Origin: Botryllus schlosseri
Lineage: Eukaryota
DNA length: 64,000 bases
Direction of reading: 5' to 3'
Assembly: GCA_051294905.1 (NCBI GenBank)
Contig: CM119384.1
Span: 4,588,001 to 4,652,000, forward strand
The position numbers and the translations under genes were made by a program. The notes under the pieces were generated by a model. The model saw nothing but the letters and a program-made list of their open reading frames with translations, had not been told where the DNA came from and ran no database searches. Shown piece after piece: positions 1 to 64,000 of the stretch (position 1 is the first letter of the stretch; every line of letters begins with the position of its first letter).

Positions 1-155
1 GGACATTTGGGCGTGCTCTGAAGACATTTTGGATTTTCTGAAAAACGAGGACAAATCCTCCTGAAGTAGGACGTATGTTCAGTGTTCACCCTACATAAAG
101 TTACTCCTTAAGGAGACTACAGTTCGTGAGTTTCTGGTCGCTTTGAACTTGCGTA

Positions 156-240
156 AGGAGCGTGGCCGAGTGGTCTGAGGCGCTGGTATTAAGCCCCTGT
201 CATATTGATGACGTGGGCTAGACGAATCATACCGTTGTTA
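156..240 (+). pseudogene. Degenerate tRNA-Leu-like sequence (pseudogene or SINE head)
   Basis: AGCGTGGCCGAGTGGTCTGAGGCGCTGG resembles a eukaryotic tRNA-Leu 5' half with an A box. It has a long variable-arm hairpin GTCAT-ATTG-ATGAC. The T-loop/B box is disrupted (GCTAGACGAATC). Confidence 0.6.
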
Positions 241-429
241 TTGTGTTCTGGAATTAATCACATAGAATTGAGTCGAGCTTTCGCCAACACTTTGACATTT
301 TGATTTTAGAAATACTGCTCAACTTCTAACGACGCATTTTACCCCCTTTTTTCCGCAATCGCATTGGTTTGAAATGTAACCTTATAAATGCCGTACTAAA
401 ACAGATGTTAATATATTAGCATTCCGCAG

Positions 430-3004
430 GAAAAAACCATCCTTGTCCGCTACATGAGCATTCTCAGCGCCTTTTGCTTCCTTTTGAGCGCGTTTGAAAT
501 GGTTTACCTCGCATTTAAAGGATACCTCGGCCACCGGAAACAAGCCGATAAAAGGTTGGTCTTGCCAGTTTCGGTCTCATTACGGTGGGAACTAAACAAG
601 CGAATTCTACGGAACAGTAGATTACAATCATGCTCTGCAATTCAGGGCGGTGCGAAGGCTGGACCGTAGAACACATCGCGGCGGCTCCAGCAACGCAAGC
701 CAATATAACCAGACAACCATGCGGTCTGTACCCGTCTACGTTTCCACAGGAAATGGACACGCACGTAAGCATATAGAAATTACAATGTGGACAAGCTTTA
801 TTATGGCAATCGATAAGATCGAACTTCTATATCGAATGGAACTTACTCTAATAGTTGTGAAAATCGTATCGTTTCGTTACTGTAGGCATGTAGGGGGTTG
901 AGTGTAATGCGAGTACTCACTCCGAATCGAATATTGTGATGATTTGAGTCGAATATTCTTGTACTGAAATCATCCACCCCCTTCTACTAAAAGTTATATA
1001 TAGGAATTATAGTTTCGATACTTGTCCTTCCGCGAAAGCCTTCAAACCTCAATTGGTCATATCACAGCATCCATATATTGCGCAAAATGTGAAGGAGTGA
1101 TTCACAAATCATGTTATAAAACTATTTCTAGTATGGTTCTCTCTATATGATTGACTAGCTGCAACTTAGTGCTATCTATGAAGCAATGGCCAAGCGTTTA
1201 AAATCCGAGACAAGCACGACAGTGCTTGAACCATAGTGTCCTATATGGTGTCGACACAGGCGAATCTCACGCCTCAGTGAAATTGCATCACGTCACAATT
1301 TCCATTTGGCTACAGGCAATTCGACGGTCATTTTGACCGGCTTGCCGAGGATTAAATTTGGTAAAACGGGTATCAATCGAAAGCTGACTCTGGACTGATT
1401 ACGAAAATATAAATTTTATTCCGCTCGTGGCCCTGGAACTCCCACAATCAGCCTCGAATTTTTCATTGTTATGGAGATTGGCATTGGGACGCAACAATGC
1501 TTAACAATGCTGTCTGGCTCTTCTTCTCTTGAGCTACTCTCTCGTTTCGCCAGACAGCATTGTTGCATCCCAATGCCAATCTCCATAACAATGAAAAATT
1601 CGAGGCTGATTGTGGGAGTTCCAGGGCCACGAGCGGAATAAAATTTATATTTTCGTAATCAGTGCAGAGTCAGCTTGCGATTGATACCTGTTTTACCAAA
1701 TTTAATGCTCGGCAAGCCGGTCAAAAATGACCGCCAAATTGCCTGTAGGCAAATGGAAATTGTGACGTGATACAATTTCACTGAGGTGTGAGATTTGCCT
1801 GTGTCGACACCATATAGGACACTATGCTTGAACTATACGTAAATAGATCGCTTGATTGATTCACTGTTGTTTAAATTTGAGGTACTTCCCCATCTGACGG
1901 ACGCCCAGGCGAGAGCCAGTCGAATATTACATTATCAAAGGGTCACCTTTACAGGCTATTGATTTTGTAAAATTCTCCAATACTGAGTTTTGCTGGAATG
2001 CCTCGGGTCAAGTTTGTAGAACTAGGGGGTTCGGGGTGTGGTATTTGAGACACGTATGAAACTAGGAATGCGGTCACGTAGGTTACAATCCTAAAGAATA
2101 TAAAAATGTATGTATGATGATCGAACGGCGAAGAAAAAAACGGAACAAGCAAACACCCTCCAACTCTTGAACTGTTGGGTGATACAACGGAACCTTTCGA
2201 GTATCCCATACCCTAATAATTGTAAAAAAAATATAAATTCAACTTTTTCTGCAATTTTTGTTAACATTAAGTTCAGCTTTCTCCCCATTTTTAGTTCAAC
2301 AAAAATTTGCCCGAGTTACCAGTTTACTGCTGTGGAATTTATGTATCGAAAATTATACATTGAAAGTGCCCTCGGAGGATGGCTAAATGTCCTATTGTTT
2401 TGGAATTTGTCCTCTTTTTCTCTGAAAAAGATATATAAATGCCATGAAAAATGCGACTCCGACGCGGCGAGTCAAAGTGATGACCTTTTTTTAGTCAACA
2501 CAATACTATCGGTCGAAAATTTTCAAAATCAACAGTTTCCTTGGACCTTTCAGAATGTATAAAAGGTGTCCCCTTTTTAGGATCTTAAAATATGGTAAAC
2601 CTATTTTAAAGGGTATATAGGAGTTTTGGGTAGTGGGGAATGAAGACTCGGAATAAATCTGAAGTGACGGGTGAATACAAAAAGGTTTGGAACCACTGCT
2701 GCATACTGACTCCGCATTATTGTATTTTGCAGCATACGACTCGCGCGACCTATACCCATCTTTGGCAGTAGCCGACCACGATGCTATGTCGTCTGTCACC
2801 GAACACGTGACGCGGGCGCCGGTCGCCTACAACGGCTCTCGAAACGGAGTCCATCCGTCTGTATCCAGAGTGCAGGCAATCGATAACGGCCAAGCCTTCG
2901 ACAAAATGACATATATATTGCCAGGGCATTCGTCGATGGATGTGATACACGGCGAAGTTGACGGCAGGCCGTATACGCCGAGCGTTCATCGCAACATGGA
3001 TTGA
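430..3004 (+). CDS. Connexin A (gap junction protein), 3' part: TM4 and C-terminal tail; 5' exons lie outside the window
   Basis: Exons join(430-554,646-764,2733-3004), all GT-AG and phase-consistent (2,1). Translation EKTILVRYMSILSAFCFLLSAFEMVYLAFKGYLGHRKQADKR-AVRRLDRRTHRGGSSNASQY...RNMD*. EKT plus the hydrophobic helix matches connexin (SRPx)EK-TM4. Exon lengths 125 and 119 nt are identical to exons 8 and 9 of connexin B. Confidence 0.9.
1232..1826. mobile_element. Palindromic MITE with about 270-bp TIRs and a 7-bp TSD (possibly P superfamily)
   Basis: CATAGTGTCCTATATGGTGTCGACAC...GTGTCGACACCATATAGGACACTATG, with near-perfect arms at about 1232-1500 and 1558-1826. Flanked by CTTGAAC at 1225-1231 and 1827-1833. 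The superfamily call is an inference. Confidence 0.85.
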
Positions 3005-5669
3005 TTGCGACATCTCCATTCCTATGCACTTTTCGAAGCATTCCTAATTGCCAATTCATTGTCGATCGCAGACAAGATAAGCCCGTTGACGTAAATATAA
3101 ATACTAGCGCTCATCAAAATTGATACTGTTTGGAAGAAAGTGATTCAAAATTAATGTAATGTACATTGTTCAAAATCAGTAAGCGCCCGTCGTGGATGTT
3201 TGAATTTACAATTTGCAATTACTGGATGAATCATGAGCGCGTCGATAACGCGTCAAAATCTATTAGATATCAAAAGTATCGAAATGTTTATGGTCTTGAC
3301 TGTTGTCGTAACACAGTAAATCATACGGTTTTATACATTGTCGCGATGGAATCAAAGTAGTTTATGTCCATTTTTAAAATTTGGTGATCCATCTTTCAAT
3401 TTATAGAAAATAAAGTTTTTGTAGAATTTTCATTTTTCGGCCATATCTTAGCCATGTTTATGTTTATCACATCGATTCAAAGTTAGTCATGCCCGAGGTA
3501 TGGCCGAAAGAACAGGAAAACTTTACATAAAGTTAATTTTCTCAAAATGTGTAAAATGGATATAATCTACTTTGATTTGATCCACGATATGTGGTTTACC
3601 GACAGTTTTCTTTATGAATCGGTCTAAACCAGTACTTCCCTACCTTTTTCATTTCGCGACCCACTTTTTCAGCCAGTTTTATAGTGCGACCCGCAAAGAA
3701 GCAATGTATTGTATGCACATGCACATGTTATTTACTATTAATTCGAAGGTTGACCTTGCTTATAAGATATTATCACATCAAGTCTAGTCTTGATTGGCTT
3801 GATTTTTCTACTAGGAAATATTGAGAAGTACCTGCATTTGAGGCACATCTTTTCTACCAACCGCAACATGTTTAAGATCGTCACTAGACCTATGAAAACG
3901 CTATCATATCAATTAGAAGATTGCTGACATTCCATAACAGCCAAAAGCCGCCGTCGATGACTTATTTAATAGAAATCTGTAACATTTGGAAATGTTGGGA
4001 AGCACTGGTCTAAACTGCTTAGCACATTGGAACGGCGCCAATTGAAGTACTCAAAATTACTTTAACTCAATATATACACACGGGATGTTTTGAAATATTT
4101 CAAGTTTATTTCCGATTGCCAATACTGTGCCATTTACTTTTTTGCCTATAGCCCGTTACTTCTGACTTTGCCTAATCGTAGCCAAAAGCCTTCACATCTC
4201 ATGCTGTGATTTGTATTGCATACAATATCAGTCAATGGAATACCTTTACTCATCGCAGCAGGTTTTCTGAATTCAAATGCGGCTGCCTATAGTAATGCCT
4301 AAACCCGTTCGCGATGCAACACACACGTTGATAAATAATTACTCATCATGTAACTACTAATTGAAAATTGTGGGCTCGAACTACTAAATAATTTCAAAAA
4401 TCTGTGAAAACAAGGAATACGCGCAGCCTTGCTGACACTGAGTGGACGTTTATTTCATAAAAAAAACGAGGCAGCACAAGAAAAGGTCCGTTATGATGAC
4501 CCATATAGTAGCGCATGCAACTCATACGTTCAAAAGGTCACAGCAACGTTTGGCAATCCCCAACTTGGTTGAGCTGTGTATCAATGCAAATAAATCCAGC
4601 AAATGGAATGTCACGAATCCACTGATACATCGCAAACTCAAAATTGGACACAGATGACACTTTACCTTATCATCGGCTACTTATGTATTGTTGATCTACT
4701 TTTTACAAATATTTCATATTGTGTTCTATCTCGACGAATGATATTACCGCTATTGAATTTGTTGTTTTCAATATTTTTCATTCCCGCTTATTCAGTTTAT
4801 AACAACGAGTCGCGAGCTAACAATAAAATACACATGACCACAGGCGAGAAATAATGGGGTCGATGTGGTCTGAAGTACACTAAGGTTCCGGACTAGAAAT
4901 ACAATCCCAAACAAAAGCACCTTGTTGGCTGCGGTACAAACTTCTGAGTCGTTTCATAGTGGGTGAGATACGACTTCGCTGTATTATTAATTGTGGTTTT
5001 CCTGTATTCATAAGGATTAATAAGTGTATGCATTAGCGATAGATTTGGCCCTCACAAATTCGCAGTCTTCATCCACTACCACTATAATATTAACCAAATT
5101 ATCCTTGCCTATTCAACCGAGAAAACCGAAATACACCGACAGAGTTACACACTCGCAATCTTTTATGTTATGCAGGTAGCCTACATTGGGTATTGCTTCA
5201 AATAAAGTTATACCGCCACCGTTACGATGTCTCAAGTCTTTGGCAGAGGAAATATCCGAAGGGCCGTCAAAACCAACTGTCTGGTAGATGATGTATTTCC
5301 AGTAAAGAGCGCGATAACTACGATAAAAAATCTCTGTGATCTGCCGCAAGAGACAAAATCAAAAAGAATCGCGTAGTGTTTTATATACTGAAAAATATAG
5401 ACTCATGCCCTGGCATTGGCGGAGCATGATCGAAGAGTACTGGAAGTTTAATCACGTAATCAGTAATCAGTTGTAAGTATAGAACTCGTCCGATGTAGAA
5501 TTATTGAGCTGATACCGATAAAGCCGATAGCTCGCACCGTCACCGATAACCGCGATATATTTTAAGGCATCTGGCTTTCCAAAACTTTAGAACATTTATT
5601 CGGACAGCTTTACTGTCATTGTTATTCTTGGAGATGAAACTAGAAAGGCTGCATCTGGACACCAGTAAG

Positions 5670-5923
5670 CAGAGGTGGTTAGGAACGGAAGTACTTTCTC
5701 AGAACCTCTCAAATAGGTTTGCTTTCTTACACTAGTTATTCAAGTCGGCCAAGGGGTTATGATTGTAGACTAATTCTACTGATTCTAACAATTTTAGGCA
5801 AAATAAGCCTGGAATACTTGCTTTTTCATATATTTTGAAAGCGCTACTTCTACTTGTACTTGAGTAGAAATTTACGACTTTACTTCTACTTGAGCAGCAA
5901 CGATGACTACTTTGATAGATCTG
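5670..5923. mobile_element. hAT-type MITE (CAGAGGT termini, TACTT(C)TACTT subterminal repeats)
   Basis: 8-bp TSD CCAGTAAG/CCTGTAAG (1 mismatch); homologous to 47481-47746. Confidence 0.75.
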
Positions 5924-8900
5924 CCTGTAAGCTATAAGAAATATTGTATATCAAAATTCGCAGTCTAACCGTCGCAGAAATTCTATAACTCGCTATAACC
6001 ATGCTGCAACGTCACGAAAATTGCCGATATTTTTTTTCCTCAAATGGCCGGTGCTGATATTCCTTTCAAAGTGTGATATCGAGTCGATGCTATCGGTCGG
6101 GCGATAGTTGTTCAGTTCTATTTGTTTAGTTAGCGATGAAATTGACTCGCCATCCTATAATCAAGTACGGCCGTGAAAGCCAACGTATTACAAGGACGGC
6201 TCTGCAAAAATGTCGTCCGCATATTCGTAATAAAACTGTTACCAGGTCGTTTAGGCGTCTGTGACTAATAGTAGCGCTATCGAGGAGCAAAATTGAAGCT
6301 CTCCTTCCACAATGTTATCCTGCATATTGGTATCTCGTACCCAAGTATACTTACTGGAAAATTTACTCTGGGTCGGCCGACCATTTTCGGTTATTCGAAG
6401 GGCCAGGGCTCGGCAGGCTGCATCAGCCATATAGGCTACTTATGATACTGGTATGGTAAACCTCGTGCATGTTTCAGACGACTGGTTTTAATCCTGTTTT
6501 CATCCTACTGTACGAAGTATTTGATCTTATATTCTATAGAAGTCCCGGATACCTTCAGAGGTGATCAGATTCCCCATGAATAGTTGCATACGGAAAGACT
6601 GTCAGTCAAAACCCTATCCGAGCTGTCCCGAGCAGTTTTTGATATGAAAAATGCGTAAAACTGGCCCGCAATATGGGTACCTATATGTGTAGGCCTATCA
6701 TACAATATACTACATACTATACATATTCAACATCAAATTATTATGATGCACGAGGGCGGGGTTAAGTAGAACTGTATGACGGGAAGAGATTCCTGGATTT
6801 CGAAGCTATGCCCTGTTCTCGGTTATTTGGGTTTACTCGAAATGAAAAATGCAATTCCATTCATCTACTTGTTGTACCTTTAAATAATTATGTGATTGCT
6901 AGTTCATGCCTTGCATTAGTCATATACTCCCGTGCTCTGAATCCGCATGCTTCCGTTTTCCTATTAAAATAGTTCTGTTTATTATTAAAAATCTGTAAGT
7001 ATAGGCCTATAACTTGCCGCCGAAGTAAAGTGAAACGGTTGTAGATATTGTAAATATATTCTGATATTATAGCCTGCCTACTTATCATTTTTACTTTTGA
7101 AATGTCCACAACAACAGGCGTTCAACAATAAAAATTAGCTATGGAATAAAATAGATCGGCTATAAGACTCAAATAAAATCTTAGCCCGGACAGGGATAGT
7201 ATTTCTATATTGCAGTCACCCACCTAAATAGGTTTATGCGACTAAACATATGTATTTATTGTTATGTGAATGTACAAAACATGCATTGTATTGCGACATA
7301 TGCATAAGAGATGGCGTGTATTGTATAATATCCGTGATGTGACGTCATCCTGTCCACTGATCACGCGCACGGATGCAGCACATTTTCTGACGCAATACGA
7401 TTCATGAAACTTCGTATTAATTTTCACGAGTATCGTGCCAACGGTTATTTACGCTTGCACGAGGTGCAGTCAAGAAGGTTCACTGATTCAAGTTTGATAT
7501 GCTGCGCCAGTATGTTTCTCGATTGTGCTACGTAATAGTGACGTAATCAATAAGTCATCCGATAAGCTGCTTGATCATGATTTTTCACCAACCTGCCTTC
7601 ACTAAGCGGACTCTGCATGTCAGGAATTCAAATGCATGGGGAGTGGGAGTGTGATTGTCATCAGTAAGAACTAGAGAAACATTTACAAATATTGACTATA
7701 TTTGTACTGACTAGAAAGTGTGACGATTGTAACGTACTGACTCAATAACTGGATATCGAGATCTCGGCTGAGCTGCAGTTTGGTTACCAATGTATCCATT
7801 GAAGATCACACAGCCCATGATTAACATGGCCCTAGATAATTTGTTGCGACGTCACTGAGCAATCATAGCCGTGTAATATGGCTTGTTTCACGCGGTAGAG
7901 AGGAAATTACGACAAGTGATTGATTTAGTTGTCAAATGAGCATGAGCATGCTTTGGCTTGTCCGATATTATGACAGGTGTTGATGTTCATTGTTCAGGCG
8001 ACACCTCCGCTGATGTTAGCACTTGTTTGGACATAGCAGTAACATAACTATTTGTTTATTGATGTTTTGCTGCAGTCCATTGTCCTCAACTTTATCAAGC
8101 ATTAAGGTTGCTTAATTGGGTGGTAGTAATAAAAGCTGGGGGCTATGTAATAATAGATTCCTTGGCACAATTCGGTAGTAGGTCTACGTCTTCAATGGGT
8201 AATGGTCAGGATCCAATGTGAGCAAAGTTGAACAAATATAAGAGTAAAGCAGTCAACAAACTTACAGTGAAACGAAAACTTTGAGGTTTCAAATTACTTC
8301 AGTCGCCTACAAAGATGATACCAATTGTCTGTATAGAGTACATTGCACAATTTTATTCGGAAGTATGCAGGCTTATGACCAAATCTCGATTAGATCCACG
8401 GATGTAAAACAAGCTTACTGAATTTCCACTCAACGCAACGATAAAGAATGCAATTGTTGGACTAAGACGAACACATCAAATTGCTCTTGTTGCTCGCAAT
8501 GACCACAGCAGTTTCATTGCAACCGATTCGATTTTATGAATCAAATATTCGCTCAATATGACTCAACTAGCAAACCCGGAGAATGAGAATGTGCACTGTG
8601 CAGTGTGCACTAGTGCCGGTTTCATAAGCATCACGCTATATTTCATCAAAGAAAGCTATTAGCTCGGTTTCGATGTTGGCGATATCACATACCTTTACCG
8701 CCACTAGAACCATTTTATCTTGAGACTATAATCTTCCGAGACGCAAATTGAACACGCTAGAAAAGTCACACAAAATAGTAATTGAAGATGCGATCGGTTG
8801 AATATATAAATAAAAGTCGTGGATACGTTCCACTACGGAAAGCGCAAGAATGAACAGAGGAAACGAATTAGGAGTCTAGAAGTCTTGGAGCGAATTGTCG

Positions 8901-9951
8901 CCCTCCCTCTGCCTTGTTTTGAAGCTCACATCATACAAGATACGTTGAGTGGTAGAGCTTTTGGTGAACGATACCTTTACTGACTATGAGTATAATTACT
9001 CGAGTAAATTTGCTGGTCAATGACATGCGATATCCAATAAAATGATCATCTTTTAAAATTCAAACCGCGATCGAAATCTTAAACATGGTCAGAATGATCA
9101 ATTGGAATACTGAACTCATATGTTTAGCCGGTTGTCACAGAGAATAGAATAAGTTTTATTGATTCAGGATATCAGTAAGGAGTGCAAATGAATGAATTTA
9201 ACATTTCCCGAATACAAATGCAGAATGTGCTTGATATCAAGTCCAAATCAACCAATGAGGGCAGCAATTTTGAGATGCGACATCATTCAAAATAATTCTA
9301 TTATTCCTGGATTATCAAACTTTCAAATCGGCATGCATGGTAGTCATGCACTACCTCAAAGTACAGTCATAATGGCTGTCGTTGTGTTACTAATGAGTAG
9401 ACCGACAATATGAAGAAGAAAGGAAGAATATCGCAGCTTAGTTACAAATTTGTATCACGCACATATACCAGCTCGTGACTGGGCGGTCAGAAAGATATTG
9501 ATAAGGCTGTTTCTGTCGCTGAGCTCATAACAGATTGCATTTATTATTATCGGTATGGACGCGAGTTTGTTAGGAACAAAGGAGCTCAGGAATGCAGGAG
9601 TTTGAATCGATAAGCAAAGAAGAAGTTGCATACCATCAATTTTATTCCGTTAATCGCGCATACCTGCCTCGTGAGAACAATAATCAAGTCGAGATCAACT
9701 TACTAACGTCATTATTTCGACAGGGATAACAGAGTTTGTATGGTTTGATAATCATATTGTTATCCAGACTGAGACAAGCTGTATAATTGAATATATTGAG
9801 TTTTTTGTTCGGATTAAATTAACTAAATAGGCAGGAAATTGCGCGGACAAAATCTCAAAAAAGAAGACATTTGGGCGTCCTACGAGGACACTTTCAAAAA
9901 AAGCAAAAAAAGAGGACGAATCCTCTTAAAAGAGGACGTATGGTAACCCTA

Positions 9952-10215
9952 GATTAGAATTTGAGTCACAGAATTCGCAAAAAGAAATGCAACGCAAATC
10001 AAGTATAGTTCAGTTCATATCACATTATACCATAATTCATTCTCAGGAAAGGCAGAAAGTAGATTAGAATTTAAATTAGAGCAAAGAAACGTTTAGCGAA
10101 TTAGATTAGAATTAAAGCACGGAAACATTTCACAAATTAGAGCAGAATTGTATTACATATACATTTCGCTCTGATATGTTTAGTTAAACTACTAGAATTG
10201 TCTAGTTGTCCAAGT
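9952..10215. repeat. Dispersed repeat with (GA)ATTAGATTAGAATT motifs
   Basis: Similar blocks ending in (CCAA/AGA)GTCTG occur at about 24580-24865 and 38390-38490. Boundaries and class are unresolved. Confidence 0.5.
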
Positions 10216-10780
10216 CTGGTTGTTGCTTTATGCACTCGAGTCACGATTTGTCTGAAAATATCATCTGCCGATTTCGAAATCGTATTCAAGATGTCAAACT
10301 GCTCTCTTTTTCCGCGAAGTGGAAACCAATGTTTCTTCAATCAGTAAGGACCATGCGAGCGACGTAATACACATTTGTTAAAGCAAGCAAGCCAGCCGTA
10401 TGTGCTGGCCCTTATCTTTCGTTTCGAATGGAGTAGGCCTAGATGCGAGACACGAGACGTGCTATTACGGAGGTCGCAAACCACTGCAGAAGAGATATAG
10501 TTTCAAAAATATTATATGAATCCGTTACATGACCGGAGATGCGATATGAGATCAGAATGATTCAGTAGAGAATTGGTATTATTGATCTTCTTACCTGCTT
10601 CCTGCTTTTCGATATGTTCCTACTGGTTTCGGCACGCCGAAATTACGCTTGTAAGCAATACAGACGTTTAAATGTTAATTTCAACTTTTCTAGCGCATTA
10701 ACTAAGAAGAAGCGGAAAGTTCTTCAGGCAAAACAAATCTACTTTCGTTACTTATACCTGCACAGCCAACATTTCATAAA

Positions 10781-13700
10781 ATGTGGGATTTACTATCACA
10801 ATTCAAGGACCAGGTAAAAGGCTTTGTGGTACGGCATTCAGTGTTAGCATATACCGCGAGATGGTGCAAAAGATCTTCACGATAGCATGGTTATTGATAA
10901 TAATAATGATAATAATAACGAATAAGACTAACGCATCCAACGCCCTTCCACGTGATGACATGTCCCATCGTCTAGGGAGATAGAATTGGGTTATAATATG
11001 TGATATATACGAGTATAAATGTATTACTGTTGGTACATAAAATAGATGTACACTAGAGTTGTTCAGAATTAACCGACTTTCAAAAAGTAACGTTTTTCCG
11101 TCCGTTTCCCATGCCTTAGGCCTTAAAAAAATATTCTAGTTACTTTTTTCTGTAATTCCTCCCTTGCATCTGTGTGCATTAGGGCTCTTCGAAAATGACT
11201 TTTTTTTTCAAACCGTACTGGCTACTTGATAAAATTGTTAGGTTACCTAATTTAAGCCTACACACCAAATTTGGTTCAATTCCATCCAGTAGCCGTATTG
11301 CTACAGGAGACGAAAGTTTCTATTTATTATCTAAAAATAAATAACAAAAAATTTGAAAATTTTCTGTTCACCCCATAAAAGTGTTAGGTTGTCTATAGAC
11401 ACGATGTTCACCAAATTTGGTTCAATTTCAACCAGTGGTGGCAGCGGAGTTATTGCCATCAAAAAATTTGGATTATGAATAAAATAGTATTTACAGTGAC
11501 CTTCACGTTCATGGGGTGAACAGAAAATTTTCAAATTTTTTGTTATTTATTTTTATATAATAAATAGAAACTTTCTTCGCCTGTAGCAATGCGGCTACTG
11601 GTTGGAATTGAACCAAATTTGGAGTCTAGGCTTAAATTAGGTAACCTAACAATTTTATCAAGTAGCCAGTACGATTTGAGAAAAAAGTCATTTTTGAAGA
11701 GCCCTAATGTGCATGTTGAGCTGGAAGAACATCGGCTTTAAATGGGAGATTTTCCTCAAATTAGAGTGTAGCGATTTTAGTTAACCTAATAAATTGCCAT
11801 ATATGTCAAGTTTTAAGCAGCTGTTGTGGGTTGGGGCGATGCAAAACTTCCCTGTACATATTTTTCCGAGTTCAAGACACCATTTTCATATTGCATACTG
11901 CCTTGGAAATCCTCAAGCTTACCTAAAACTGAACATCATTTTGCATGATTTACAATGTAAAAGAATACAACTGTAAATGCACCATCCAATCGCCCAGCGA
12001 CATCTTAAATATCTTATTATTCAATGAAACGTAAGAAAAAAAACGGGAAATGGATTACAAAGCGAAACAACATAACAAGGAAATGGATTAATTTGACGAA
12101 AATCCAATACCAAACAGATCGATGGGTTAAGTTTTCGAAATTTTGAACTCTTTGCCGGAGATCTTCCACGGCTTGTGAGAGACAGGCTTGCTGTTTTCTG
12201 TTCTTTGGCATATACATGTATAGCGTACATAGCGTGGTCGGTATTTAATTTTATCATACATTCTGCTGGACTTTAAGTACTGCACCATTATTCACGAATT
12301 CCCGAGCACTCATGAAATGCGGATACCTATGCCATTCTGAAACTTGAAGACTCGTCCAATGGTGATTTACCACCATACTATCAGTGAAAACGAAGAAGCC
12401 GAGTCAAGCAAATCAACGATAAAAAACCTGGCATCGATCTCTCTCGTTTATTTCGTTTGCAGTGGCTTTCAGAGTAATAAATTTAGATGGATGATCGGGT
12501 AAATATTGTGTAACTACAAAATCGCTGCCATGGGGAGAATCAGGTGCTTGTGCAGATATAGAAGAGTTCTCTGTATGTTGACTTGGCCACTTGCTGCTGC
12601 GGTGCATCTCTAGCAGCTCAGTCATATTCTAGTTGACCGAGTTTAACTAACAATTCATCCTCTTTGGCACCAATCGTTCCTAATCTGGGACCCCGATCAT
12701 GGTAACATGCTATGCCTTCAAATTTCTTTATCATCTGCAAAAAGGCTGTTTGCTTCAACTGTCCCAGATCAAATATATGTGGCAACATCACAAAGTGACT
12801 TTATAGCTGTACTGCGTAAGCTATGCGATATGGGAAAAGAAACCCTGAAGCTATTTCGAAAATTGATGCAAAAATGCTAATTTGAGACGATTAAAGATCT
12901 ATAAGACATAACCTCCTACCTTGGTTAGGGAGGTCCCAGATAAGGAACGATTGGCAGCAAAGATAAAGTGTTGAAAGTTGAAATGAGACAACAAGAATAA
13001 GACTGAACATAACTAGAAGGCGACCTGCAGCAGCATGGAGTAACGAAGGTAAACTTACAGCTAGAGCACATCTATATCTTACTCACAGGCAGCTGACACC
13101 CACCATAACATGGATTCCGATCCGATCTGATCATTCATCTACATTTGTGACTCTGAAAGCTCATGTAAACCTATTCAATGACAGAGACATATGTCATGTT
13201 TTTAATTGGGTATTTGATTGGGACAGAATCGTGGTTCATATTGATGCTATAGCTGTGGAAGACCGTCTTCCAGTGTCAGAATGGCATAGTGATCCGCGTT
13301 TCATGAGTGTTCGAGAATTCGTGAATATAGTCGTCAAGAACTGAACGATACAGCAGCGCATATGATGAAAATAAATACCGACTATACGTAGGCTACATAC
13401 CTGGCGACAGAAAACACAAGCCAGCCTCTTACAACCCGTGAAAGATCTATGGCAAAGATTTCAAAATTTCGAAAAATCAATCCATTCATCAGATGATTGG
13501 TATTGGATTTTTGTCAAATTAATCCATTTGGATGGTGTATTCACGGTTATATTCTTTTACATGGTGAATCGTGCAAAATGATGCTCAGTTTTAGCAGGGT
13601 TGTAATGACTCGAGTCATGACTCGACTCGAGTCAGACTCGAGTCACGATTTTTTTATGACTCGACTTGACTCGAGTCATTTTCTTAAAATGGTAAAATGA

Positions 13701-16700
13701 CTCGACTCGACTCGAGTCAATATTTGGATTGACTCGACTTGTACTCGAGTCATTACGCATGACTCGACCCAAGTCATTGACTCGGCTTATTTTATATGAC
13801 TTGAAGATGAAGAAATTTGCGAATCATAATGGCTAGATCAACGCATCCGACCAATTCTGCCGACATCGCTATTTGTCACCACTGCTTTCGTTGCACTTGT
13901 CTGATATCAGATATGCCGCCGTAAAAACAACAGAAAATGATCATAGTAGCAATGCATTGTACAAAATCGTCCAGTAATGAAGAGGTAATAGATCCTCCGC
14001 AATTGAAGTACTCAAGACTTTTCAATTATACAAGCAAACAATTGAATCAAAGTTAAATTAGAGACAATGAAATGACTCAGATGGTGAAGAGACTGATAAG
14101 CTCATGTGTAGATTTGAAGGCGATAATTCTTTGCATTTTGGGCGACTAGAAAGAATGAGTATTCAATGCCCTTCAGTGTGGTTCAAAAATGATTGTTAAT
14201 TCCTGCATCTAGTGCACTAGTGGAACGTGTATTCAGTAGATGTGGATTCATTCTACGGCCATGCCGCTTTAACATATTTGAGGATCTCCTTTCCACATTA
14301 GTATTTTTGAGGTGTAACTCATTGATTTGATCTGCTGTCTGTGAAAACACAGAATGCCCCTCGTCCATTTGACGTTTTGTTAGGTATGTGCAATTGTGCA
14401 TTGTGCACGTGAGTAATAATGAATGGCTAATGTTGTGTGATGTTTGTACAATATGGCAGTTCTAAAATAACTTATTTTTTATTTTACTGGGTGGTTACAT
14501 GATAAAATTGTTATGTTGAAAGGAACACTGAATCTGGCTTAATTTGAAAAAAGTGGAATCAATGATCTGAGAGGAGAATATTTTGGATTTGAAAATAAAT
14601 GGAGTATTTTAGTGAGAAATTCTTTCATATAATATAATTACATAGTAGTAAGCCGACTATTTTTCATTTTCAAAACATTCTACTCTAATAACTTCACTTT
14701 TTCTAGTTGGAATTGAGTCAAATTTGCTATGAATCATATTTTCACACAATGTAACAATATCATGAGATAGCCGGTAAAATTCGAAAATCTGTATTTGTAA
14801 TTAGTCTAAAATTTTCTTTCATAGCATTGCTTTCGACTGGTTGGAATTGAGCCAAATTTGATTAATAGGCAATCTAGCAATTTTAAAAAGTAGCCGGAAA
14901 ATTTGGAAAAATGTTTTTGAACAGCCCCATTGTACGATTATTTCTCCAATGCTGTAACTGCGATGTAGTCGGTAATGCAATTGGGAAAACCTTTAGTATA
15001 ATCAAAAGGTATCTGTTCTGTTGTCACTGCACAATGCACATAGTTGCATGCACGCTTTTACAGCATGCTGGCCTGTTGTAACACCTCTACATAAACATGC
15101 ATCTATTGATTCTCTATCAACTAGTATCTTGACGTGAATTTGTTGGTTCTCTACCAGATAGTATGTAGACGTGAATTCGTTGGTTCTCTATCAGCTATTC
15201 GTGAGCTATCGTCGATGTGTTCATAATAAAAACGGAATGCTTGTATTGGTGATGTGTCACTGTGTCAGACTGACAAGAGAGATATTTGATTTTAAGTTCT
15301 AAGATTAGTAAAATTATCTTTAGCATCGGTAAATGAGGCCAGGACCTGTCCGTTATCTGCCAAAATAAACACGTGCCAAGACTCTGATAGGGACAAAATG
15401 AGCATGTTTCGCAAACAGGGAATTCGATATCACCCAAGCAGGATTGAAAACATGAGTTAAACATGACTTCAACACTGTGACTTGGACTCGACTCGAGTCA
15501 TAACACCATGACTCGGACGTGACCCTTTAAACGGTGACTTGGACTCGGACTCGAGTCTGTGATGAATTGAAAATGACTCGACTCGACTCGAGTCAAAACC
15601 ACAAAAGTATGATTGACTCGTGACTCGGAGCCATGTGACTTGGTTACAACCCTGAGTTTTAGGTAAGTTTGAGGATTTCCAAGGCAGTGTGCAATATGGA
15701 AATGGTGCCGTGAACTCGGAAAAATATCTACAGTGAGGTCTTTTCATCACCCCACACCACAACAGTTGCTTAAAACCTGACATATATGGCATTTTAGTAG
15801 GGTAAGTAAAATCGCTACTCACAAATTTTAGGGGAGTCCCCCATTTTCAGCCGATTTTCTTTCAGCTCAACATGCACACAGATGCCAGGAAGGAATTACA
15901 GAAAAAAATAGCTAGACTATGTTTTTAAGGCATAAGGCATGGGAAGCGGAATGAAAACATGACTTTTTGAAAGTAGGTCAATTCTGAGCAGCCCTAATGT
16001 ACACACGATTATGGATGGTGTGAACGCAAGGTTCGTGTTCTAGTTCTGTGTGTGACCCTCAGAAACTGGGAGGTTCGCGTTCGCAAACGAACCTTGGTGG
16101 ATTCTGCACTATGAACTTTTTTTTACATATTACAATTTTTGATGCCATAATAACATCTTTGGCTGAATTTCTTAATTCTATTTAAACTTCGGACCACTCT
16201 CTGCATGGCGCTGACAGGATGAAAAAATCATCAATAAACTTGCATACACTTTACACCTTACTTCAGCATTGTGGTATAATGTGGCCTGAGTCGTTGTTGG
16301 GTATCGTGTACAGTTGCACAATGTACACAGTGCTTTAATATATTACTTTACGGAAATGCAGGGATAGAATCAGCAATATGACATCACGTCACGTCATAGG
16401 TTGGTGTTCACTTTCGTGTTCACATATCACCTTTCAAAATGCTACGCGTTCAGAACCTTCAGGGGTTCGCACCATCCCAACCTTGCTACACAGTGGGCCA
16501 CATTATAAGTCGGCAGCAAAGATCCGACGAAAGGCTCATGGAACGGAGAGAGAGAGAGAATGATTCGTGAAAGAGTGACTGAAAAAAAAGGCGTTCTGAA
16601 TAATGCATCGAACTGTTGCAAATGTCATTGTCGTGAAGCATAATACCTCATAATGCTACCTCTACTCTGTAACCCGCGTTAACTCCTCATCTACCACAAT

Positions 16701-19700
16701 TCTGTAATCTGACTTCTTCAGTCTTCATGCATTGCGTAGGAATAACAATTTGACTGTATTACTGAAATTTTAAAAAATTACTCCAATCTCGTCATTTTCC
16801 TTTGGAGGCAGGGTGCTCCCTAGATAATGTGTGTATTCATCAGTTTTACTATGAATAAAGAATGTAAATAATAATAATGCTAATACCCGCTCCACATTAA
16901 AATGTTTTTCGCCAGACAATGTAGCCTACATTTAGACTCGCGTTTCGAGATAGTTTATATACATTTATTACAGTGATGTTTTGAATACCAAAATATACAA
17001 TTTATTTTTCATGCAGGTGACAAAGTACAGTACGTTTTTCGGACAGCTATGGTATCTATGCGTTTTTTTATTCCGACTTATCGTGGTGGTTACAATAGGA
17101 GACGGAGGTAAGATTTTAACTTCAGTGTCAATGCAATGTCCTCAAATAATATTAAACACCGTGCGTGAAGTATGGTCTCTAACACCCAACGTATAGTAAC
17201 AACCACAAGATATACTATTCCATGCATCATTGCATCACATAATATGGTATATGTCGAATCTAATTGAAAAATTATGTGCCAGTGTGCGGTATTGGAGGTC
17301 GCATTTAATTACAATGCTTTAATAACACATAACGTAAATTACAGCTCACGTGCACACTCTGCACAGTTATCTTCTCCGATAAGGTTTAGTACTCCCCGAA
17401 ATATTTATGGTCAAGAGTCATTCACTATCTACATCACTGGCTCACAGCTTTTTGGCGGTGGTGGCCGCCTTTTCGCTTTCGAAATATCCCGTGGCGTATA
17501 TCTTTCGAAATATGAAAGGTATCAATGTCAATTCCTGCAGTTGGTGATCATGGGAAGAGCAGAGTAGTATTCACGACATATCAGGAATGTTAGTTTTGCC
17601 CACTCCCATCGTACATTTGTGATTTCACGAAGAAAAGAGATTTTGCATAAGCCTTCTGCACAGCGCTCCACACCCTAGTATTTAATTACCGTCATACCTA
17701 TTGAATGATTCACATCGTTTAGTTACTCCATCTACATCTAGCTGCTCGATTCCTGTCGTAAGACGTATAAAAATCGATCTCACGCCTTTCCAGTGTACGG
17801 CGGAGAGCTCGGCGAATTCGAGTGCAGCACATCTGAGCCCGGGTGTACAAAGATGTGTTTCAATGAATTCATCAAAATATCGCATATTCGCTTCTGGTCG
17901 TTCCAGGTGAGGATGTAAAACAGGAATAGAACTTCACTATCACGTAAAAATATTCTTATTTTACCGTACATACATCGAAGAATATATTTTTCGTTATGGC
18001 ATTCCTATATGTAATACTTATATAATATTTATACCTGTTTGGCGACTGAAAGATCTAACCATATGAATAGTTAACGAATATAGTGAGTAGACCAGGAGTG
18101 ACTGTAAAACATACGGTAGACACTTTCATCCGATCGCGAAGCAATTCCGAAAAAAAACACTTTTAATATACAGAAAATTTATAACAAAAATTCAGATCTC
18201 CAGTAAGAAATATTTGCATCTAAATAGCCCGCCAGGACAGCAAATGTCGAAAACGTTCGTAGCCGACATTATACCGGCAACCGCGTTTCGTTTTCACTCT
18301 TGACTCCAAATTTTGAGAAGGCAAAAAACTGCACACTCGGATCAGAGTTTTTTCGAAAATGGACCAAAAATAAATATTCACAGAGACAAAATCGTCAATG
18401 GAAAACCGATGTATGTAAGTGATATGGAGAATATATTATTTGAATATATTTCGAATATCTGTGGCAGCAGCGCTGCATACGTCCGACTCCATTGAAATCC
18501 GAATAGCGATTGAAAAAATGAACAAATTTACCAATGTCCGCGTGAACAGTTAAATCTCCTGTATTCGCCACATCACATTATGAAGGACCAACAACGCATC
18601 ACGACTAAAACACTGAGAGCATGCAAATATGTCAACTTATATCGCCACTGTTTAGAACTTTATTAAATTGGCCAATCATCGTATTTTTACCAATTCTGCA
18701 GTTTGCGAATAAGTTGTTGCTAGAACAGAGTCTGGCTGTGGTCCGTATGGTACAATGCATATGTATACTACGTATAGGCTTGGGGATGAAGCATTCCAGC
18801 ATACTGTCCTATGCGGTGTGGACGCAGCGAGATTGAACGAACGTCTCACTGCATTTTGGTTACGACACACTTTCCATTTGACCGAAGGCAACTTTACGGC
18901 CATTTTTGACCGGCTTGCCGAGCGCTAAATTCGATAAAACGGGTTTCAATGGAAATCTGCTGCTGTACTGATTACGAAAATAATATTTTTATTCTGCTCA
19001 TGGTCCTGGAACCCCCCAAAATCAACCTTGCATACTGCCCGCGAACCAAGTTGAGTTTGGCACCCCTGGCGTAGAGCATATCTTCGGCAACGACTTATAT
19101 AACACATTATTGTATAGTAAGAACAATCTGTTATGTTAATGCATTTTGCGTTGGTATCGGTTGTCTCTCATTTGTCTAGGATTAGTGATAACCGGCAATC
19201 ATTATTTCCTCGTGTATCGTGCTTCGTATTTATAGCCTTGTTGTCTGTTGTCTACTGTCTTTCGTTTAACTGCACTCTGGATCGGGTCGCTTGTCCAAAA
19301 GTTATTCTGCTGATAATATACTAATTTTATATTGAAACATCGTCGTATGAGTTATTGTTCAAACAAGATCAAGAACATAACACAATCGTAATTAATTAAT
19401 CCACATTATTCTTTTTTCAGCTGCTCGCGGTCGCGACTCCAACTGTCCTTTTTCATTTCTACTCCCTCAGTGTTACTGGTAACATTCGGCTGGCCGAGGA
19501 GGAGAGAAAAGCAGCAGCCAAGAGAATGAATGATATGCAGTCCGTGTATACATCAGCAACTCCTCGTTCCAATGAGGTATATGCGTTGCTATACTGGATA
19601 AATGTCCAGGTCCACGCATACATGCGACAAAATATGATTTCGAGTCTGAACCGAATGCACCAGAGTGTGAGACGGCAATTTATACCGTATAGGAAACCAC

Positions 19701-22700
19701 GTTACCAACTACACACAGCCGGAATCAATGCTCCGAGAATCTAACGAATCGGAGAAATCTCTTTCGAAATCGGGAGGATTCCCGTCTCAAAGAAATTAAT
19801 AATGTGTCTGCTACATTTTGGCACCTATCCCTCCTATTGATCAGACTGCTATGGATTCTATCGTTAATGTCCCGTATATTGGCGCTTCCGAGAATACAGA
19901 TGGTCTCTACGTGTTTCGCAACAAGGGTGCTACGCTTCAAAGAGTGCTGCCTACACCAGTAATGAGTAGGACGATTGTTTTCTGACCTAAAAACGAATAA
20001 TGTTTGTTTTAAAATTTGAAAACCTTAACATTTTTTGACATTTAAAATTTTGACTAATGGAGAAAGCAAGAAATTAAATTATACGCCACATTGTATGAAA
20101 ACTCGAATTTTAGTACGGTCATTTATTGAAATTTTCAAAAGAACCACATGATTGCGACATACTGAAAATGGTTTGCACTGCCTGTCCTTAAGAAGTGGCT
20201 TGGCAAAAATAGATAAAGAATGATTAACAGTAGCAGTTGTTGGCTGCCAGGAAATACTCGCCCTAGTGATGAACATCATTCGGATTAGGACAGCATTCAG
20301 ACAGAATGTGGCAGTCGGATCTGATACGGATTCTATTTCAGATTTTTTTCTCGAAAAATTTAGGTTAGTTGTAGCATTTGACCGACAAGATGGCGTAATG
20401 GTGAAGCGCCCGGCTTCTTGATCGGTATAGGTCGTGGGTTCGATTCCCAGCCGGGTCAGACCACAGAACACTGGTAACACTATGGTATCCATGACCTCCA
20501 CCATCCGCTTATTACTATTGGAATCGCTCGTTGCCTTCGCCATTGGCAGTAATGTCATTATATCGTTACCCGATTTGAAGTCTTACTTTCTCGGAATGTA
20601 TATGCGATTCCTCTTCAGCATGGTCACATATGACATATTTTCAGGGCGAAGACGAAAATAAAGAGGCACGAAAACTAAAAAAACGAGAGAAGAAAATCGG
20701 TCACGTCAAGATCAAGAAAGTATTCACCGGATCCGAGTTGCAGGAGGTAAGGCCGTTGCTTGCGAGACTATTCCATTCAACCGATTGATCTAAATATCGA
20801 GCTCGCTTCATCTTGTCAGTGGCTGTTACTAGTCATGATATTTCGAAATTTTCATGTTTTTATACCTTATCCGTTAGGAATTAAATTTGTAAAGTTATGT
20901 AAACTTATGAATGCCCACCGCTCTCTCGCATATATATACATACAATCTATAGGCGTATATCACAGCATCTATGCATACTATGACTCCATATTTCGGACAT
21001 GGTCGTATATATGTAAAAGTCCTACCTATGTAGCGGACGATCCCCGATGTAGCGGTTGGACACGAATAAGGGGGAATATACAACACGATATATCACTATA
21101 CTATAACTGTAATAGGGGGCAGTATAGAGCACGGTTTCTACAGTATACAACATTAACCCTATCATCATGATTGTTGAATGTGGCGAGGTCCCAGCAGCAA
21201 TAACTATTACCCGAGGTCCCATTGCCTGAAACTGTGTTACCGAAAGCTTTTTACTTCAGGTTGCGTACACCAACAGTATTTATATCGCTTACGCTATCAA
21301 CGTGGTATTGCGTCTCGTCATAGAAGGCGTATTCATATTCTTGGGTTATCATCTTTTCAAGGTTATGGTGAGTATTACATTCGAAGAATATATTATTATG
21401 CTATAAGATGCAGAAATTTGATACCGATTATTATTAACGAAGGTGCTCAAATTATACATTGTTACTGATGATCATGATCACCTCTGTCGGTGATGTTTCT
21501 GACTGTATCAGACTGTGTCACTTAAACTGGCTACTCATCGAAATATCCACAACAAAATTACGTTCAAAGCGTAATTAATAATATATTTCATACGCAGGAC
21601 AGGTCCAGAGTCGACGAGATCACCCCTATCGATTTCCTACTGTTTCGAGTCCCAGCATTTTTCAAATGCGAAGGAACAAGTCATGCCGCCGAAAAGGCAT
21701 GCTCCCAAGCAATCAGTCTCGGTGGCGCGGTACCGTGTTGGGTTTCACGACCGTGGGTATGTCATACGCTCTACTGTGTTACATATTTAATATCCTTTCT
21801 TCGTCTTTATGATTTAGGCGACTATAGCAATCTATATTCTATGTTGTGCTATATTCAGGAAAAATCATTACTCATTGGATACATGAACATCCTGAGCGCG
21901 ATTTGCTTTCTCCTGAGCGGGTTTGAATTGATTTACCTCGCCGTGAAGGGATACCTCGGTTACATGAAGCAAGCTGGTAAAAGGTTGGTGTGCTTATTTG
22001 TATTTTCGTAACATGCTGACTTGTGTGCCGTTGTTATAATGGCCGTTTGCAATGTAGTTTGCTTAGGTTCACCTCAGGATCAAGATCTTGTAGTCCGTTC
22101 CTAATCAACAGTTCGAAAAATCGCGGGTTCTCCGAAAAAGCGGTCGCACCAAGTCATTCCGCGTGCCAGCAAAAAAACATTTCCAGTACCATGGCTGCGT
22201 GCCTGTAGAAGTGTAGATAGCAATGTTAGTACATAACAGAAGTACGCTTTCTCCATTCAGAGTAATACGACGAAGAGGCCGTGTAATTCAGGGAGGCTCC
22301 AGCAATGGGAGTCAATATTACCACACTAGTCGCCCTACTTTACCGAACTATTACTCTACAACGAATGCAGGGGAACCGGGTGAGTACATTATCAAACTCC
22401 AAGTGACCACATTTCAATTCATATCATGGTATAGGCTAGGGATGGTGTGAACGTGAGGTTCACGTTCGCGTTTTGTGTGTGAACCTCGGAAATTTAGAGG
22501 TTCACGTTCACAAACGAAACTTGCTTAGGTTCTGCAATGTGAACCTTTTTGTTTTATATATTGCAATTTATCACGTCATTATAACATCTTTGGTTGATAT
22601 TTATTGCATTTCAACTGCGGGCCACTCTATTCATGGCGCTGACAGCGTAAAAAATCAACACTAATCGAGCATACACCTTGACAATCTCAAATATTTTAGT

Positions 22701-25288
22701 TGCTTTGTTACAAAAGTTTGCTCGAAATCACCTGCTCTCAGTTTGTGAATATTTAGTGACTCTCCGCTGTGAGCTTGACCCGCAATGACACATAACATCA
22801 AGAGCGAAATACCCTACATGTAGCCAGAGAATGATGCTTATTTAAACAATCAATGGAATTGATTATTTTACCATTTGATTGCCCCAGTTGATACATTTGC
22901 CGACGCATAAGACGTCAATTTGTACTTCAGCATGTGGCATTATGTGGCTCGAGTCGTCGCTAGGTATCGTGTACATAAATAGAGGCTATCACTTCACTGA
23001 AATGTAGGGTTATAATTAGCAATGTGACGTCACGTGACGTCATGGGGTTCATGTTCGCATTCACACAGAACCTTTCAAAAAGGTTCGCGTTCACACGAAC
23101 CTGAACCTTTCAGAGGTTCACACCATCTCTAGTATAGGCCTAAACATATGTTTACGATTACTAATACACTAATCCGTCAGTCCTATATACGTTAATCGTA
23201 TAGAGATCCGACATAAAACGATTGATTCAACAAACTGCGCGATAGCCTGAATAATATGAATAAAGAATATGCACAGGACCGTTCCGTTGCCTATCCGGGT
23301 TACGTCCAATTCCTCATGTGGATATCGTGTAGGCCAGTGGCTCCCAACCTTTTTCGGCTCATCGCTCCCTTTTTAAGCTCCACACCGATCATCGCCCCCC
23401 CAAATATTGGGAACTAAAAAACAGCACTTCGGCAGCACCCCCCCCCGAAAAAACGTTGGTCTTTGGCCCCATAGCGTGATAAACCAAGCCCCAGACTCCC
23501 CTCAGCCAGTGGGCTTTTTGTCGCTAAATATAAGCTATACCCTATTTCATGTAGTGAGTCACCGTATCTCGCCTTGAAGCGCGAAGCGCGACAAATTCAT
23601 ATAATTCATGTTTGAATCGGTCAATATGGTCGATGTGGTATGTTGGAAAAGGTTGGACCCCTAAATAATAATTAATCATCTTCGGGCGGAATCGCTGTTA
23701 TATTGACTTCTTTACATGATGCTATTTAATTACCTCATATATCTGCTATGTCAGAAGATATAGATATCGTCAAAACGTACCAAACTAAAAGACGCACATG
23801 ATTTCATATTGGTATTTCTTTACTGGCAAATAATTTTTTCCTTACGGGATGGCATTTGTCCTATAGGGTTAAGGTCGCCAGGACAGGAACATTCGACGCC
23901 AGCCATCAGGGCGCCCATGAACAATTAAACATATATGTATACATATCGATGTTTTCAGTCAGCACAAGGGCATTCCTTTTTGGCCAAGGTCTTCTCGCTG
24001 CTGATCGTTCTGGCACACTTCTCGGAGGCGCATGTTACATGGCCTCTAACTTCATATGTCTTGGTGCGTCGTGGCGCAGTAATGGCCGACGCCGAAGTCT
24101 CCCATTTACATAAATCATGAGTATTTTTGTTGGGTGACGAGGACCCCAACATCAAGATACATGAAAATAGTAAATCGCGCCCAGCGCGAAAAATTCTTGA
24201 AAAAGTCCCATGAATTTCTAAAAAATTACTCTATCATTCATGTTAATTCACGAAATAATTTTGGGCTTCCTTCTATTTCGGGCCCCCCACCCCCTAATTG
24301 GGGGGTTTGGGGTGCGGTAGTTACGGTCCCGACTCCAATATAGCCGTTTTAACGCACCATCACCCCCCTATCGCCCCCTTTGTTGTTTTCGCCCCCTATC
24401 GCCCCTTCGTCCGTTTTCGCCCCCCTATCGCCTCCTTCGTTAGTTTCGCCCCCTAGACCGCCAAATCGCCCCCTGGGGGGAGATATCGCCCGCGTTGGGA
24501 ACCACCGGTGTAGACTATATGTTAACGAATAGTGTTTGCGTTACAAAAAAAATCCTCATAAAGCATGCAATGAGTTATATTCTGAATTAGATAGAAAAAC
24601 GACAAAAATCATCACGTTCATTTCATATCAAATCAGAGTTTATGCTCGTGAGCATGAGAAAAGCTAATAACTTTACACCAAGCCTGACTCGTGTCGCACT
24701 ATACAGTTCACCGTAAGCATGTTAGGAAATCCGAAGATTAGATAAGAAAGAGCATATCAATATTTCGCAAATTAGATTAGAATTATATTACCGGCATTTC
24801 GCTCCAATTAGTCTAATTAATTAATTAATTATACAACTGGAATTATTTAGTTATCCAAGTCTGTTCTCACGAGGCTGACTTTTGATTTATAGCATGCCAT
24901 TGGTACAGTCGCAACTCACGGTGATATCAATGGGCATACTGAACTCAGACTATCATTATGACATTGGGATTAAAAATTCTATCTGAGTCCTAAACGTCGG
25001 CGTCTCATTTCAGCGTACGGTTACGAAATCCACGGGGTACCGCAGAATGAACACATACCGATGGCTGTGATAAACGATGACGCGATGTCATCGGTTACGG
25101 GACACATACAGAGAGCGAACATCCCGCCAAGTGTGGCTGGGAGTCAAATGTATCCGTCTATTCCCGAAGACGGCGGAGATTTCAATAGAATGGGTCACGC
25201 AGAGTCCATGAGATACTTGGCGCCCCCTGTGCTCAGCAACGACATGAATATCAGGCCGCATGCACCAGGTTCACACTACGGCCCGTAA
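10781..25288 (+). CDS. Connexin B (gap junction protein), complete, 10 coding exons, 426 aa
   Basis: join(10781-10813,17017-17107,17794-17906,19421-19576,20645-20746,21260-21367,21598-21756,21859-21983,22261-22379,25014-25288) = 1281 nt, open to the stop. N-terminus [33 protein letters not shown]1 FECSTSEPGCTKMCFNEF (C-X6-C-X3-C), HIRFWSFQLLAVATPT, EL2 ending CWVSRPWEK, four TM segments. Confidence 0.93.
11180..11706. mobile_element. hAT MITE (TAGGGCTCTTC family) nested in the left arm of the foldback
   Basis: TAGGGCTCTTCGAAAATGAC...GTCATTTTTGAAGAGCCCTA; TSD GTGTGCAT/ATGTGCAT. The empty site is visible in the opposite arm near 15870. Confidence 0.9.
13595..15654 (+). mobile_element. Non-autonomous hAT element with GACTCGAGTC subterminal repeats and a transposase remnant
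   Basis: TIRs CAGGGTTGTAA...TTACAACCCTG; perfect TSD AGTTTTAG (13587-13594, 15655-15662); contains a remnant of the hAT dimerisation domain. Confidence 0.9.
14199..14330 (+). pseudogene. hAT transposase C-terminal dimerisation-domain fragment
   Basis: IPASSALVERVFSRCGFILRPCRFNIFEDLLSTLVFLRCNSLI* matches the hAT (I)P(A)SS..ERxFS.....LVFL.xN motif. No upstream catalytic ORF. Confidence 0.8.
16010..16480. mobile_element. Diverged copy of the TAGGGATGGTGTGAAC hAT MITE family
   Basis: Ends TATGGATGGTGTGAAC / GTTCGCACCATCCCA; internal similarity to 22437-23131. Confidence 0.7.
18800..19030. mobile_element. Diverged partial copy of the 1232-1826 MITE family
   Basis: Starts CATACTGTCCTATGCGGTGTGGAC and shares TTTGACCGGCTTGCCGAG and CTGATTACGAAAAT with the left arm of 1232-1826. 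Confidence 0.65.
20384..20500 (+). mobile_element. tRNA-derived SINE head of a second family
   Basis: A box TGGCGTAATGG and B box GGTTCGATTCC. The acceptor stem does not pair fully, so this is not an intact tRNA. The 3' boundary is uncertain. Confidence 0.55.
22437..23131. mobile_element. hAT MITE (TAGGGATGGTGTGAAC family)
   Basis: TAGGGATGGTGTGAAC...GTTCACACCATCTCTA; perfect TSD GTATAGGC (22429-22436, 23132-23139). Confidence 0.9.
23335..24507. mobile_element. Charlie/Buster-like hAT non-autonomous element
   Basis: CAGTGGCTCCCAACC...GCGTTGGGAACCACCG; TSD GTGTAGGC/GTGTAGAC; subterminal ATCGCCCCC repeats at about 24360-24490. Confidence 0.8.
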
Positions 25289-26026
25289 TAAGTCGGGAAA
25301 TTTTGGCCATGCTATACAAATTATCGCACTATTGATCATTGAAATAAGGCTCATTGCAACAAAATACTAAATCAATATCGACGAAAATATTCAAAATGCA
25401 TACATCTAATTTCCCGGATACCAGTACGAACGACAATAAATTGCTTCACAAGTGTTTACCCCCGAACATGTAATTCAGATGAAGCCCACGGGTGGAATGA
25501 TTGCTCATTTTACAGCAAGGTTATCATAGACAAAGACTCGATCATCTCATGTCGCTCTGACGCACGTATAGAATGGATGACCTATACAATATGAAAATTG
25601 TGTATATGAACTAGAAACACCAACCCTTTGGTTACACGTATCATGCGACTGTGACAAAATAAGTGCCTGCGTTTAGCATTACCCTTGTTTATTGTTAATT
25701 CGCGATCATCCGTGAAGCATAACTTGACAAGCTGGAGCTATACGCTAATTGTGCAATTTTCAATGTACATTGTACATCTATTCTGTGCCCTTTTTATAAG
25801 TTTTCCAGATATTCATGCTTTATATTTACTTTATTTGCAATTGCATACGTTGAGATTGCAGATAATGAAGCGATATACATTTAACTTTTCATTTTTACTG
25901 CGTGTGTAGTTCGAAGTGTTTGATTCCCGCTTCCGGGGTCTGGATCTAAAGGGGTAACACGGAATTTTCATTTGACCTACTCTTTGTCTAAGTTTCTGTC
26001 TCTTTGTCTTGTCTCTGCTAATCTAG

Positions 26027-26258
26027 AACAGTACGCATATGTGATGAATCATTGGTAGAACAGCGGCAATCACAAAGTACGAAAATTCCCAAAGAAAAGA
26101 CGAAGGAAATTATCGTCACCGATGAAAACCATCACCATTACAGACATTCGACGATTTCTAAGTTGAATGCAGGGCCTTATAGATCACCGCAATTAGATTC
26201 AAATCCGAAGTCTGGATCCTTTACGCAGTTGCTTGACAGACACTTGAAATCGCACTAG
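26027..26258 (+). CDS. Candidate alternative terminal exon of connexin B
   Basis: A long pyrimidine tract, a ctaat branch-like site and ctag at 26026 precede a 77-codon open frame in phase 2 (TVRICDESLVEQRQ...DRHLKSH*). Phase 2 matches the connexin B exon 8 donor at 21983. No transcript evidence. Confidence 0.45.
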
Positions 26259-29200
26259 ATATACACAATTATATAGCGAAAGTGCGGATTGGTACGTGTT
26301 GATTAGGTTTTTTTTGTATATCAGATCCAAAGTACCAACTTACGTATTTTAATGTGTAACAGCAGCCACGCCCTCTTCAAATTCGATATATTTTATACGT
26401 TTGAATCGCAAATCACGATTTCATACAATAAAAACATTGACGAGTACTGCGTTTATGGTATTTAAATTGGAACACGGGGAAATTCTGGTATGAGCTGAAC
26501 GCCAATCAAGCGTACGAGTTAGTGCGTTGTTTTGCTATTGATTACAATATATGCCGATAGTTGGTCTGTGTTACGTAATATTTGCAGTAGCTCTCGTGAC
26601 TGAAATTCCAGCGAAAATGTATTGATTAGCTGGAATTTGATATTTAAAAGATCTATAGTTGGCCCTCGATCATATTCTGTCTCGCTGTAAAAAGTGCCTT
26701 GGGCTGATATACTGTCCATTGTACTGTCGATTCTATGATATACTCTCCGGGCCCATGGGATTGTACTTTTTGACAATCTCCGATGGCGTAGTTGATACCG
26801 TGCGCCGTTTCACTCCTTAACTTTTTGTGGTATTTACCAACGTAAAAAAGAATCGCTCGTTGTTCCAATGATACGCTCTACTGAGCTTGCGAAGTTTAGG
26901 TTTTTTGTCATGGCGAATGAAGGAAAGTACATGATTGCGAAACCTTGCGACACCAATTACCCGGATAGCTCTCGCAAAGCATTTACGACAGAGCGCTTTG
27001 GAAATAAGCAATACATTTATTATTGTTCTGTTCAAGTTTTCTGCCAGATTTCTGCAATATGGACTCGCGAATTTTCAAGTATAATACGTTTTGGCCTACA
27101 CGGGAAAGTGAGATTTACCACGATGAACAGGGTGACAACATGTCTCATACCTCTGCATCACAGGTGTGTGATGTGTTTTTCTGTAGGTCGGGACCGAATT
27201 GACACCCCTCGAATGAGTTAACTCATGACTACATACACCTGTACTCAAAAATTCGCTATAGGCTACATACAATGAAGGTTTTTGAACGAAATAATATTTT
27301 CATGGATTCTTCAACGATGAAATCACTATTAGTCAAGTCAAGTCACAGAATCGTCTTCATTACGCTGCTAATTTGGTTCTGTGACCATTTTACGACCAGT
27401 TAACGACGAGGATAGTGGGTTGTGCTCGCATTCATGACAATTTCAGTCAAACTCTGCGCAGCTATAGTTATCAGGTATATGCGTTATCGAAACTCACAGT
27501 ATGGCGTTGAATTGATAGGAAGCATTGATGAAGTGCAGTAAAATCGAGGGTACATCAACTGAGTAATGAAATTGTGAAGTGCGGCAAAAATCGTTTGACT
27601 TACAGTTCATTTGCGTGACAGAAAGAAGGTTTCACATGGCAGCTGATACGAATCAATCGAGTTTTATCCATAATATAACTCCATCGCTAACTTCAACCCG
27701 TAAAATGATCCAACCGCTAACCCTTCCATTATATGACACTCACATGACCACCATTGGCATTATCTCTCAATTGAACTGAAAATGCATTTGTCCCAATTGT
27801 GCGCTATTTCGAATTTTAGATGATCTATGTTCGATCAATTGCATATTGGAAATGTTGCAATCTCATTGTTTTGCTATTGTCAGTTGGGCGTTGCAATAAT
27901 TGTAGCAACTTGAAAACTTAATTCTGCGTTACACTCCTTTATATGTTTCGGTCGATGTACAAAAAATAGTATAAACCCGCGATGTGTCACTTTCACATTT
28001 GAGTTAGCTTAGTCATCGTGATTAAGAGGCGAGAAAGCATAATGGAGCCGTTTGCTATTGAATGATCGTAATCAATTGCATCTCATCGGGTTATTATGCT
28101 CACAGTCGCGGCAGTTTCCGCGGGTATTGTGCATCATACGCATGGGAGCGAATTTCCTGCGATACTCTGCATCTCATTCAATTTGTGTGCAGGCGTATCC
28201 AGTGCAGTCAATTGATGCCCATATGATGTTGATAACTAATGTCAATAGTCGTAATCGCAAGGCATACTGCCTACACAATTTTCGTGAGATTGCAATCGTA
28301 ATAGCAATCGACCGAAGTATTAACTTGATCGACTTATCCCTTGTACCTAGGGTTGCATTTAAAACGAACATATTTAAAACATGGACCCTTGTTTAAAACA
28401 TGTTTTTATTAGCCATGACATCACGAATCTTTAATTGTATCGTCACAGTGAACTGACATTAACAATTGAAAATAAGGGGAAATCTGACTCCTTTGTCGAA
28501 GACTGTCTTAAACGGACCAACAAATATCTTCTAACAGTCTCTACATTGTAATTTTTGCGGTCGGCGGTCATCATCATCAGAAGTCAGAACATCCATTCAG
28601 TACCAATGATCTATAAACACGTGCTATAAATATTGAACCGACGACGATTTCGAGGGTTCCAACAATTCTGTATCGTGTACGTCGAATATATCTGGCGCAA
28701 ACCGTCCGTATAGACTCATACTTCATGTTTCTTCGAAAGTATTTACACAGATATGGCATAATTATGGAACTTTCGAAAAAAATTATTCTTTACAAAATAG
28801 CAATTTTTAAAATCACCGTTCAAAACATGTTTTAAACAAAGTGTTTTAAATAACCATTTGTTATAAATTCAGCCCTACTTGAACTATAGTGAGCTGCTGG
28901 ACAAGACTTTGTCCCAACCAAATGCAAAAACATTCTTTTTCATCGCGCAGTCCAGACTTGGCCATTTGCTATTAATTGAGTTATCCATTAGATTGATTAC
29001 CAGTTTGAGAACTTCCACATATTTTTAGGCGATAATGATCGAAGAGGCATGGGATTAATCACAAACTATAAGTAATTCGTACAAAACGAACACGGCATTT
29101 AGTGTTTGTAAAATCACCATTTCTTGATGATTCAAAAACAAAGGATATATTTTGTAGCCTTGGGCGGCCTAAGTATCTACAATTCGGTTTTCGAAAGTGC

Positions 29201-31839
29201 AATGACTTTAGTCGAACTGTTATTCTGTGGAGCAGTTGAACAATTCGTCAGACTTTGTCAGGTGCAAGTCAGTCCAATTATATGTGTATTAAAACAACTG
29301 GTGCAATGGTAATATAAGGTATATGTGCACCGGGATGGAAAGTATCTCTTAATTGTTGTACAAACTCGGTGCTGCACGGTAATAATAGCTCCATGATCGA
29401 CTATGAAAACCAAAATTACGAGATTTAGTAAAGTGTTTTAAAATGAGTAGAGCGTCCCCGTGTTGTTTAATTAGCACAAGAGCGAGCAATCATCCTCTTC
29501 ACGGAGAGTGGCGATTCTAAAATTCGTGACTGTCTTATTTCGAACTTAAATGTAGAGAAATAAGGAAGCATTATGCAATACGTAGCGACCTGCTATTGCC
29601 TCTCTTCAGGCCATTTCCGATTTGCGATCGTACACAAAATTTATGCTTGAACCTATAAGAAAGTTTTAAGGAGCAGGGAACCCTATTTTATCAAAAATTG
29701 GAATCAATTCTGCGGCTTATGTAACGATAGCCTATTCATGAAATCGCTGGAAAAGTATTGTTTCTTCGTGGTCGAGATAAAATCTTTCTCGGAAGGCTGC
29801 AAGTTTGCTAAAGTCATACTAAATTGCTGTATAATGTGCACTGAATGCCAGAAGTTTATACCTGCGGTATAGTCACCGTTCACTTGCTTACTTTTTCAGT
29901 ACACGCATGTATAGATATACGATTATAAAGGGGCGAATCAGTGTAAGTATATCAATGCTTTTAATATGCAACAAAGCTAGTTTTCGAAACATAAAATTCA
30001 CTAGCATGCAGCTCGTATAGCCCCTTCAGACAAATATGCTCGCATGGCAAATAAAATTTTCTTAACTGAGCACTGGCCAGCATATTTGCGATTCACGATT
30101 TAGCCGCGAGGAGAAAACGCCTCCGTGATCCTAATAGCTCATGACAATCCATACATAGGTCAAGAGACGTGAGCAAGACCATGGTAATTTTCTAGGTTAG
30201 ACGAAACGAGGAAATAACACATTTGACATTGCCCGAAGGGCGATCATTTCGTATCGTTTAGGTTTAGACAAGGGAGCTAAAATTACGAATGTGAGAGTTC
30301 TATGGCTGTATAAGCAGATGGATCAATTATATTACATTTGATCGCTTTCAACGTTGCCCAGAAGATGCAAGCCAGAACTTCAAAATTCCTACATCATGCT
30401 AGGGAAATCAGCATATGTCAATTTGTTACGATACTGTAATGTTCAAGATGTTGAAATAGATTTTACGTCAGCACAGGTGATGTTTGAGTTTGAGCTATAG
30501 TGTTGATGTTGCCGTTGACGGCCAAGTTCGTTTCATTGGGTCCAGTGTTTAATTTAATTAATGATAAGTGATCATCCAGAGAATAGTGGATAACGTTACA
30601 TTACTGTATAGGCGCTAGTCGTAAAAAGAGATCTTATATAAGATGAATTATGCGACACACTGCACGATAACCTGAATAATACGAATAAGCATAGGACCGG
30701 ACCGCCCCGTTGACAATATGGGTAATAATTCCAATTAACCATACGGATATCGTTTATAAATTTACGAAAAGGGTTTGCTATATAAAAGAAATCCTTATGG
30801 ACGATACAAGACGCCTTCGGAAATTCTATAGGAATGACCATGAGTGGTGGGTAGGCCTTCATTGTTCCGTGATATTCGCGAACTAATGCGCACAATCTTT
30901 GATGTCCAGATCCAATTCACGCCGATCCATCAATTTCAAATATAGGATCGAGAGTCTCTGGCAAGCGGACTTGAATTATCCAACATTTTTAAATAGTTCT
31001 CGTCAATTTTTTGGTTTGGTTTCAAAGACAGACAAAAGTCTGTCCCATTGCAGTCATCTTACGCCTTCGCACTTGTACTGGTTTCATTTCGAAATCGCCA
31101 TATCGCCATATAAATGTCACGTCAACTCCCACATCACAAATTGCAAGAATGCAGTGTAGAGAGTCATAGTTGAATCGTCAACCGAGTCAAAGATCAAAAA
31201 TGAATACAAAGGAAAGTTCTGGCCTGGATGACTCATTGCTGAAATATTTGATTTCATAGCATAATTTTGAAATTGAAGGCATCACGATTCACGACGAGTG
31301 AAAATATCAGCAACGAGGTGACCTGACCTTGAGAAGTCATCGTAACGCAGAGTTGATTACCCCACTGTCTAGTGGTCGCTTTGCTCACTGATAGAACCGT
31401 GATAAACAGCAAACCTTTGTGTCCATTTGTCATCTACGACAACAATAACCTCTCCTTTTACTCGTTAGGCTGGCACGAACTTTACCGGTTTACATTTTCT
31501 TACAAGCGACGAGTCATAAACTCAGGATCCAGGTATGAGGAAGGAATTATTGCCTCAAATTATTTACCCATCATATATGGTAATCTTTTTTCCGTTATTT
31601 GCACTGCATTGTTTTTGATCAATGCCGATTTCGTAATGACAGCAAATATAGTAAATAATTTGATTTAGACTTTAGACGATGTCAACATAATATCATATAA
31701 TACTGTCTGTCGCCACGATATTTTGAAATTCAGATTTAGATAACATACAAATATCAACTCAACAAAGAACATTATTCTAGAAAAGAGCACTTTTCAGTCC
31801 GTTATAATATCGAAAAAAGGAAAATTATCGGTTTAAAAA

Positions 31840-34800
31840 ATGTGGAGTTTTCTACAAAGTATTCAAGAACAGGTTAGTATCTATGATATATATACCCAAG
31901 TAAAGGTGATCTTACAATCACAGACAATATCCCATTTCTATATTTTAGGTTGCAAAGTACAGCACGTGGATTGGACAACTTTGGTATCTTTGCGTATTTG
32001 TTTTTCGACTATTCGTGGTTGTTACCATTGGCGGAGCAGGTATTTATATTTGTGTATCAATGAACGAAGGGGTGAACAATTATAGAGTTAGGAAGGACCA
32101 AGATTCTATTATCATTTCTCATAAAGCTACCGTTGGTCCAGTGTACCATTTCAGCTAGAGCTATGTTTAAAATGAAGATGAATTTAAAACACAGATTTTT
32201 AAAAAAGAGAGCTTGTCTTAAACATCCTAATTTTGCAACCTTATGGCATCTTCGATATCAAAATGCTAAATTCACACAACACGGAGCAATATTAAAGTGG
32301 TAATTATGAGGTAACATTGTAAGATAGGTTCACAGCTGTGCGGTACAGCACAGAAGACTACATTTCAACATTTCATAAAGCTATCCGATTATTTTTTGGC
32401 CGACTCTGATTTTGCACGAATACGCGGGTAGATGGTAAAAAACTGCACGAGCATCCACCATTAATCATATTGTCACGTTTTCACAATCTGTCGTAACATC
32501 TATAACCCAAAATGTCACCAAACATCTATCAATTCGAAAAGGCTGTCTTACAAGGACGTGCAATGCTTATATTATGAACCGCAGGAATTTCCACCGGTGT
32601 TGTGTTTTCGCTTCCACAAAAAGTTTCAATACCGCCTATTTATATACTAGTATGGAGTTCAAATGGAAATAAGAATTTGTGCCCGCAAAGTTTACATCGG
32701 ACTTCATAATACATGATAATAATAATCAATGGGTTTCTACGCGAGTGTGCATTGAGTGAATACAGACTTGTTCTGTTGTGGCTGTTGCACGAGACAATAA
32801 CATATCAGCTTGTTGATGGTTTTGGTAGCTTACAAACCGAGATGAGTATCCGTAAATCTGTTTTCTGATGATATCTTATGACGTGTAGCTTTCGCCTTCT
32901 AAAGGCAAGTACTCTGAATAAATGCCTAAGCAAATTGGAGTCCATGTGAGCACTTTCGAATATTAGGTTTGTTGAAGATTGCATTGCAAATTGAATAATT
33001 GCGAATGCATGCGGGTTACGGATATGTTTATATCAGTTTTGAAGTTTGTGCTTGCAGACAACATTCGAAACATGCTCAAACCTGTTTTGTGTGTTCCAAT
33101 AGTCGATTAGTTGAGACAGTCACAGTATTTTGACTCGAACTTTGTAATATGTTGTAGTGACTCATCATTGCCGCCAATTCAACCATCTAGTGCAGTGGGT
33201 TACTAACGTTATTTTGTTACGTTCCGCCCTTTACCCACTTTGAGTCCATTTATTCCTCTCCATATTACAAAAAAGGGAAGTCATAAATCTTGGAAATGAA
33301 AATTCGTCCAAAGTGTATAGTAGAAAACCATGCTGCTAGGTTTCTGAGACTCATTCCTCATTCCGATCGGAAGTAAAGGCGGGATCGGAGACCACACAGC
33401 CGGTTGCCAGTTTGCCGGTTTTCGGTTATAGGCCAGCAGGCTTTCATTTCGTCGATGAAAACAGTCGATCGACTCGCGATCATTGACCGACTAGAAATAT
33501 ACCGAATGACAAGTGAAATCGCCCATCGTGTCGATCATCCTCATACCAGTCAAGCGGAGGCTAGGTGTGCGAAGGATTATGACCCATGTATCCCACATAA
33601 CCCACTTTGTAGCCAGACAAATAATAAGTGGAGGTATCCCAAAAAGTCCCGAATCGCCAATACATATTCAGAAAAAGGATGGCAAAAACTGCATGGTCCA
33701 ACGATCTGACAAAGAAAGGTGTTGTATGGAGGTGGTTTTGGGTTGTTTATTGCATCATCACAACGGATACTTGGCTATTATTATGTTATACAGTGGTTCT
33801 CAATGTTTTTGACCTCGCGGCGCCCTCTCAAAGGGAATAATAGTTCGCGACACCCCAGCACTTCAAGTATACTGGGTGCACGATTTCCGACGCTATAGTG
33901 ACCATGAAAATGTCATCAAACGTACGTCATGCAACTGTTCAGCCGCAGAATCTGATTGTGGTTATTAAAAAAGGTCATTATTTTCGATAAGCCTCATCGC
34001 CTAGGATGACCATTTTTAGTCACCGTTATGGGAGCGGGCGTAGCAAAGATATAGAGATCACTAGGCGTAGTGGTAAATTTATCGCGAGTTTACCGTCATT
34101 GACGCTGCCGTTCCAGGCAGCATCGCAGCACGTTCCGAAGTGTTGGAGATTTACCTGGGCTCCTCCCATACTTCGCTGCTATTACATCGTCCTAACTAAA
34201 AAGACCAGTCGATGACAAATACAACGAAATTGAATGAGAAAAAAAAGTCGTCTAAAATATTGTCGACGAGATCAAGATGAAGCACAGTTACATAGGTAGA
34301 GTTTTAACAGACCATATACTTGGTCGATTCAGCCTCATCCTATCTTTTCATTACATCCAATTGCGTCTTGTGTATCACATTGTATATTGACTGTATTTGG
34401 AGCGGATAAAATAATAGAACTGTCGATCACACCGATTAAGTCTAGTCCGAATGCTACTCAGAATTTTAGGTATATGTCGACTCAACTCTCTGCCTCCTTT
34501 CTCGCGGCACCATCGGTTGAGATTTGAGAATAGGCTCTGCCCGTCCAGAGAGTCCAACTTGATAGACGATTTACCTCAACATTGACCACACGGACAGTAG
34601 CAAGCGTACAGGATTACAGGACTACTACAGTTGGTTCATCACAACAGCAGAGTTGTGATGAATAAGATACATTTCATCGGAGTTATTTCAGTAGGGTTAC
34701 CGAACTAACATAAAAAAATGAGAGATCGTACTCCATCGATATTGCGACACTTTTTTTATATGCTACAGCCATCTGAACAATATATTTAGTGTGATAACAC

Positions 34801-37800
34801 ATGCGATTCAACAAATTTAAAAATAAAATCATTCCCTGAACTCAAAAATCCGTCTCCAGTGGAAAATCCTGCCCCGGTTGGGATGGAATTGTATCATATA
34901 AAATTACTTGTCAATTGGCTTAATATAATCTCATTATAATCATTCGTTTGTTTCAGTCTACGGTGATGAATTATCAGAGTTCCAGTGTAGTACCAAAGAG
35001 CCTGGGTGCGAAAAGATGTGTTTCAACGTATTCAGTAGAATGTCTCACTTAAGATTCTGGTGTTTCCAGGTGAGAAAAGGGAGGGGTAGATCGTTTTACT
35101 TCTTTGCGAATATATTCCCATATTGTCAGACATATCTTATGACTCTGCCATCTAAAACAGCCAATTTGTAGGGGAAACTTGCTGCGGACGACAAGTTATG
35201 TTTCTATAATTCTGCGCACAAAATATTTCTAGAACTAATAACATTTTTATAAAATGCTAGAGACGTCGAAGACAGCAGCGTGAGGAAATGTATATTAAAT
35301 CAATCATGATCGGCTGTAATTCAACCTTAACAAAATGTGCTGAGACTTTCTCCCATTATAAGCCGTTTTATATCATGTTGTGTATGTTCCAGAGAATTGT
35401 TCATTTTTATACTTCTCTGCCGAAAACTATCTGCTCTGCTATATTTGACACGGAAGAACTTGATGTTTAGGGATATAGTAACAGTCGTTGCAACGATTAG
35501 TGCGAGGGTGGTTCTCCCCGTACGAAAAGCTATGCTTATATATATTTATACAATTGAATAATACATTCATATTGAAATAAACAAGAATATGTTCCGCTGA
35601 CTCTCGTCAGGGATAATCGTCAGCAACTAGAACAGAGTTGGAAAGAACATTGTATATCAACAATCGACTCTCTCAATTGTCTCCAACTCTCTAAACTACA
35701 GTAGTTGGTGACGATTACGCTGAAGAGTGTCATCCGACAATATTCAGGCTTATAGTTTAATGTGAATATACTAGGGTTGCCATACGTCCGGAATTTCCCG
35801 GACATGTCCGGAATTTCACTGTTCAAACTGCGTCCGAGAGGAAATTCTAAAATATGCGTAAATGTCCGGAATTTTGAAGGCTCGAATTTGACTCAATCTA
35901 TTTTCGTAAATTAGCATAAAAATCGTATTTTGGGGCAGTTTTATGTTAATTGAAATTTTTCTTCGCGCTTCGCGCGATTTACTGTCACATGTATCGATAT
36001 CGATGTGGAACCACCGCCCTTGCAAAAAAATCAAAAATAAATAAAAATAACCATCTTTTACTGAAATAAGTCTAATAGTAATCGCAATTATAAGAGAACG
36101 ATATATTCCTAGAGTCGGTCGAAAACGTTTGGATGCTTGCGTCGAAGACAGTGGTCCTAAACCCGGGGTCGATTTCCTTTATTCTTGGGATGGCGAAGAT
36201 TTTGAATGAATAATCAGTTTTCAAAATAGGCCGTGAGTAAATTTGGGAAGAAAAGGTAATGGCCTGGTTTTAGTAATCAGCTTATCCATTTCTTTTCAAT
36301 GGCCACGGAGCATAACATTACGGACCATGAAAGGTTGCAAACCACCGGATGTGCAATCTCCTGGTGTGGACCGGCATTTTGACTCATAAACAGTCTCATC
36401 CGAACGGCGGCCAGATGATTTCATTCGGCCCGTGACGAAGTCTGTTGTAGCTAGCAATCACCAGAGCTCACATTAGAGATGGTCCATTCCAGCAGGACCT
36501 ATGTTCCACTGCTGTATACAATCGATAGACAAGGCTTTGCTAGTGTGACCTCATCTTAACATCCGCTAGTAGGCGCTAAAGGGTGTCCGGCTACCAAAAT
36601 ATGGTAACCCTAGAATACACTTTTCAATTGCCTATTTAAGTTCTTTACCTCCTAGAGCAGGGGTGGGCAACCTGCGACCGTAGAAGGGAATTCGTGCGGC
36701 CGTCGACATGCAAATGTAAGCTACGAATTCACTGCCGAATTTTCGGGAGATTTTGATTAACCTTGAATCTTTTCTTCGCGCAGAAATTTGTTTCTGGTAC
36801 AATTAGGCGATTCCATTATAATTCCACTATACCGACAATCCTGATGGGGGGTAAAGAAATAACAGCATGCAACAAAGTTACTATTAACAATTGGCCCACC
36901 CGAAGATGCATTTATCATGTATAACTTTTATAACAAAAAGGTTGCCCACTACTGTCCTAGAGTCTCTTTATATATATTTACATACGCTATATATTTTCAT
37001 ACGTCTGAGGTCCATAAATGGTTTTCTGAATTCCTAATTATTAGCATATGACGGATGATTGATAGGTATTAATCCTCAAGTTGCATATAATACCCGGACA
37101 AGTGCAGAGCTCTACGTGTGCGACCGGCCGAAACCTTCAATTGAAAAATAATAACTTGCCGCGCCCATACTGCGCTCCATAATTACTTATATATAATAGG
37201 GCTTGAATTTGGTTCAATTCCAACCAGTGGAAGCGGAGTTATTGCCGTCGTAAAATTTGGATTTGAATAAAATAGTATTTACGGTGAGCACAACTAAGAA
37301 TCGGTCACCGTAAATACTATTTTATTCAAATCCAAATTTTTCGACGGCAATAACTCCGCTTCCACTGGTTGGAATTGAACTAAATTTGGTGAGCATCGTT
37401 TCTGTAGACAGCTTAACACTTTCATGGGGTGAACAGAAAATTTTCAAAATTTTTATTTTTTATTTTTATATAATAAATAGAAACTTTATTCTCCTGTAGC
37501 AAAGCGGTTACTGGCTGGAATTGAACCAAATTTTGTGTGTAGGCTTAAATTAGGTAACCTAACAATTTTATCAAGTAGCCAGTACGATTTGAGAAAAAAA
37601 GTCATTTTTGAAGAGCCCTAATATATAATCCTACCTAATGTGTTTACATATATTAAGCGATCGTTGGAACCTTCCCGATGAAACTGATGTGTTTCCACTA
37701 ACAATAAGCTTGCAACATATTGGGATTGTTTTGGTAGATTTTGACCGTTCGTATCCTTCTGTTTCAGCTGCTGGCAGTCACGACGCCTACCGTTCTATTT

Positions 37801-40800
37801 CATTTTTATTCGATGAGCGTAATAGCACAGATCCACAAGTCAGAAGACGAAGAAAAGCGATTACGGGAAGAGAATCATGTGAACGACATGCAATCCATGC
37901 TGTCGTCACAGCTACCCTCAAATGAGGTGGTTTATCTGTAATTCTACACGTATTCCCTTGATGACTATGCGTTACTTTTTAGAGCTAATCCAAATAGCAC
38001 ATTATCAGATTACTAACGTTATGGTTCGCTCACAACAGCTGCAGTATAGCTCAGTGGTCGCACCGCTGATCGTTTTCCGCTTTAGATGTTCCTCAAAACT
38101 CAGTCCCGTCCGAGCAAGTCAATCATGGTCTCAAGCAGACTACTGTAAAATTTGTAGCTATTTCAAATTAGATTCGACTTAGAATAACTGACTTCGAATC
38201 ACTTGGAATTGAAGTTAAACTTCAAAATTTGGAATAAATACAACAAAAATCAAGTTCAGCCCACATACCATCACAGCTCATTCGCATATGTTTGAGATTG
38301 GAGAATATATGTACGACTGTACGTACACCTAGCTTGGCTCGTTTCGTGCAATACATAGTTGTGATGCAGCATTTTGAGTAAAACCAGAAATTTGATTAGA
38401 ATTAAAATTAGAGCAGAGAAATATTTCACAAATTATATTATATTATTAGATTACTGGTATTTTGCTCTAAGTAGTCTAATTAGAGTCTGGTCGTAAGCCC
38501 CAAATCCAAATCCAATTATGGTGCGGCTTACTTGGCACTGCTGAGTGCGGATATATCTGTAATAGTGGCAATTCGAATAGGTCTTTGATATAGCAACACT
38601 ACCGCCTAGCATGTCAACGGTTGGAGCTGACCCACTGCGAAAACCAGCACATTATCTTTGACAGCTAGCCTTTTGTGGAGTAACGTTCAAGCGATTACCA
38701 ATTAGGGAGATTTTTACTACAAGACACGTCATATTTAGGATAATGAAAAAACGATGAAAACTATGAAGAAATTGGAGAGGCGCAAAAAGAAAATCGGCGA
38801 GATCAAGAAGAAAAAGGTGTTCAGTAGCGGTAAAGGTGAATTAACTGAGGTAGGCTATAACAGTGCTCTTCAACCTTTTTCGTCGTGGTACACCCTTTTA
38901 ACGTTTACTCAAAACTCGTACATCCCTGTCCACATTACTTACCGATTCCATAATAAGCTTAATCCAGGCGCCGCATTCAACCGTAGAGTCGTCATGGCCC
39001 TCTGGACGATAAATACTCATGTTATATTGACCATCAGAAACTCCGCAAGGAGGAGAGCCCTTGTGGTATTCTGTGCCATCGCTGAACTCTTGAGATCTAC
39101 CCTGTATATAAAATCTGCTAGTAGTAGAATCAGAACGACCCCGCAAGCTTACTATATATATACCAAAATTGCGAGGATAGAAACGAAAATCCAAGTCACC
39201 CTGAATCGAGCTCAGCGTGAAGAAAATTTTCAATTCAAATTAAAATCTCTCAGCGTTTTAGGTACCAATGTCGTTAATTCAAATTGTTTATTGACGGCCG
39301 CCAACGCTGGTATAAAAATGTGTGGACGGCCGCATGATTATTGTTTTACGGCTGTATGCGGCTTTATGTCCGCAGCTTGGCCACCCTGGCCTGATCGACA
39401 AAGCTGCAACGTACAGGAAATGCTGAATAATATTCAATGTTCGAAGCTACCAGACCACCATCTAACACAGTGATACTCAAACTCGGCCCCGAGACCCCTG
39501 CAATTATGTGCACCAACTGTAAAATGATGAGGAGATACATTTGCTTATGACATCACAAAGGGGATGTAATTTACAACCTGCGTCATTTGTTATGAACATT
39601 GTACGGCATTGCACATCCCGTCAACCTGTTCTGAAGCATAAACTTGCGAATTTATCGTAATAGCTAGTCTTCCGTCCATTGCAAAGCGTATCTGGTACAC
39701 ACCAGTACACCCCATCCGAGTGGTACATCCATTAAGAATTCTGGTACACCCTGGGGTGTACGATACACCCGATTGAAGAGCCCTGGGCTACAACGATACG
39801 TGTTTCTGTAGCGATGATCAATGTTCTTGAAAAATATTACGGGGTTGATATCTGCAATATAGTTTTGGTTAGATACCTCGCGGTACACTATTTCACACAT
39901 GCTACATTTCTCAGGTGGTGTTTACAATGACAATCCACGTGGCATACTACATCAGCATCCTTATTCGGCTAGTCGTGGAAGGAGTATTTATATATTTAGG
40001 GTATACACTGTTCAAATTCATGGTAAGTATTCCTGAAAACTTGTTAAATTACAGAGGTACGTTAGTTAACTGAGAAATAAAGCAGTGTATTATTAAGTGA
40101 CAGCTTGCATGACGGAATCTTAGGGAAAAATAAAGGAAACTAAAGGCATGCTTTATAATTTATATCAGTTACTTCATAAGCAATTAGGCATATACCAGAG
40201 GTTCATGAATATTAACGATAAGCAGTTCGCAGTCCACGTGAATTCTTTACGGCTTAGAGCGACTAAACTATATATCAGCAGCGTACATACAAATGCTCAC
40301 CACTGACATTTCTGATATACTTTTGCTTTATCTGCCCTAATCGCGTGAAGCGCGAAATATGTTCATAATTTAAGATTGAATCAGTCAGTCAGTCAGTATG
40401 CTTTTATTCATCTCACCAACAAACACAACGTGTAAATTGGTATGGATTGGGAGACGACGAGGGACCGAAAGGTCTTAGATTCACTCGCCACACAGCATCG
40501 GTCAATAATATTGGTAATTGCAAATATATTGCTAGACATTTTTATCCTCTCTCAGTCCACGTGTTCAGATTAAAGGCAGGGATGTCTGGGGTGTTATCGT
40601 CTCGATCCATTTAAGGCCCGTAATAATAATTAAACATATTCGGGCGGGTCCGTTCGCATAATTACTTCTTTGCATGTTGTTATTTCATGACCTCTTCATC
40701 TGCTATGTCAAAAATATTGAGATCGCTCACACGCACTAAATTCAAAGACGCACACCATTTCAAATTTATATTTCTTCACTGCCAATTTTTATCTGTGTGA

Positions 40801-43800
40801 TGGCATTTGTCCTTTGGGGTTCAGATTGTCAGGCAGGAATATTCGGCACCAGCCATTTAGGCGCCAATGGAAATTAGACAGCGGTCAGCATAAGGGAAGT
40901 CCTTGACGGCCAAGGTTTTCTGGCTGCCAAACTGTTTGGCCCATTTAAACATTATATGTCTTGGTGCGGCGTGGCGCGGTAATGGTCGACGCCGAAATGC
41001 CTATTTGTACATACTCTACAATATAATCGCTAAATCGCGCGTGGCGCGAAAATAATTTGAAAAAGTTGCACAAAGTTTCAAAAAATGCTCTCTAATTTAT
41101 GGTCATTCATGAAAATATTTTGAGCTCCCTTCGAGCTCAGGCCCCGCAATTAAGGGATTTTGGGTGCGGCCGTTTCGGTCCTGGTCGTATGATAAACTAA
41201 TAGGCTACCGTGATATAGGTAAGTTAGTTGGATCACATTTAGGCCTATACCGCTTTACGTAACAAATACACAGGCATTCAACGAAGAATTGAAAAATATT
41301 AAGGATCAAAGTCAGGAGGAAGCAGAAGCTGATGACGCATTGGATTTTTTACGGTTCAGCGTACCAGCGATGTTCAAGTGTGATCCAAAACTTGATGCGG
41401 CTGTGGAAAAAGCGTGCAGTCAAGTAGCTACTGTTGATGGTTCGGTGCCGTGTTGGGTATCAAGGCCTTACGTAAGCTCGACATCACAAATTTCCGATCG
41501 GGACACCTGATTAAGCTATTTTTCTGTATATTATACCAGGAAAAAACGGTTTTGATTCGATACATGAATTGTTTAAGCGCTGTTTGTTTTGTACTGAGTG
41601 CCGTCGAGCTTATTTACATCCCAGTCAGAATGTTTCTAAAAGAAAGAAAAGAACGGTAAGTGTGTGACCTTACGTGTGGGATTCGTTCATATAGTCTACT
41701 TATTTTTAAGATCCATATATTGTATCTGTAGTCTACTTGTCGCGTATTCGATTCCTATAGATATAGATTCTGTGGTTGCATCATTTTATTCCAGATTAGT
41801 ATACGCGTTCATTCGGTATACGCTATCCAGCGCTCCTTTTTAGCGCTCGTACTTCTTGAGCTTTCATTAAATTATTTCGTACCCACTGTCCATTGTCAGG
41901 CCGCCACCAAACGCTATTCTTGAGTCCCAACTCCCAATAGGGTTTTCGACACAACTTCTAATACGGGTTATTCCATCACTACCCTTCATACTTATGATTC
42001 AAGAACGGATGCACTCTTTCCGCATCAAATAAAGCCCGGGATAACGCAATTCACTATCGCAAGATTCATATATTTATTTGTATCAGCCTACCAGGCATTT
42101 GTTGTAGACGTGCAAAGTATGAAAATTGTTTAAAGTTAGTTAGTGAATGAATTATGTCAATAATGTTGGTACTTGAATATGTTGCTATTATCATTTGACC
42201 CTCTCTCCGCCCACATGTGCTCAGATTTCCCGGTAGAGTTGATGGAGTTGATGACTTCTAAAATTTACGCCGCGACATTGTACATCTTAATCCATGTCAC
42301 TGTTCATGACTTTCCTTTCAGTCAGGTAATTGTGAGGCGACAAAGGAACGGAAATGCATATGTTCAAAATCAATATGCAACGCATATGTTTTCGCCAGCT
42401 CCGAGTTATCAGGCGGGAAAGCGGTTCTCCGGCAATCTACCTTCAAGTAAGTGGACGACAACGATCGCATAGATTCGTATCAGAATGTTGTACTATCTGG
42501 TTGACGCGAATATATCCTACTTATTTGTCTGGTACACAGAACAGTCCACTTCAATTTCTCAGGCTGCGGACAATCCGAGGAGACAATCGTTGGTGATATA
42601 CTATCTCGTAAAACTAGGCATATGGGCTTAAAACTAGTAAAAGTGATGCAAATCTATATCGCAAAGCTGCTTTCCCGAACGAAATCTATTGAGTGAAAAC
42701 TAAGTATTTTGTTTCAAAACTCGTGAAGTAGAAGGGTTCTTAAATCACAAAAGTAATCATCATCACAGTAAGTATAGAGGTAGTAAGCACATGATAGGCT
42801 ATTTGAGTATTACGAAAAAGCAGAATCACTTCGTTACTTGCCACCTCTATGGGCTATAGTGCAGAGGTTGGCAACCTATTTGCTAATCACGGCCACATTT
42901 CGATTACTTATGTAGCCTACGGCCGCATTCCAAGGCATAGCCGTAATGAACTAACTGGAAGCAAAATACCTATGTTCAACTGTCCACAGTGTCCAGTGTC
43001 CATGTCCATTTCCGATGACCTCTATGGGCTATTCTACTTTTCATATCGGAGTGGTAATGTGGAAATCGCGAGTGGTAATGTTTTGAATAGTTACCGGGAT
43101 TTGCTATGGTCGCGCCAAGCGCGAAAATTTTTCAAATTCACGAATGGAGTCCGTCATTGATAGTAGCAGTATCACATATTACTGTCAAATATTAATCATT
43201 TCTCGACCCATGTGATCAGATTCAACGGTTGATATGGAATTGATGGCAGGAGTGCTTTCGCAAATTTAGTGCATGTTATAAATGATAGTTCATCTTCGGA
43301 TGGGCCAATTGTTATTAGTAACTTTGATGCATGCTGTTATTTCTTCACCCCGCCCCCATCAGGTTTGTCGGTATAGTGGAAATATATTGGAATCACCCAA
43401 ATGTATCAGAAACAAATTTCTGTCATGAGGAGCACACGACTCCGATTCCGGTTCAGATTTCAAAGGCGCTACTATATTGAAATCGAAAAATGAAGTCACA
43501 TCGCGAAGAAAATCTCTCGAAAATTCGGGAGTGAATTCGTAATTTCAATTGCGATGACTACTTTGGCCTCCTCTGGGTATATGAGACTAAACTTCTTTCT
43601 ATTTCAGATTTCGTATATGCCAATTCTGTGATATCGGAAAGTGTGGAACCTCCTCGATTCACGGTTCCCCATGATGGGATGATTCCTGGAGTAAACAACC
43701 CGCATACGGCGAGCTTATATCCACCCACGATGAACAATATCGCCATGCACAATTTGCACATGCACAACCAAGCCTACGTGCGCTATAATGGAGAACGAGA

Positions 43801-43867
43801 ACAAACCACCCCGCATCCAAACATCGCGCCGTCGGAGTTTAGGTCTGTGAATGACGGCATGGCGTGA
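31840..43867 (+). CDS. Connexin C (gap junction protein), complete, 10 coding exons, 437 aa
   Basis: join(31840-31872,31949-32039,34957-35069,37768-37926,38739-38849,39915-40022,41274-41471,41540-41655,42322-42446,43608-43867) = 1314 nt, open. [31 protein letters not shown]; EL1 [18 protein letters not shown]; [16 protein letters not shown]; CWVSRPYEKT. Intron positions and phases are the same as in connexin B. Confidence 0.93.
35772..36612. mobile_element. hAT MITE (TAGGGTTGCCATA family)
   Basis: TAGGGTTGCCATA...TATGGTAACCCTA; TSD GAATATAC/GAATACAC. Related fragments lie at 1-76 and about 9860-9951 (ends GGACGTATGGTAACCCTA). Confidence 0.8.
36658..36954. mobile_element. Charlie/Buster-like hAT MITE
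   Basis: CAGGGGTGGGCAACC...GGTTGCCCACTACTG; perfect TSD TCCTAGAG. Confidence 0.85.
37206..37620. mobile_element. Truncated copy of the TAGGGCTCTTC MITE
   Basis: Right end GTCATTTTTGAAGAGCCCTA and an internal palindrome, near-identical to 11180-11706 and 60898-61460. Confidence 0.85.
40340..41190. repeat. Dispersed repeat homologous to the interior (about 23570-24345) of the 23335-24507 element
   Basis: Colinear shared blocks, e.g. GAAGCGCGA, ATCTGCTATGTCA, GATGGCATTTGTCCT, ATATGTCTTGGTGCG, TAAATCGCGC. Confidence 0.75.
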
Positions 43868-43911
43868 AGGAATATACGGCCCAAATTCCAAGAATCATCT
43901 TTACGATTCAT

Positions 43912-43917
43912 AATAAA
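43912..43917 (+). promoter_or_regulatory. Candidate polyadenylation signal of connexin C
   Basis: AATAAA 45 nt downstream of the stop codon. Unverified in AT-rich DNA. Confidence 0.35.
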
Positions 43918-44608
43918 AACTGATGCTACTACAGTACGTGATATTCGCGAGAGATTCGGGTGCGTGAGATCAGAACATTGCTGGTGTTCACCGTAGGGCT
44001 TATTCCACGATTATTGTGCACCGAATTGAATATATGCCTTAATAAAAATGCAGAAACTTTGGATATCTTCGAAAAGTTGAGGGGTTTGGGGCAGAAATAT
44101 AAGTGTTGTGGAAAAGAAAAAAAACATACTTTTGATTGATTTCAGGTAGGCCTACATTTTTTATTCGTTTAGCTTGTGCACAAGGTGGGAGTCCCCACAT
44201 TGGTCGCCACCACCCACGATTTGGAGCCGGACTTAACATCTCATGTCTTGCGGCTGTGATACATGAGTGCGAACACCCGTTAAAACTTTCCTAATTGATA
44301 TGTAGTTGAAGAGCTTCTTGGAGGTACAAAACTTCAGTATAAAATTGAATAGTATATTCATATTGAAATGAACCCGGATATTCTCGGCCGACCTCGTCAC
44401 CTTGTTACCAAGCAAATACACGTGATATTATCTTATAGTATATTACTATCAAGGGGCTCCATTCTAGCAACACCGTTATTCGCAAACAACGGAATTGACA
44501 AAACTAGGATTATTGGTCGGTTGAATTCAGTTATACACCCCTAAACCAGTGGCTCTAGCGACGATATAAGTTGGCATATTTCAATTCTTCCTTTGTTATA
44601 GTCGTAAT

Positions 44609-45125
44609 TAGGGCTGGGCAAAATCGAGTACCTGAGTGATTCGATTCTGAATCATGTATTTTGCTTCTAGTCGAGTCGAGTATTCGAGTATCCCTCATTA
44701 TGACGTCATAACAGAATGGAATATGTCAACGTTCAAATATGTACCTTTTATGCCCCCACAAGAATATAACGTCTGTTATCCATCACTGTAAAGATACTTT
44801 GGTAATTTTTCGACCATGCCGATTTCATTGAACTTTGTGGCAATGCTGTGGGATGATCAGTACTTCGCAAATGTGTTATTTCCAGCAACGGTCTATAGCT
44901 TTGTACTATATGTTTCGTATGCTCGGACACGACTAATCAAGGTTTCAATGCTTCTACAGTGGAAATACCATCAATACTATAATCCCCATTGATCAATTCA
45001 CTTTCAGTGACGGGGAGCGTACAATTTCAGTACTCGAAAAAAATCGTCTCTTACTACTCGACTCGAATCATTAAAATTAGTACTCGATTCAGATTCGAAT
45101 ACTCGAATCATTGTGCCCAGCCCTA
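44609..45125. mobile_element. hAT MITE (TAGGGCTGGGCA termini, TCGAATC/TACTCGA repeats)
   Basis: TAGGGCTGGGCA...TGCCCAGCCCTA; perfect TSD GTCGTAAT (44601-44608, 45126-45133). Confidence 0.88.
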
Positions 45126-47049
45126 GTCGTAATCCAGCATTAGCCATGGATATGCGTTGTGAGGAGTACAAGAGATTCAACTGTAAACGCGGTTGTTGGA
45201 ATTTGCTTCATCAGGATTAAATCGCGATTCAGGTTTCTATGGAGGCCAGGGACTTTTTGAGCCAAAGCGGATGCAGCAGTGTGACATCAAATATTTGAAT
45301 TATATTTCGTGACTGTTTTATTCTCCATGCACCTGCGTATAACGGTTTCGCATTGATATTTTCGCTTCTGTGAAAAATTACTTTTTGGTCCATTTGTCCC
45401 CAAATCTCTGACCTCAGTGTTCACATTTTGCCTTTGTGGAATTCGATCTCAATACCAGCGACTTGGTTCCTAATGGTGATTAGAGTGAGACCATAACACC
45501 GCTGTCGGGTGGTTATAATGAACATATTCGGCATTTGCTGTCTTGGGGGATTAATTGATGGAAGAATTTCGTCCTAAGAATCTAAGCATTTGTCAAATAT
45601 GTGTTGAATAATTACGACTATTTTTTCATTTCCTCAAAATTGCTTCGCGGGCCGGATGAAATCGTCTGGCGAATCGAATGCGGCCCGCGGGCCGTATGTT
45701 TGACACCCCTTACCTAGAGTTTTGCTTGTGTCCACACCATATATGACACCACCGGGGCATTACACAATGACCGTTTTATTTATAGAGCGGATTTCACTAC
45801 TCACATATGATAATAATTATTCAATCTACAGAGTACACTGGTATATATCCTATGTCTTTTGTAAAGCCGTCAACAAATACGATGAAAATCTAATTTATTA
45901 TCTTCACATAAATCACTTCCTTGGCCGAGAGCACGATACAGTAAGACACCCCAAAGAACAGATAAACGATAGTAGGTTAGGGCATGAAGCACACGAAATC
46001 AATATTAAAGACAGGAACACATGTAAGTAATGATAAATAATATCAATTGGACAGGACGCCGATTAATTACTATAGTCCTGTATTCTGAAATACACGAACA
46101 TGACAGTGACAGCTGGACGTTTCACGCATGCTTGTACCAAGGTCCCAGGCGGAATATTTGAATTCCTGGGTCTATCATGAATATGCGTGTTACTAATTCA
46201 TTCAGAGGACGACTAGCTTGATTTTTTCACTTATTTTTATTATAAAGGAACTTCGTCGTCTCTATCGTGGAAACATCGAGGTGCGCAGACACCTATATGC
46301 GGTCATGGCCAAAGTCCATCGCCGACCAAATGTCGGATCGTTATATTGAGGAAATAAAATCATTTAACCACGAAATGAGCTTGATATTGATATAGGTAGT
46401 GCATTTCCGGAAAAAATCTTCCACGCATTAATTGATTCAATAATTTTGACGTGCATTTTATGCAACGCAAGCATTAACTCATTATCATTCGACTTGCTAG
46501 TGATGGGGACACCAGACATTAACAGTTCGATGAAATTGTGATAAGTTATCTGACACTTTATCACTTCTGCACAGCATGATAAGCGCCTCATGGGCTGCTC
46601 TTTTTATTATATGCTCTGGTAAGCAGATCTATATTTTTGCGTAAGATCGTGATATCACTCTGCAGATATCTTTGCAGGCATTGCGATGAGGCCGATACTC
46701 GGAGAGTGGAGGTACGTATATGAGATTGATCATTTAAAAGGCCGTTGGGTTTAAGATCAGATTCGTCCTATTTTATTACGTTGATCGTCAGGCGAGTGCA
46801 TAGAGACAACCCAAAAAGGTCATATCGCACAAAAATACACATGGATATGGGTTGTAATGTAATTGATGCGAAGGTATACTAAAAAGGTAGTCAACCGACG
46901 AGTGATCCCCTATTTTCTTGAAGATATCCCGTTATAATGTCTGTTAATGTTCGTTGCCAATAGTGTCCTCTTTCTCGGCTCTCAAAATAGGGTAACCTTC
47001 AATTCGATACCACACCAGTCGCTATACATTCCAATTGGCCACTAGTGAG

Positions 47050-47476
47050 CAGAGATGAGCATGGATTAGGATTAGGTTTTGAATAAACAGGATTTGTGAA
47101 ATTTTGTCGGATTTGGATTGGATTTGGATTAGATATTTTTTTCAGAACGGATTAGGATTTGGATTGGATTTGACTATTTTCTGGGAGATTGAAATGTCGT
47201 GTGGCGAATGGCGACAAACTTTATTCAGATCAGTTATTTATGTACTTATGGTTACTAAGTTATCTTGAATCAAGTGAATCGTTGGTTGTGAAAGAAAATT
47301 TTCGAATCCCTCCATTGCATAAATTAGTATTTTTTCTGAATTTCCAGTTGGAATCGGATTAGGATTGGACATGGACTTAAATATGAAAAAGTTATGGATT
47401 AGGATTTGGATTTGGATTTGAAGGTTCGGATTTGGATTGGATTAGGACATAGAAATTTCAAATCCGCTCATCTCTG
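47050..47476. mobile_element. hAT MITE with GGATTT/GGATTA short repeats
   Basis: CAGAGATGAGC...GCTCATCTCTG; TSD CTAGTGAG at 47042-47049 and, displaced by a later insertion, at 47751-47758. Confidence 0.85.
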
Positions 47477-47480
47477 CTAG

Positions 47481-47746
47481 CAGAGGTGGTCAGTAACGAA
47501 GTACTTCTACTTTTTGAAGTACTTGAAGTAGATTTTGCCTACTCAAACTACTTTTTAAGTAGTTATGATTTTAGACTACTTCTACTTCTACTTGACAGTT
47601 TTTAGTTTTGTAGGCAAAAATAAGCGTAGAATGCCTACTTACTTACTTACTTGTGAACCACCACTCCTACTTCTACTTGAGTAGAAATTCCGGCGTTACT
47701 TCTACTTCTACTTGAGTAGCGACGGTGACTACTTTGACAACCTCTG
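47481..47746. mobile_element. hAT MITE (CAGAGGT family) inserted at the right end of 47050-47476
   Basis: CAGAGGTGGTCAGTA...TACTTTGACAACCTCTG; perfect TSD TCTGCTAG (47473-47480, 47747-47754). Confidence 0.88.
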
Positions 47747-48505
47747 TCTGCTAGTGAGGTCCCATGGAAACATATTAGTGATTAATGCATCCCTACTAGC
47801 GCTAAGCCGCAGATCCAACTTTTACAACCTATTAGATGCTGAAGGTATCTGTCGGTTTAAGAATTTAAAAAAATATTATGCGGTAACCGAACTGAAGACG
47901 AAAAGCTGATATTATATGCATGAAATCCAATCCCTTCACGCCCCATCGGTGCTATTTTCCAAATTCTCGCTATAGCTAATTAAAAATAGGCATCGTTGCT
48001 ATGGCCGTTATAGCAGCGAGAACACGCTGGCATGCAGTAAGTAGGCCTATGTAAATAGCGTCCATAATGCTCAAATTCACGATCAAACATCTTCAGGATA
48101 GAAGACGGTGCATATCGTTCCGACGGTCAAGTGAGAGGTGAGTGGATGTGCTTGGACATGGCATCGTAAATCGATCATAGTGTGTGCTAATTAATATTGA
48201 GATTCAAACATTTAAGTATTGGATTGCGATAAACAGAGGTCGACTACTTACCGACGCGTAGTGGTATTGCTGCTTCAATATTCTATAGTTTGAAGTCTCG
48301 GTATTGGTGTACAATTTATGAATAGTTGAAGAAATTTCCATCAAAACCGCGTGAATATTCGCTGTGTTCTGTAATCGAGAAAATCCATCTTAGGTCGGCG
48401 ACAAATTGATCAAAGAGAGGGTCAGTCAAAGGCGTCACCTGGTTGGTTTGAAAATGGTTCGATACTCTTCATGGATTACATAATGAAACGCTTATTTGTT
48501 CCTAG

Positions 48506-48700
48506 CTGACATATGCAAGCAGCCCGAAATAATAGACAAAGACCGCTACGCGTTCGTGCAGGACTGTATAAACTATTACATATGCATAAATGGCGAACTT
48601 TACCACGACCAATGCCCGTCTGGCCTTGCTTTCGATCCGTCGTCAATGCTATGTGACGATCCGGGTCGTGTGAAGAATTGTTCACATATATCGAACACAA
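48506..48700 (+). CDS. Exon encoding a CBM14 / peritrophin-A chitin-binding domain
   Basis: cctag acceptor and gtgagt donor, phase 1-1. CKQPEIIDKDRYAFVQDCINYYICINGELYHDQCPSGLAFDPSSMLCDDPGRVKNC has six Cys with the C-x5-C and CPxGLxFD hallmarks of CBM14. Confidence 0.9.
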
Positions 48701-51700
48701 GTGAGTTCTAACATTCATATTGATCGATGAATTTGAGGAGTCTAGATCGACAACCCTCGAGACGAGAATTGTGTAATTTTTTGATCACTCGACTTGACCC
48801 GAGTCATTTTCTGAAATATGGAAAGTGACTCAAGTTATGGTAGTCACTTTGTGTATTGACTAATATTGTACTATTGTAGGCTACTACTTTCGGGCTCAAA
48901 TCACATTTTCACTAGAGCTATTACAAGCAAGCCACCGAATTCGAGACCAATGTACACAACACGATTTCAACTCTGAAATTGGCAATATGGTGAAATTACA
49001 TTGGTTTTTGTATTACTGGTTTCTGTGAATAGTAAATTACCCCATAGAGGGGGGCCCCGTGGATATACTCAGCTATCGCAGCTCCCGCAGCTATCGCAGC
49101 TATCACTACTGTGTATATACTCAGCTATCACAGCTACCGCAGCTATCACCAGAAATCGCAGACATACAGGTCATTTAAAGGTCACGTATCGTTTAGGGCG
49201 CAGCTATCAGCTCAGCAGCACGTCTGGGTTCAAATAGTGCGCAGCTATCAGCTCCGGAGCACGCCCGTATGCAAATAGTGCGCAGCTATCAGCTCTGGAG
49301 CATGCCCGGATGCAAATAGTGCGCAGCTATCAGCTCAGGAGCATGCCCGGATGCAAATAGTGCGCAGCTATCAGCTCAGCAGCACGTCTGGGTTCAACTG
49401 GTGCGCAGTAGGGCTGTTCAAAAATAACTTTTTTTCCCGATTCAAGCCGGTCACCTCTTAAATCGTCAGGTTACCCTAAAAAACGACGCGCACCAAATTT
49501 GAATTCATTCCAACCAATATTCGATGGTTACGTGAAGCTTGAAAAATTTGAATTTTCCCAAAAACGCAAAAATTATATATTTCCCAAATTTTTCTGCCAA
49601 CCCCATGAAATTGTTGAGCTATCTTCAAAGACGTTGCTAAACAAATTTGAGTCAATTCCGACCAGTAGAAGCGGAGTTATGTGAGTTTTTCGTTGATAAA
49701 TCGCGGATTATCCACCAATCAAGGATAATCCGAGAAATATCAACGAAAAACTCCAATAACTCCGCTTCTACGGCTTGGAATTGAGTCAAATTTGTTTTGC
49801 ATAGTTTTTGAAGACAGCCCAACAATTTCATGGGGTTGGCAGAAAAATTAGGGAAATAAATTTTTTTGCGTTTTGGGGAAAATTCAAAATTTTCAAGCTC
49901 TACGTAACCATCGAATATTGGTTGGAATGATTTCAAATTTGGTGCGCGTCGTTTTTTAAGGTAACCTAACGATTTAATCACGTAGCCAGGAAGATTCAGC
50001 GAAAAAGGTTATTTTTGAACAGCCCTATTGAAACAAATTTAGATGGTACAATAGCCTACACCACCCATCTACACTTCCGTGAGAATATAAGCGGACTGAC
50101 TATAGTTGTTCGATTTAAATCATACAAAAGGGTTTGTAAAGGTGGGCACTGCGCAACTTAAACATTGAGCCGTCTAAGAAACAGAGACACATGGCTATTA
50201 GATTAATCTACTACTACGGCATCATCATCATCATTAGTTTATTAGCAATTTTATCAGTTCAATACACCACGAAAATGCGATACAATGAAAAAAAAGACAG
50301 GGAGGTGTCGAAGCGACTTGGAGTAGTCTATGGAATTAGACACCAACCTTGGCCTAGGCTAGTGGCTCCCAACCGAGGGGGGGGGGGTTGTTAGGGGGGA
50401 ATGTGGCTTTGGCGTTGTATCGGAAGATACACAGGGTTCACAATGTGTGGCGAAATAGCGCAGTGGTAAACTCCACAACTGCAACACCATAAATGGGTTC
50501 TGGGTTCGAGTCCGACCGAGATCGACTCCCAGAATTCCTATACCTGAGTGTTAGGGTTTATCTAGGCTCCTCCTTGCCATCTCATCCGTGTAAGCGGTGT
50601 CTTATAAAAGCCTATAGAAGTCGGCCGCTACGGAATATAAAAAATGCAGGAAATTGGCCTGGTGTAAATGACCATACTAGTCAACAGTCAACACACACCA
50701 TGAACACCTCAATACAAACCAACTGGGTTCACAAGGTTTTTAGATTTTTATGGTAGAACTGTTATGTAGAAACTAATTCTTTACAACTGTATGTTTCTTT
50801 GGCGGATTTTCAGCTGGGTGTATGTTTAAATGCCTTCCGTAGAAATATACACCCCATGATAAAGTGAGGCTCGCGAGACGATTTTGTTGGGCCCGCGGCA
50901 GCCTCCCGACTAAATTGCTACTAAGCAGGAAAAAGTCAAGCTGAATTCAGCACAAGGTCGCTGGTACCTTTTTTAAGTCAACTTATGTGCTAATGTGAAA
51001 AACATATCAATTTCATCGATTCGACTCAAGGCCATAGCAAGCGGGCTTATAGTGATTTATGCTTCTTCAGCGGCTACCTGACCGGTAAAAAAACAGGTCA
51101 AGTTTAGCTGTACTTTACCACAGTGTAGGGTAGTGTGGTACGCATTCGACATAGTTCGGACATATCTGAATATGATTGTTCAGCGATTGCTCAGTCAACA
51201 ATGGTTGTGCGTTAAAAAGCACCTTTTTTAGCCACAGGCAAATTTTTCGCAGGGGGGAATTTCAACTCAAATATCGGCCAAAGGGGGCCACGAGACGAAA
51301 ATGGTTGGGAACCACTGGCCTAGGCGATGTAAAGAGGAGGCATGAAACACTGAACGAAAAGTAAAGAAGATAGCATAGAAAAAAGAAAGAGTGATTTAAT
51401 AGACAGCGATTACTTAATGACTTGAAATTGACTCGAAAATTTTGCTCAGAGTCACGAGTCAAGTCATGACTCGAGTCATCCCAACCCTGGTCCAGACGTG
51501 CTCTGGAGCTGTTAGCTGCGCACTATTTGAACCCAGACGTGCTCCTGAGCTGATAGCTGCGCTCTATTTCAACCCGAATGTGCTCCGGAGCTGATAGCTG
51601 CGCACTATTTGAACCCAGACATGCTCCTGAGCTGATAGCTGCGCACTATTTGAACCCAGACGTGCTCCTGAGCTGATAACTGCGCACTATTTGAACCCAG

Positions 51701-54700
51701 ACGTGCTCCTGAGCTGATAGCTGCGCACTATTTGCATCCGGGCATGCTCCGGAGCTGATAGCTGCGCATTATTTGAACCCATACGTGCTCCGGAGCTGAT
51801 AGCTGCGCACTATTTGAACCCAGACGTGCTCCTAAGCTGATAGCTGCGCACTATTTGAACCCAGACGTGCTCATGAGCTGATAGCTGCGCACTATTTGAA
51901 CCCAGACGTGCTCCTGAGCTGATAGCTACGCACTATTTGCATCCGGGCATGCTCCGGAGCTGATAGCTGCGCACTATTTGAACCCAGACGTGCTCCTGAG
52001 CTGATAGCTGCGCACTATTTGAACCCAGACGTGCTCCTGAGCTGATAGCTGCGCACTATTTCAACCCAGACGTGCTCCTGAGCTGATAGCTGCGCACTAT
52101 TTGCATCCGGGCATGCTCCTGAGCTGATAGCTGCGCACTATTTGAACCCAGACGTGCTCCTGAGCTGATAGCTGCGCACTATTTGCATCCGGGCATGCTC
52201 CGGAGCTGATAGCTGCGCAATGTTTGAACCCAGACGTGCTCCGGAGCTGATAGCTGCGCACTATTTCAACCCGGACGTGCTCCGGAGCTGATAGCTGCGC
52301 CCTAAACGATACGTGACCTTTAAATGACCTGTATGTCTGCGATTTTTGGTGATAGCTGCGATAGCTGTGATAGCTGAGTATATCCACAAGTGATAGCTGC
52401 GATAGCTGCGGGAGCTGCGATAGTGGAGTATATCCACGGGGCCTAGAGGGGTGATAGAGTGGAAATATAGTAACTAGGGCATGGGGTGTCAAACATACGG
52501 CCCGCGGGCCACATCCGGCCCGTCAGACCATTTCATCCGGCCCGCGAGGTCATTCTGAATAAATTGAAAATTTATTGTATTATACAGCACATTTCTAATG
52601 GAATTAAATGTCGAACATGTTTATCGGCCACACTATTACCATCTGTCGACAGTGTTGATTTCTAACTCAAGTAGCCTAACTATCAGGAACAAGGCAGTGA
52701 CATTGACACTGCATAATGGGAAAGCAAAAAAGTGCCCTTACTGTTCAGAGTTTTCTGGGAAAGAGGACCAAATAATAGGTATTCACAGAGGCAGAAACGA
52801 CAATGAAACGGCTTCCATTAGAAATGTGCTGTATAATACAATAATTTTTCAATTTACTCAGAATATATGAATATTAGACATGAATATTATAATAGATACA
52901 CGAAGCATAGAATTCAAATATCTCTGGTCGCACTGCTGGTAACATTACTCGCTGACCCCGGTCTCCAGAGAAATCGAATAGTAAATTGGTCATATAAAAA
53001 TGATGAACAAAATTCCTGCGACCTCGTTTACAATCTCTTATATTCCTCACAACAAATACGCAGGGCTCACGACGCATCACGATTACAGCAAGACATTATT
53101 GAAATCTTCCAAGTTATATCTTCGTTAGATACTTTGTTTAGAGGTTTACAACTGAATTCAATCGTCAAATCATCGCATATTGTCAATTCCATTGTCTGCG
53201 AATAACGGTGTCGCTAGAATAGGGCCCATATGATCCGTGATATAATATATTATAGTATTTCGCCTGTAGGTTGAAAATACAGCATTCCAGTGAAAAACAA
53301 AGGTATGTAGGCTATTTGGACTTTCGAGGTAACATTTTGGGTCATTTGACTATGGTCCGGCCCGCGAGCGATCAAAACATTTGAATCTGGCCCGCGACCC
53401 GAGTTGAGTTTGACACCCCTGAACTAGGGTATTGTATGTTTATATTGGTGATCCAACAGGCATTCCATTGAAATTTCGAAGAATAGTAAAATTACCGCAT
53501 TATTGGTAGTTCTATCTCTTCAGTGCCGATACACGAACAATACACCCATAAACATTCTTTTATCTATAATAATAATAACCATGTCAAGCATAAGAAAAAT
53601 TGGTGTATACGTGCATTATGAATGCGCGGCAAAGTTGTAGAAATGTAAGCTGAGCATGACTTGTACTCATCTCTGTACAAGTGTACAAACAGTGACCACT
53701 GACCCTTACGACTTGGACACGGGCTCGACTCTCAACACTACGACTCGCACTCAATCCTTTGCAGCCTGACTTTACTCGAGTCAAGGTGTAAAAGTATGGC
53801 TAACTTGTGACTCAGAACATTATGACTCTGTTTCAACCTTGTGTAAATGTATTATATGTAATGTTGTGTCAAAATAAAGGAAATCGGCCTGGTGTAAATG
53901 GCCACTGTAGTCGAAAACGCCACGAATACCACAAACAAACAAACTCCTTGTGTTACGTGATAATCATCTTGATTGTTATAACCTTAACTATCATCTGCAG
54001 GATGCAACTTAGTTTGCCTAAATGGAGGTTATTGTCTGGGAGAATCTGCATGTCAATGTCAACAAGGATACTACGGATATCGCTGCAGCTATGGTAAGCA
54101 ATTATAAATGCAATTGAAATTTGCATTTTTCTGAATTGAGCATAGCTGCCAGTCAGTAACTTTTATCGTTTTTATGAATGCATTGTAATTTCCTGTTCAC
54201 ATCAGGGGGATATGATAGACCACCAGGTTTGCCACTGCAGAATAATGTATGGAACACCAGCATGTGTGTATTGTATGGGACTGGTCATGTAATCACTTTT
54301 GATGGCTACGCTTACGATTTTCCTGGAGCATGTCAATACGAGATGGCATCATCTTCAAATTCTCACGACTTCAAGGTACACCCTGTGTTCCCTTTTGATT
54401 GCATTGTCTTGTTGAATTTTATTGTTGGTAAGCTTGACTGTGACATGCAGTCAGGTTACATTTTATACTGCGGTAATTTGAAATTGTATCAGCTGTATGC
54501 ATTCATATTGTCCAGGTACTTGTTCGTCGAAATCCTGCCTGTATTTCTGGTGGAGAGTATCGATTTGATGCTATGCCTTGCATTACTGGCGTTAGCATAC
54601 TGGTTGGTCAAGCCAGCAAAATTTCAATAACGGGCTCCACTGTTGAAGTGAATGATCAAAGGTAAAGTTTGCTACTTCATTACTATAAATTATTGACCTG

Positions 54701-57700
54701 GAGATCTTGTATCAAGTGTTTAAGTTGTTGCAAATATATTTCAGATATCAATGATGATAAAGTATTAACTTGATACTAACATATTTTTTGATACAATACT
54801 GTATAATTTTGAAAACAACTGAAATCTGATAGGCGGAAGTGATATTTCCAGATAAAAAGTGGCATATTACCAATACATTTTAACTCGATGGCATATGTTT
54901 ATATTGTTTCCTGATGTATGAGCAATTGAGCATGAGCATGCAATTCAATGAAAGACAGCAGTTGAGCATAAAACTAATCCACATGCTGCATTCTTGTATG
55001 TGACTTATACATACGAATTATGATTTGAATTTTCTCTTATGGACATCACTCCTTATCAAATATAAATGTATTACATATATAATATATGTTGCCATTTGGT
55101 ATGAAGTTTATTACAACCGTGGCTGGAATATCCTTTCGGTCTTTCAAGTTATTTCATGTGACAATGTGATTGCTCGCGTGACAAATTGTCCTCGTGATAA
55201 TCTTTCAGCTACTATGGAATTGTTGCTGATTTGCAGCTTCTGACACTTTAATTTCTGAGCTCTTTCTTCAATATATATCCTTATTTTTAGCATTTCCATG
55301 CCATACGACGGGTACGGATTGCTGATAAGCAAAATGGACCCATATGTTATCGTCAGAGTCGGAGACATGGTGTTGAGATGGGATCATCTTTTGGGTGCGG
55401 TGTATGTGGTACTGCATGGCGATCGATATTTGAATGACACTGCTGGCCTGTGTGGAAAGTTTGACCACAATAGAGACAATGACATTACCAACCGTGCATG
55501 TAAGTCTAATGATGAAATGATTTACTAGAAAAAATAAATCCAATATACAGAATCTTATGTAAATCAACGAGTTAAGTATGCAAAATTGTTAATGATGGGC
55601 TAGTGTGTCCACAAATATTCTCCTCGTATTTTTTAATTAGATCATATCCACTTACAGACTTCAAACTCGGGCAAAATTATTATTTAATGCATTTACATGT
55701 GTTCTTCTAATGACATGTTTGTTTTCAAATGTGGTAATAATTCCAGTTATAACTACCAAAAATGATTACCGGTATTGATATTTTATGATGCAATATGATA
55801 CATCCGTATTGAACAGAGCCATCCAATTGTATTCATGAGGTAAGTCCCGTATATCTCTTTTAAATCCTTTTATTTTCAATACATAAATTCAACCATGAGC
55901 AATTGAGTATCCATTTCAATCAAATTCATTACATCGCATTACATTTTATCGCATTGTATATGTGTGCGTCTTGTGATGAAAATATAACTCAACGATTATT
56001 GATTGCCACAATTTTTATTGCTCACATTTTCAAACATTTTCGGAAATGAATTTATGTTGTCATGTTTACCAGATAGTCACAGGCGTAAAGTGTTTTCCTC
56101 AATATATTATCTATATTACATAAATATTGCAGTGGACACTATTCGTCTTTCCACCGATGGAATCCATTTAATGGCAAAATCCTGGAAAGTAAACGATAGA
56201 AACGAAGAATGTGCAGATACCATGGACCTGGCTGAGGATAATGTAACTCAATGTGTACAGCAAGAGGTAAGATTTGGACTTCAAATTTCATTTTCATGTG
56301 CGTCTAATTGATCAGTGACATTGATCATGTTATATGAGATGTCTAACGATTTTCCTTGATGGTTCGTACTATAAATTTGCACACCATCAAATATGTGCCA
56401 GATTCAATTTGATTCTGTATACCGGTATATATTTATCCACACCACATTGTTACTATTGCAGGATGTTGTGAGGATATGCAATTTTCTGTGGTTGAGCTTT
56501 TTCGAAGACTGTCACTCTCAAGTACCAGTTCACGTATTCGAAGAATTGTGCCACCAAGAACTATGCCGGTGTGATTATCTCAGTACTGTGGAGTGTCATT
56601 GCAATATCATAACACAATACTCGAGGTTTTGTGCGGCAGCAAAAGGAAAACCTTCAAGTTGGCGGACTCCCACTACTTGCGGTAGGTTAGACTTGATAAA
56701 ATATGAAGTAGAACTTTTTATGACATCCTACATCATCGTATAATATATTTTAGGATTTCCAATAAGATGCAGCTTTTTGTAAGGATTGTCTTTCTGCATA
56801 CTTGTTGGAAATTTCTGTTCACTACAAAAAAGCAGTAATGTTCGGCTATATATGTATTATCGTATAAATTATGAGGTGTCAACATCATTCTGTGACATTG
56901 ATACTTGTACAAGGTCAATTTTAAATATGTGTCTTAAGAAATGGTGCCGTCAGAAATTGCTTGTCTTCAACTTCGGTGAACATTGCAAAATCTGAACATC
57001 AAGTGCTTTGTATCATTGGTTGCTTGTCAAACTTTCAGAAAAAAAATGTGACTGGGGCCAGGTTTGGACTGAATGTGGAGAGGAATATCCTTCCACTTGT
57101 TCTGTGCCGTGGACCGTGTTCAACCAGGGATGTATAGATAGATGCCAGTGCCCGGAAGGTAAAGATGCTAGCTTGATGGTTTGTGTTTTCGAAGATGTGT
57201 GCTGAGAATATCATAATGCAACAATTTATATACGTTTTCATTTGGCGATAAATCAAAAAAATATATGATTTCTGTTTTAAAATACTCCCAGAAGTTGAAA
57301 TTTTAGATTACTTTGTAGCAAACAGCAAACAGATCTCTAAGGTATTGTCATTTATTTTGCTTCAACACCTGATGAAGGAGCGGTGATCCGAAAGCTCATG
57401 TGTCGATAGCCGATTGTTCATAGTGTACATGCGCGACAAGATATCAACATCCTAAGTAAATTTAAATGTAACCTCTAATCTTGATTCCTTAAAGTCATAT
57501 AATAGATCAGAAATCGCTATCGATTTCTAGACTGGGACTCAGTTTATATTGCTTTAATTTCTGACAAATGTATAATTTAAACACTCTGTTGGGTGTGAAA
57601 GTGGTGTATTCCAAGATACTGTAATAACAACGTTTGCGAAATTATTTTATAATGAGGAAATATCGGTAGCAAGTATACAGAAACGCGTTTTACACTCTGC

Positions 57701-60700
57701 TCAATATCAACGTAGCAATACTCAGACGCCGAATACATTGTCCGGTCTGGCCTAGATCGTTAAGGCGTAAGCTTATATTCACATGCAAGTTGTCGTCGTG
57801 ATTGTTGGCAAATCGATGAAAGATATTGATTTTATGGGATTATATTATCATTTGATTACCCCAGTTGATACATTTGGCGACTTTTCAAACGTCAATATGT
57901 ACTTCAGTATTGTCACATTATATGGCCCGAGTCGTCGAGTATCGTGTACATTATTATAGGCTATCACTTCACTGAAATGTAGGGTTGGAATTAGCAATAT
58001 GACGTCACGTGACGTCATGAGGTTCACGTTCGCGTTCACACAGAACCTTTCAGAGGTTCACACCATCCCTAGTAATTATGCTCGTCAACACTATGAGATG
58101 ACACGAATTCTATAACTTTATCAGGTACTCAGGTATGAACTCATTCTCTTCATAGCTGTGCTTTCTTTTTGATAGGCACATACCACCATGGTTCTCAATG
58201 TGTAAATGAGGCAAACTGCCCATGCATACATAATAATGTGGAATACAAGCCTGGGGAAAAGGTGTCATTGTACAATTGCCATACCTGGTAAGGACAGACA
58301 CATGTTAATCCGTACTCGAGTGATCGTATTTGATGTTTGATTTTGCAGTATCTGCACCATGGGCGAATGGTCATGTGATGACGCAACGTGTCCTGGAACA
58401 GCATTTATTCATGGATTTTCACATTTCAAAACGTTTGACGACAATTTTTTCACCTTTCAGGGCAAATGCAAGTAAGAATCAACGTCAGAGTTATCACTGG
58501 TTCAAGTGTGGTAGCGCCGTCATTATATTATGAAAATAGGGCCCAGGGTCAAGGGTAGACCATGGAACTGATCATTAGGCCTTTTTAATCTCTCCATAAA
58601 TTGTTAATTCATTAGCCACAAGAGTTAAAAATCTTGTCAATTCTAGAGTTTCTATCAATGTTTGATATATTTTTTAGGCACAGTGATATTGTATGATGTG
58701 TTTTGTAGATATCTGTTGGCTGAAGACACCGGCAAAAGCTTCTCAATCATTATCGAAAATTCCGATTGTGGCGCAGATCCCGGGATTACATGCACGAAGT
58801 CATTCACTGTGACGCTTCGTTCATACGGAGCAGAACAGGTGCGTGGAATATTCACATATCTATTATTATGATTATCTTTTATTACTGTTTTGTTCCAACT
58901 TGATACCGGGGACCATATTCTATAAAATAATCTGTCTGTTGTGTTCCAGGAAATCAAATTTCGTTACGGTGGTACCGTAAGCATCAACCACTTTGATGTT
59001 CAACTGCCGTATATATCAGGTATGGCAATTCTAGTACCTTTAATTGATATTCTGTAACTTGGTCACACTTAACCTTCTAAAGGGTTTGACGGGCACATCC
59101 TCCACACATTGTCTTGCAGTCTCACGATGAAAAGAAGGCCGTTGCAGGTCTGGTGCGAGACACTTGTTACTTTTTATTCTTTTTTAGGTGGTCTCATTGT
59201 AGAAAGGGAATCATCGTTATCGTACTTGGCAAGAGATGTTACCACTGGGTTAGAAATTTCCTGGAACGGGAAAGGCGTAGCATTTTTCACAATACCACAG
59301 AAATATGCAGGTTGGTCAATTGTTTTTGCATTCTTTGGATTGTCGGATGATTTTATACTGTTTGAATTTCTTAAAATTTAGAGCAAGTCAGAGGATTGGT
59401 TGGAAATTACGATTCAAATGCAGCAAACGATTTTGTTACATCTGGCGGAGTAATCGATGAGAGGGTGATTTCGTTTGGAAATTCTTGGAAGTTGGGCATC
59501 AACTGTCCCGATGCTATTTCTGACGAAACAAAACCGTGTCAAATAAACAGTCAAAGAGGTTGGTAATTATAATTGGCTGTGCATTGTACATAGTCTAAAA
59601 ATATAGCTAAAACTCGTCTGCCGGATCTTGAAAATTCAACATTCACTCTTGCATTCGCAATGGTGATCATATTTTCCTCTGAATCAATACTCAATTACCA
59701 GTGGCGAGATAGCGCAGTGGTATAATCCGCGGCTGCAACACCAATGGGTGCGGGTTCGAGTCCGACCGAGGTCGACTTCCGAATTCCGATACCTAAGTGT
59801 TGGAGGTTTACCTAGGCTCCTCCTCGCCACTTCATCTGCGTCAGCGGTGTCTTACAAAAGCCTAGAGGTGGGCCGTGCTACAAATCGGCAGTTACGGAAA
59901 AATAAGAAGAATATCGGCCTGGTGTAAATGACCATAGTAGTCGACGAACACCATGAATACCCCAAAAACAAACAAACTCAATTACCAGACAGATTCATAA
60001 TTTACAAGTCCCTGTTTCAAAATTTATTAAGCTACTCAAGGGGATGAAAAATTTGCTTGTGAACAAATAAACTGTGTATATCTATAAAATGCCTAAATTA
60101 TATCGTATGATACTTGATAAGATGTTTCCTGATATATTTTAAGACCAGTCATGGGAACGAAAGGAAATTCTTGAATACATATGTCAGACTTTAATGTATA
60201 TTTATAACTGACTGTAACAGACTGTATCTGTATAACAGATCTGCTTTAATATTTGCTAGTGATGCTAGAAAGGCCAAAGTCATCCATATCATTCTTGTTC
60301 CAGAGCCGTATGCAAAAGAGATGTGCGCAAAGCTGTATGGGGATACGTTCCGGTCGTGCAACGATGTAATCGACCCGATTCCATATCATAAAAATTGTTT
60401 GTATGACGTTTGTGAATGTCAAGGTGACATGGAAAGAGATTGTGTTTGCGATTCTCTGGCCGTTTATGCCAGAGCCTGCTCATTCAAAGGTGTCACCTTG
60501 AAGTGGAGAGCGAGTGGATTTTGTGGTATGAATATGAATATCTCTCGCATATATAACAGTTGATATAGGCCTTTATGTGCAATATCCCCTTTGTACATCT
60601 GTGTAATCTTTCGTGATTGACTAAATGCTTGGAAAGAATACTAGTTGAGGCATGAACTGTAGTTTTTTTACCTAATAGGTTCAATCTGATAATAATTCGT

Positions 60701-63700
60701 TATTGTATCACAACATAATCTTTACACTTGGAAATATTATCTTAATGTATTAGTGGGTTCTATACAATGTTCCCTCTAAGCTGCGCACGTACGCAAATGC
60801 GCAGTGCTGACATGGTCTCTGCGCACAGGAAATCCAAGTTGCGCACAAAAAATCCAAAGTTATGACCTTTTTGGAGTCGTTACGCACTATTGTCCAATAG
60901 GGCTCTTCAAAAATGACTTCTTTTCTCATATCGTACTGGCTATTTGATACAATTGTTAGGTTACCTAATTTAAGCCTACACACAAAAATTGGTTCAATTC
61001 CAGGCAGTAACCGCTTTGCTACAGGAGAAGAAAGTTTCTATTTATTATATAAAAATAAATGATAAGAAATTTGAACATTTTCTATTCACTCCATGAAAGT
61101 GTTAGGCTGTCTATAGAAACGATGCTCACCAAATTTGGTTCAATTCCAACCAGTGGAAGCGAAGTTATTGCCATCGAAAAATTCGGATTCGAATAAAATA
61201 GTATTTACGGTGACCACAACTATAATAAATAAACAAAGAATCGGTCACCGTAAATACTGTTTCATGGGGTGAATAGAAAATTTTCAAATTTTTTATTATT
61301 TATTTTTATATGATAAATAGAAACTTTCTTCTCCTGTAGCAAAGCGGTTACTGGCTGGAATTGAACAAAATTTTGTGTGTAGGCTTAAATTAGGTAACCT
61401 AACAATTTTATCAAGTAGCCAGTACGATTCGAGAAAATAAGTCATTTTTGAAGAGCCCTATTGTCCAAGGGTCTGCGCAGTGAGTTTGTGAGTGTGCGCA
61501 GACTCGTCAAAAATTAGAGAGAACATTGGTTCTATACTCATAAGCGTCTCTTGGTTAACATAATCAATGTTGTAATGCTGGTCGTAATAATATCGATGCT
61601 TATATCAGAAGTGGTACGTTTTCACAGATGCTCAATGTACTGGAGGCGAGGAATTTCAGCTTTGTGGCAGCTCCTGCAAACGGACTTGCCGATCATTGTC
61701 TCTTCCGGAACTTTACTGTACAGCGAACTGTGTCGAAGGTTGCAACTGTCCAGCTGGGCTCTACAGAAATCCTGAAGGTACTCACGTTTATGTGTTTGTA
61801 GGTTCGCTGTCTGGTATGTATCCTTGCATTCAGGTGTATGCGTTGAAAAGGAATTTTGCCCTTGCTACAATTTGGGAATGTGGTACGAGCCTGGACAAAC
61901 CATTCACCATGTCGGAATTATGTGGTGAGATGATTTAGATATATAATTCTAATATAATTTTCACTTTTTCCATGATAATTTAGCTTGAATTTAGCTCCAT
62001 CACAATATCTAACAGTATATAAATATTGTGACTTATATGTGCAAGTTGTTTTTAAAGACGTTCCTCATCTCACCATGAGCTGCCAAATATTGTTGTAGGT
62101 TTTTTTCATTCAATATTGTGAGGATTGTCGGATACATTATGTGTGAGCATTGCAAAATCTGAAAGATGAAAACAATAGCTCTAATTTTATGATCTTATGT
62201 AGCGAAAACATACATTAATATGTATGAATGAGGCGCCCATCTTTTTCCAGCCAATGCGTCGCTGGGGTGTTGAAATGTGAAGGCGAGGGCACTTTTCCCA
62301 CCATATGCCCGATCGGTCAAGTTTACAGGAATTGTACCGCTGAAACGATAGCTGCATCAGCATGGATTGGCGGGATAGAATGCGCAAAAACTTGTCAAAA
62401 CAGAGACCTGTCTTGCCCTAAAGTTGGTTGTGAATCAGGTATATTGAGAAGACCATTGGTTTGTTCTGTTGATTTAATCCACTACCAGCTGCATCTGTAT
62501 ATTTTTCCATGTACAATTTACATGGCCTGTTTGTGAAAAGTTTATAATGTAGTGGTAATTAATAACTCAGTATTGTCGGAATATCTAAATATCGATTGAA
62601 ATATTCTTTAAGCGGTGTTCAACCATTTATTATCAGGATGCATGTGCCCTGATGGACTAGTTCTTCACCAGGAAAAATGCATTTCACCCACGGATTGTCC
62701 CTGCTATCACAACTACGAATATTACGACAACGGCAAGGAAATACAATTAGATTGCAACACATGGTATGTCTTTTTTGGCTATTTGCAGTGACCATCTGAA
62801 CATGAACAGAAACTACATTATCCCTAATCCACAACATTCCATATTTAGCAGTACCATGTCTAGTTTATATACTAATGTGTAGCATATGAAGTTTCCACCA
62901 TGTTTCACAGCACTTGTAAATCCGGTAAATGGTCATGTACTAAAGTTATGTGCGACGGTGAGTGTCATGCTATCGGCGAATCCCATTTCTCGACATTTGA
63001 CGGGAAAGAATTTGATTTTAAAGGAGACTGCGAATACCTTTTAGTTCGGGTATGTCTAATATTTTCCTCTTATTCCTCCTTTTTTTATATAATTGTGGGA
63101 TTTGCAGGACTTCTGTGGGAACAACCCTGAAAATGGCACGTTTGTTATCTCATATATGTCAAACTTATGCGAAACCTTGGGATATACATGTTCGCGGACA
63201 GTACATATCACACTCGGGGTGAGAATCAATGATTTCTTGCCGTAGCAAAGTGGTACCGGTATCATTGGTGGAGTTATGAATATAAGGAATCCCATCCACA
63301 TGAATTGCATAACAATCCGGAAACACACTTATTTCAAGTTCAATACATTGTCAGTCAGCATTGTTAGCAATTCATCTTACTTGCATATTGAAATGTAAAT
63401 TGCCGTTTTCATTGATCCTTGTATTAGTTGATACTTGCTATATCTCAAACATCACATTGAATGGTAGCAATCTCTGAAATTCTTTTTCTGTTTTTCACAA
63501 AGAAATTTTCCATATTTATAAACCGCATGCAACAATCTATTTCTAGCACTCATTAATAACTTTGAAGTCCGGTGTAGCACCGATCGTGGCAGAAAATCCA
63601 AATCCTCTTCAGCAAGGCATTCCGTTTCAAATATCGAATCATGGATTCTTTGTCTATGTCACTACTGGTATCGGTGTGAGAGTCTTGTGGGATCAAGCCA

Positions 63701-63735
63701 CGAGAATATACATCCATCTGTCGCCGGTTTACAAG
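48506..63735 (+). CDS. Gel-forming mucin / hemolectin / VWF-like secreted protein, 5' part (CBM14-EGF-VWD1-C8-TIL-E-VWD2-C8-TIL-E-TIL'-E'-VWD3...); continues beyond the window; first exon not found
   Basis: 22 phase-consistent exons: 48506-48700,54001-54093,54206-54375,54516-54661,55291-55499,56133-56266,56462-56681,57039-57158,58176-58287,58349-58471,58709-58838,58950-59019,59188-59310,59382-59558,60304-60525,61628-61777,61834-61924,62251-62438,62637-62763,62911-63049,63108-63218,63547-63735 (3239 nt). Motifs: GTGHVITFDGYAYDFPGACQY, GLCGKFD, C8 (CHCNIITQYSRFC; CVCDSLAVYARAC), TIL (CIDRCQCPEG; CVEGCNCPAG), GESHFSTFDGKEFDFKGDCEYLL. Joining the first (CBM14) exon to the rest is inferred from phase and orientation. 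Confidence 0.88.
49190..49408 (+). repeat. 41-bp minisatellite, about 5 units
   Basis: Unit GCGCAGCTATCAGCTCAGGAGCACGTCTGGGTTCAAATAGT, inverted relative to 51491-52300. Confidence 0.9.
49409..50027. mobile_element. hAT-type MITE (TAGGGCTGTTCAAAAATAAC family)
   Basis: Inverted termini TAGGGCTGTTCAAAAATAAC...GTTATTTTTGAACAGCCCTA; no TSD visible. A related fragment lies at about 14660-14930. Confidence 0.8.
50447..50723 (+). mobile_element. tRNA-derived SINE (tRNA-Cys-like head)
   Basis: A box TAGCGCAGTGG, B box GGTTCGAGTCC, CTGCAAC anticodon-loop-like sequence, (CAAA)-rich tail. TSD GGGTTCACAATGT/GGGTTCACAAGGT. Homologous to 59701-59977. Confidence 0.85.
51491..52300 (-). repeat. 41-bp minisatellite, about 20 units
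   Basis: Period 41 (e.g. 51601 to 51642). Two variants (GAACCCAGACGT and GCATCCGGGCAT); no spacers. Confidence 0.95.
52480..53421. mobile_element. Charlie/Buster-like hAT non-autonomous element
   Basis: CATGGGGTGTCAAAC...GTTTGACACCCCTG with GGCCCGCG subterminal repeats; perfect TSD AACTAGGG. Related end fragments lie at about 19040-19072 and 45645-45710. Confidence 0.85.
53871..53944 (+). mobile_element. 5'-truncated copy of the same SINE (3' tail only)
   Basis: ATCGGCCTGGTGTAAATG..CCA..GTAGTCGA...(CAAA)3 matches the 3' ends of the two full copies. Confidence 0.75.
57845..58071. mobile_element. Right-end fragment of the TAGGGATGGTGTGAAC MITE family
   Basis: Ends GAGGTTCACACCATCCCTA; near-identical to 22860-23131. 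Confidence 0.8.
59701..59977 (+). mobile_element. tRNA-derived SINE (tRNA-Cys-like head)
   Basis: A and B boxes, CAAA tail, 12-bp TSD ACTCAATTACCA (59689-59700, 59976-59987). Confidence 0.88.
60765..61528. mobile_element. hAT (Tip100/Arthur-like) MITE containing a nested MITE
   Basis: CAATGTTCCCTCTAA...TTAGAGAGAACATTG; perfect TSD GTTCTATA (60757-60764, 61529-61536). Confidence 0.85.
60898..61460. mobile_element. hAT MITE (TAGGGCTCTTC family), nested
   Basis: Perfect termini and TSD TTGTCCAA (60890-60897, 61461-61468). Confidence 0.92.
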
Positions 63736-64000
63736 GTAGGATGTGTCGATTGTAAAGAAGGTATATTTTTATCGCACTAGAACTGATCGGTGCGATTATA
63801 TAGAATCAGAATGTTCAATTGATAGCCTTTGAAGGAAATGTTTTTCATCAGATTACTTCTCTTTCTCTTGGTAGTCATGTAGATCTTGTCCTCGCTTCGA
63901 CATATCATGAAGCTTTTGGGCATTCTTTGTTAGCTAGCAATTCAAAATGTAAAATTTCAAAATGCAGTATATGACTTAGATACAATGCTCTAAACCAGTG

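What the first reader, a model, noticed from the sequence alone, without database searches (positions are those of the whole stretch)
21598..41471. Connexins with a radically elongated second extracellular (docking) loop
Seen: EL1 is canonical (C-X6-C-X3-C) in both complete genes, but EL2 is C-X10-C-X11-C in B (CEGTSHAAEKACSQAISLGGAVPC, exon 21598-21756) and C-X11-C-X11-C in C ([25 protein letters not shown], exon 41274-41471). The segment before the first Cys is also long, and in C it carries an acidic insert ([21 protein letters not shown]). Established: vertebrate EL2 is typically C-X4-C-X5-C and largely determines hemichannel docking and heterotypic compatibility. Inference: this paralogue subfamily may dock with a wider gap or a private compatibility code, or act mainly as undocked hemichannels. 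I cannot check whether this spacing is already described in other tunicate connexins.
Basis: partly seen in the sequence, partly recalled or inferred. Interest (0 to 1): 0.78.

Follow-up and report, generated by a model that had tools for sequence, protein, structure and literature searches.

The report
Tunicate connexins with long docking loop
Two expressed connexin (gap-junction channel) genes in this sea-squirt-type genome have a second outer loop about 28 residues longer than in vertebrates, but about half of this genome's connexin genes and connexins of at least five other tunicate species share the long loop, so it is a lineage-wide trait of untested function rather than a peculiarity of this locus.

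Summary
Gene B (10 exons, 10781-25288) has EL2 C-X10-C-X11-C. Gene C (10 exons, 31840-43867) has C-X11-C-X11-C. EL1 is canonical C-X6-C-X3-C in both.

Spliced RNA contigs from three studies, plus raw RNA-seq reads, confirm gene C's EL2 exon. They place its acceptor at 41304, not 41274.

The long EL2 is not private to these paralogues:
- This genome has 13 long-EL2 loci and 13-15 canonical C-X4-C-X5-C loci.
- Long EL2 occurs in annotated connexins of Styela, Ciona, Clavelina, Phallusia and Oikopleura.
- All long-EL2 proteins fall on one side of a single tree branch, also when the EL2 columns are removed.

AlphaFold models of two relatives give a normal connexin fold. They show a confident extra helix around the middle EL2 cysteine. 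The vertebrate docking motif (P-C-P-N-T-V-D-C) is absent.

The loops carry no N-glycosylation sites. Loop lengths vary widely among subclades. Whether these channels dock only with their own kind or act as hemichannels is untested.

Verdict: real and expressed, but new members of a known, tunicate-wide kind. Interest is modest.

The parts
10781..25288 (+). Connexin gene B, 10 coding exons, 426 aa: 10781-10813, 17017-17107, 17794-17906, 19421-19576, 20645-20746, 21260-21367, 21598-21756, 21859-21983, 22261-22379, 25014-25288
   Evidence: All junctions are GT-AG and in frame. Exon sizes and phases parallel gene C. The model is colinear from residue 1 with Styela P0008 and with transcript-derived P0251. 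The k-mer share of 0.32-0.33 in many small runs equals the 0.33 expected if only exons 6-9 are present. Exons 1, 9 and 10 rest on homology and phase only.
17794..17906 (+). Gene B exon 3: EL1 with C-X6-C-X3-C
   Evidence: Pfam PF00029 E 2.5e-13. Translation.
21598..21756 (+). Gene B exon 7: EL2, C-X10-C-X11-C
   Evidence: No Pfam Connexin match for this exon alone.
21859..21983 (+). Gene B exon 8: EKS... plus TM4
31840..43867 (+). Connexin gene C, 10 coding exons, 427 aa: 31840-31872, 31949-32039, 34957-35069, 37768-37926, 38739-38849, 39915-40022, 41304-41471, 41540-41655, 42322-42446, 43608-43867
   Evidence: Splice sites. Joints 40022>41304, 41471>41540, 41655>42322 and 42446>43608 are seen in RNA contigs of X1, X2 and X5, and two of them in raw RNA-seq reads of X22. 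The model is colinear over its whole length (59% identity) with the 423-aa transcript-derived protein P0243.
34957..35069 (+). Gene C exon 3: EL1 with C-X6-C-X3-C
   Evidence: PF00029 match at C14:4622953-4623072.
41304..41471 (+).
   Evidence: joints and contig pieces 41303/4-41471 with 0-1 differences; translation.
41274..41303 (+).
   Evidence: the joint runs 40022>41304, and none to 41274 was reported.
430..554 (+). TM4 exon (exon 8) of upstream tandem paralogue gene A; its EL2 exon lies about 3.4 kb before the window
   Evidence: Gene A's EL2 is at C14:4584499-4584624 and is C-X10-C-X11-C.

Best explanation
B and C are two transcribed, intact, 10-exon members of an old tunicate-specific connexin clade. 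Its hallmark is an EL2 about 28 residues longer than in vertebrate connexins.

Shown here:
- The three EL2 cysteines, the canonical EL1 cysteine ladder, the four-helix connexin fold and the V-P-C-W-V-S-R-P-[WY]-E-K motif are all kept.
- The extra residues lie (i) before the V-P that precedes Cys1, (ii) between Cys1 and Cys2 (+6/7), and (iii) between Cys2 and Cys3 (+6).
- In models of close relatives, the extra residues form a confident short helix flanking Cys2, set between the two conserved beta-strands.

Inferred:
- The EL2 cysteines are pinned by disulfides to an unchanged EL1. The extra residues must therefore bulge out at the tip, where vertebrate connexins carry their docking residues.
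- The proteins most likely still form hexameric channels that dock head to head. They would dock through a clade-specific surface, that is with partners of their own class and not with the canonical C-X4-C-X5-C connexins of the same animal.
- The feature is ordinary for tunicates and is not an innovation of this locus.
For: Sequence and splice sites.

Transcription and splicing of C. Indirect support for B.

Other long-EL2 loci in this genome:
- Five in a C14 array.
- C13:19.55 Mb, C13:10.27 Mb and C17.
- Four single-exon copies at C13:6.66-6.70 Mb, and C8:2.96 Mb.
- These stand against 13-15 canonical loci.

Long EL2 in named proteins of Styela clava, Ciona intestinalis, Clavelina lepadiformis, Phallusia mammillata and Oikopleura dioica.

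Phylogeny:
- The long/short split is one branch. SH-aLRT is 97 with EL2 columns and 83 without them.
- B and C each pair with a different transcript-derived protein, evidently of another species (SH-aLRT 96 and 100). The duplication is therefore old and both copies were kept.

Structure:
- AF2 models of P0008 (57% identical to C) and P0243 (59%) have EL2 pLDDT of 78-94.
- Both show strand - helix - Cys2 - helix - strand.
- Fold match to solved Cx43, Cx26, Cx46/50, Cx32 and Cx36 has TM-score 0.80-0.87 by target.

Other points:
- The inserts sit at the site of the vertebrate P-C-P-N-T-V-D-C motif.
- No N-X-S/T sequon occurs in EL1 or EL2 of B or C, and only 3 of 39 clade members have one.
- From established knowledge, tunicates have morphological and electrical gap junctions.
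Against: No functional test of any long-EL2 connexin was found in the papers I could read.

Loop lengths vary widely within the clade (Cys1-Cys2 X5-X14, Cys2-Cys3 X7-X18). Vertebrate spacing is almost invariant. This looks like relaxed docking geometry.

Between orthologue pairs the Cys1-Cys3 stretch is 60% identical and the pre-Cys1 stretch 31-52%. EL1 is 76-79% identical.

Cnidarian connexin-like channels with elaborate loops did not form gap junctions in HeLa cells (bioRxiv 10.64898/2026.06.13.731801).

The canonical-class genes alone could account for tunicate gap junctions.

No hexamer or dodecamer could be modelled here. The models are of relatives, not of B or C themselves.
Confidence: 0.5

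Rival explanations
1. The long-EL2 connexins, B and C included, do not dock. They work mainly as undocked plasma-membrane hemichannels (for example for ATP or small-molecule release). Tunicate gap junctions would then be built by the canonical C-X4-C-X5-C class.
For: Loop lengths at the docking tip vary widely in the clade. The vertebrate docking motif is lost. The Pfam connexin model does not recognise the EL2 exons. EL2 is less conserved than EL1 between orthologues. As precedent, cnidarian connexin-like channels with elaborate loops form hemichannels but no junctions, and Cx23 and Cx29/Cx31.3 are cited as non-junctional. A full set of 13-15 canonical genes exists in the same genome.
Against: All three EL2 cysteines and the flanking strands are strictly kept. 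The loops carry almost no N-glycosylation sites, unlike non-docking pannexins. The EL2 core is predicted as a well-ordered structure. The clade has expanded to about half of the family, which would be an unusually large set of pure hemichannels.
Confidence: 0.3
2. The long-EL2 connexins dock in the ordinary way and are also compatible with canonical-class hemichannels. The extra residues would pack sideways and leave the docking face and the gap width essentially unchanged.
For: EL1, which contributes half of the docking wall, is canonical. The strands carrying Cys1 and Cys3 are conserved. From memory, White et al. 2004 (FEBS Lett 577:42) reported functional channels from Halocynthia connexins in oocyte pairs. 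That paper is not held, and I do not know which class was tested.
Against: The +6 insert between Cys2 and Cys3 replaces the very residues that make the trans hydrogen bonds in solved vertebrate channels (established knowledge from Cx26 and Cx46/50 structures; alignment).
Confidence: 0.12
3. One reading: the elongation is a special innovation of this local paralogue group (A, B, C), with an acidic insert in C that gives a private code.
For: B, C and their nearest relatives share A-C-S-Q-[AV], where most of the clade has A-C-x-Q-H. C's EL2 is net acidic, with 11 acidic and 4 basic residues.
Against: The same architecture is found in 13 loci of this genome and in five or more other tunicate species. 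Half of the supposed acidic insert is intron.
Confidence: 0.03
4. Artefact: the long loop comes from a wrong exon prediction or from decaying pseudogenes.
For: One paralogue elsewhere (L003) has an in-frame TGA.
Against: The EL2 exon of C is contiguous in spliced RNA contigs of three studies. Both genes have open frames through 10 exons with GT-AG sites. Single-exon paralogues show the long loop with no splicing at all.
Confidence: 0.02

Closest known systems
Tunicate connexins already in public databases, e.g. Styela clava 'gap junction beta-2 protein-like isoform X2' (P0008), Ciona intestinalis 'gap junction beta-2 protein isoform X1' (P0015), Phallusia mammillata A0A6F9DCX3 (P0024), and Clavelina lepadiformis entries
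   Same: Same clade on the tree. They are 45-57% identical over about 300 residues. They share the long EL2 with three Cys (C-X10..11-C-X11..13-C) and the V-P-C-[WF]-V-S-R-P-x-E-K-T motif. They also share the multi-exon gene structure that the literature describes for tunicate connexins.
   Different: B and C have A-C-S-Q-[AV] instead of A-C-x-Q-H after Cys2, and lack the Trp of the F-[LI]-W motif before the V-P. They also carry longer C-terminal tails (about 427 aa against about 350).
Vertebrate connexins (Pfam PF00029; solved Cx26, Cx32, Cx36, Cx43, Cx46/50 channels)
   Same: N-terminal helix, four TM helices, EL1 C-X6-C-X3-C, three Cys in EL2 and S-R-P-x-E-K-T after Cys3. Fold TM-score is 0.80-0.87 for relatives' models.
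   Different: EL2 is C-X10/11-C-X11-C instead of C-X4-C-X5-C. About 16 extra residues lie before Cys1. The P-C-P-N-T-V-D-C docking motif is absent. A helix is predicted around Cys2. The genes do not belong to the alpha-epsilon subfamilies and have many introns.
Canonical-class tunicate connexins (e.g. Ciona savignyi H2ZD63 = P0123; loci on C11, C12, C16 and C8 of this genome)
   Same: Same genome, same family, multi-exon genes.
   Different: They keep C-X4-C-X5-C and the W-P-C-P-N-T-V-D-C motif. Their TM3-EL2-TM4 part is about 50% identical to vertebrate GJA3. They fall on the vertebrate side of the tree.
Non-chordate connexin-like (CxL) domains with elaborate extracellular loops (bioRxiv 10.64898/2026.06.13.731801)
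   Same: Connexin fold with enlarged extracellular loops. These raise the question of hemichannel versus junction function.
   Different: The anthozoan CxLs described there have two Cys per loop and are often fused to NLR domains. B and C have three Cys per loop and no extra domains. Relatedness was not tested here.

Membership tests
Connexin family (Pfam PF00029) | Significant match to the connexin profile | tested here: met
   B's EL1 exon scores E 2.5e-13 at 50.8 bits, above the 31.3-bit cut-off. C's TM2 exon scores E 1.5e-5. Genome scan hits lie at both genes. The orthologue-like P0243 and all close relatives carry PF00029. The EL2 exons alone do not match.
Connexin family (Pfam PF00029) | N-terminal helix plus four transmembrane helices with the connexin fold | tested here: met
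   Tested on relatives only. AF2 models of P0008 and P0243 (57-59% identical to C) show it. Foldseek top hits are all solved connexins, at E 5e-14 and TM-score by target 0.80-0.87.
Connexin family (Pfam PF00029) | EL1 cysteine signature C-X6-C-X3-C | tested here: met
Connexin family (Pfam PF00029) | Three cysteines in EL2 | tested here: met
   These cysteines are invariant columns in alignments A1 and A2.
Vertebrate-type connexins (alpha-delta subfamilies) | EL2 spacing C-X4-C-X5-C (C-X5-C-X5-C in GJB3) | tested here: not met
   C-X10-C-X11-C in B and C-X11-C-X11-C in C. The vertebrate rule comes from PMC7066803 and from 190 of 195 hits.
Vertebrate-type connexins (alpha-delta subfamilies) | Phylogenetic placement inside a vertebrate subfamily | tested here: not met
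   B and C fall in the tunicate-only long-EL2 group, opposite vertebrates plus canonical tunicate connexins.
Tunicate long-EL2 connexin clade (defined here) | Long EL2 (Cys1-Cys3 17 or more residues apart) ending in V-P-C-[WFY]-V-S-R-P-x-E-K-[TS], preceded by V-P-x-x-[FY]-x-C | tested here: met
Tunicate long-EL2 connexin clade (defined here) | Groups with the other long-EL2 proteins when the EL2 columns are left out of the tree | tested here: met
   One change of state on the tree, branch SH-aLRT 83.
Gap-junction-forming channels | Head-to-head docking of two hexamers giving cell-to-cell conductance | not testable with these tools
   Complex prediction allows at most 4 copies and 1000 residues, so no hexamer or dodecamer could be built. 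No functional paper on this class was readable.

The most novel reading that the evidence does not exclude
Tunicates may carry two structurally distinct connexin classes that split before, or at the base of, the tunicate radiation. One is a vertebrate-like docking class. The other is a long-EL2 class, about half of the family and including B and C, that cannot dock with the first. It would act either as a separate, orthogonal gap-junction compatibility system or purely as hemichannels. If a tree rooted with non-chordate connexin-like proteins places the root between the two classes, the ancestor of tunicates and vertebrates had both classes and vertebrates lost one.
Probability: 0.3. Interest if true: 0.6.

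Novelty: new member of a known kind. Interest (0 to 1): 0.3.

Why it matters
EL2 sets which connexin hemichannels can dock. A whole clade with a rebuilt EL2 tip is a natural experiment on how docking specificity, or loss of docking, evolves. It also bears on the current debate over whether early connexins were hemichannels or junctions.

For this window the practical results are:
- Two corrected, RNA-supported gene models.
- The loop is a clade trait already present in public tunicate proteins, not a local oddity.

Tried and rejected
Literature. Seven full-text searches and several reads found no open paper describing EL2 cysteine spacing or docking for tunicate connexins. White et al. 2004 is not held. 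Cruciani and Mikalsen 2007 (reference 17 of PMC7914757) did not appear in any search. I therefore cannot say whether specialists have already noted the long loop.

No Halocynthia connexin appeared among named hits, so I could not tell which class was tested in oocytes.

Pfam on the EL2 exons alone gave no connexin match. This reflects their divergence and is not evidence against membership.

The whole-library phmmer search with C's EL2 exon found only 10 hits, all unnamed Logan proteins. It served only to find the orthologue-like P0243 and P0251.

Folding B or C themselves was not possible. Their spliced proteins have no reference, and I did not type them in. Relatives were folded instead.

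Complex prediction was not used, because 2-4 copies cannot represent hexamer-hexamer docking.

My first exon coordinates for C were off by 1-3 nt and were corrected.

A regex that mis-assigned cysteines in a few proteins was replaced by anchoring on Cys3.

Only one read-laying run was allowed, so B's splicing was not seen directly. It has only k-mer share support.

The earlier scan note on an alternative C-terminal exon of B at 26027-26258 was not examined.
Full report
**1. What is there**

- B reads C-EGTSHAAEKA-C-SQAISLGGAVP-C, which is C-X10-C-X11-C.
- C reads [25 protein letters not shown], which is C-X11-C-X11-C.

The window is C14:4588001-4652000 of a 495-Mb assembly. That assembly gives 74 exon-wise matches to Pfam Connexin. 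B's EL1 exon matches PF00029 at E 2.5e-13. The EL2 exons alone match nothing.

**2. Gene models**

I used tblastn with tunicate homologues and inspected splice sites. Both genes have 10 coding exons with GT-AG introns, and they share the same exon phases.

| Gene | Span | Length | EL1 exon | EL2 exon | Exon lengths (nt) |
|---|---|---|---|---|---|
| B | 10781-25288 | 426 aa | 17794-17906 | 21598-21756 | 33/91/113/156/102/108/159/125/119/275 |
| C | 31840-43867 | 427 aa | 34957-35069 | 41304-41471 | 33/91/113/159/111/108/168/116/125/260 |

Both models align from residue 1 with Styela clava P0008 and other tunicate connexins at 50-57% identity. B and C are 55% identical to each other.

C is colinear over its full length (59% identity), including the C-terminal tail, with the 423-aa transcript-derived protein P0243. 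B's exons 1, 9 and 10 rest on homology and phase only.

A third paralogue, A, ends in the window (TM4 exon 430-554). Its EL2 exon lies just upstream of the window and is also C-X10-C-X11-C.

**3. RNA evidence**

Spliced contigs of three runs from three studies, plus raw reads of a 2026 RNA-seq run, were laid on 39800-43800. They show GT..AG joints at 40022>41304, 41471>41540, 41655>42322 and 42446>43608.
- The EL2 exon is contiguous from 41304 to 41471 with 0-1 differences. The cysteine spacing is therefore present in the mRNA.
[10 protein letters not shown] is intron, and no joint to 41274 was reported.
- After this correction C begins its EL2 exon with DQSQ..., parallel to B's DRSR.... C is only two residues longer than B before Cys1. 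C's EL2 is still net acidic, with 11 acidic and 4 basic residues.

For B no reads could be laid, because the cap is one call. Many small runs hold 0.32-0.33 of the 31-mers of 21200-22400. That equals the 0.33 expected if exactly exons 6-9 are present.

**4. How unusual is the loop?**

*Within this genome.* Six-frame inspection of connexin loci gives 13 long-EL2 loci:
- five in the C14 array
- C13:19.55 Mb, C13:10.27 Mb and C17:1.30 Mb
- four single-exon copies at C13:6.66-6.70 Mb
- C8:2.96 Mb

Their spacing ranges from C-X8-C-X13-C to C-X11-C-X11-C. There are also 13-15 loci with canonical C-X4-C-X5-C and the W-P-C-P-N-T-V-D-C motif.

*In public proteins.* Long EL2 occurs in:
- Styela clava (C-X8-C-X13/14-C, C-X10-C-X12-C)
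- Ciona intestinalis (C-X8-C-X14-C, C-X11-C-X11-C, C-X11-C-X14-C)
- Clavelina lepadiformis
- Phallusia mammillata (C-X11-C-X11-C)
- Oikopleura dioica (C-X10-C-X7-C)

Canonical spacing occurs in Ciona savignyi P0123 and in three unnamed proteins. Of 195 non-tunicate hits, 190 are C-X4-C-X5-C. This agrees with PMC7066803.

*On the tree.* In a maximum-likelihood tree all long-EL2 proteins are one side of one branch, with SH-aLRT 97. With the EL2 columns removed there is still a single change of state, with SH-aLRT 83.

B pairs with P0251 (96) and C with P0243 (100). Both are transcript-derived proteins, evidently from another species. The B/C duplication is therefore older than that species split, and both copies were retained.

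The long loop is thus the hallmark of an old, large, tunicate-specific clade. It is not a feature of this locus alone.

**5. Anatomy of the long loop**

Alignment against canonical connexins and against solved structures places three inserts:

| Insert | Position | Extra residues |
|---|---|---|
| i | between the end of TM3 and the V-P before Cys1 | about 16 or more |
| ii | between Cys1 and Cys2 | +6/7 |
| iii | between Cys2 and Cys3 | +6 |

In total, B has about 50 residues from the end of TM3 to Cys3, against about 22 in Cx32.

Inserts ii and iii replace the P-C-P-N-T-V-D-C segment. From established knowledge of Cx26 and Cx46/50 structures, that segment carries the residues that bond across the gap.

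AF2 models were made for two relatives:

| Relative | EL2 spacing | Mean pLDDT | EL2 pLDDT |
|---|---|---|---|
| P0008 | C-X10-C-X12-C | 81 | 65-93 |
| P0243 | C-X10-C-X11-C (as in B) | 78 | 78-94 |

Both give the same picture: one or two short helices before the V-P, a strand ending at Cys1, a helix on each side of Cys2, a short loop, and a strand carrying Cys3. The whole model matches solved connexin channels with TM-score 0.80-0.87 by target.

EL1 is unchanged. In solved connexins the three EL1-EL2 disulfides pair the cysteines in a ladder. I therefore infer that the EL2 cysteines stay in place and the inserts bulge out at the tip.

**6. Function**

No experiment on this class could be found in the readable literature.

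Points in favour of docking competence:
- The cysteines and flanking strands are strictly kept.
- The loop core is predicted as ordered.
- N-glycosylation sequons are nearly absent: none in B or C, and in only 3 of 39 clade members. Chordate innexin homologues, by contrast, always carry one in their extracellular loops, and in pannexins this is held to block docking.

Points against a shared docking geometry:
- Loop lengths vary greatly among subclades (X5-X14 and X7-X18).
- EL2 evolves faster than EL1 between orthologues: 60% and 31-52% identity, against 76-79%.
- Cnidarian connexin-like channels with elaborate loops gave hemichannels but no junctions.

My best estimates are:

| Reading | Probability |
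|---|---|
| channels that dock only within their own class | about 0.5 |
| hemichannel-only | about 0.3 |
| ordinary promiscuous docking | about 0.12 |

**7. Comparison and novelty**

B and C are connexins by profile, by the fold of their relatives, by the EL1 signature and by the three EL2 cysteines. They fail the vertebrate EL2 spacing rule and do not belong to any vertebrate subfamily.

Their closest known relatives are automatically named tunicate proteins such as "gap junction beta-2 protein-like" of Styela and Ciona, which show the same loop. The open literature says that tunicate connexins are distinct from the vertebrate subfamilies and often multi-exonic. I found no explicit description of the EL2 spacing, but the key papers are not held.

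I therefore rate the finding as new members of a known kind. The clade-level question (private docking class or hemichannels) is interesting but not specific to this window.

**8. Verdict**

- Observation: partly confirmed. The cysteine spacing is exact and present in the mRNA, one exon boundary was wrong, and the acidic insert is halved.
- Interpretation: partly supported. The docking tip is altered, but the trait is clade-wide and its function is untested.
- Interest: 0.3.

Noticed in passing
window 430-554 (+); C14:4515696-4629471: Gene A's TM4 exon lies at the window start. A, B and C belong to an array of five long-EL2 connexin genes on C14 (4.51-4.63 Mb), one of them on the minus strand.
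   Followed up: partly
window 20645-20746 (B exon 5) and 38739-38849 (C exon 5): The cytoplasmic-loop exon encodes a conserved, very basic motif (K-K-I-G-x-[IV]-K-K-K-K-V-[FY] ... E-L-x-E-V). AF2 models of two relatives predict it as a confident beta-hairpin just before TM3 (pLDDT about 79-91). An ordered element is unexpected in a region usually treated as disordered in vertebrate connexins.
   Followed up: no
window 21757-21858: The 102-nt intron between B's EL2 exon and TM4 exon has no stop and is in frame. Its retention would add 34 residues between S-R-P-W and E-K-S. This may well be chance.
   Followed up: no
window 42882-43015: A sharp RNA-depth spike (summed contig depth up to 438 in X2, and raw reads in X22) lies inside intron 9 of gene C, with loose ends on both sides. 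It looks like a repeat or a separate small transcript.
   Followed up: no
window 54178-54630 (+): An open frame matches the start of a von Willebrand factor type D domain (PF00094, E 2.9e-8). It is probably an exon of an unrelated downstream gene.
   Followed up: no
window 10814-17016: B's first intron is about 6.2 kb, against 76 nt in C. The 11-codon first exon (M-W-D-L-L-S-Q-F-K-D-Q) was found only by pattern and by its likeness to C's first exon.
   Followed up: partly
P0015, P0019, P0024, P0018, P0029 (Ciona, Clavelina, Phallusia and unnamed relatives): Some clade members carry one or two additional cysteines in the pre-Cys1 segment of EL2. This suggests an extra disulfide in that subclade.
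   Followed up: no
L003 = C13:6657600-6661193: One of the four near-identical single-exon long-EL2 copies at C13:6.66-6.70 Mb has an in-frame TGA and may be a pseudogene.
   Followed up: no

What the first reader, a model, noticed from the sequence alone, without database searches (positions are those of the whole stretch)
48506..63735. Chitin-binding gel-forming mucin: CBM14 and EGF fused to a D1-D2-D'-D3 assembly
Seen: a six-Cys CBM14 exon and an EGF exon (CNLVCLNGGYCLGESACQCQQGYYGYRC), both phase 1-1, upstream of a complete VWD-C8-TIL series. Established: D1-D2-D'-D3 is the polymerisation module of MUC2/5/6 and VWF; CBM14 binds chitin, as in peritrophins; vertebrate gel-forming mucins lack CBM14. 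From memory and unverified here, a Ciona gel-forming mucin with chitin-binding capacity has been reported in the chitin-based gut barrier, so this may be its orthologue or a new paralogue. Inference: the protein could cross-link a mucin gel to chitin fibres in gut, endostyle net or tunic. The symmetric phase-1 exons suggest exon shuffling.
Basis: partly seen in the sequence, partly recalled or inferred. Interest (0 to 1): 0.7.

Follow-up and report, generated by a model that had tools for sequence, protein, structure and literature searches.

The report
Chitin-binding head on VWF/mucin-type giant protein
A sea-squirt-type genome encodes a giant secreted von Willebrand factor/gel-forming-mucin relative whose transcript starts with a chitin-binding (CBM14) module and an EGF module. 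Ciona has the same head, so this is a further member of a kind reported in 2018, though here it has almost no mucin (PTS) region.

Summary
Exon 48506-48700 is a six-Cys CBM14 (Pfam 47 bits) and exon 54001-54093 is an EGF. Both are phase 1-1 and precede VWD-C8-TIL exons for D1, D2, D' and the start of D3. D3 finishes about 3 kb past the window.

One RNA-derived contig joins CBM14 to EGF to the first VWD exon through GT..AG introns, so they share a transcript.

The nearest relatives are Ciona and Clavelina "VWF-like" genes (43-51% identity, 100% clade support). They sit in a chordate group with MUC2/5AC/5B and VWF. The Ciona gene has the same CBM14-EGF-D1 head with the same intron phases; the Clavelina gene lacks CBM14.

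Both D3 interchain cysteines are kept. There is no furin site. The CGLC motifs of D1 and D2 are lost in all the tunicate sequences.

An ab initio exon chain runs in frame to a cystine-knot exon: about 90 exons and about 6,100 aa. It holds only a PTS stretch of about 45 aa, so this is not a true mucin in this species.

Chitin binding, tissue, the 5' exon, and orthology to the published Ci-GFM1 remain untested. Verdict: a new member of a known kind, of moderate interest.

The parts
46576..46618 (+). Hypothetical first coding exon: ATG plus a 14-residue hydrophobic signal-like peptide, with a phase-1 donor CTG|GTAAGC
   Evidence: Best phase-compatible ATG/donor candidate upstream. Inference only; no read evidence.
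48394..48441 (+). Short hydrophilic linker exon just upstream of CBM14. The 3' end is firm; the 5' end is uncertain (48380 is an alternative).
   Evidence: An RNA contig joins 48441 to 48506 across a 64-nt GT..AG intron. There is an in-frame stop at 48372-48374 and no ATG after it, so a further upstream exon is required. Acceptor scores are weak.
48506..48700 (+). CBM14 (peritrophin-A) chitin-binding module exon, phase 1-1
   Evidence: Pfam CBM_14 47.2 bits. PDB sequence matches to the CBM14 modules of chitinases and chitotriosidase, a squid beak chitin-binding protein, Der f 23 and tachycitin. RNA joints on both sides.
49053..52443 (.). Repeat element inside the 5.3-kb intron. Terminal inverted arms of about 300-360 nt are built of 41-bp tandem units.
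   Evidence: Very high, two-stranded depth in all runs. Not part of the gene product.
54001..54093 (+). EGF-like module exon, phase 1-1
   Evidence: Joints 48700>54001 and 54093>54206 are seen in RNA contigs from two runs.
54206..58287 (+). D1 assembly (VWD1, C8-1, TIL-1, start of E1). Exons: 54206-54375, 54516-54661, 55291-55493, 56133-56266, 56462-56681, 57039-57158, 58176-58287.
   Evidence: Spliced alignments to five guide proteins agree. The chain is in frame. Domain hits.
58349..61924 (+). D2 assembly (VWD2, C8-2, TIL-2, E2). Exons: 58349-58471, 58709-58838, 58950-59019, 59188-59310, 59382-59558, 60304-60525, 61628-61777, 61834-61924.
62251..62763 (+). End of E2, then D' (TIL', E'). Exons: 62251-62438, 62637-62763. 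No furin site at the D2/D' junction.
62911..63735 (+). First part of D3 (VWD3). Exons: 62911-63049, 63108-63218, 63547-63735. The gene continues beyond the window.
   Evidence: Continuation at L002:295-540, 1351-1507 and 3010-3169.

Best explanation
Shown: this is the 5' quarter of one very large plus-strand gene of a tunicate. Its mRNA encodes, in order, a short linker, one CBM14 chitin-binding module, one EGF module, and the D1-D2-D'D3 assemblies typical of von Willebrand factor and gel-forming mucins.

Predicted: the reading frame then continues for about 44 kb beyond D3. It passes through a Thr-rich linker of about 45 aa, four repeated Cys-rich super-modules with faint VWD/C8/TIL character, and a 6.5-kb exon of VWC-like repeats. 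It ends in a C-terminal cystine knot. The total is about 90 exons and about 6,100 aa.

Inferred mechanism: the secreted protein dimerises tail-to-tail through the cystine knot and head-to-head through the two conserved D3 cysteines, as VWF and MUC2 do. Because no furin site separates D2 from D', the D1-D2 region stays attached, as in mucins. Each head-to-head junction would then display CBM14 modules. The polymer would bind and cross-link the animal's own chitin fibrils. The most likely site is the chitin-framed gut barrier membrane described in Ciona.

It is the orthologue of a Ciona 'VWF-like' gene that has the same CBM14-EGF head. It belongs to the same kind as the published Ci-GFM1.
For: - One transcript: run X8 contig (1,735 nt) joins 48441>48506, 48700>54001 and 54093>54206, all GT..AG. 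A second run joins EGF to VWD.
- Domains. The exon chain has 27 exons, no stop, and AG/GT at every boundary.
- Family: the best hits are Ciona savignyi H2YI88, amphioxus mucin-2-like, and MUC5B/5AC/2. In the D'D3 tree, this gene plus Clavelina plus the two Ciona species form a clade at 100/100. That clade sits in a chordate clade with MUC2/5AC/5B, VWF and amphioxus mucin-2-like at 96/95, apart from SCO-spondin, hemocytin and FCGBP.
- Conserved head: Ciona P0269 aligns from inside CBM14 through EGF, D1, D2 and D3, at 43% identity over 1,116 aa. The phase-1 boundaries around the EGF exon are the same. This locus is the only one in its own genome that matches P0269 collinearly, and the only CBM14 hit next to a VWD locus.
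- Polymerisation: the equivalents of VWF Cys1099 and Cys1142 are present, and 89 of 99 Cys shared by VWF, MUC5B and MUC2 are kept. There is no R-x-K/R-R site anywhere in the model.
- Cystine knot: 29 bits against a local profile, plus weak Pfam DAN/Cys_knot hits.
- Substrate: the genome has exon-level chitin-synthase-type matches.
- Published precedent: Ci-GFM1 carries one CBD and is abundant in the proteome of the chitinous gut membrane (PMC6109156).
Against: - Chitin binding is inferred from sequence only. The AlphaFold model was unusable (pLDDT 45).
- No tissue information was available.
- Only one contig shows CBM14 inclusion. Since the exon is phase 1-1, isoforms that skip it are possible.
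- The signal-peptide exon is not established.
- Everything beyond D3 rests on an ab initio chain tuned on this same gene, and one junction produces a split-codon stop. Continuity of D3 with the downstream exons has no read support.
- The CGLC motifs of D1 and D2 are lost (AGLC and RGLV). From memory, these were reported as needed for VWF multimer assembly, so N-terminal polymerisation may differ or be absent.
- The Clavelina orthologue has no CBM14, so the module is dispensable in at least one lineage.
- The PF03142 matches could include other GT2 enzymes such as cellulose synthase; the control genomes also gave matches.
Confidence: 0.6

Rival explanations
1. Two genes. The CBM14-EGF-D1-D2-D'D3 unit is a complete, shorter gene that ends soon after D3. 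The Cys-rich exons from about 68 kb to the cystine knot at about 107 kb belong to a separate downstream gene.
For: There is no read evidence across the D3/downstream junction. NCBI splits the Clavelina locus into three models of 564, 797 and 3,613 aa. The downstream exons have no Pfam identity.
Against: The ab initio chain stays in frame, with no better terminal exon before 107436. Vertebrate and amphioxus guide proteins align past D3 into the Thr-rich exons. The Clavelina models abut on one strand with gaps of 87 and 558 bp, which looks like one split gene. A D1-D3 protein without a C-terminal dimerisation domain would be atypical for this family. Runs holding the 5' exons also hold 48-66% of the giant exon's words.
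Confidence: 0.2
2. A blood or wound factor rather than a gut matrix protein. It would be a VWF/hemolectin-like clotting or pathogen-trapping polymer whose CBM14 recognises foreign chitin, for example fungal walls or food-borne chitin.
For: The D assemblies group as close to VWF as to the mucins; that node is unresolved. There is no large PTS domain. Hemocytin-type VWD proteins act in clotting (general knowledge).
Against: No furin-cleaved propeptide like that of VWF. No VWA or discoidin domains were seen. The only experimentally placed relative, Ci-GFM1, is in the chitinous gut membrane (PMC6109156). The Ciona orthologue probably carries a huge PTS exon typical of secreted mucus.
Confidence: 0.15
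3. The CBM14 is a structural or non-chitin module. It would bind another GlcNAc-containing glycan, or act only as a disulfide-rich spacer, and would often be skipped because it is a symmetric cassette exon.
For: It was lost in Clavelina without loss of the gene. The exon is phase 1-1. The X8 transcript differs from the reference in this exon at four non-synonymous sites and one synonymous site.
Against: All six Cys and the usual aromatic positions are kept. It is the top CBM_14 score in the genome. It has been retained at the same position since the split from the Ciona lineage. None of the polymorphic sites touches a Cys or an aromatic residue.
Confidence: 0.15

Closest known systems
Ci-GFM1, the gel-forming mucin of the Ciona intestinalis type A gut envelope membrane (Nakashima et al. 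2018, PMC6109156; LC072665)
   Same: A tunicate protein with D1, D2 and D'D3 assemblies, a cystine knot, one CBM14-type chitin-binding domain, only a small PTS stretch (about 50 aa there, about 45 aa here), and conserved intermolecular cysteines.
   Different: Ci-GFM1 has 2,880 aa with a canonical D4, two VWC domains and FN2 domains. The model here has about 6,100 aa, no canonical D4 or FN2 detected, four divergent D-like super-modules and a 2,161-aa exon of VWC-like repeats. The position of the CBD in Ci-GFM1 could not be read and its sequence could not be retrieved, so orthology versus paralogy is open.
Ciona intestinalis 'von Willebrand factor-like, partial' (P0269; GCA_018327825.2 AP043572.1, held as L008)
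   Same: CBM14-EGF-D1-D2-D'D3 in the same order, 43% identity over 1,116 aa, and the same phase-1 boundaries around the EGF exon. It is the sister lineage in the tree.
   Different: The Ciona CBM14 is split by an extra phase-2 intron. D3 is followed by an open 33-bp minisatellite of more than 8.4 kb, which probably encodes a PTS domain of more than 2,800 aa. The upstream neighbour is a carnitine acyltransferase gene, as in Clavelina but not here.
Vertebrate gel-forming mucins MUC2/MUC5AC/MUC5B and von Willebrand factor
   Same: D1-D2-D'D3 head, D3 interchain cysteines, C-terminal cystine knot, and 37-43% identity in D'D3.
   Different: None of the listed vertebrate or amphioxus relatives has CBM14 in its Pfam list. 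They keep CGLC in D1 and D2. The mucins have long PTS domains. VWF has A domains and a furin-cleaved propeptide.
Insect peritrophins and intestinal mucins (CBM14 arrays with or without PTS)
   Same: CBM14 of the peritrophin-A type, proposed to tie a protein matrix to gut chitin fibrils (general knowledge).
   Different: Those proteins have no VWD/C8/TIL assemblies or cystine knot. They cross-link through many CBM14 copies in one chain, not through disulfide polymerisation of a chain with a single CBM14.

Membership tests
Gel-forming mucin / VWF family | N-terminal D1-D2-D'D3 (VWD-C8-TIL-E x2, TIL'-E', VWD-C8-TIL-E) | tested here: met
   VWD 98, 146 and 150 bits; C8 49, 72 and 80 bits; TIL 38, 50, 43 and 22 bits on the spliced model. 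Exon-level Pfam hits. Tree placement.
Gel-forming mucin / VWF family | Cysteines forming the D3-D3 intermolecular disulfides (VWF C1099 and C1142) | tested here: met
   Both columns hold Cys in the alignment with human VWF, MUC5B and MUC2.
Gel-forming mucin / VWF family | C-terminal cystine knot on the same polypeptide | tested here: inconclusive
   A knot exon exists at L006:3259-3436 (29 bits against a local profile; Pfam DAN 21.5 and Cys_knot 16.3 bits). It is linked to D3 only by an ab initio chain.
Gel-forming mucin (strict sense) | Long central Pro/Thr/Ser-rich O-glycosylated domain | tested here: not met
   The only STP-rich stretch is at about residues 1307-1352. No 100-aa window reaches 45% STP in the 6,098-aa model, and none is found in any frame from 64 to 124 kb.
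Gel-forming mucin / VWF family | CGLC (CxxC) motifs in D1 and D2 | tested here: not met
   D1 reads AGLC and D2 reads RGLV. The motifs are likewise lost in Ciona and Clavelina but kept in amphioxus, the mucins and VWF.
Gel-forming mucin / VWF family | Canonical D4 assembly | tested here: not met
   No tblastn hit to any of 150 VWD proteins between 67.2 and 94.8 kb. Only weak VWD-like signals of 5-26 bits occur in four repeated modules.
CBM14 (peritrophin-A chitin-binding module) | Six Cys with peritrophin-A spacing, and a profile score above the curated cut-off | tested here: met
   C-x16-C-x5-C-x9-C-x12-C-x8-C. 47.2 bits against a cut-off of 22.1. PDB CBM14 hits down to E 2e-7.
CBM14 (peritrophin-A chitin-binding module) | CBM14 fold | tested here: inconclusive
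   The single-sequence AlphaFold2 model had a mean pLDDT of 45.5 and was not searched further.
CBM14 (peritrophin-A chitin-binding module) | Binding to chitin | not testable with these tools
   Needs a recombinant-domain pull-down on chitin beads.
Orthologue of Ci-GFM1 | Reciprocal best match or tree with the LC072665 protein | not testable with these tools
   The 2,880-aa protein did not appear in either long-query search. The alignment figure in the paper's supplement is not held as text.
EGF-like domain | Six-Cys EGF pattern recognised by a profile | tested here: inconclusive
   EGF_2 19.7 bits and EGF 19.6 bits, just under the cut-offs of 22.1 and 21.5. The pattern is conserved before D1 in Ciona, Clavelina and amphioxus.

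The most novel reading that the evidence does not exclude
This may be a chitin-anchored, essentially PTS-free polymer of the VWF/mucin type. Between orthologues the 'mucin' region is extremely labile: about 45 aa here, Cys-rich modules directly after D3 in Clavelina, and probably more than 2,800 aa of an 11-residue repeat in Ciona. The CBM14 head is kept in two distant ascidian lineages and lost in one. The catalytic-looking CGLC motifs of D1 and D2 are gone throughout. If so, the scaffold would work primarily as a disulfide-linked chitin cross-linker. Mucin character would be an add-on gained and lost within tunicates, giving a molecular intermediate for the proposed shift from chitin-based to mucus-based gut barriers.
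Probability: 0.3. Interest if true: 0.6.

Novelty: new member of a known kind. Interest (0 to 1): 0.4.

Why it matters
Nakashima et al. (2018) proposed that chordate gut barriers evolved from chitin membranes embedded in gel-forming mucin towards pure mucus. Their only molecular link was one Ciona protein, and its chitin binding was left untested.

This locus adds three things. A second, evolutionarily distant ascidian transcribes a CBM14 module fused to the polymerising D1-D3 head. The head architecture is shared with a Ciona gene down to the intron phases. The PTS content of these proteins can differ by orders of magnitude between orthologues.

It also offers a compact, expressible CBM14-EGF fragment for a direct chitin-binding test. 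The value is incremental rather than surprising, because the domain combination itself is already published.

Tried and rejected
- Separate-gene reading of the CBM14 exon: rejected by the spliced contig.
- Retrieving Ci-GFM1 or full-length tunicate orthologues with long profile queries (alignments A1 and A3): only amphioxus and vertebrate proteins were listed, and none had CBM14. This is uninformative about Ci-GFM1.
- Alignment A2, built from exon pieces: MAFFT scattered the pieces, so it was not used for a search.
- AlphaFold2 on the CBM14 exon alone: pLDDT 45, unusable, and no fold search was run.
- phmmer of the CBM14 against about 150 VWD proteins, and tblastn against 124 kb of this locus: no second CBM14.
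- Synteny with the Ciona/Clavelina upstream carnitine acyltransferase gene: not found in the window.
- Signal-peptide exon: 46576-46618 is the best candidate, but the acceptors for the 48441 exon score poorly, so the 5' end stays open.
- Pfam on the giant exon and on ten central exons: nothing except weak knot hits in the last exon. The ESM Atlas gave only a weak VWC lead, score 0.78.
- blastp self-comparison of the giant exon returned nothing; the repeats were found by a motif search instead.
- Rfam on the large intron: no family.
- First settings of my ab initio exon chainer over-split exons. After tuning it recovered 23 of 24 homology-defined exons, but it was trained on those same exons.
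Full report
**What is in the sequence.** The window is AT-rich animal DNA (about 40% GC) with no gaps. It is G000:C14:4588001-4652000 of a 495-Mb assembly.

On the plus strand, exon 48506-48700 opens after a pyrimidine-rich ...CCTAG acceptor and closes before GTGAGT. It is 195 nt and phase 1 at both ends. It encodes a six-Cys module spaced C-x16-C-x5-C-x9-C-x12-C-x8-C, with aromatic residues at the usual peritrophin-A positions. Pfam CBM_14 scores 47.2 bits against a cut-off of 22.1. It is the highest CBM_14 score anywhere in this genome. It also matches solved CBM14 modules by sequence: insect and nematode chitinases, human chitotriosidase, squid beak chitin-binding protein 3, Der f 23 and tachycitin.

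The EGF profiles score 19.7 bits, just under threshold.

The next acceptor in a compatible phase is 54206. From there, exon-level translations hit VWD, C8 and TIL.

**Gene model of the head.** I wrote a protein-to-genome spliced aligner. I ran it with five guide proteins: Ciona savignyi H2YI88, amphioxus mucin-2-like, bonobo MUC5B, piranha MUC2 and a second amphioxus protein. The guides agree on 24 exons from the EGF exon to L002:3010-3169.

Joined to the upstream exons, the chain has AG/GT at every boundary and no stop over 1,295 codons. Profiles built locally from about 300 family members place the domains on this model as follows:
- VWD at 147-322, 511-685 and 978-1150
- C8 at 348-419, 706-777 and 1171-1243
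- TIL at 421-477, 780-838, 876-945 and 1258-1309

That is D1, D2 and D'D3. C8-3 and TIL-3 lie just beyond the window.

**One transcript.** Runs were chosen by their content of the downstream giant exon. Their small size together with the spliced joints shows that at least X8 and X9 are cDNA.

Reads and contigs were laid on 48401-54400. A 1,735-nt contig of run X8 aligns to 48505-48700, then 54001-54092, then 54205-54379. The joints are GT..AG and skip 5,300 and 112 nt. The same contig also joins 48441 to 48506 across a 64-nt GT..AG intron and carries about 200 further nucleotides upstream. A contig of run X9 independently joins the EGF exon to the VWD exon.

The exon ending at 48441 has an in-frame stop 23 codons upstream and no ATG. 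The start codon must therefore lie in a further exon. The best candidate is 46576-46618, a short hydrophobic peptide with a strong phase-1 donor. It is unverified, and the acceptor scores at 48380 and 48394 are poor.

**Relatives.** A full-library search with the C8-2 exon, followed by tblastn of its 150 hits on the locus, ranks Ciona savignyi H2YI88 first at 46% identity. Amphioxus mucin-2-like and vertebrate MUC5B/5AC/2 follow.

A search with H2YI88 brought in two further tunicate sets:
- Ciona intestinalis 'von Willebrand factor-like, partial' (P0269)
- Two adjacent Clavelina lepadiformis models (P0277, P0271)

P0269 aligns to my model from inside the CBM14, through EGF, D1, D2 and most of D3, at 43% identity over 1,116 residues.

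In the Ciona locus (L008) the annotated start Met lies inside the CBM14 domain. The in-frame sequence upstream supplies the first Cys and the aromatic cluster, so the Ciona domain is complete but the NCBI model is truncated at its 5' end. The Ciona CBM14 has one extra phase-2 intron. The CBM14/EGF and EGF/VWD boundaries are phase 1, as here. The EGF exon is 96 nt against 93 nt here, and the first VWD exon 173 nt against 170 nt.

Clavelina shares an upstream carnitine acyltransferase gene with Ciona, so those two are syntenic orthologues. Its model goes from a signal peptide through unrelated linker exons straight to EGF. No six-Cys CBM14-like open frame exists in the 2 kb concerned.

In this genome only the C14 locus matches P0269 collinearly from D1 to D3. 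No other CBM14 hit lies near another VWD locus; both searches give lower bounds.

A maximum-likelihood tree of D'D3 groups this gene with (Clavelina, (C. savignyi, C. intestinalis)) at 100/100. It places the tunicate clade in a 96/95 clade with vertebrate MUC2/5AC/5B, VWF and amphioxus mucin-2-like. SCO-spondin, hemocytin, FCGBP, zonadhesin and tectorin fall outside. The order inside the chordate clade is unresolved.

**Features that bear on mechanism.** In an alignment with human VWF, MUC5B and MUC2:
- The columns of VWF Cys1099 and Cys1142, the D3-D3 interchain disulfides, hold Cys here and in the other tunicates.
- There is no basic cleavage site between D2 and D'. The VWF-specific insert is absent, and there is no R-x-K/R-R anywhere in the 6,098-aa model. 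The D1-D2 region, and with it the CBM14, should stay on the mature protein, as in mucins.
- Of 99 Cys shared by the three vertebrate proteins, 89 are present. Two of the ten misses lie beyond the end of the model. The other eight lie at VWF positions 65/159, 308/321, 388/524 and 418/521.

By homology with the D3 disulfide map (recalled from memory, not checked here), those eight look like four whole disulfide pairs. They include both Cys of the D2 CGLC motif and the first Cys of the D1 motif. Ciona and Clavelina show the same losses, while amphioxus keeps CGLC. The loss is therefore a tunicate trait and not a modelling error.

CGLC was reported as required for VWF multimerisation (from memory). 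Head-to-head polymerisation is therefore plausible, because the D3 Cys are kept, but it is not assured.

**The rest of the gene (predicted).** I fetched 60 kb downstream. I then chained exons ab initio, with codon and splice-site scores trained on this gene. After tuning, the method recovered 23 of 24 homology-defined exons.

From D3 the chain runs in frame to a stop at L006:3436. It has 64 more exons, and the whole model is 6,098 aa with 11.4% Cys and 117 N-glycosylation sequons. One junction has a split-codon stop that marks a boundary error. After D3 the order is:
- A Thr-rich linker of about 45 aa, the only STP-rich stretch in the protein.
- Four repeated super-modules of about ten exons each. 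They show only weak VWD (5-26 bits), C8 and TIL signals and have no Pfam hit.
- A single 6.5-kb exon (L005:309-6793). It encodes 2,161 aa with 12.7% Cys and no Pfam hit. It holds at least five modules of about 200 aa with a VWC-like C-x-C-x2-C...G-x2-Y-x2-G-x-W core. The ESM Atlas gave a weak VWC lead.
- A cystine-knot exon.

No canonical D4 was found.

In Clavelina the model that abuts D3 is a 3,613-aa product without Pfam hits, and its first exon resembles the first post-D3 exon here. In Ciona, D3 and a similar Thr-rich exon are followed by an open 33-bp minisatellite of more than 8.4 kb. In the Thr-rich frame it reads as an 11-residue TTTGPGQTT-type repeat with a unique STP-rich lead-in. 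All three frames of such an array are open, so coding is probable but not proven.

**Comparison with what is known.** Nakashima et al. (2018) identified Ci-GFM1 as the third most abundant protein of the chitin-framed gut envelope membranes of Ciona. It has 2,880 aa, D1, D2, D'D3, D4, two VWC domains, a CK, FN2 domains, one CBD and a 50-aa PTS. The authors predicted, but did not test, that it lines the chitin wall (PMC6109156). A 2021 review says its localisation and function remain unknown (PMC7947342). Lang et al. (2016) count 17 multi-VWD proteins in Ciona (PMC4948705).

The combination of a CBD with a polymerising D1-D3 head in a tunicate is therefore published. The new points are these:
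- The combination is transcribed in a second, distant tunicate.
- The CBD sits at the extreme N-terminus before an EGF, and this arrangement is shared with a Ciona gene.
- Clavelina has lost the CBD.
- The PTS content varies enormously between orthologues.

Whether the Ciona gene P0269 is Ci-GFM1 is open. Its probable giant PTS exon argues against identity. No Ciona protein of suitable length appeared in a profile search that included P0269, but the database may simply lack that sequence.

**Context for the substrate.** The genome shows exon-level matches to the chitin synthase family at four loci. Other GT2 enzymes could contribute, since control genomes also matched. Earlier notes of this scan report a chitin synthase gene and CBM14-bearing LPMO and mucin-like genes in the same genome. 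I did not re-examine those.

**Verdict.** The protein is a tunicate member of the VWF/gel-forming-mucin family with a chitin-binding head. It most likely acts as a disulfide-linked matrix protein that ties chitin fibrils together in a gut barrier. That function, the polymerisation and the 3' three-quarters of the gene model are inferences. In this species it is not a mucin by composition. It is a new member of a known kind, of moderate interest.

Noticed in passing
L005:309-6793 (G000:C14:4682309-4688793): A single 6.5-kb exon encodes about 2,161 aa with 12.7% Cys and no Pfam match. It contains at least five modules of about 200 aa with a VWC-like core. It is held at 44-66% of sampled words in small RNA-type runs.
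   Followed up: partly
L002:7990 to L004:9720 (about 72-94 kb from window start): Four repeated Cys-rich super-modules of about ten exons each. They give only faint VWD, C8 and TIL signals against local profiles and no Pfam hits. They may be strongly diverged D assemblies.
   Followed up: partly
window 49053-52443: The 5.3-kb CBM14/EGF intron holds an element of about 3.4 kb. Its terminal inverted arms of 300-360 nt are made of 41-bp tandem units. A nested 171-nt palindrome lies at 49543-49893. The internal parts have very high two-stranded depth in all four runs, so it is a multi-copy, transcribed repeat.
   Followed up: partly
L008:24673-33144 (Ciona intestinalis AP043572.1): Directly after D3 of the Ciona orthologue lies a 33-bp minisatellite of more than 8.4 kb, open in all frames. 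In the Thr-rich frame it is an 11-residue PTS repeat of more than 2,800 aa. It is not annotated as coding in the record.
   Followed up: partly
L008:9923-10048 and 10001: The NCBI Ciona model 'VWF-like, partial' starts at a Met inside the CBM14 domain. The in-frame sequence just upstream supplies the first Cys and the aromatic cluster of the domain.
   Followed up: yes
L015:10001-25278 (Clavelina lepadiformis OX392445.1): The orthologous Clavelina locus is annotated as three abutting genes of 564, 797 and 3,613 aa on one strand. It lacks any CBM14 exon between the signal peptide and the EGF exon.
   Followed up: partly
window 55460-55475 and 59385-59400 (the motif sites in D1 and D2): The CGLC motifs of D1 and D2 are AGLC and RGLV here, and are similarly degenerate in Ciona and Clavelina. 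The eight missing conserved Cys appear to correspond to four whole disulfide pairs.
   Followed up: partly
window 48552, 48557, 48570, 48634, 48656: The X8 transcript differs from the reference in the CBM14 exon at five sites. Four change an amino acid (V>A, I>M, D>N, D>G) and none is a Cys or an aromatic residue. The EGF exon shows no differences and the first VWD exon shows one, which is synonymous.
   Followed up: partly
G000:C11:12554223-12650446, C3:37385601, C12:22970107: Exon-level matches to the catalytic core of the chitin synthase family (PF03142) occur at four loci of this genome.
   Followed up: no
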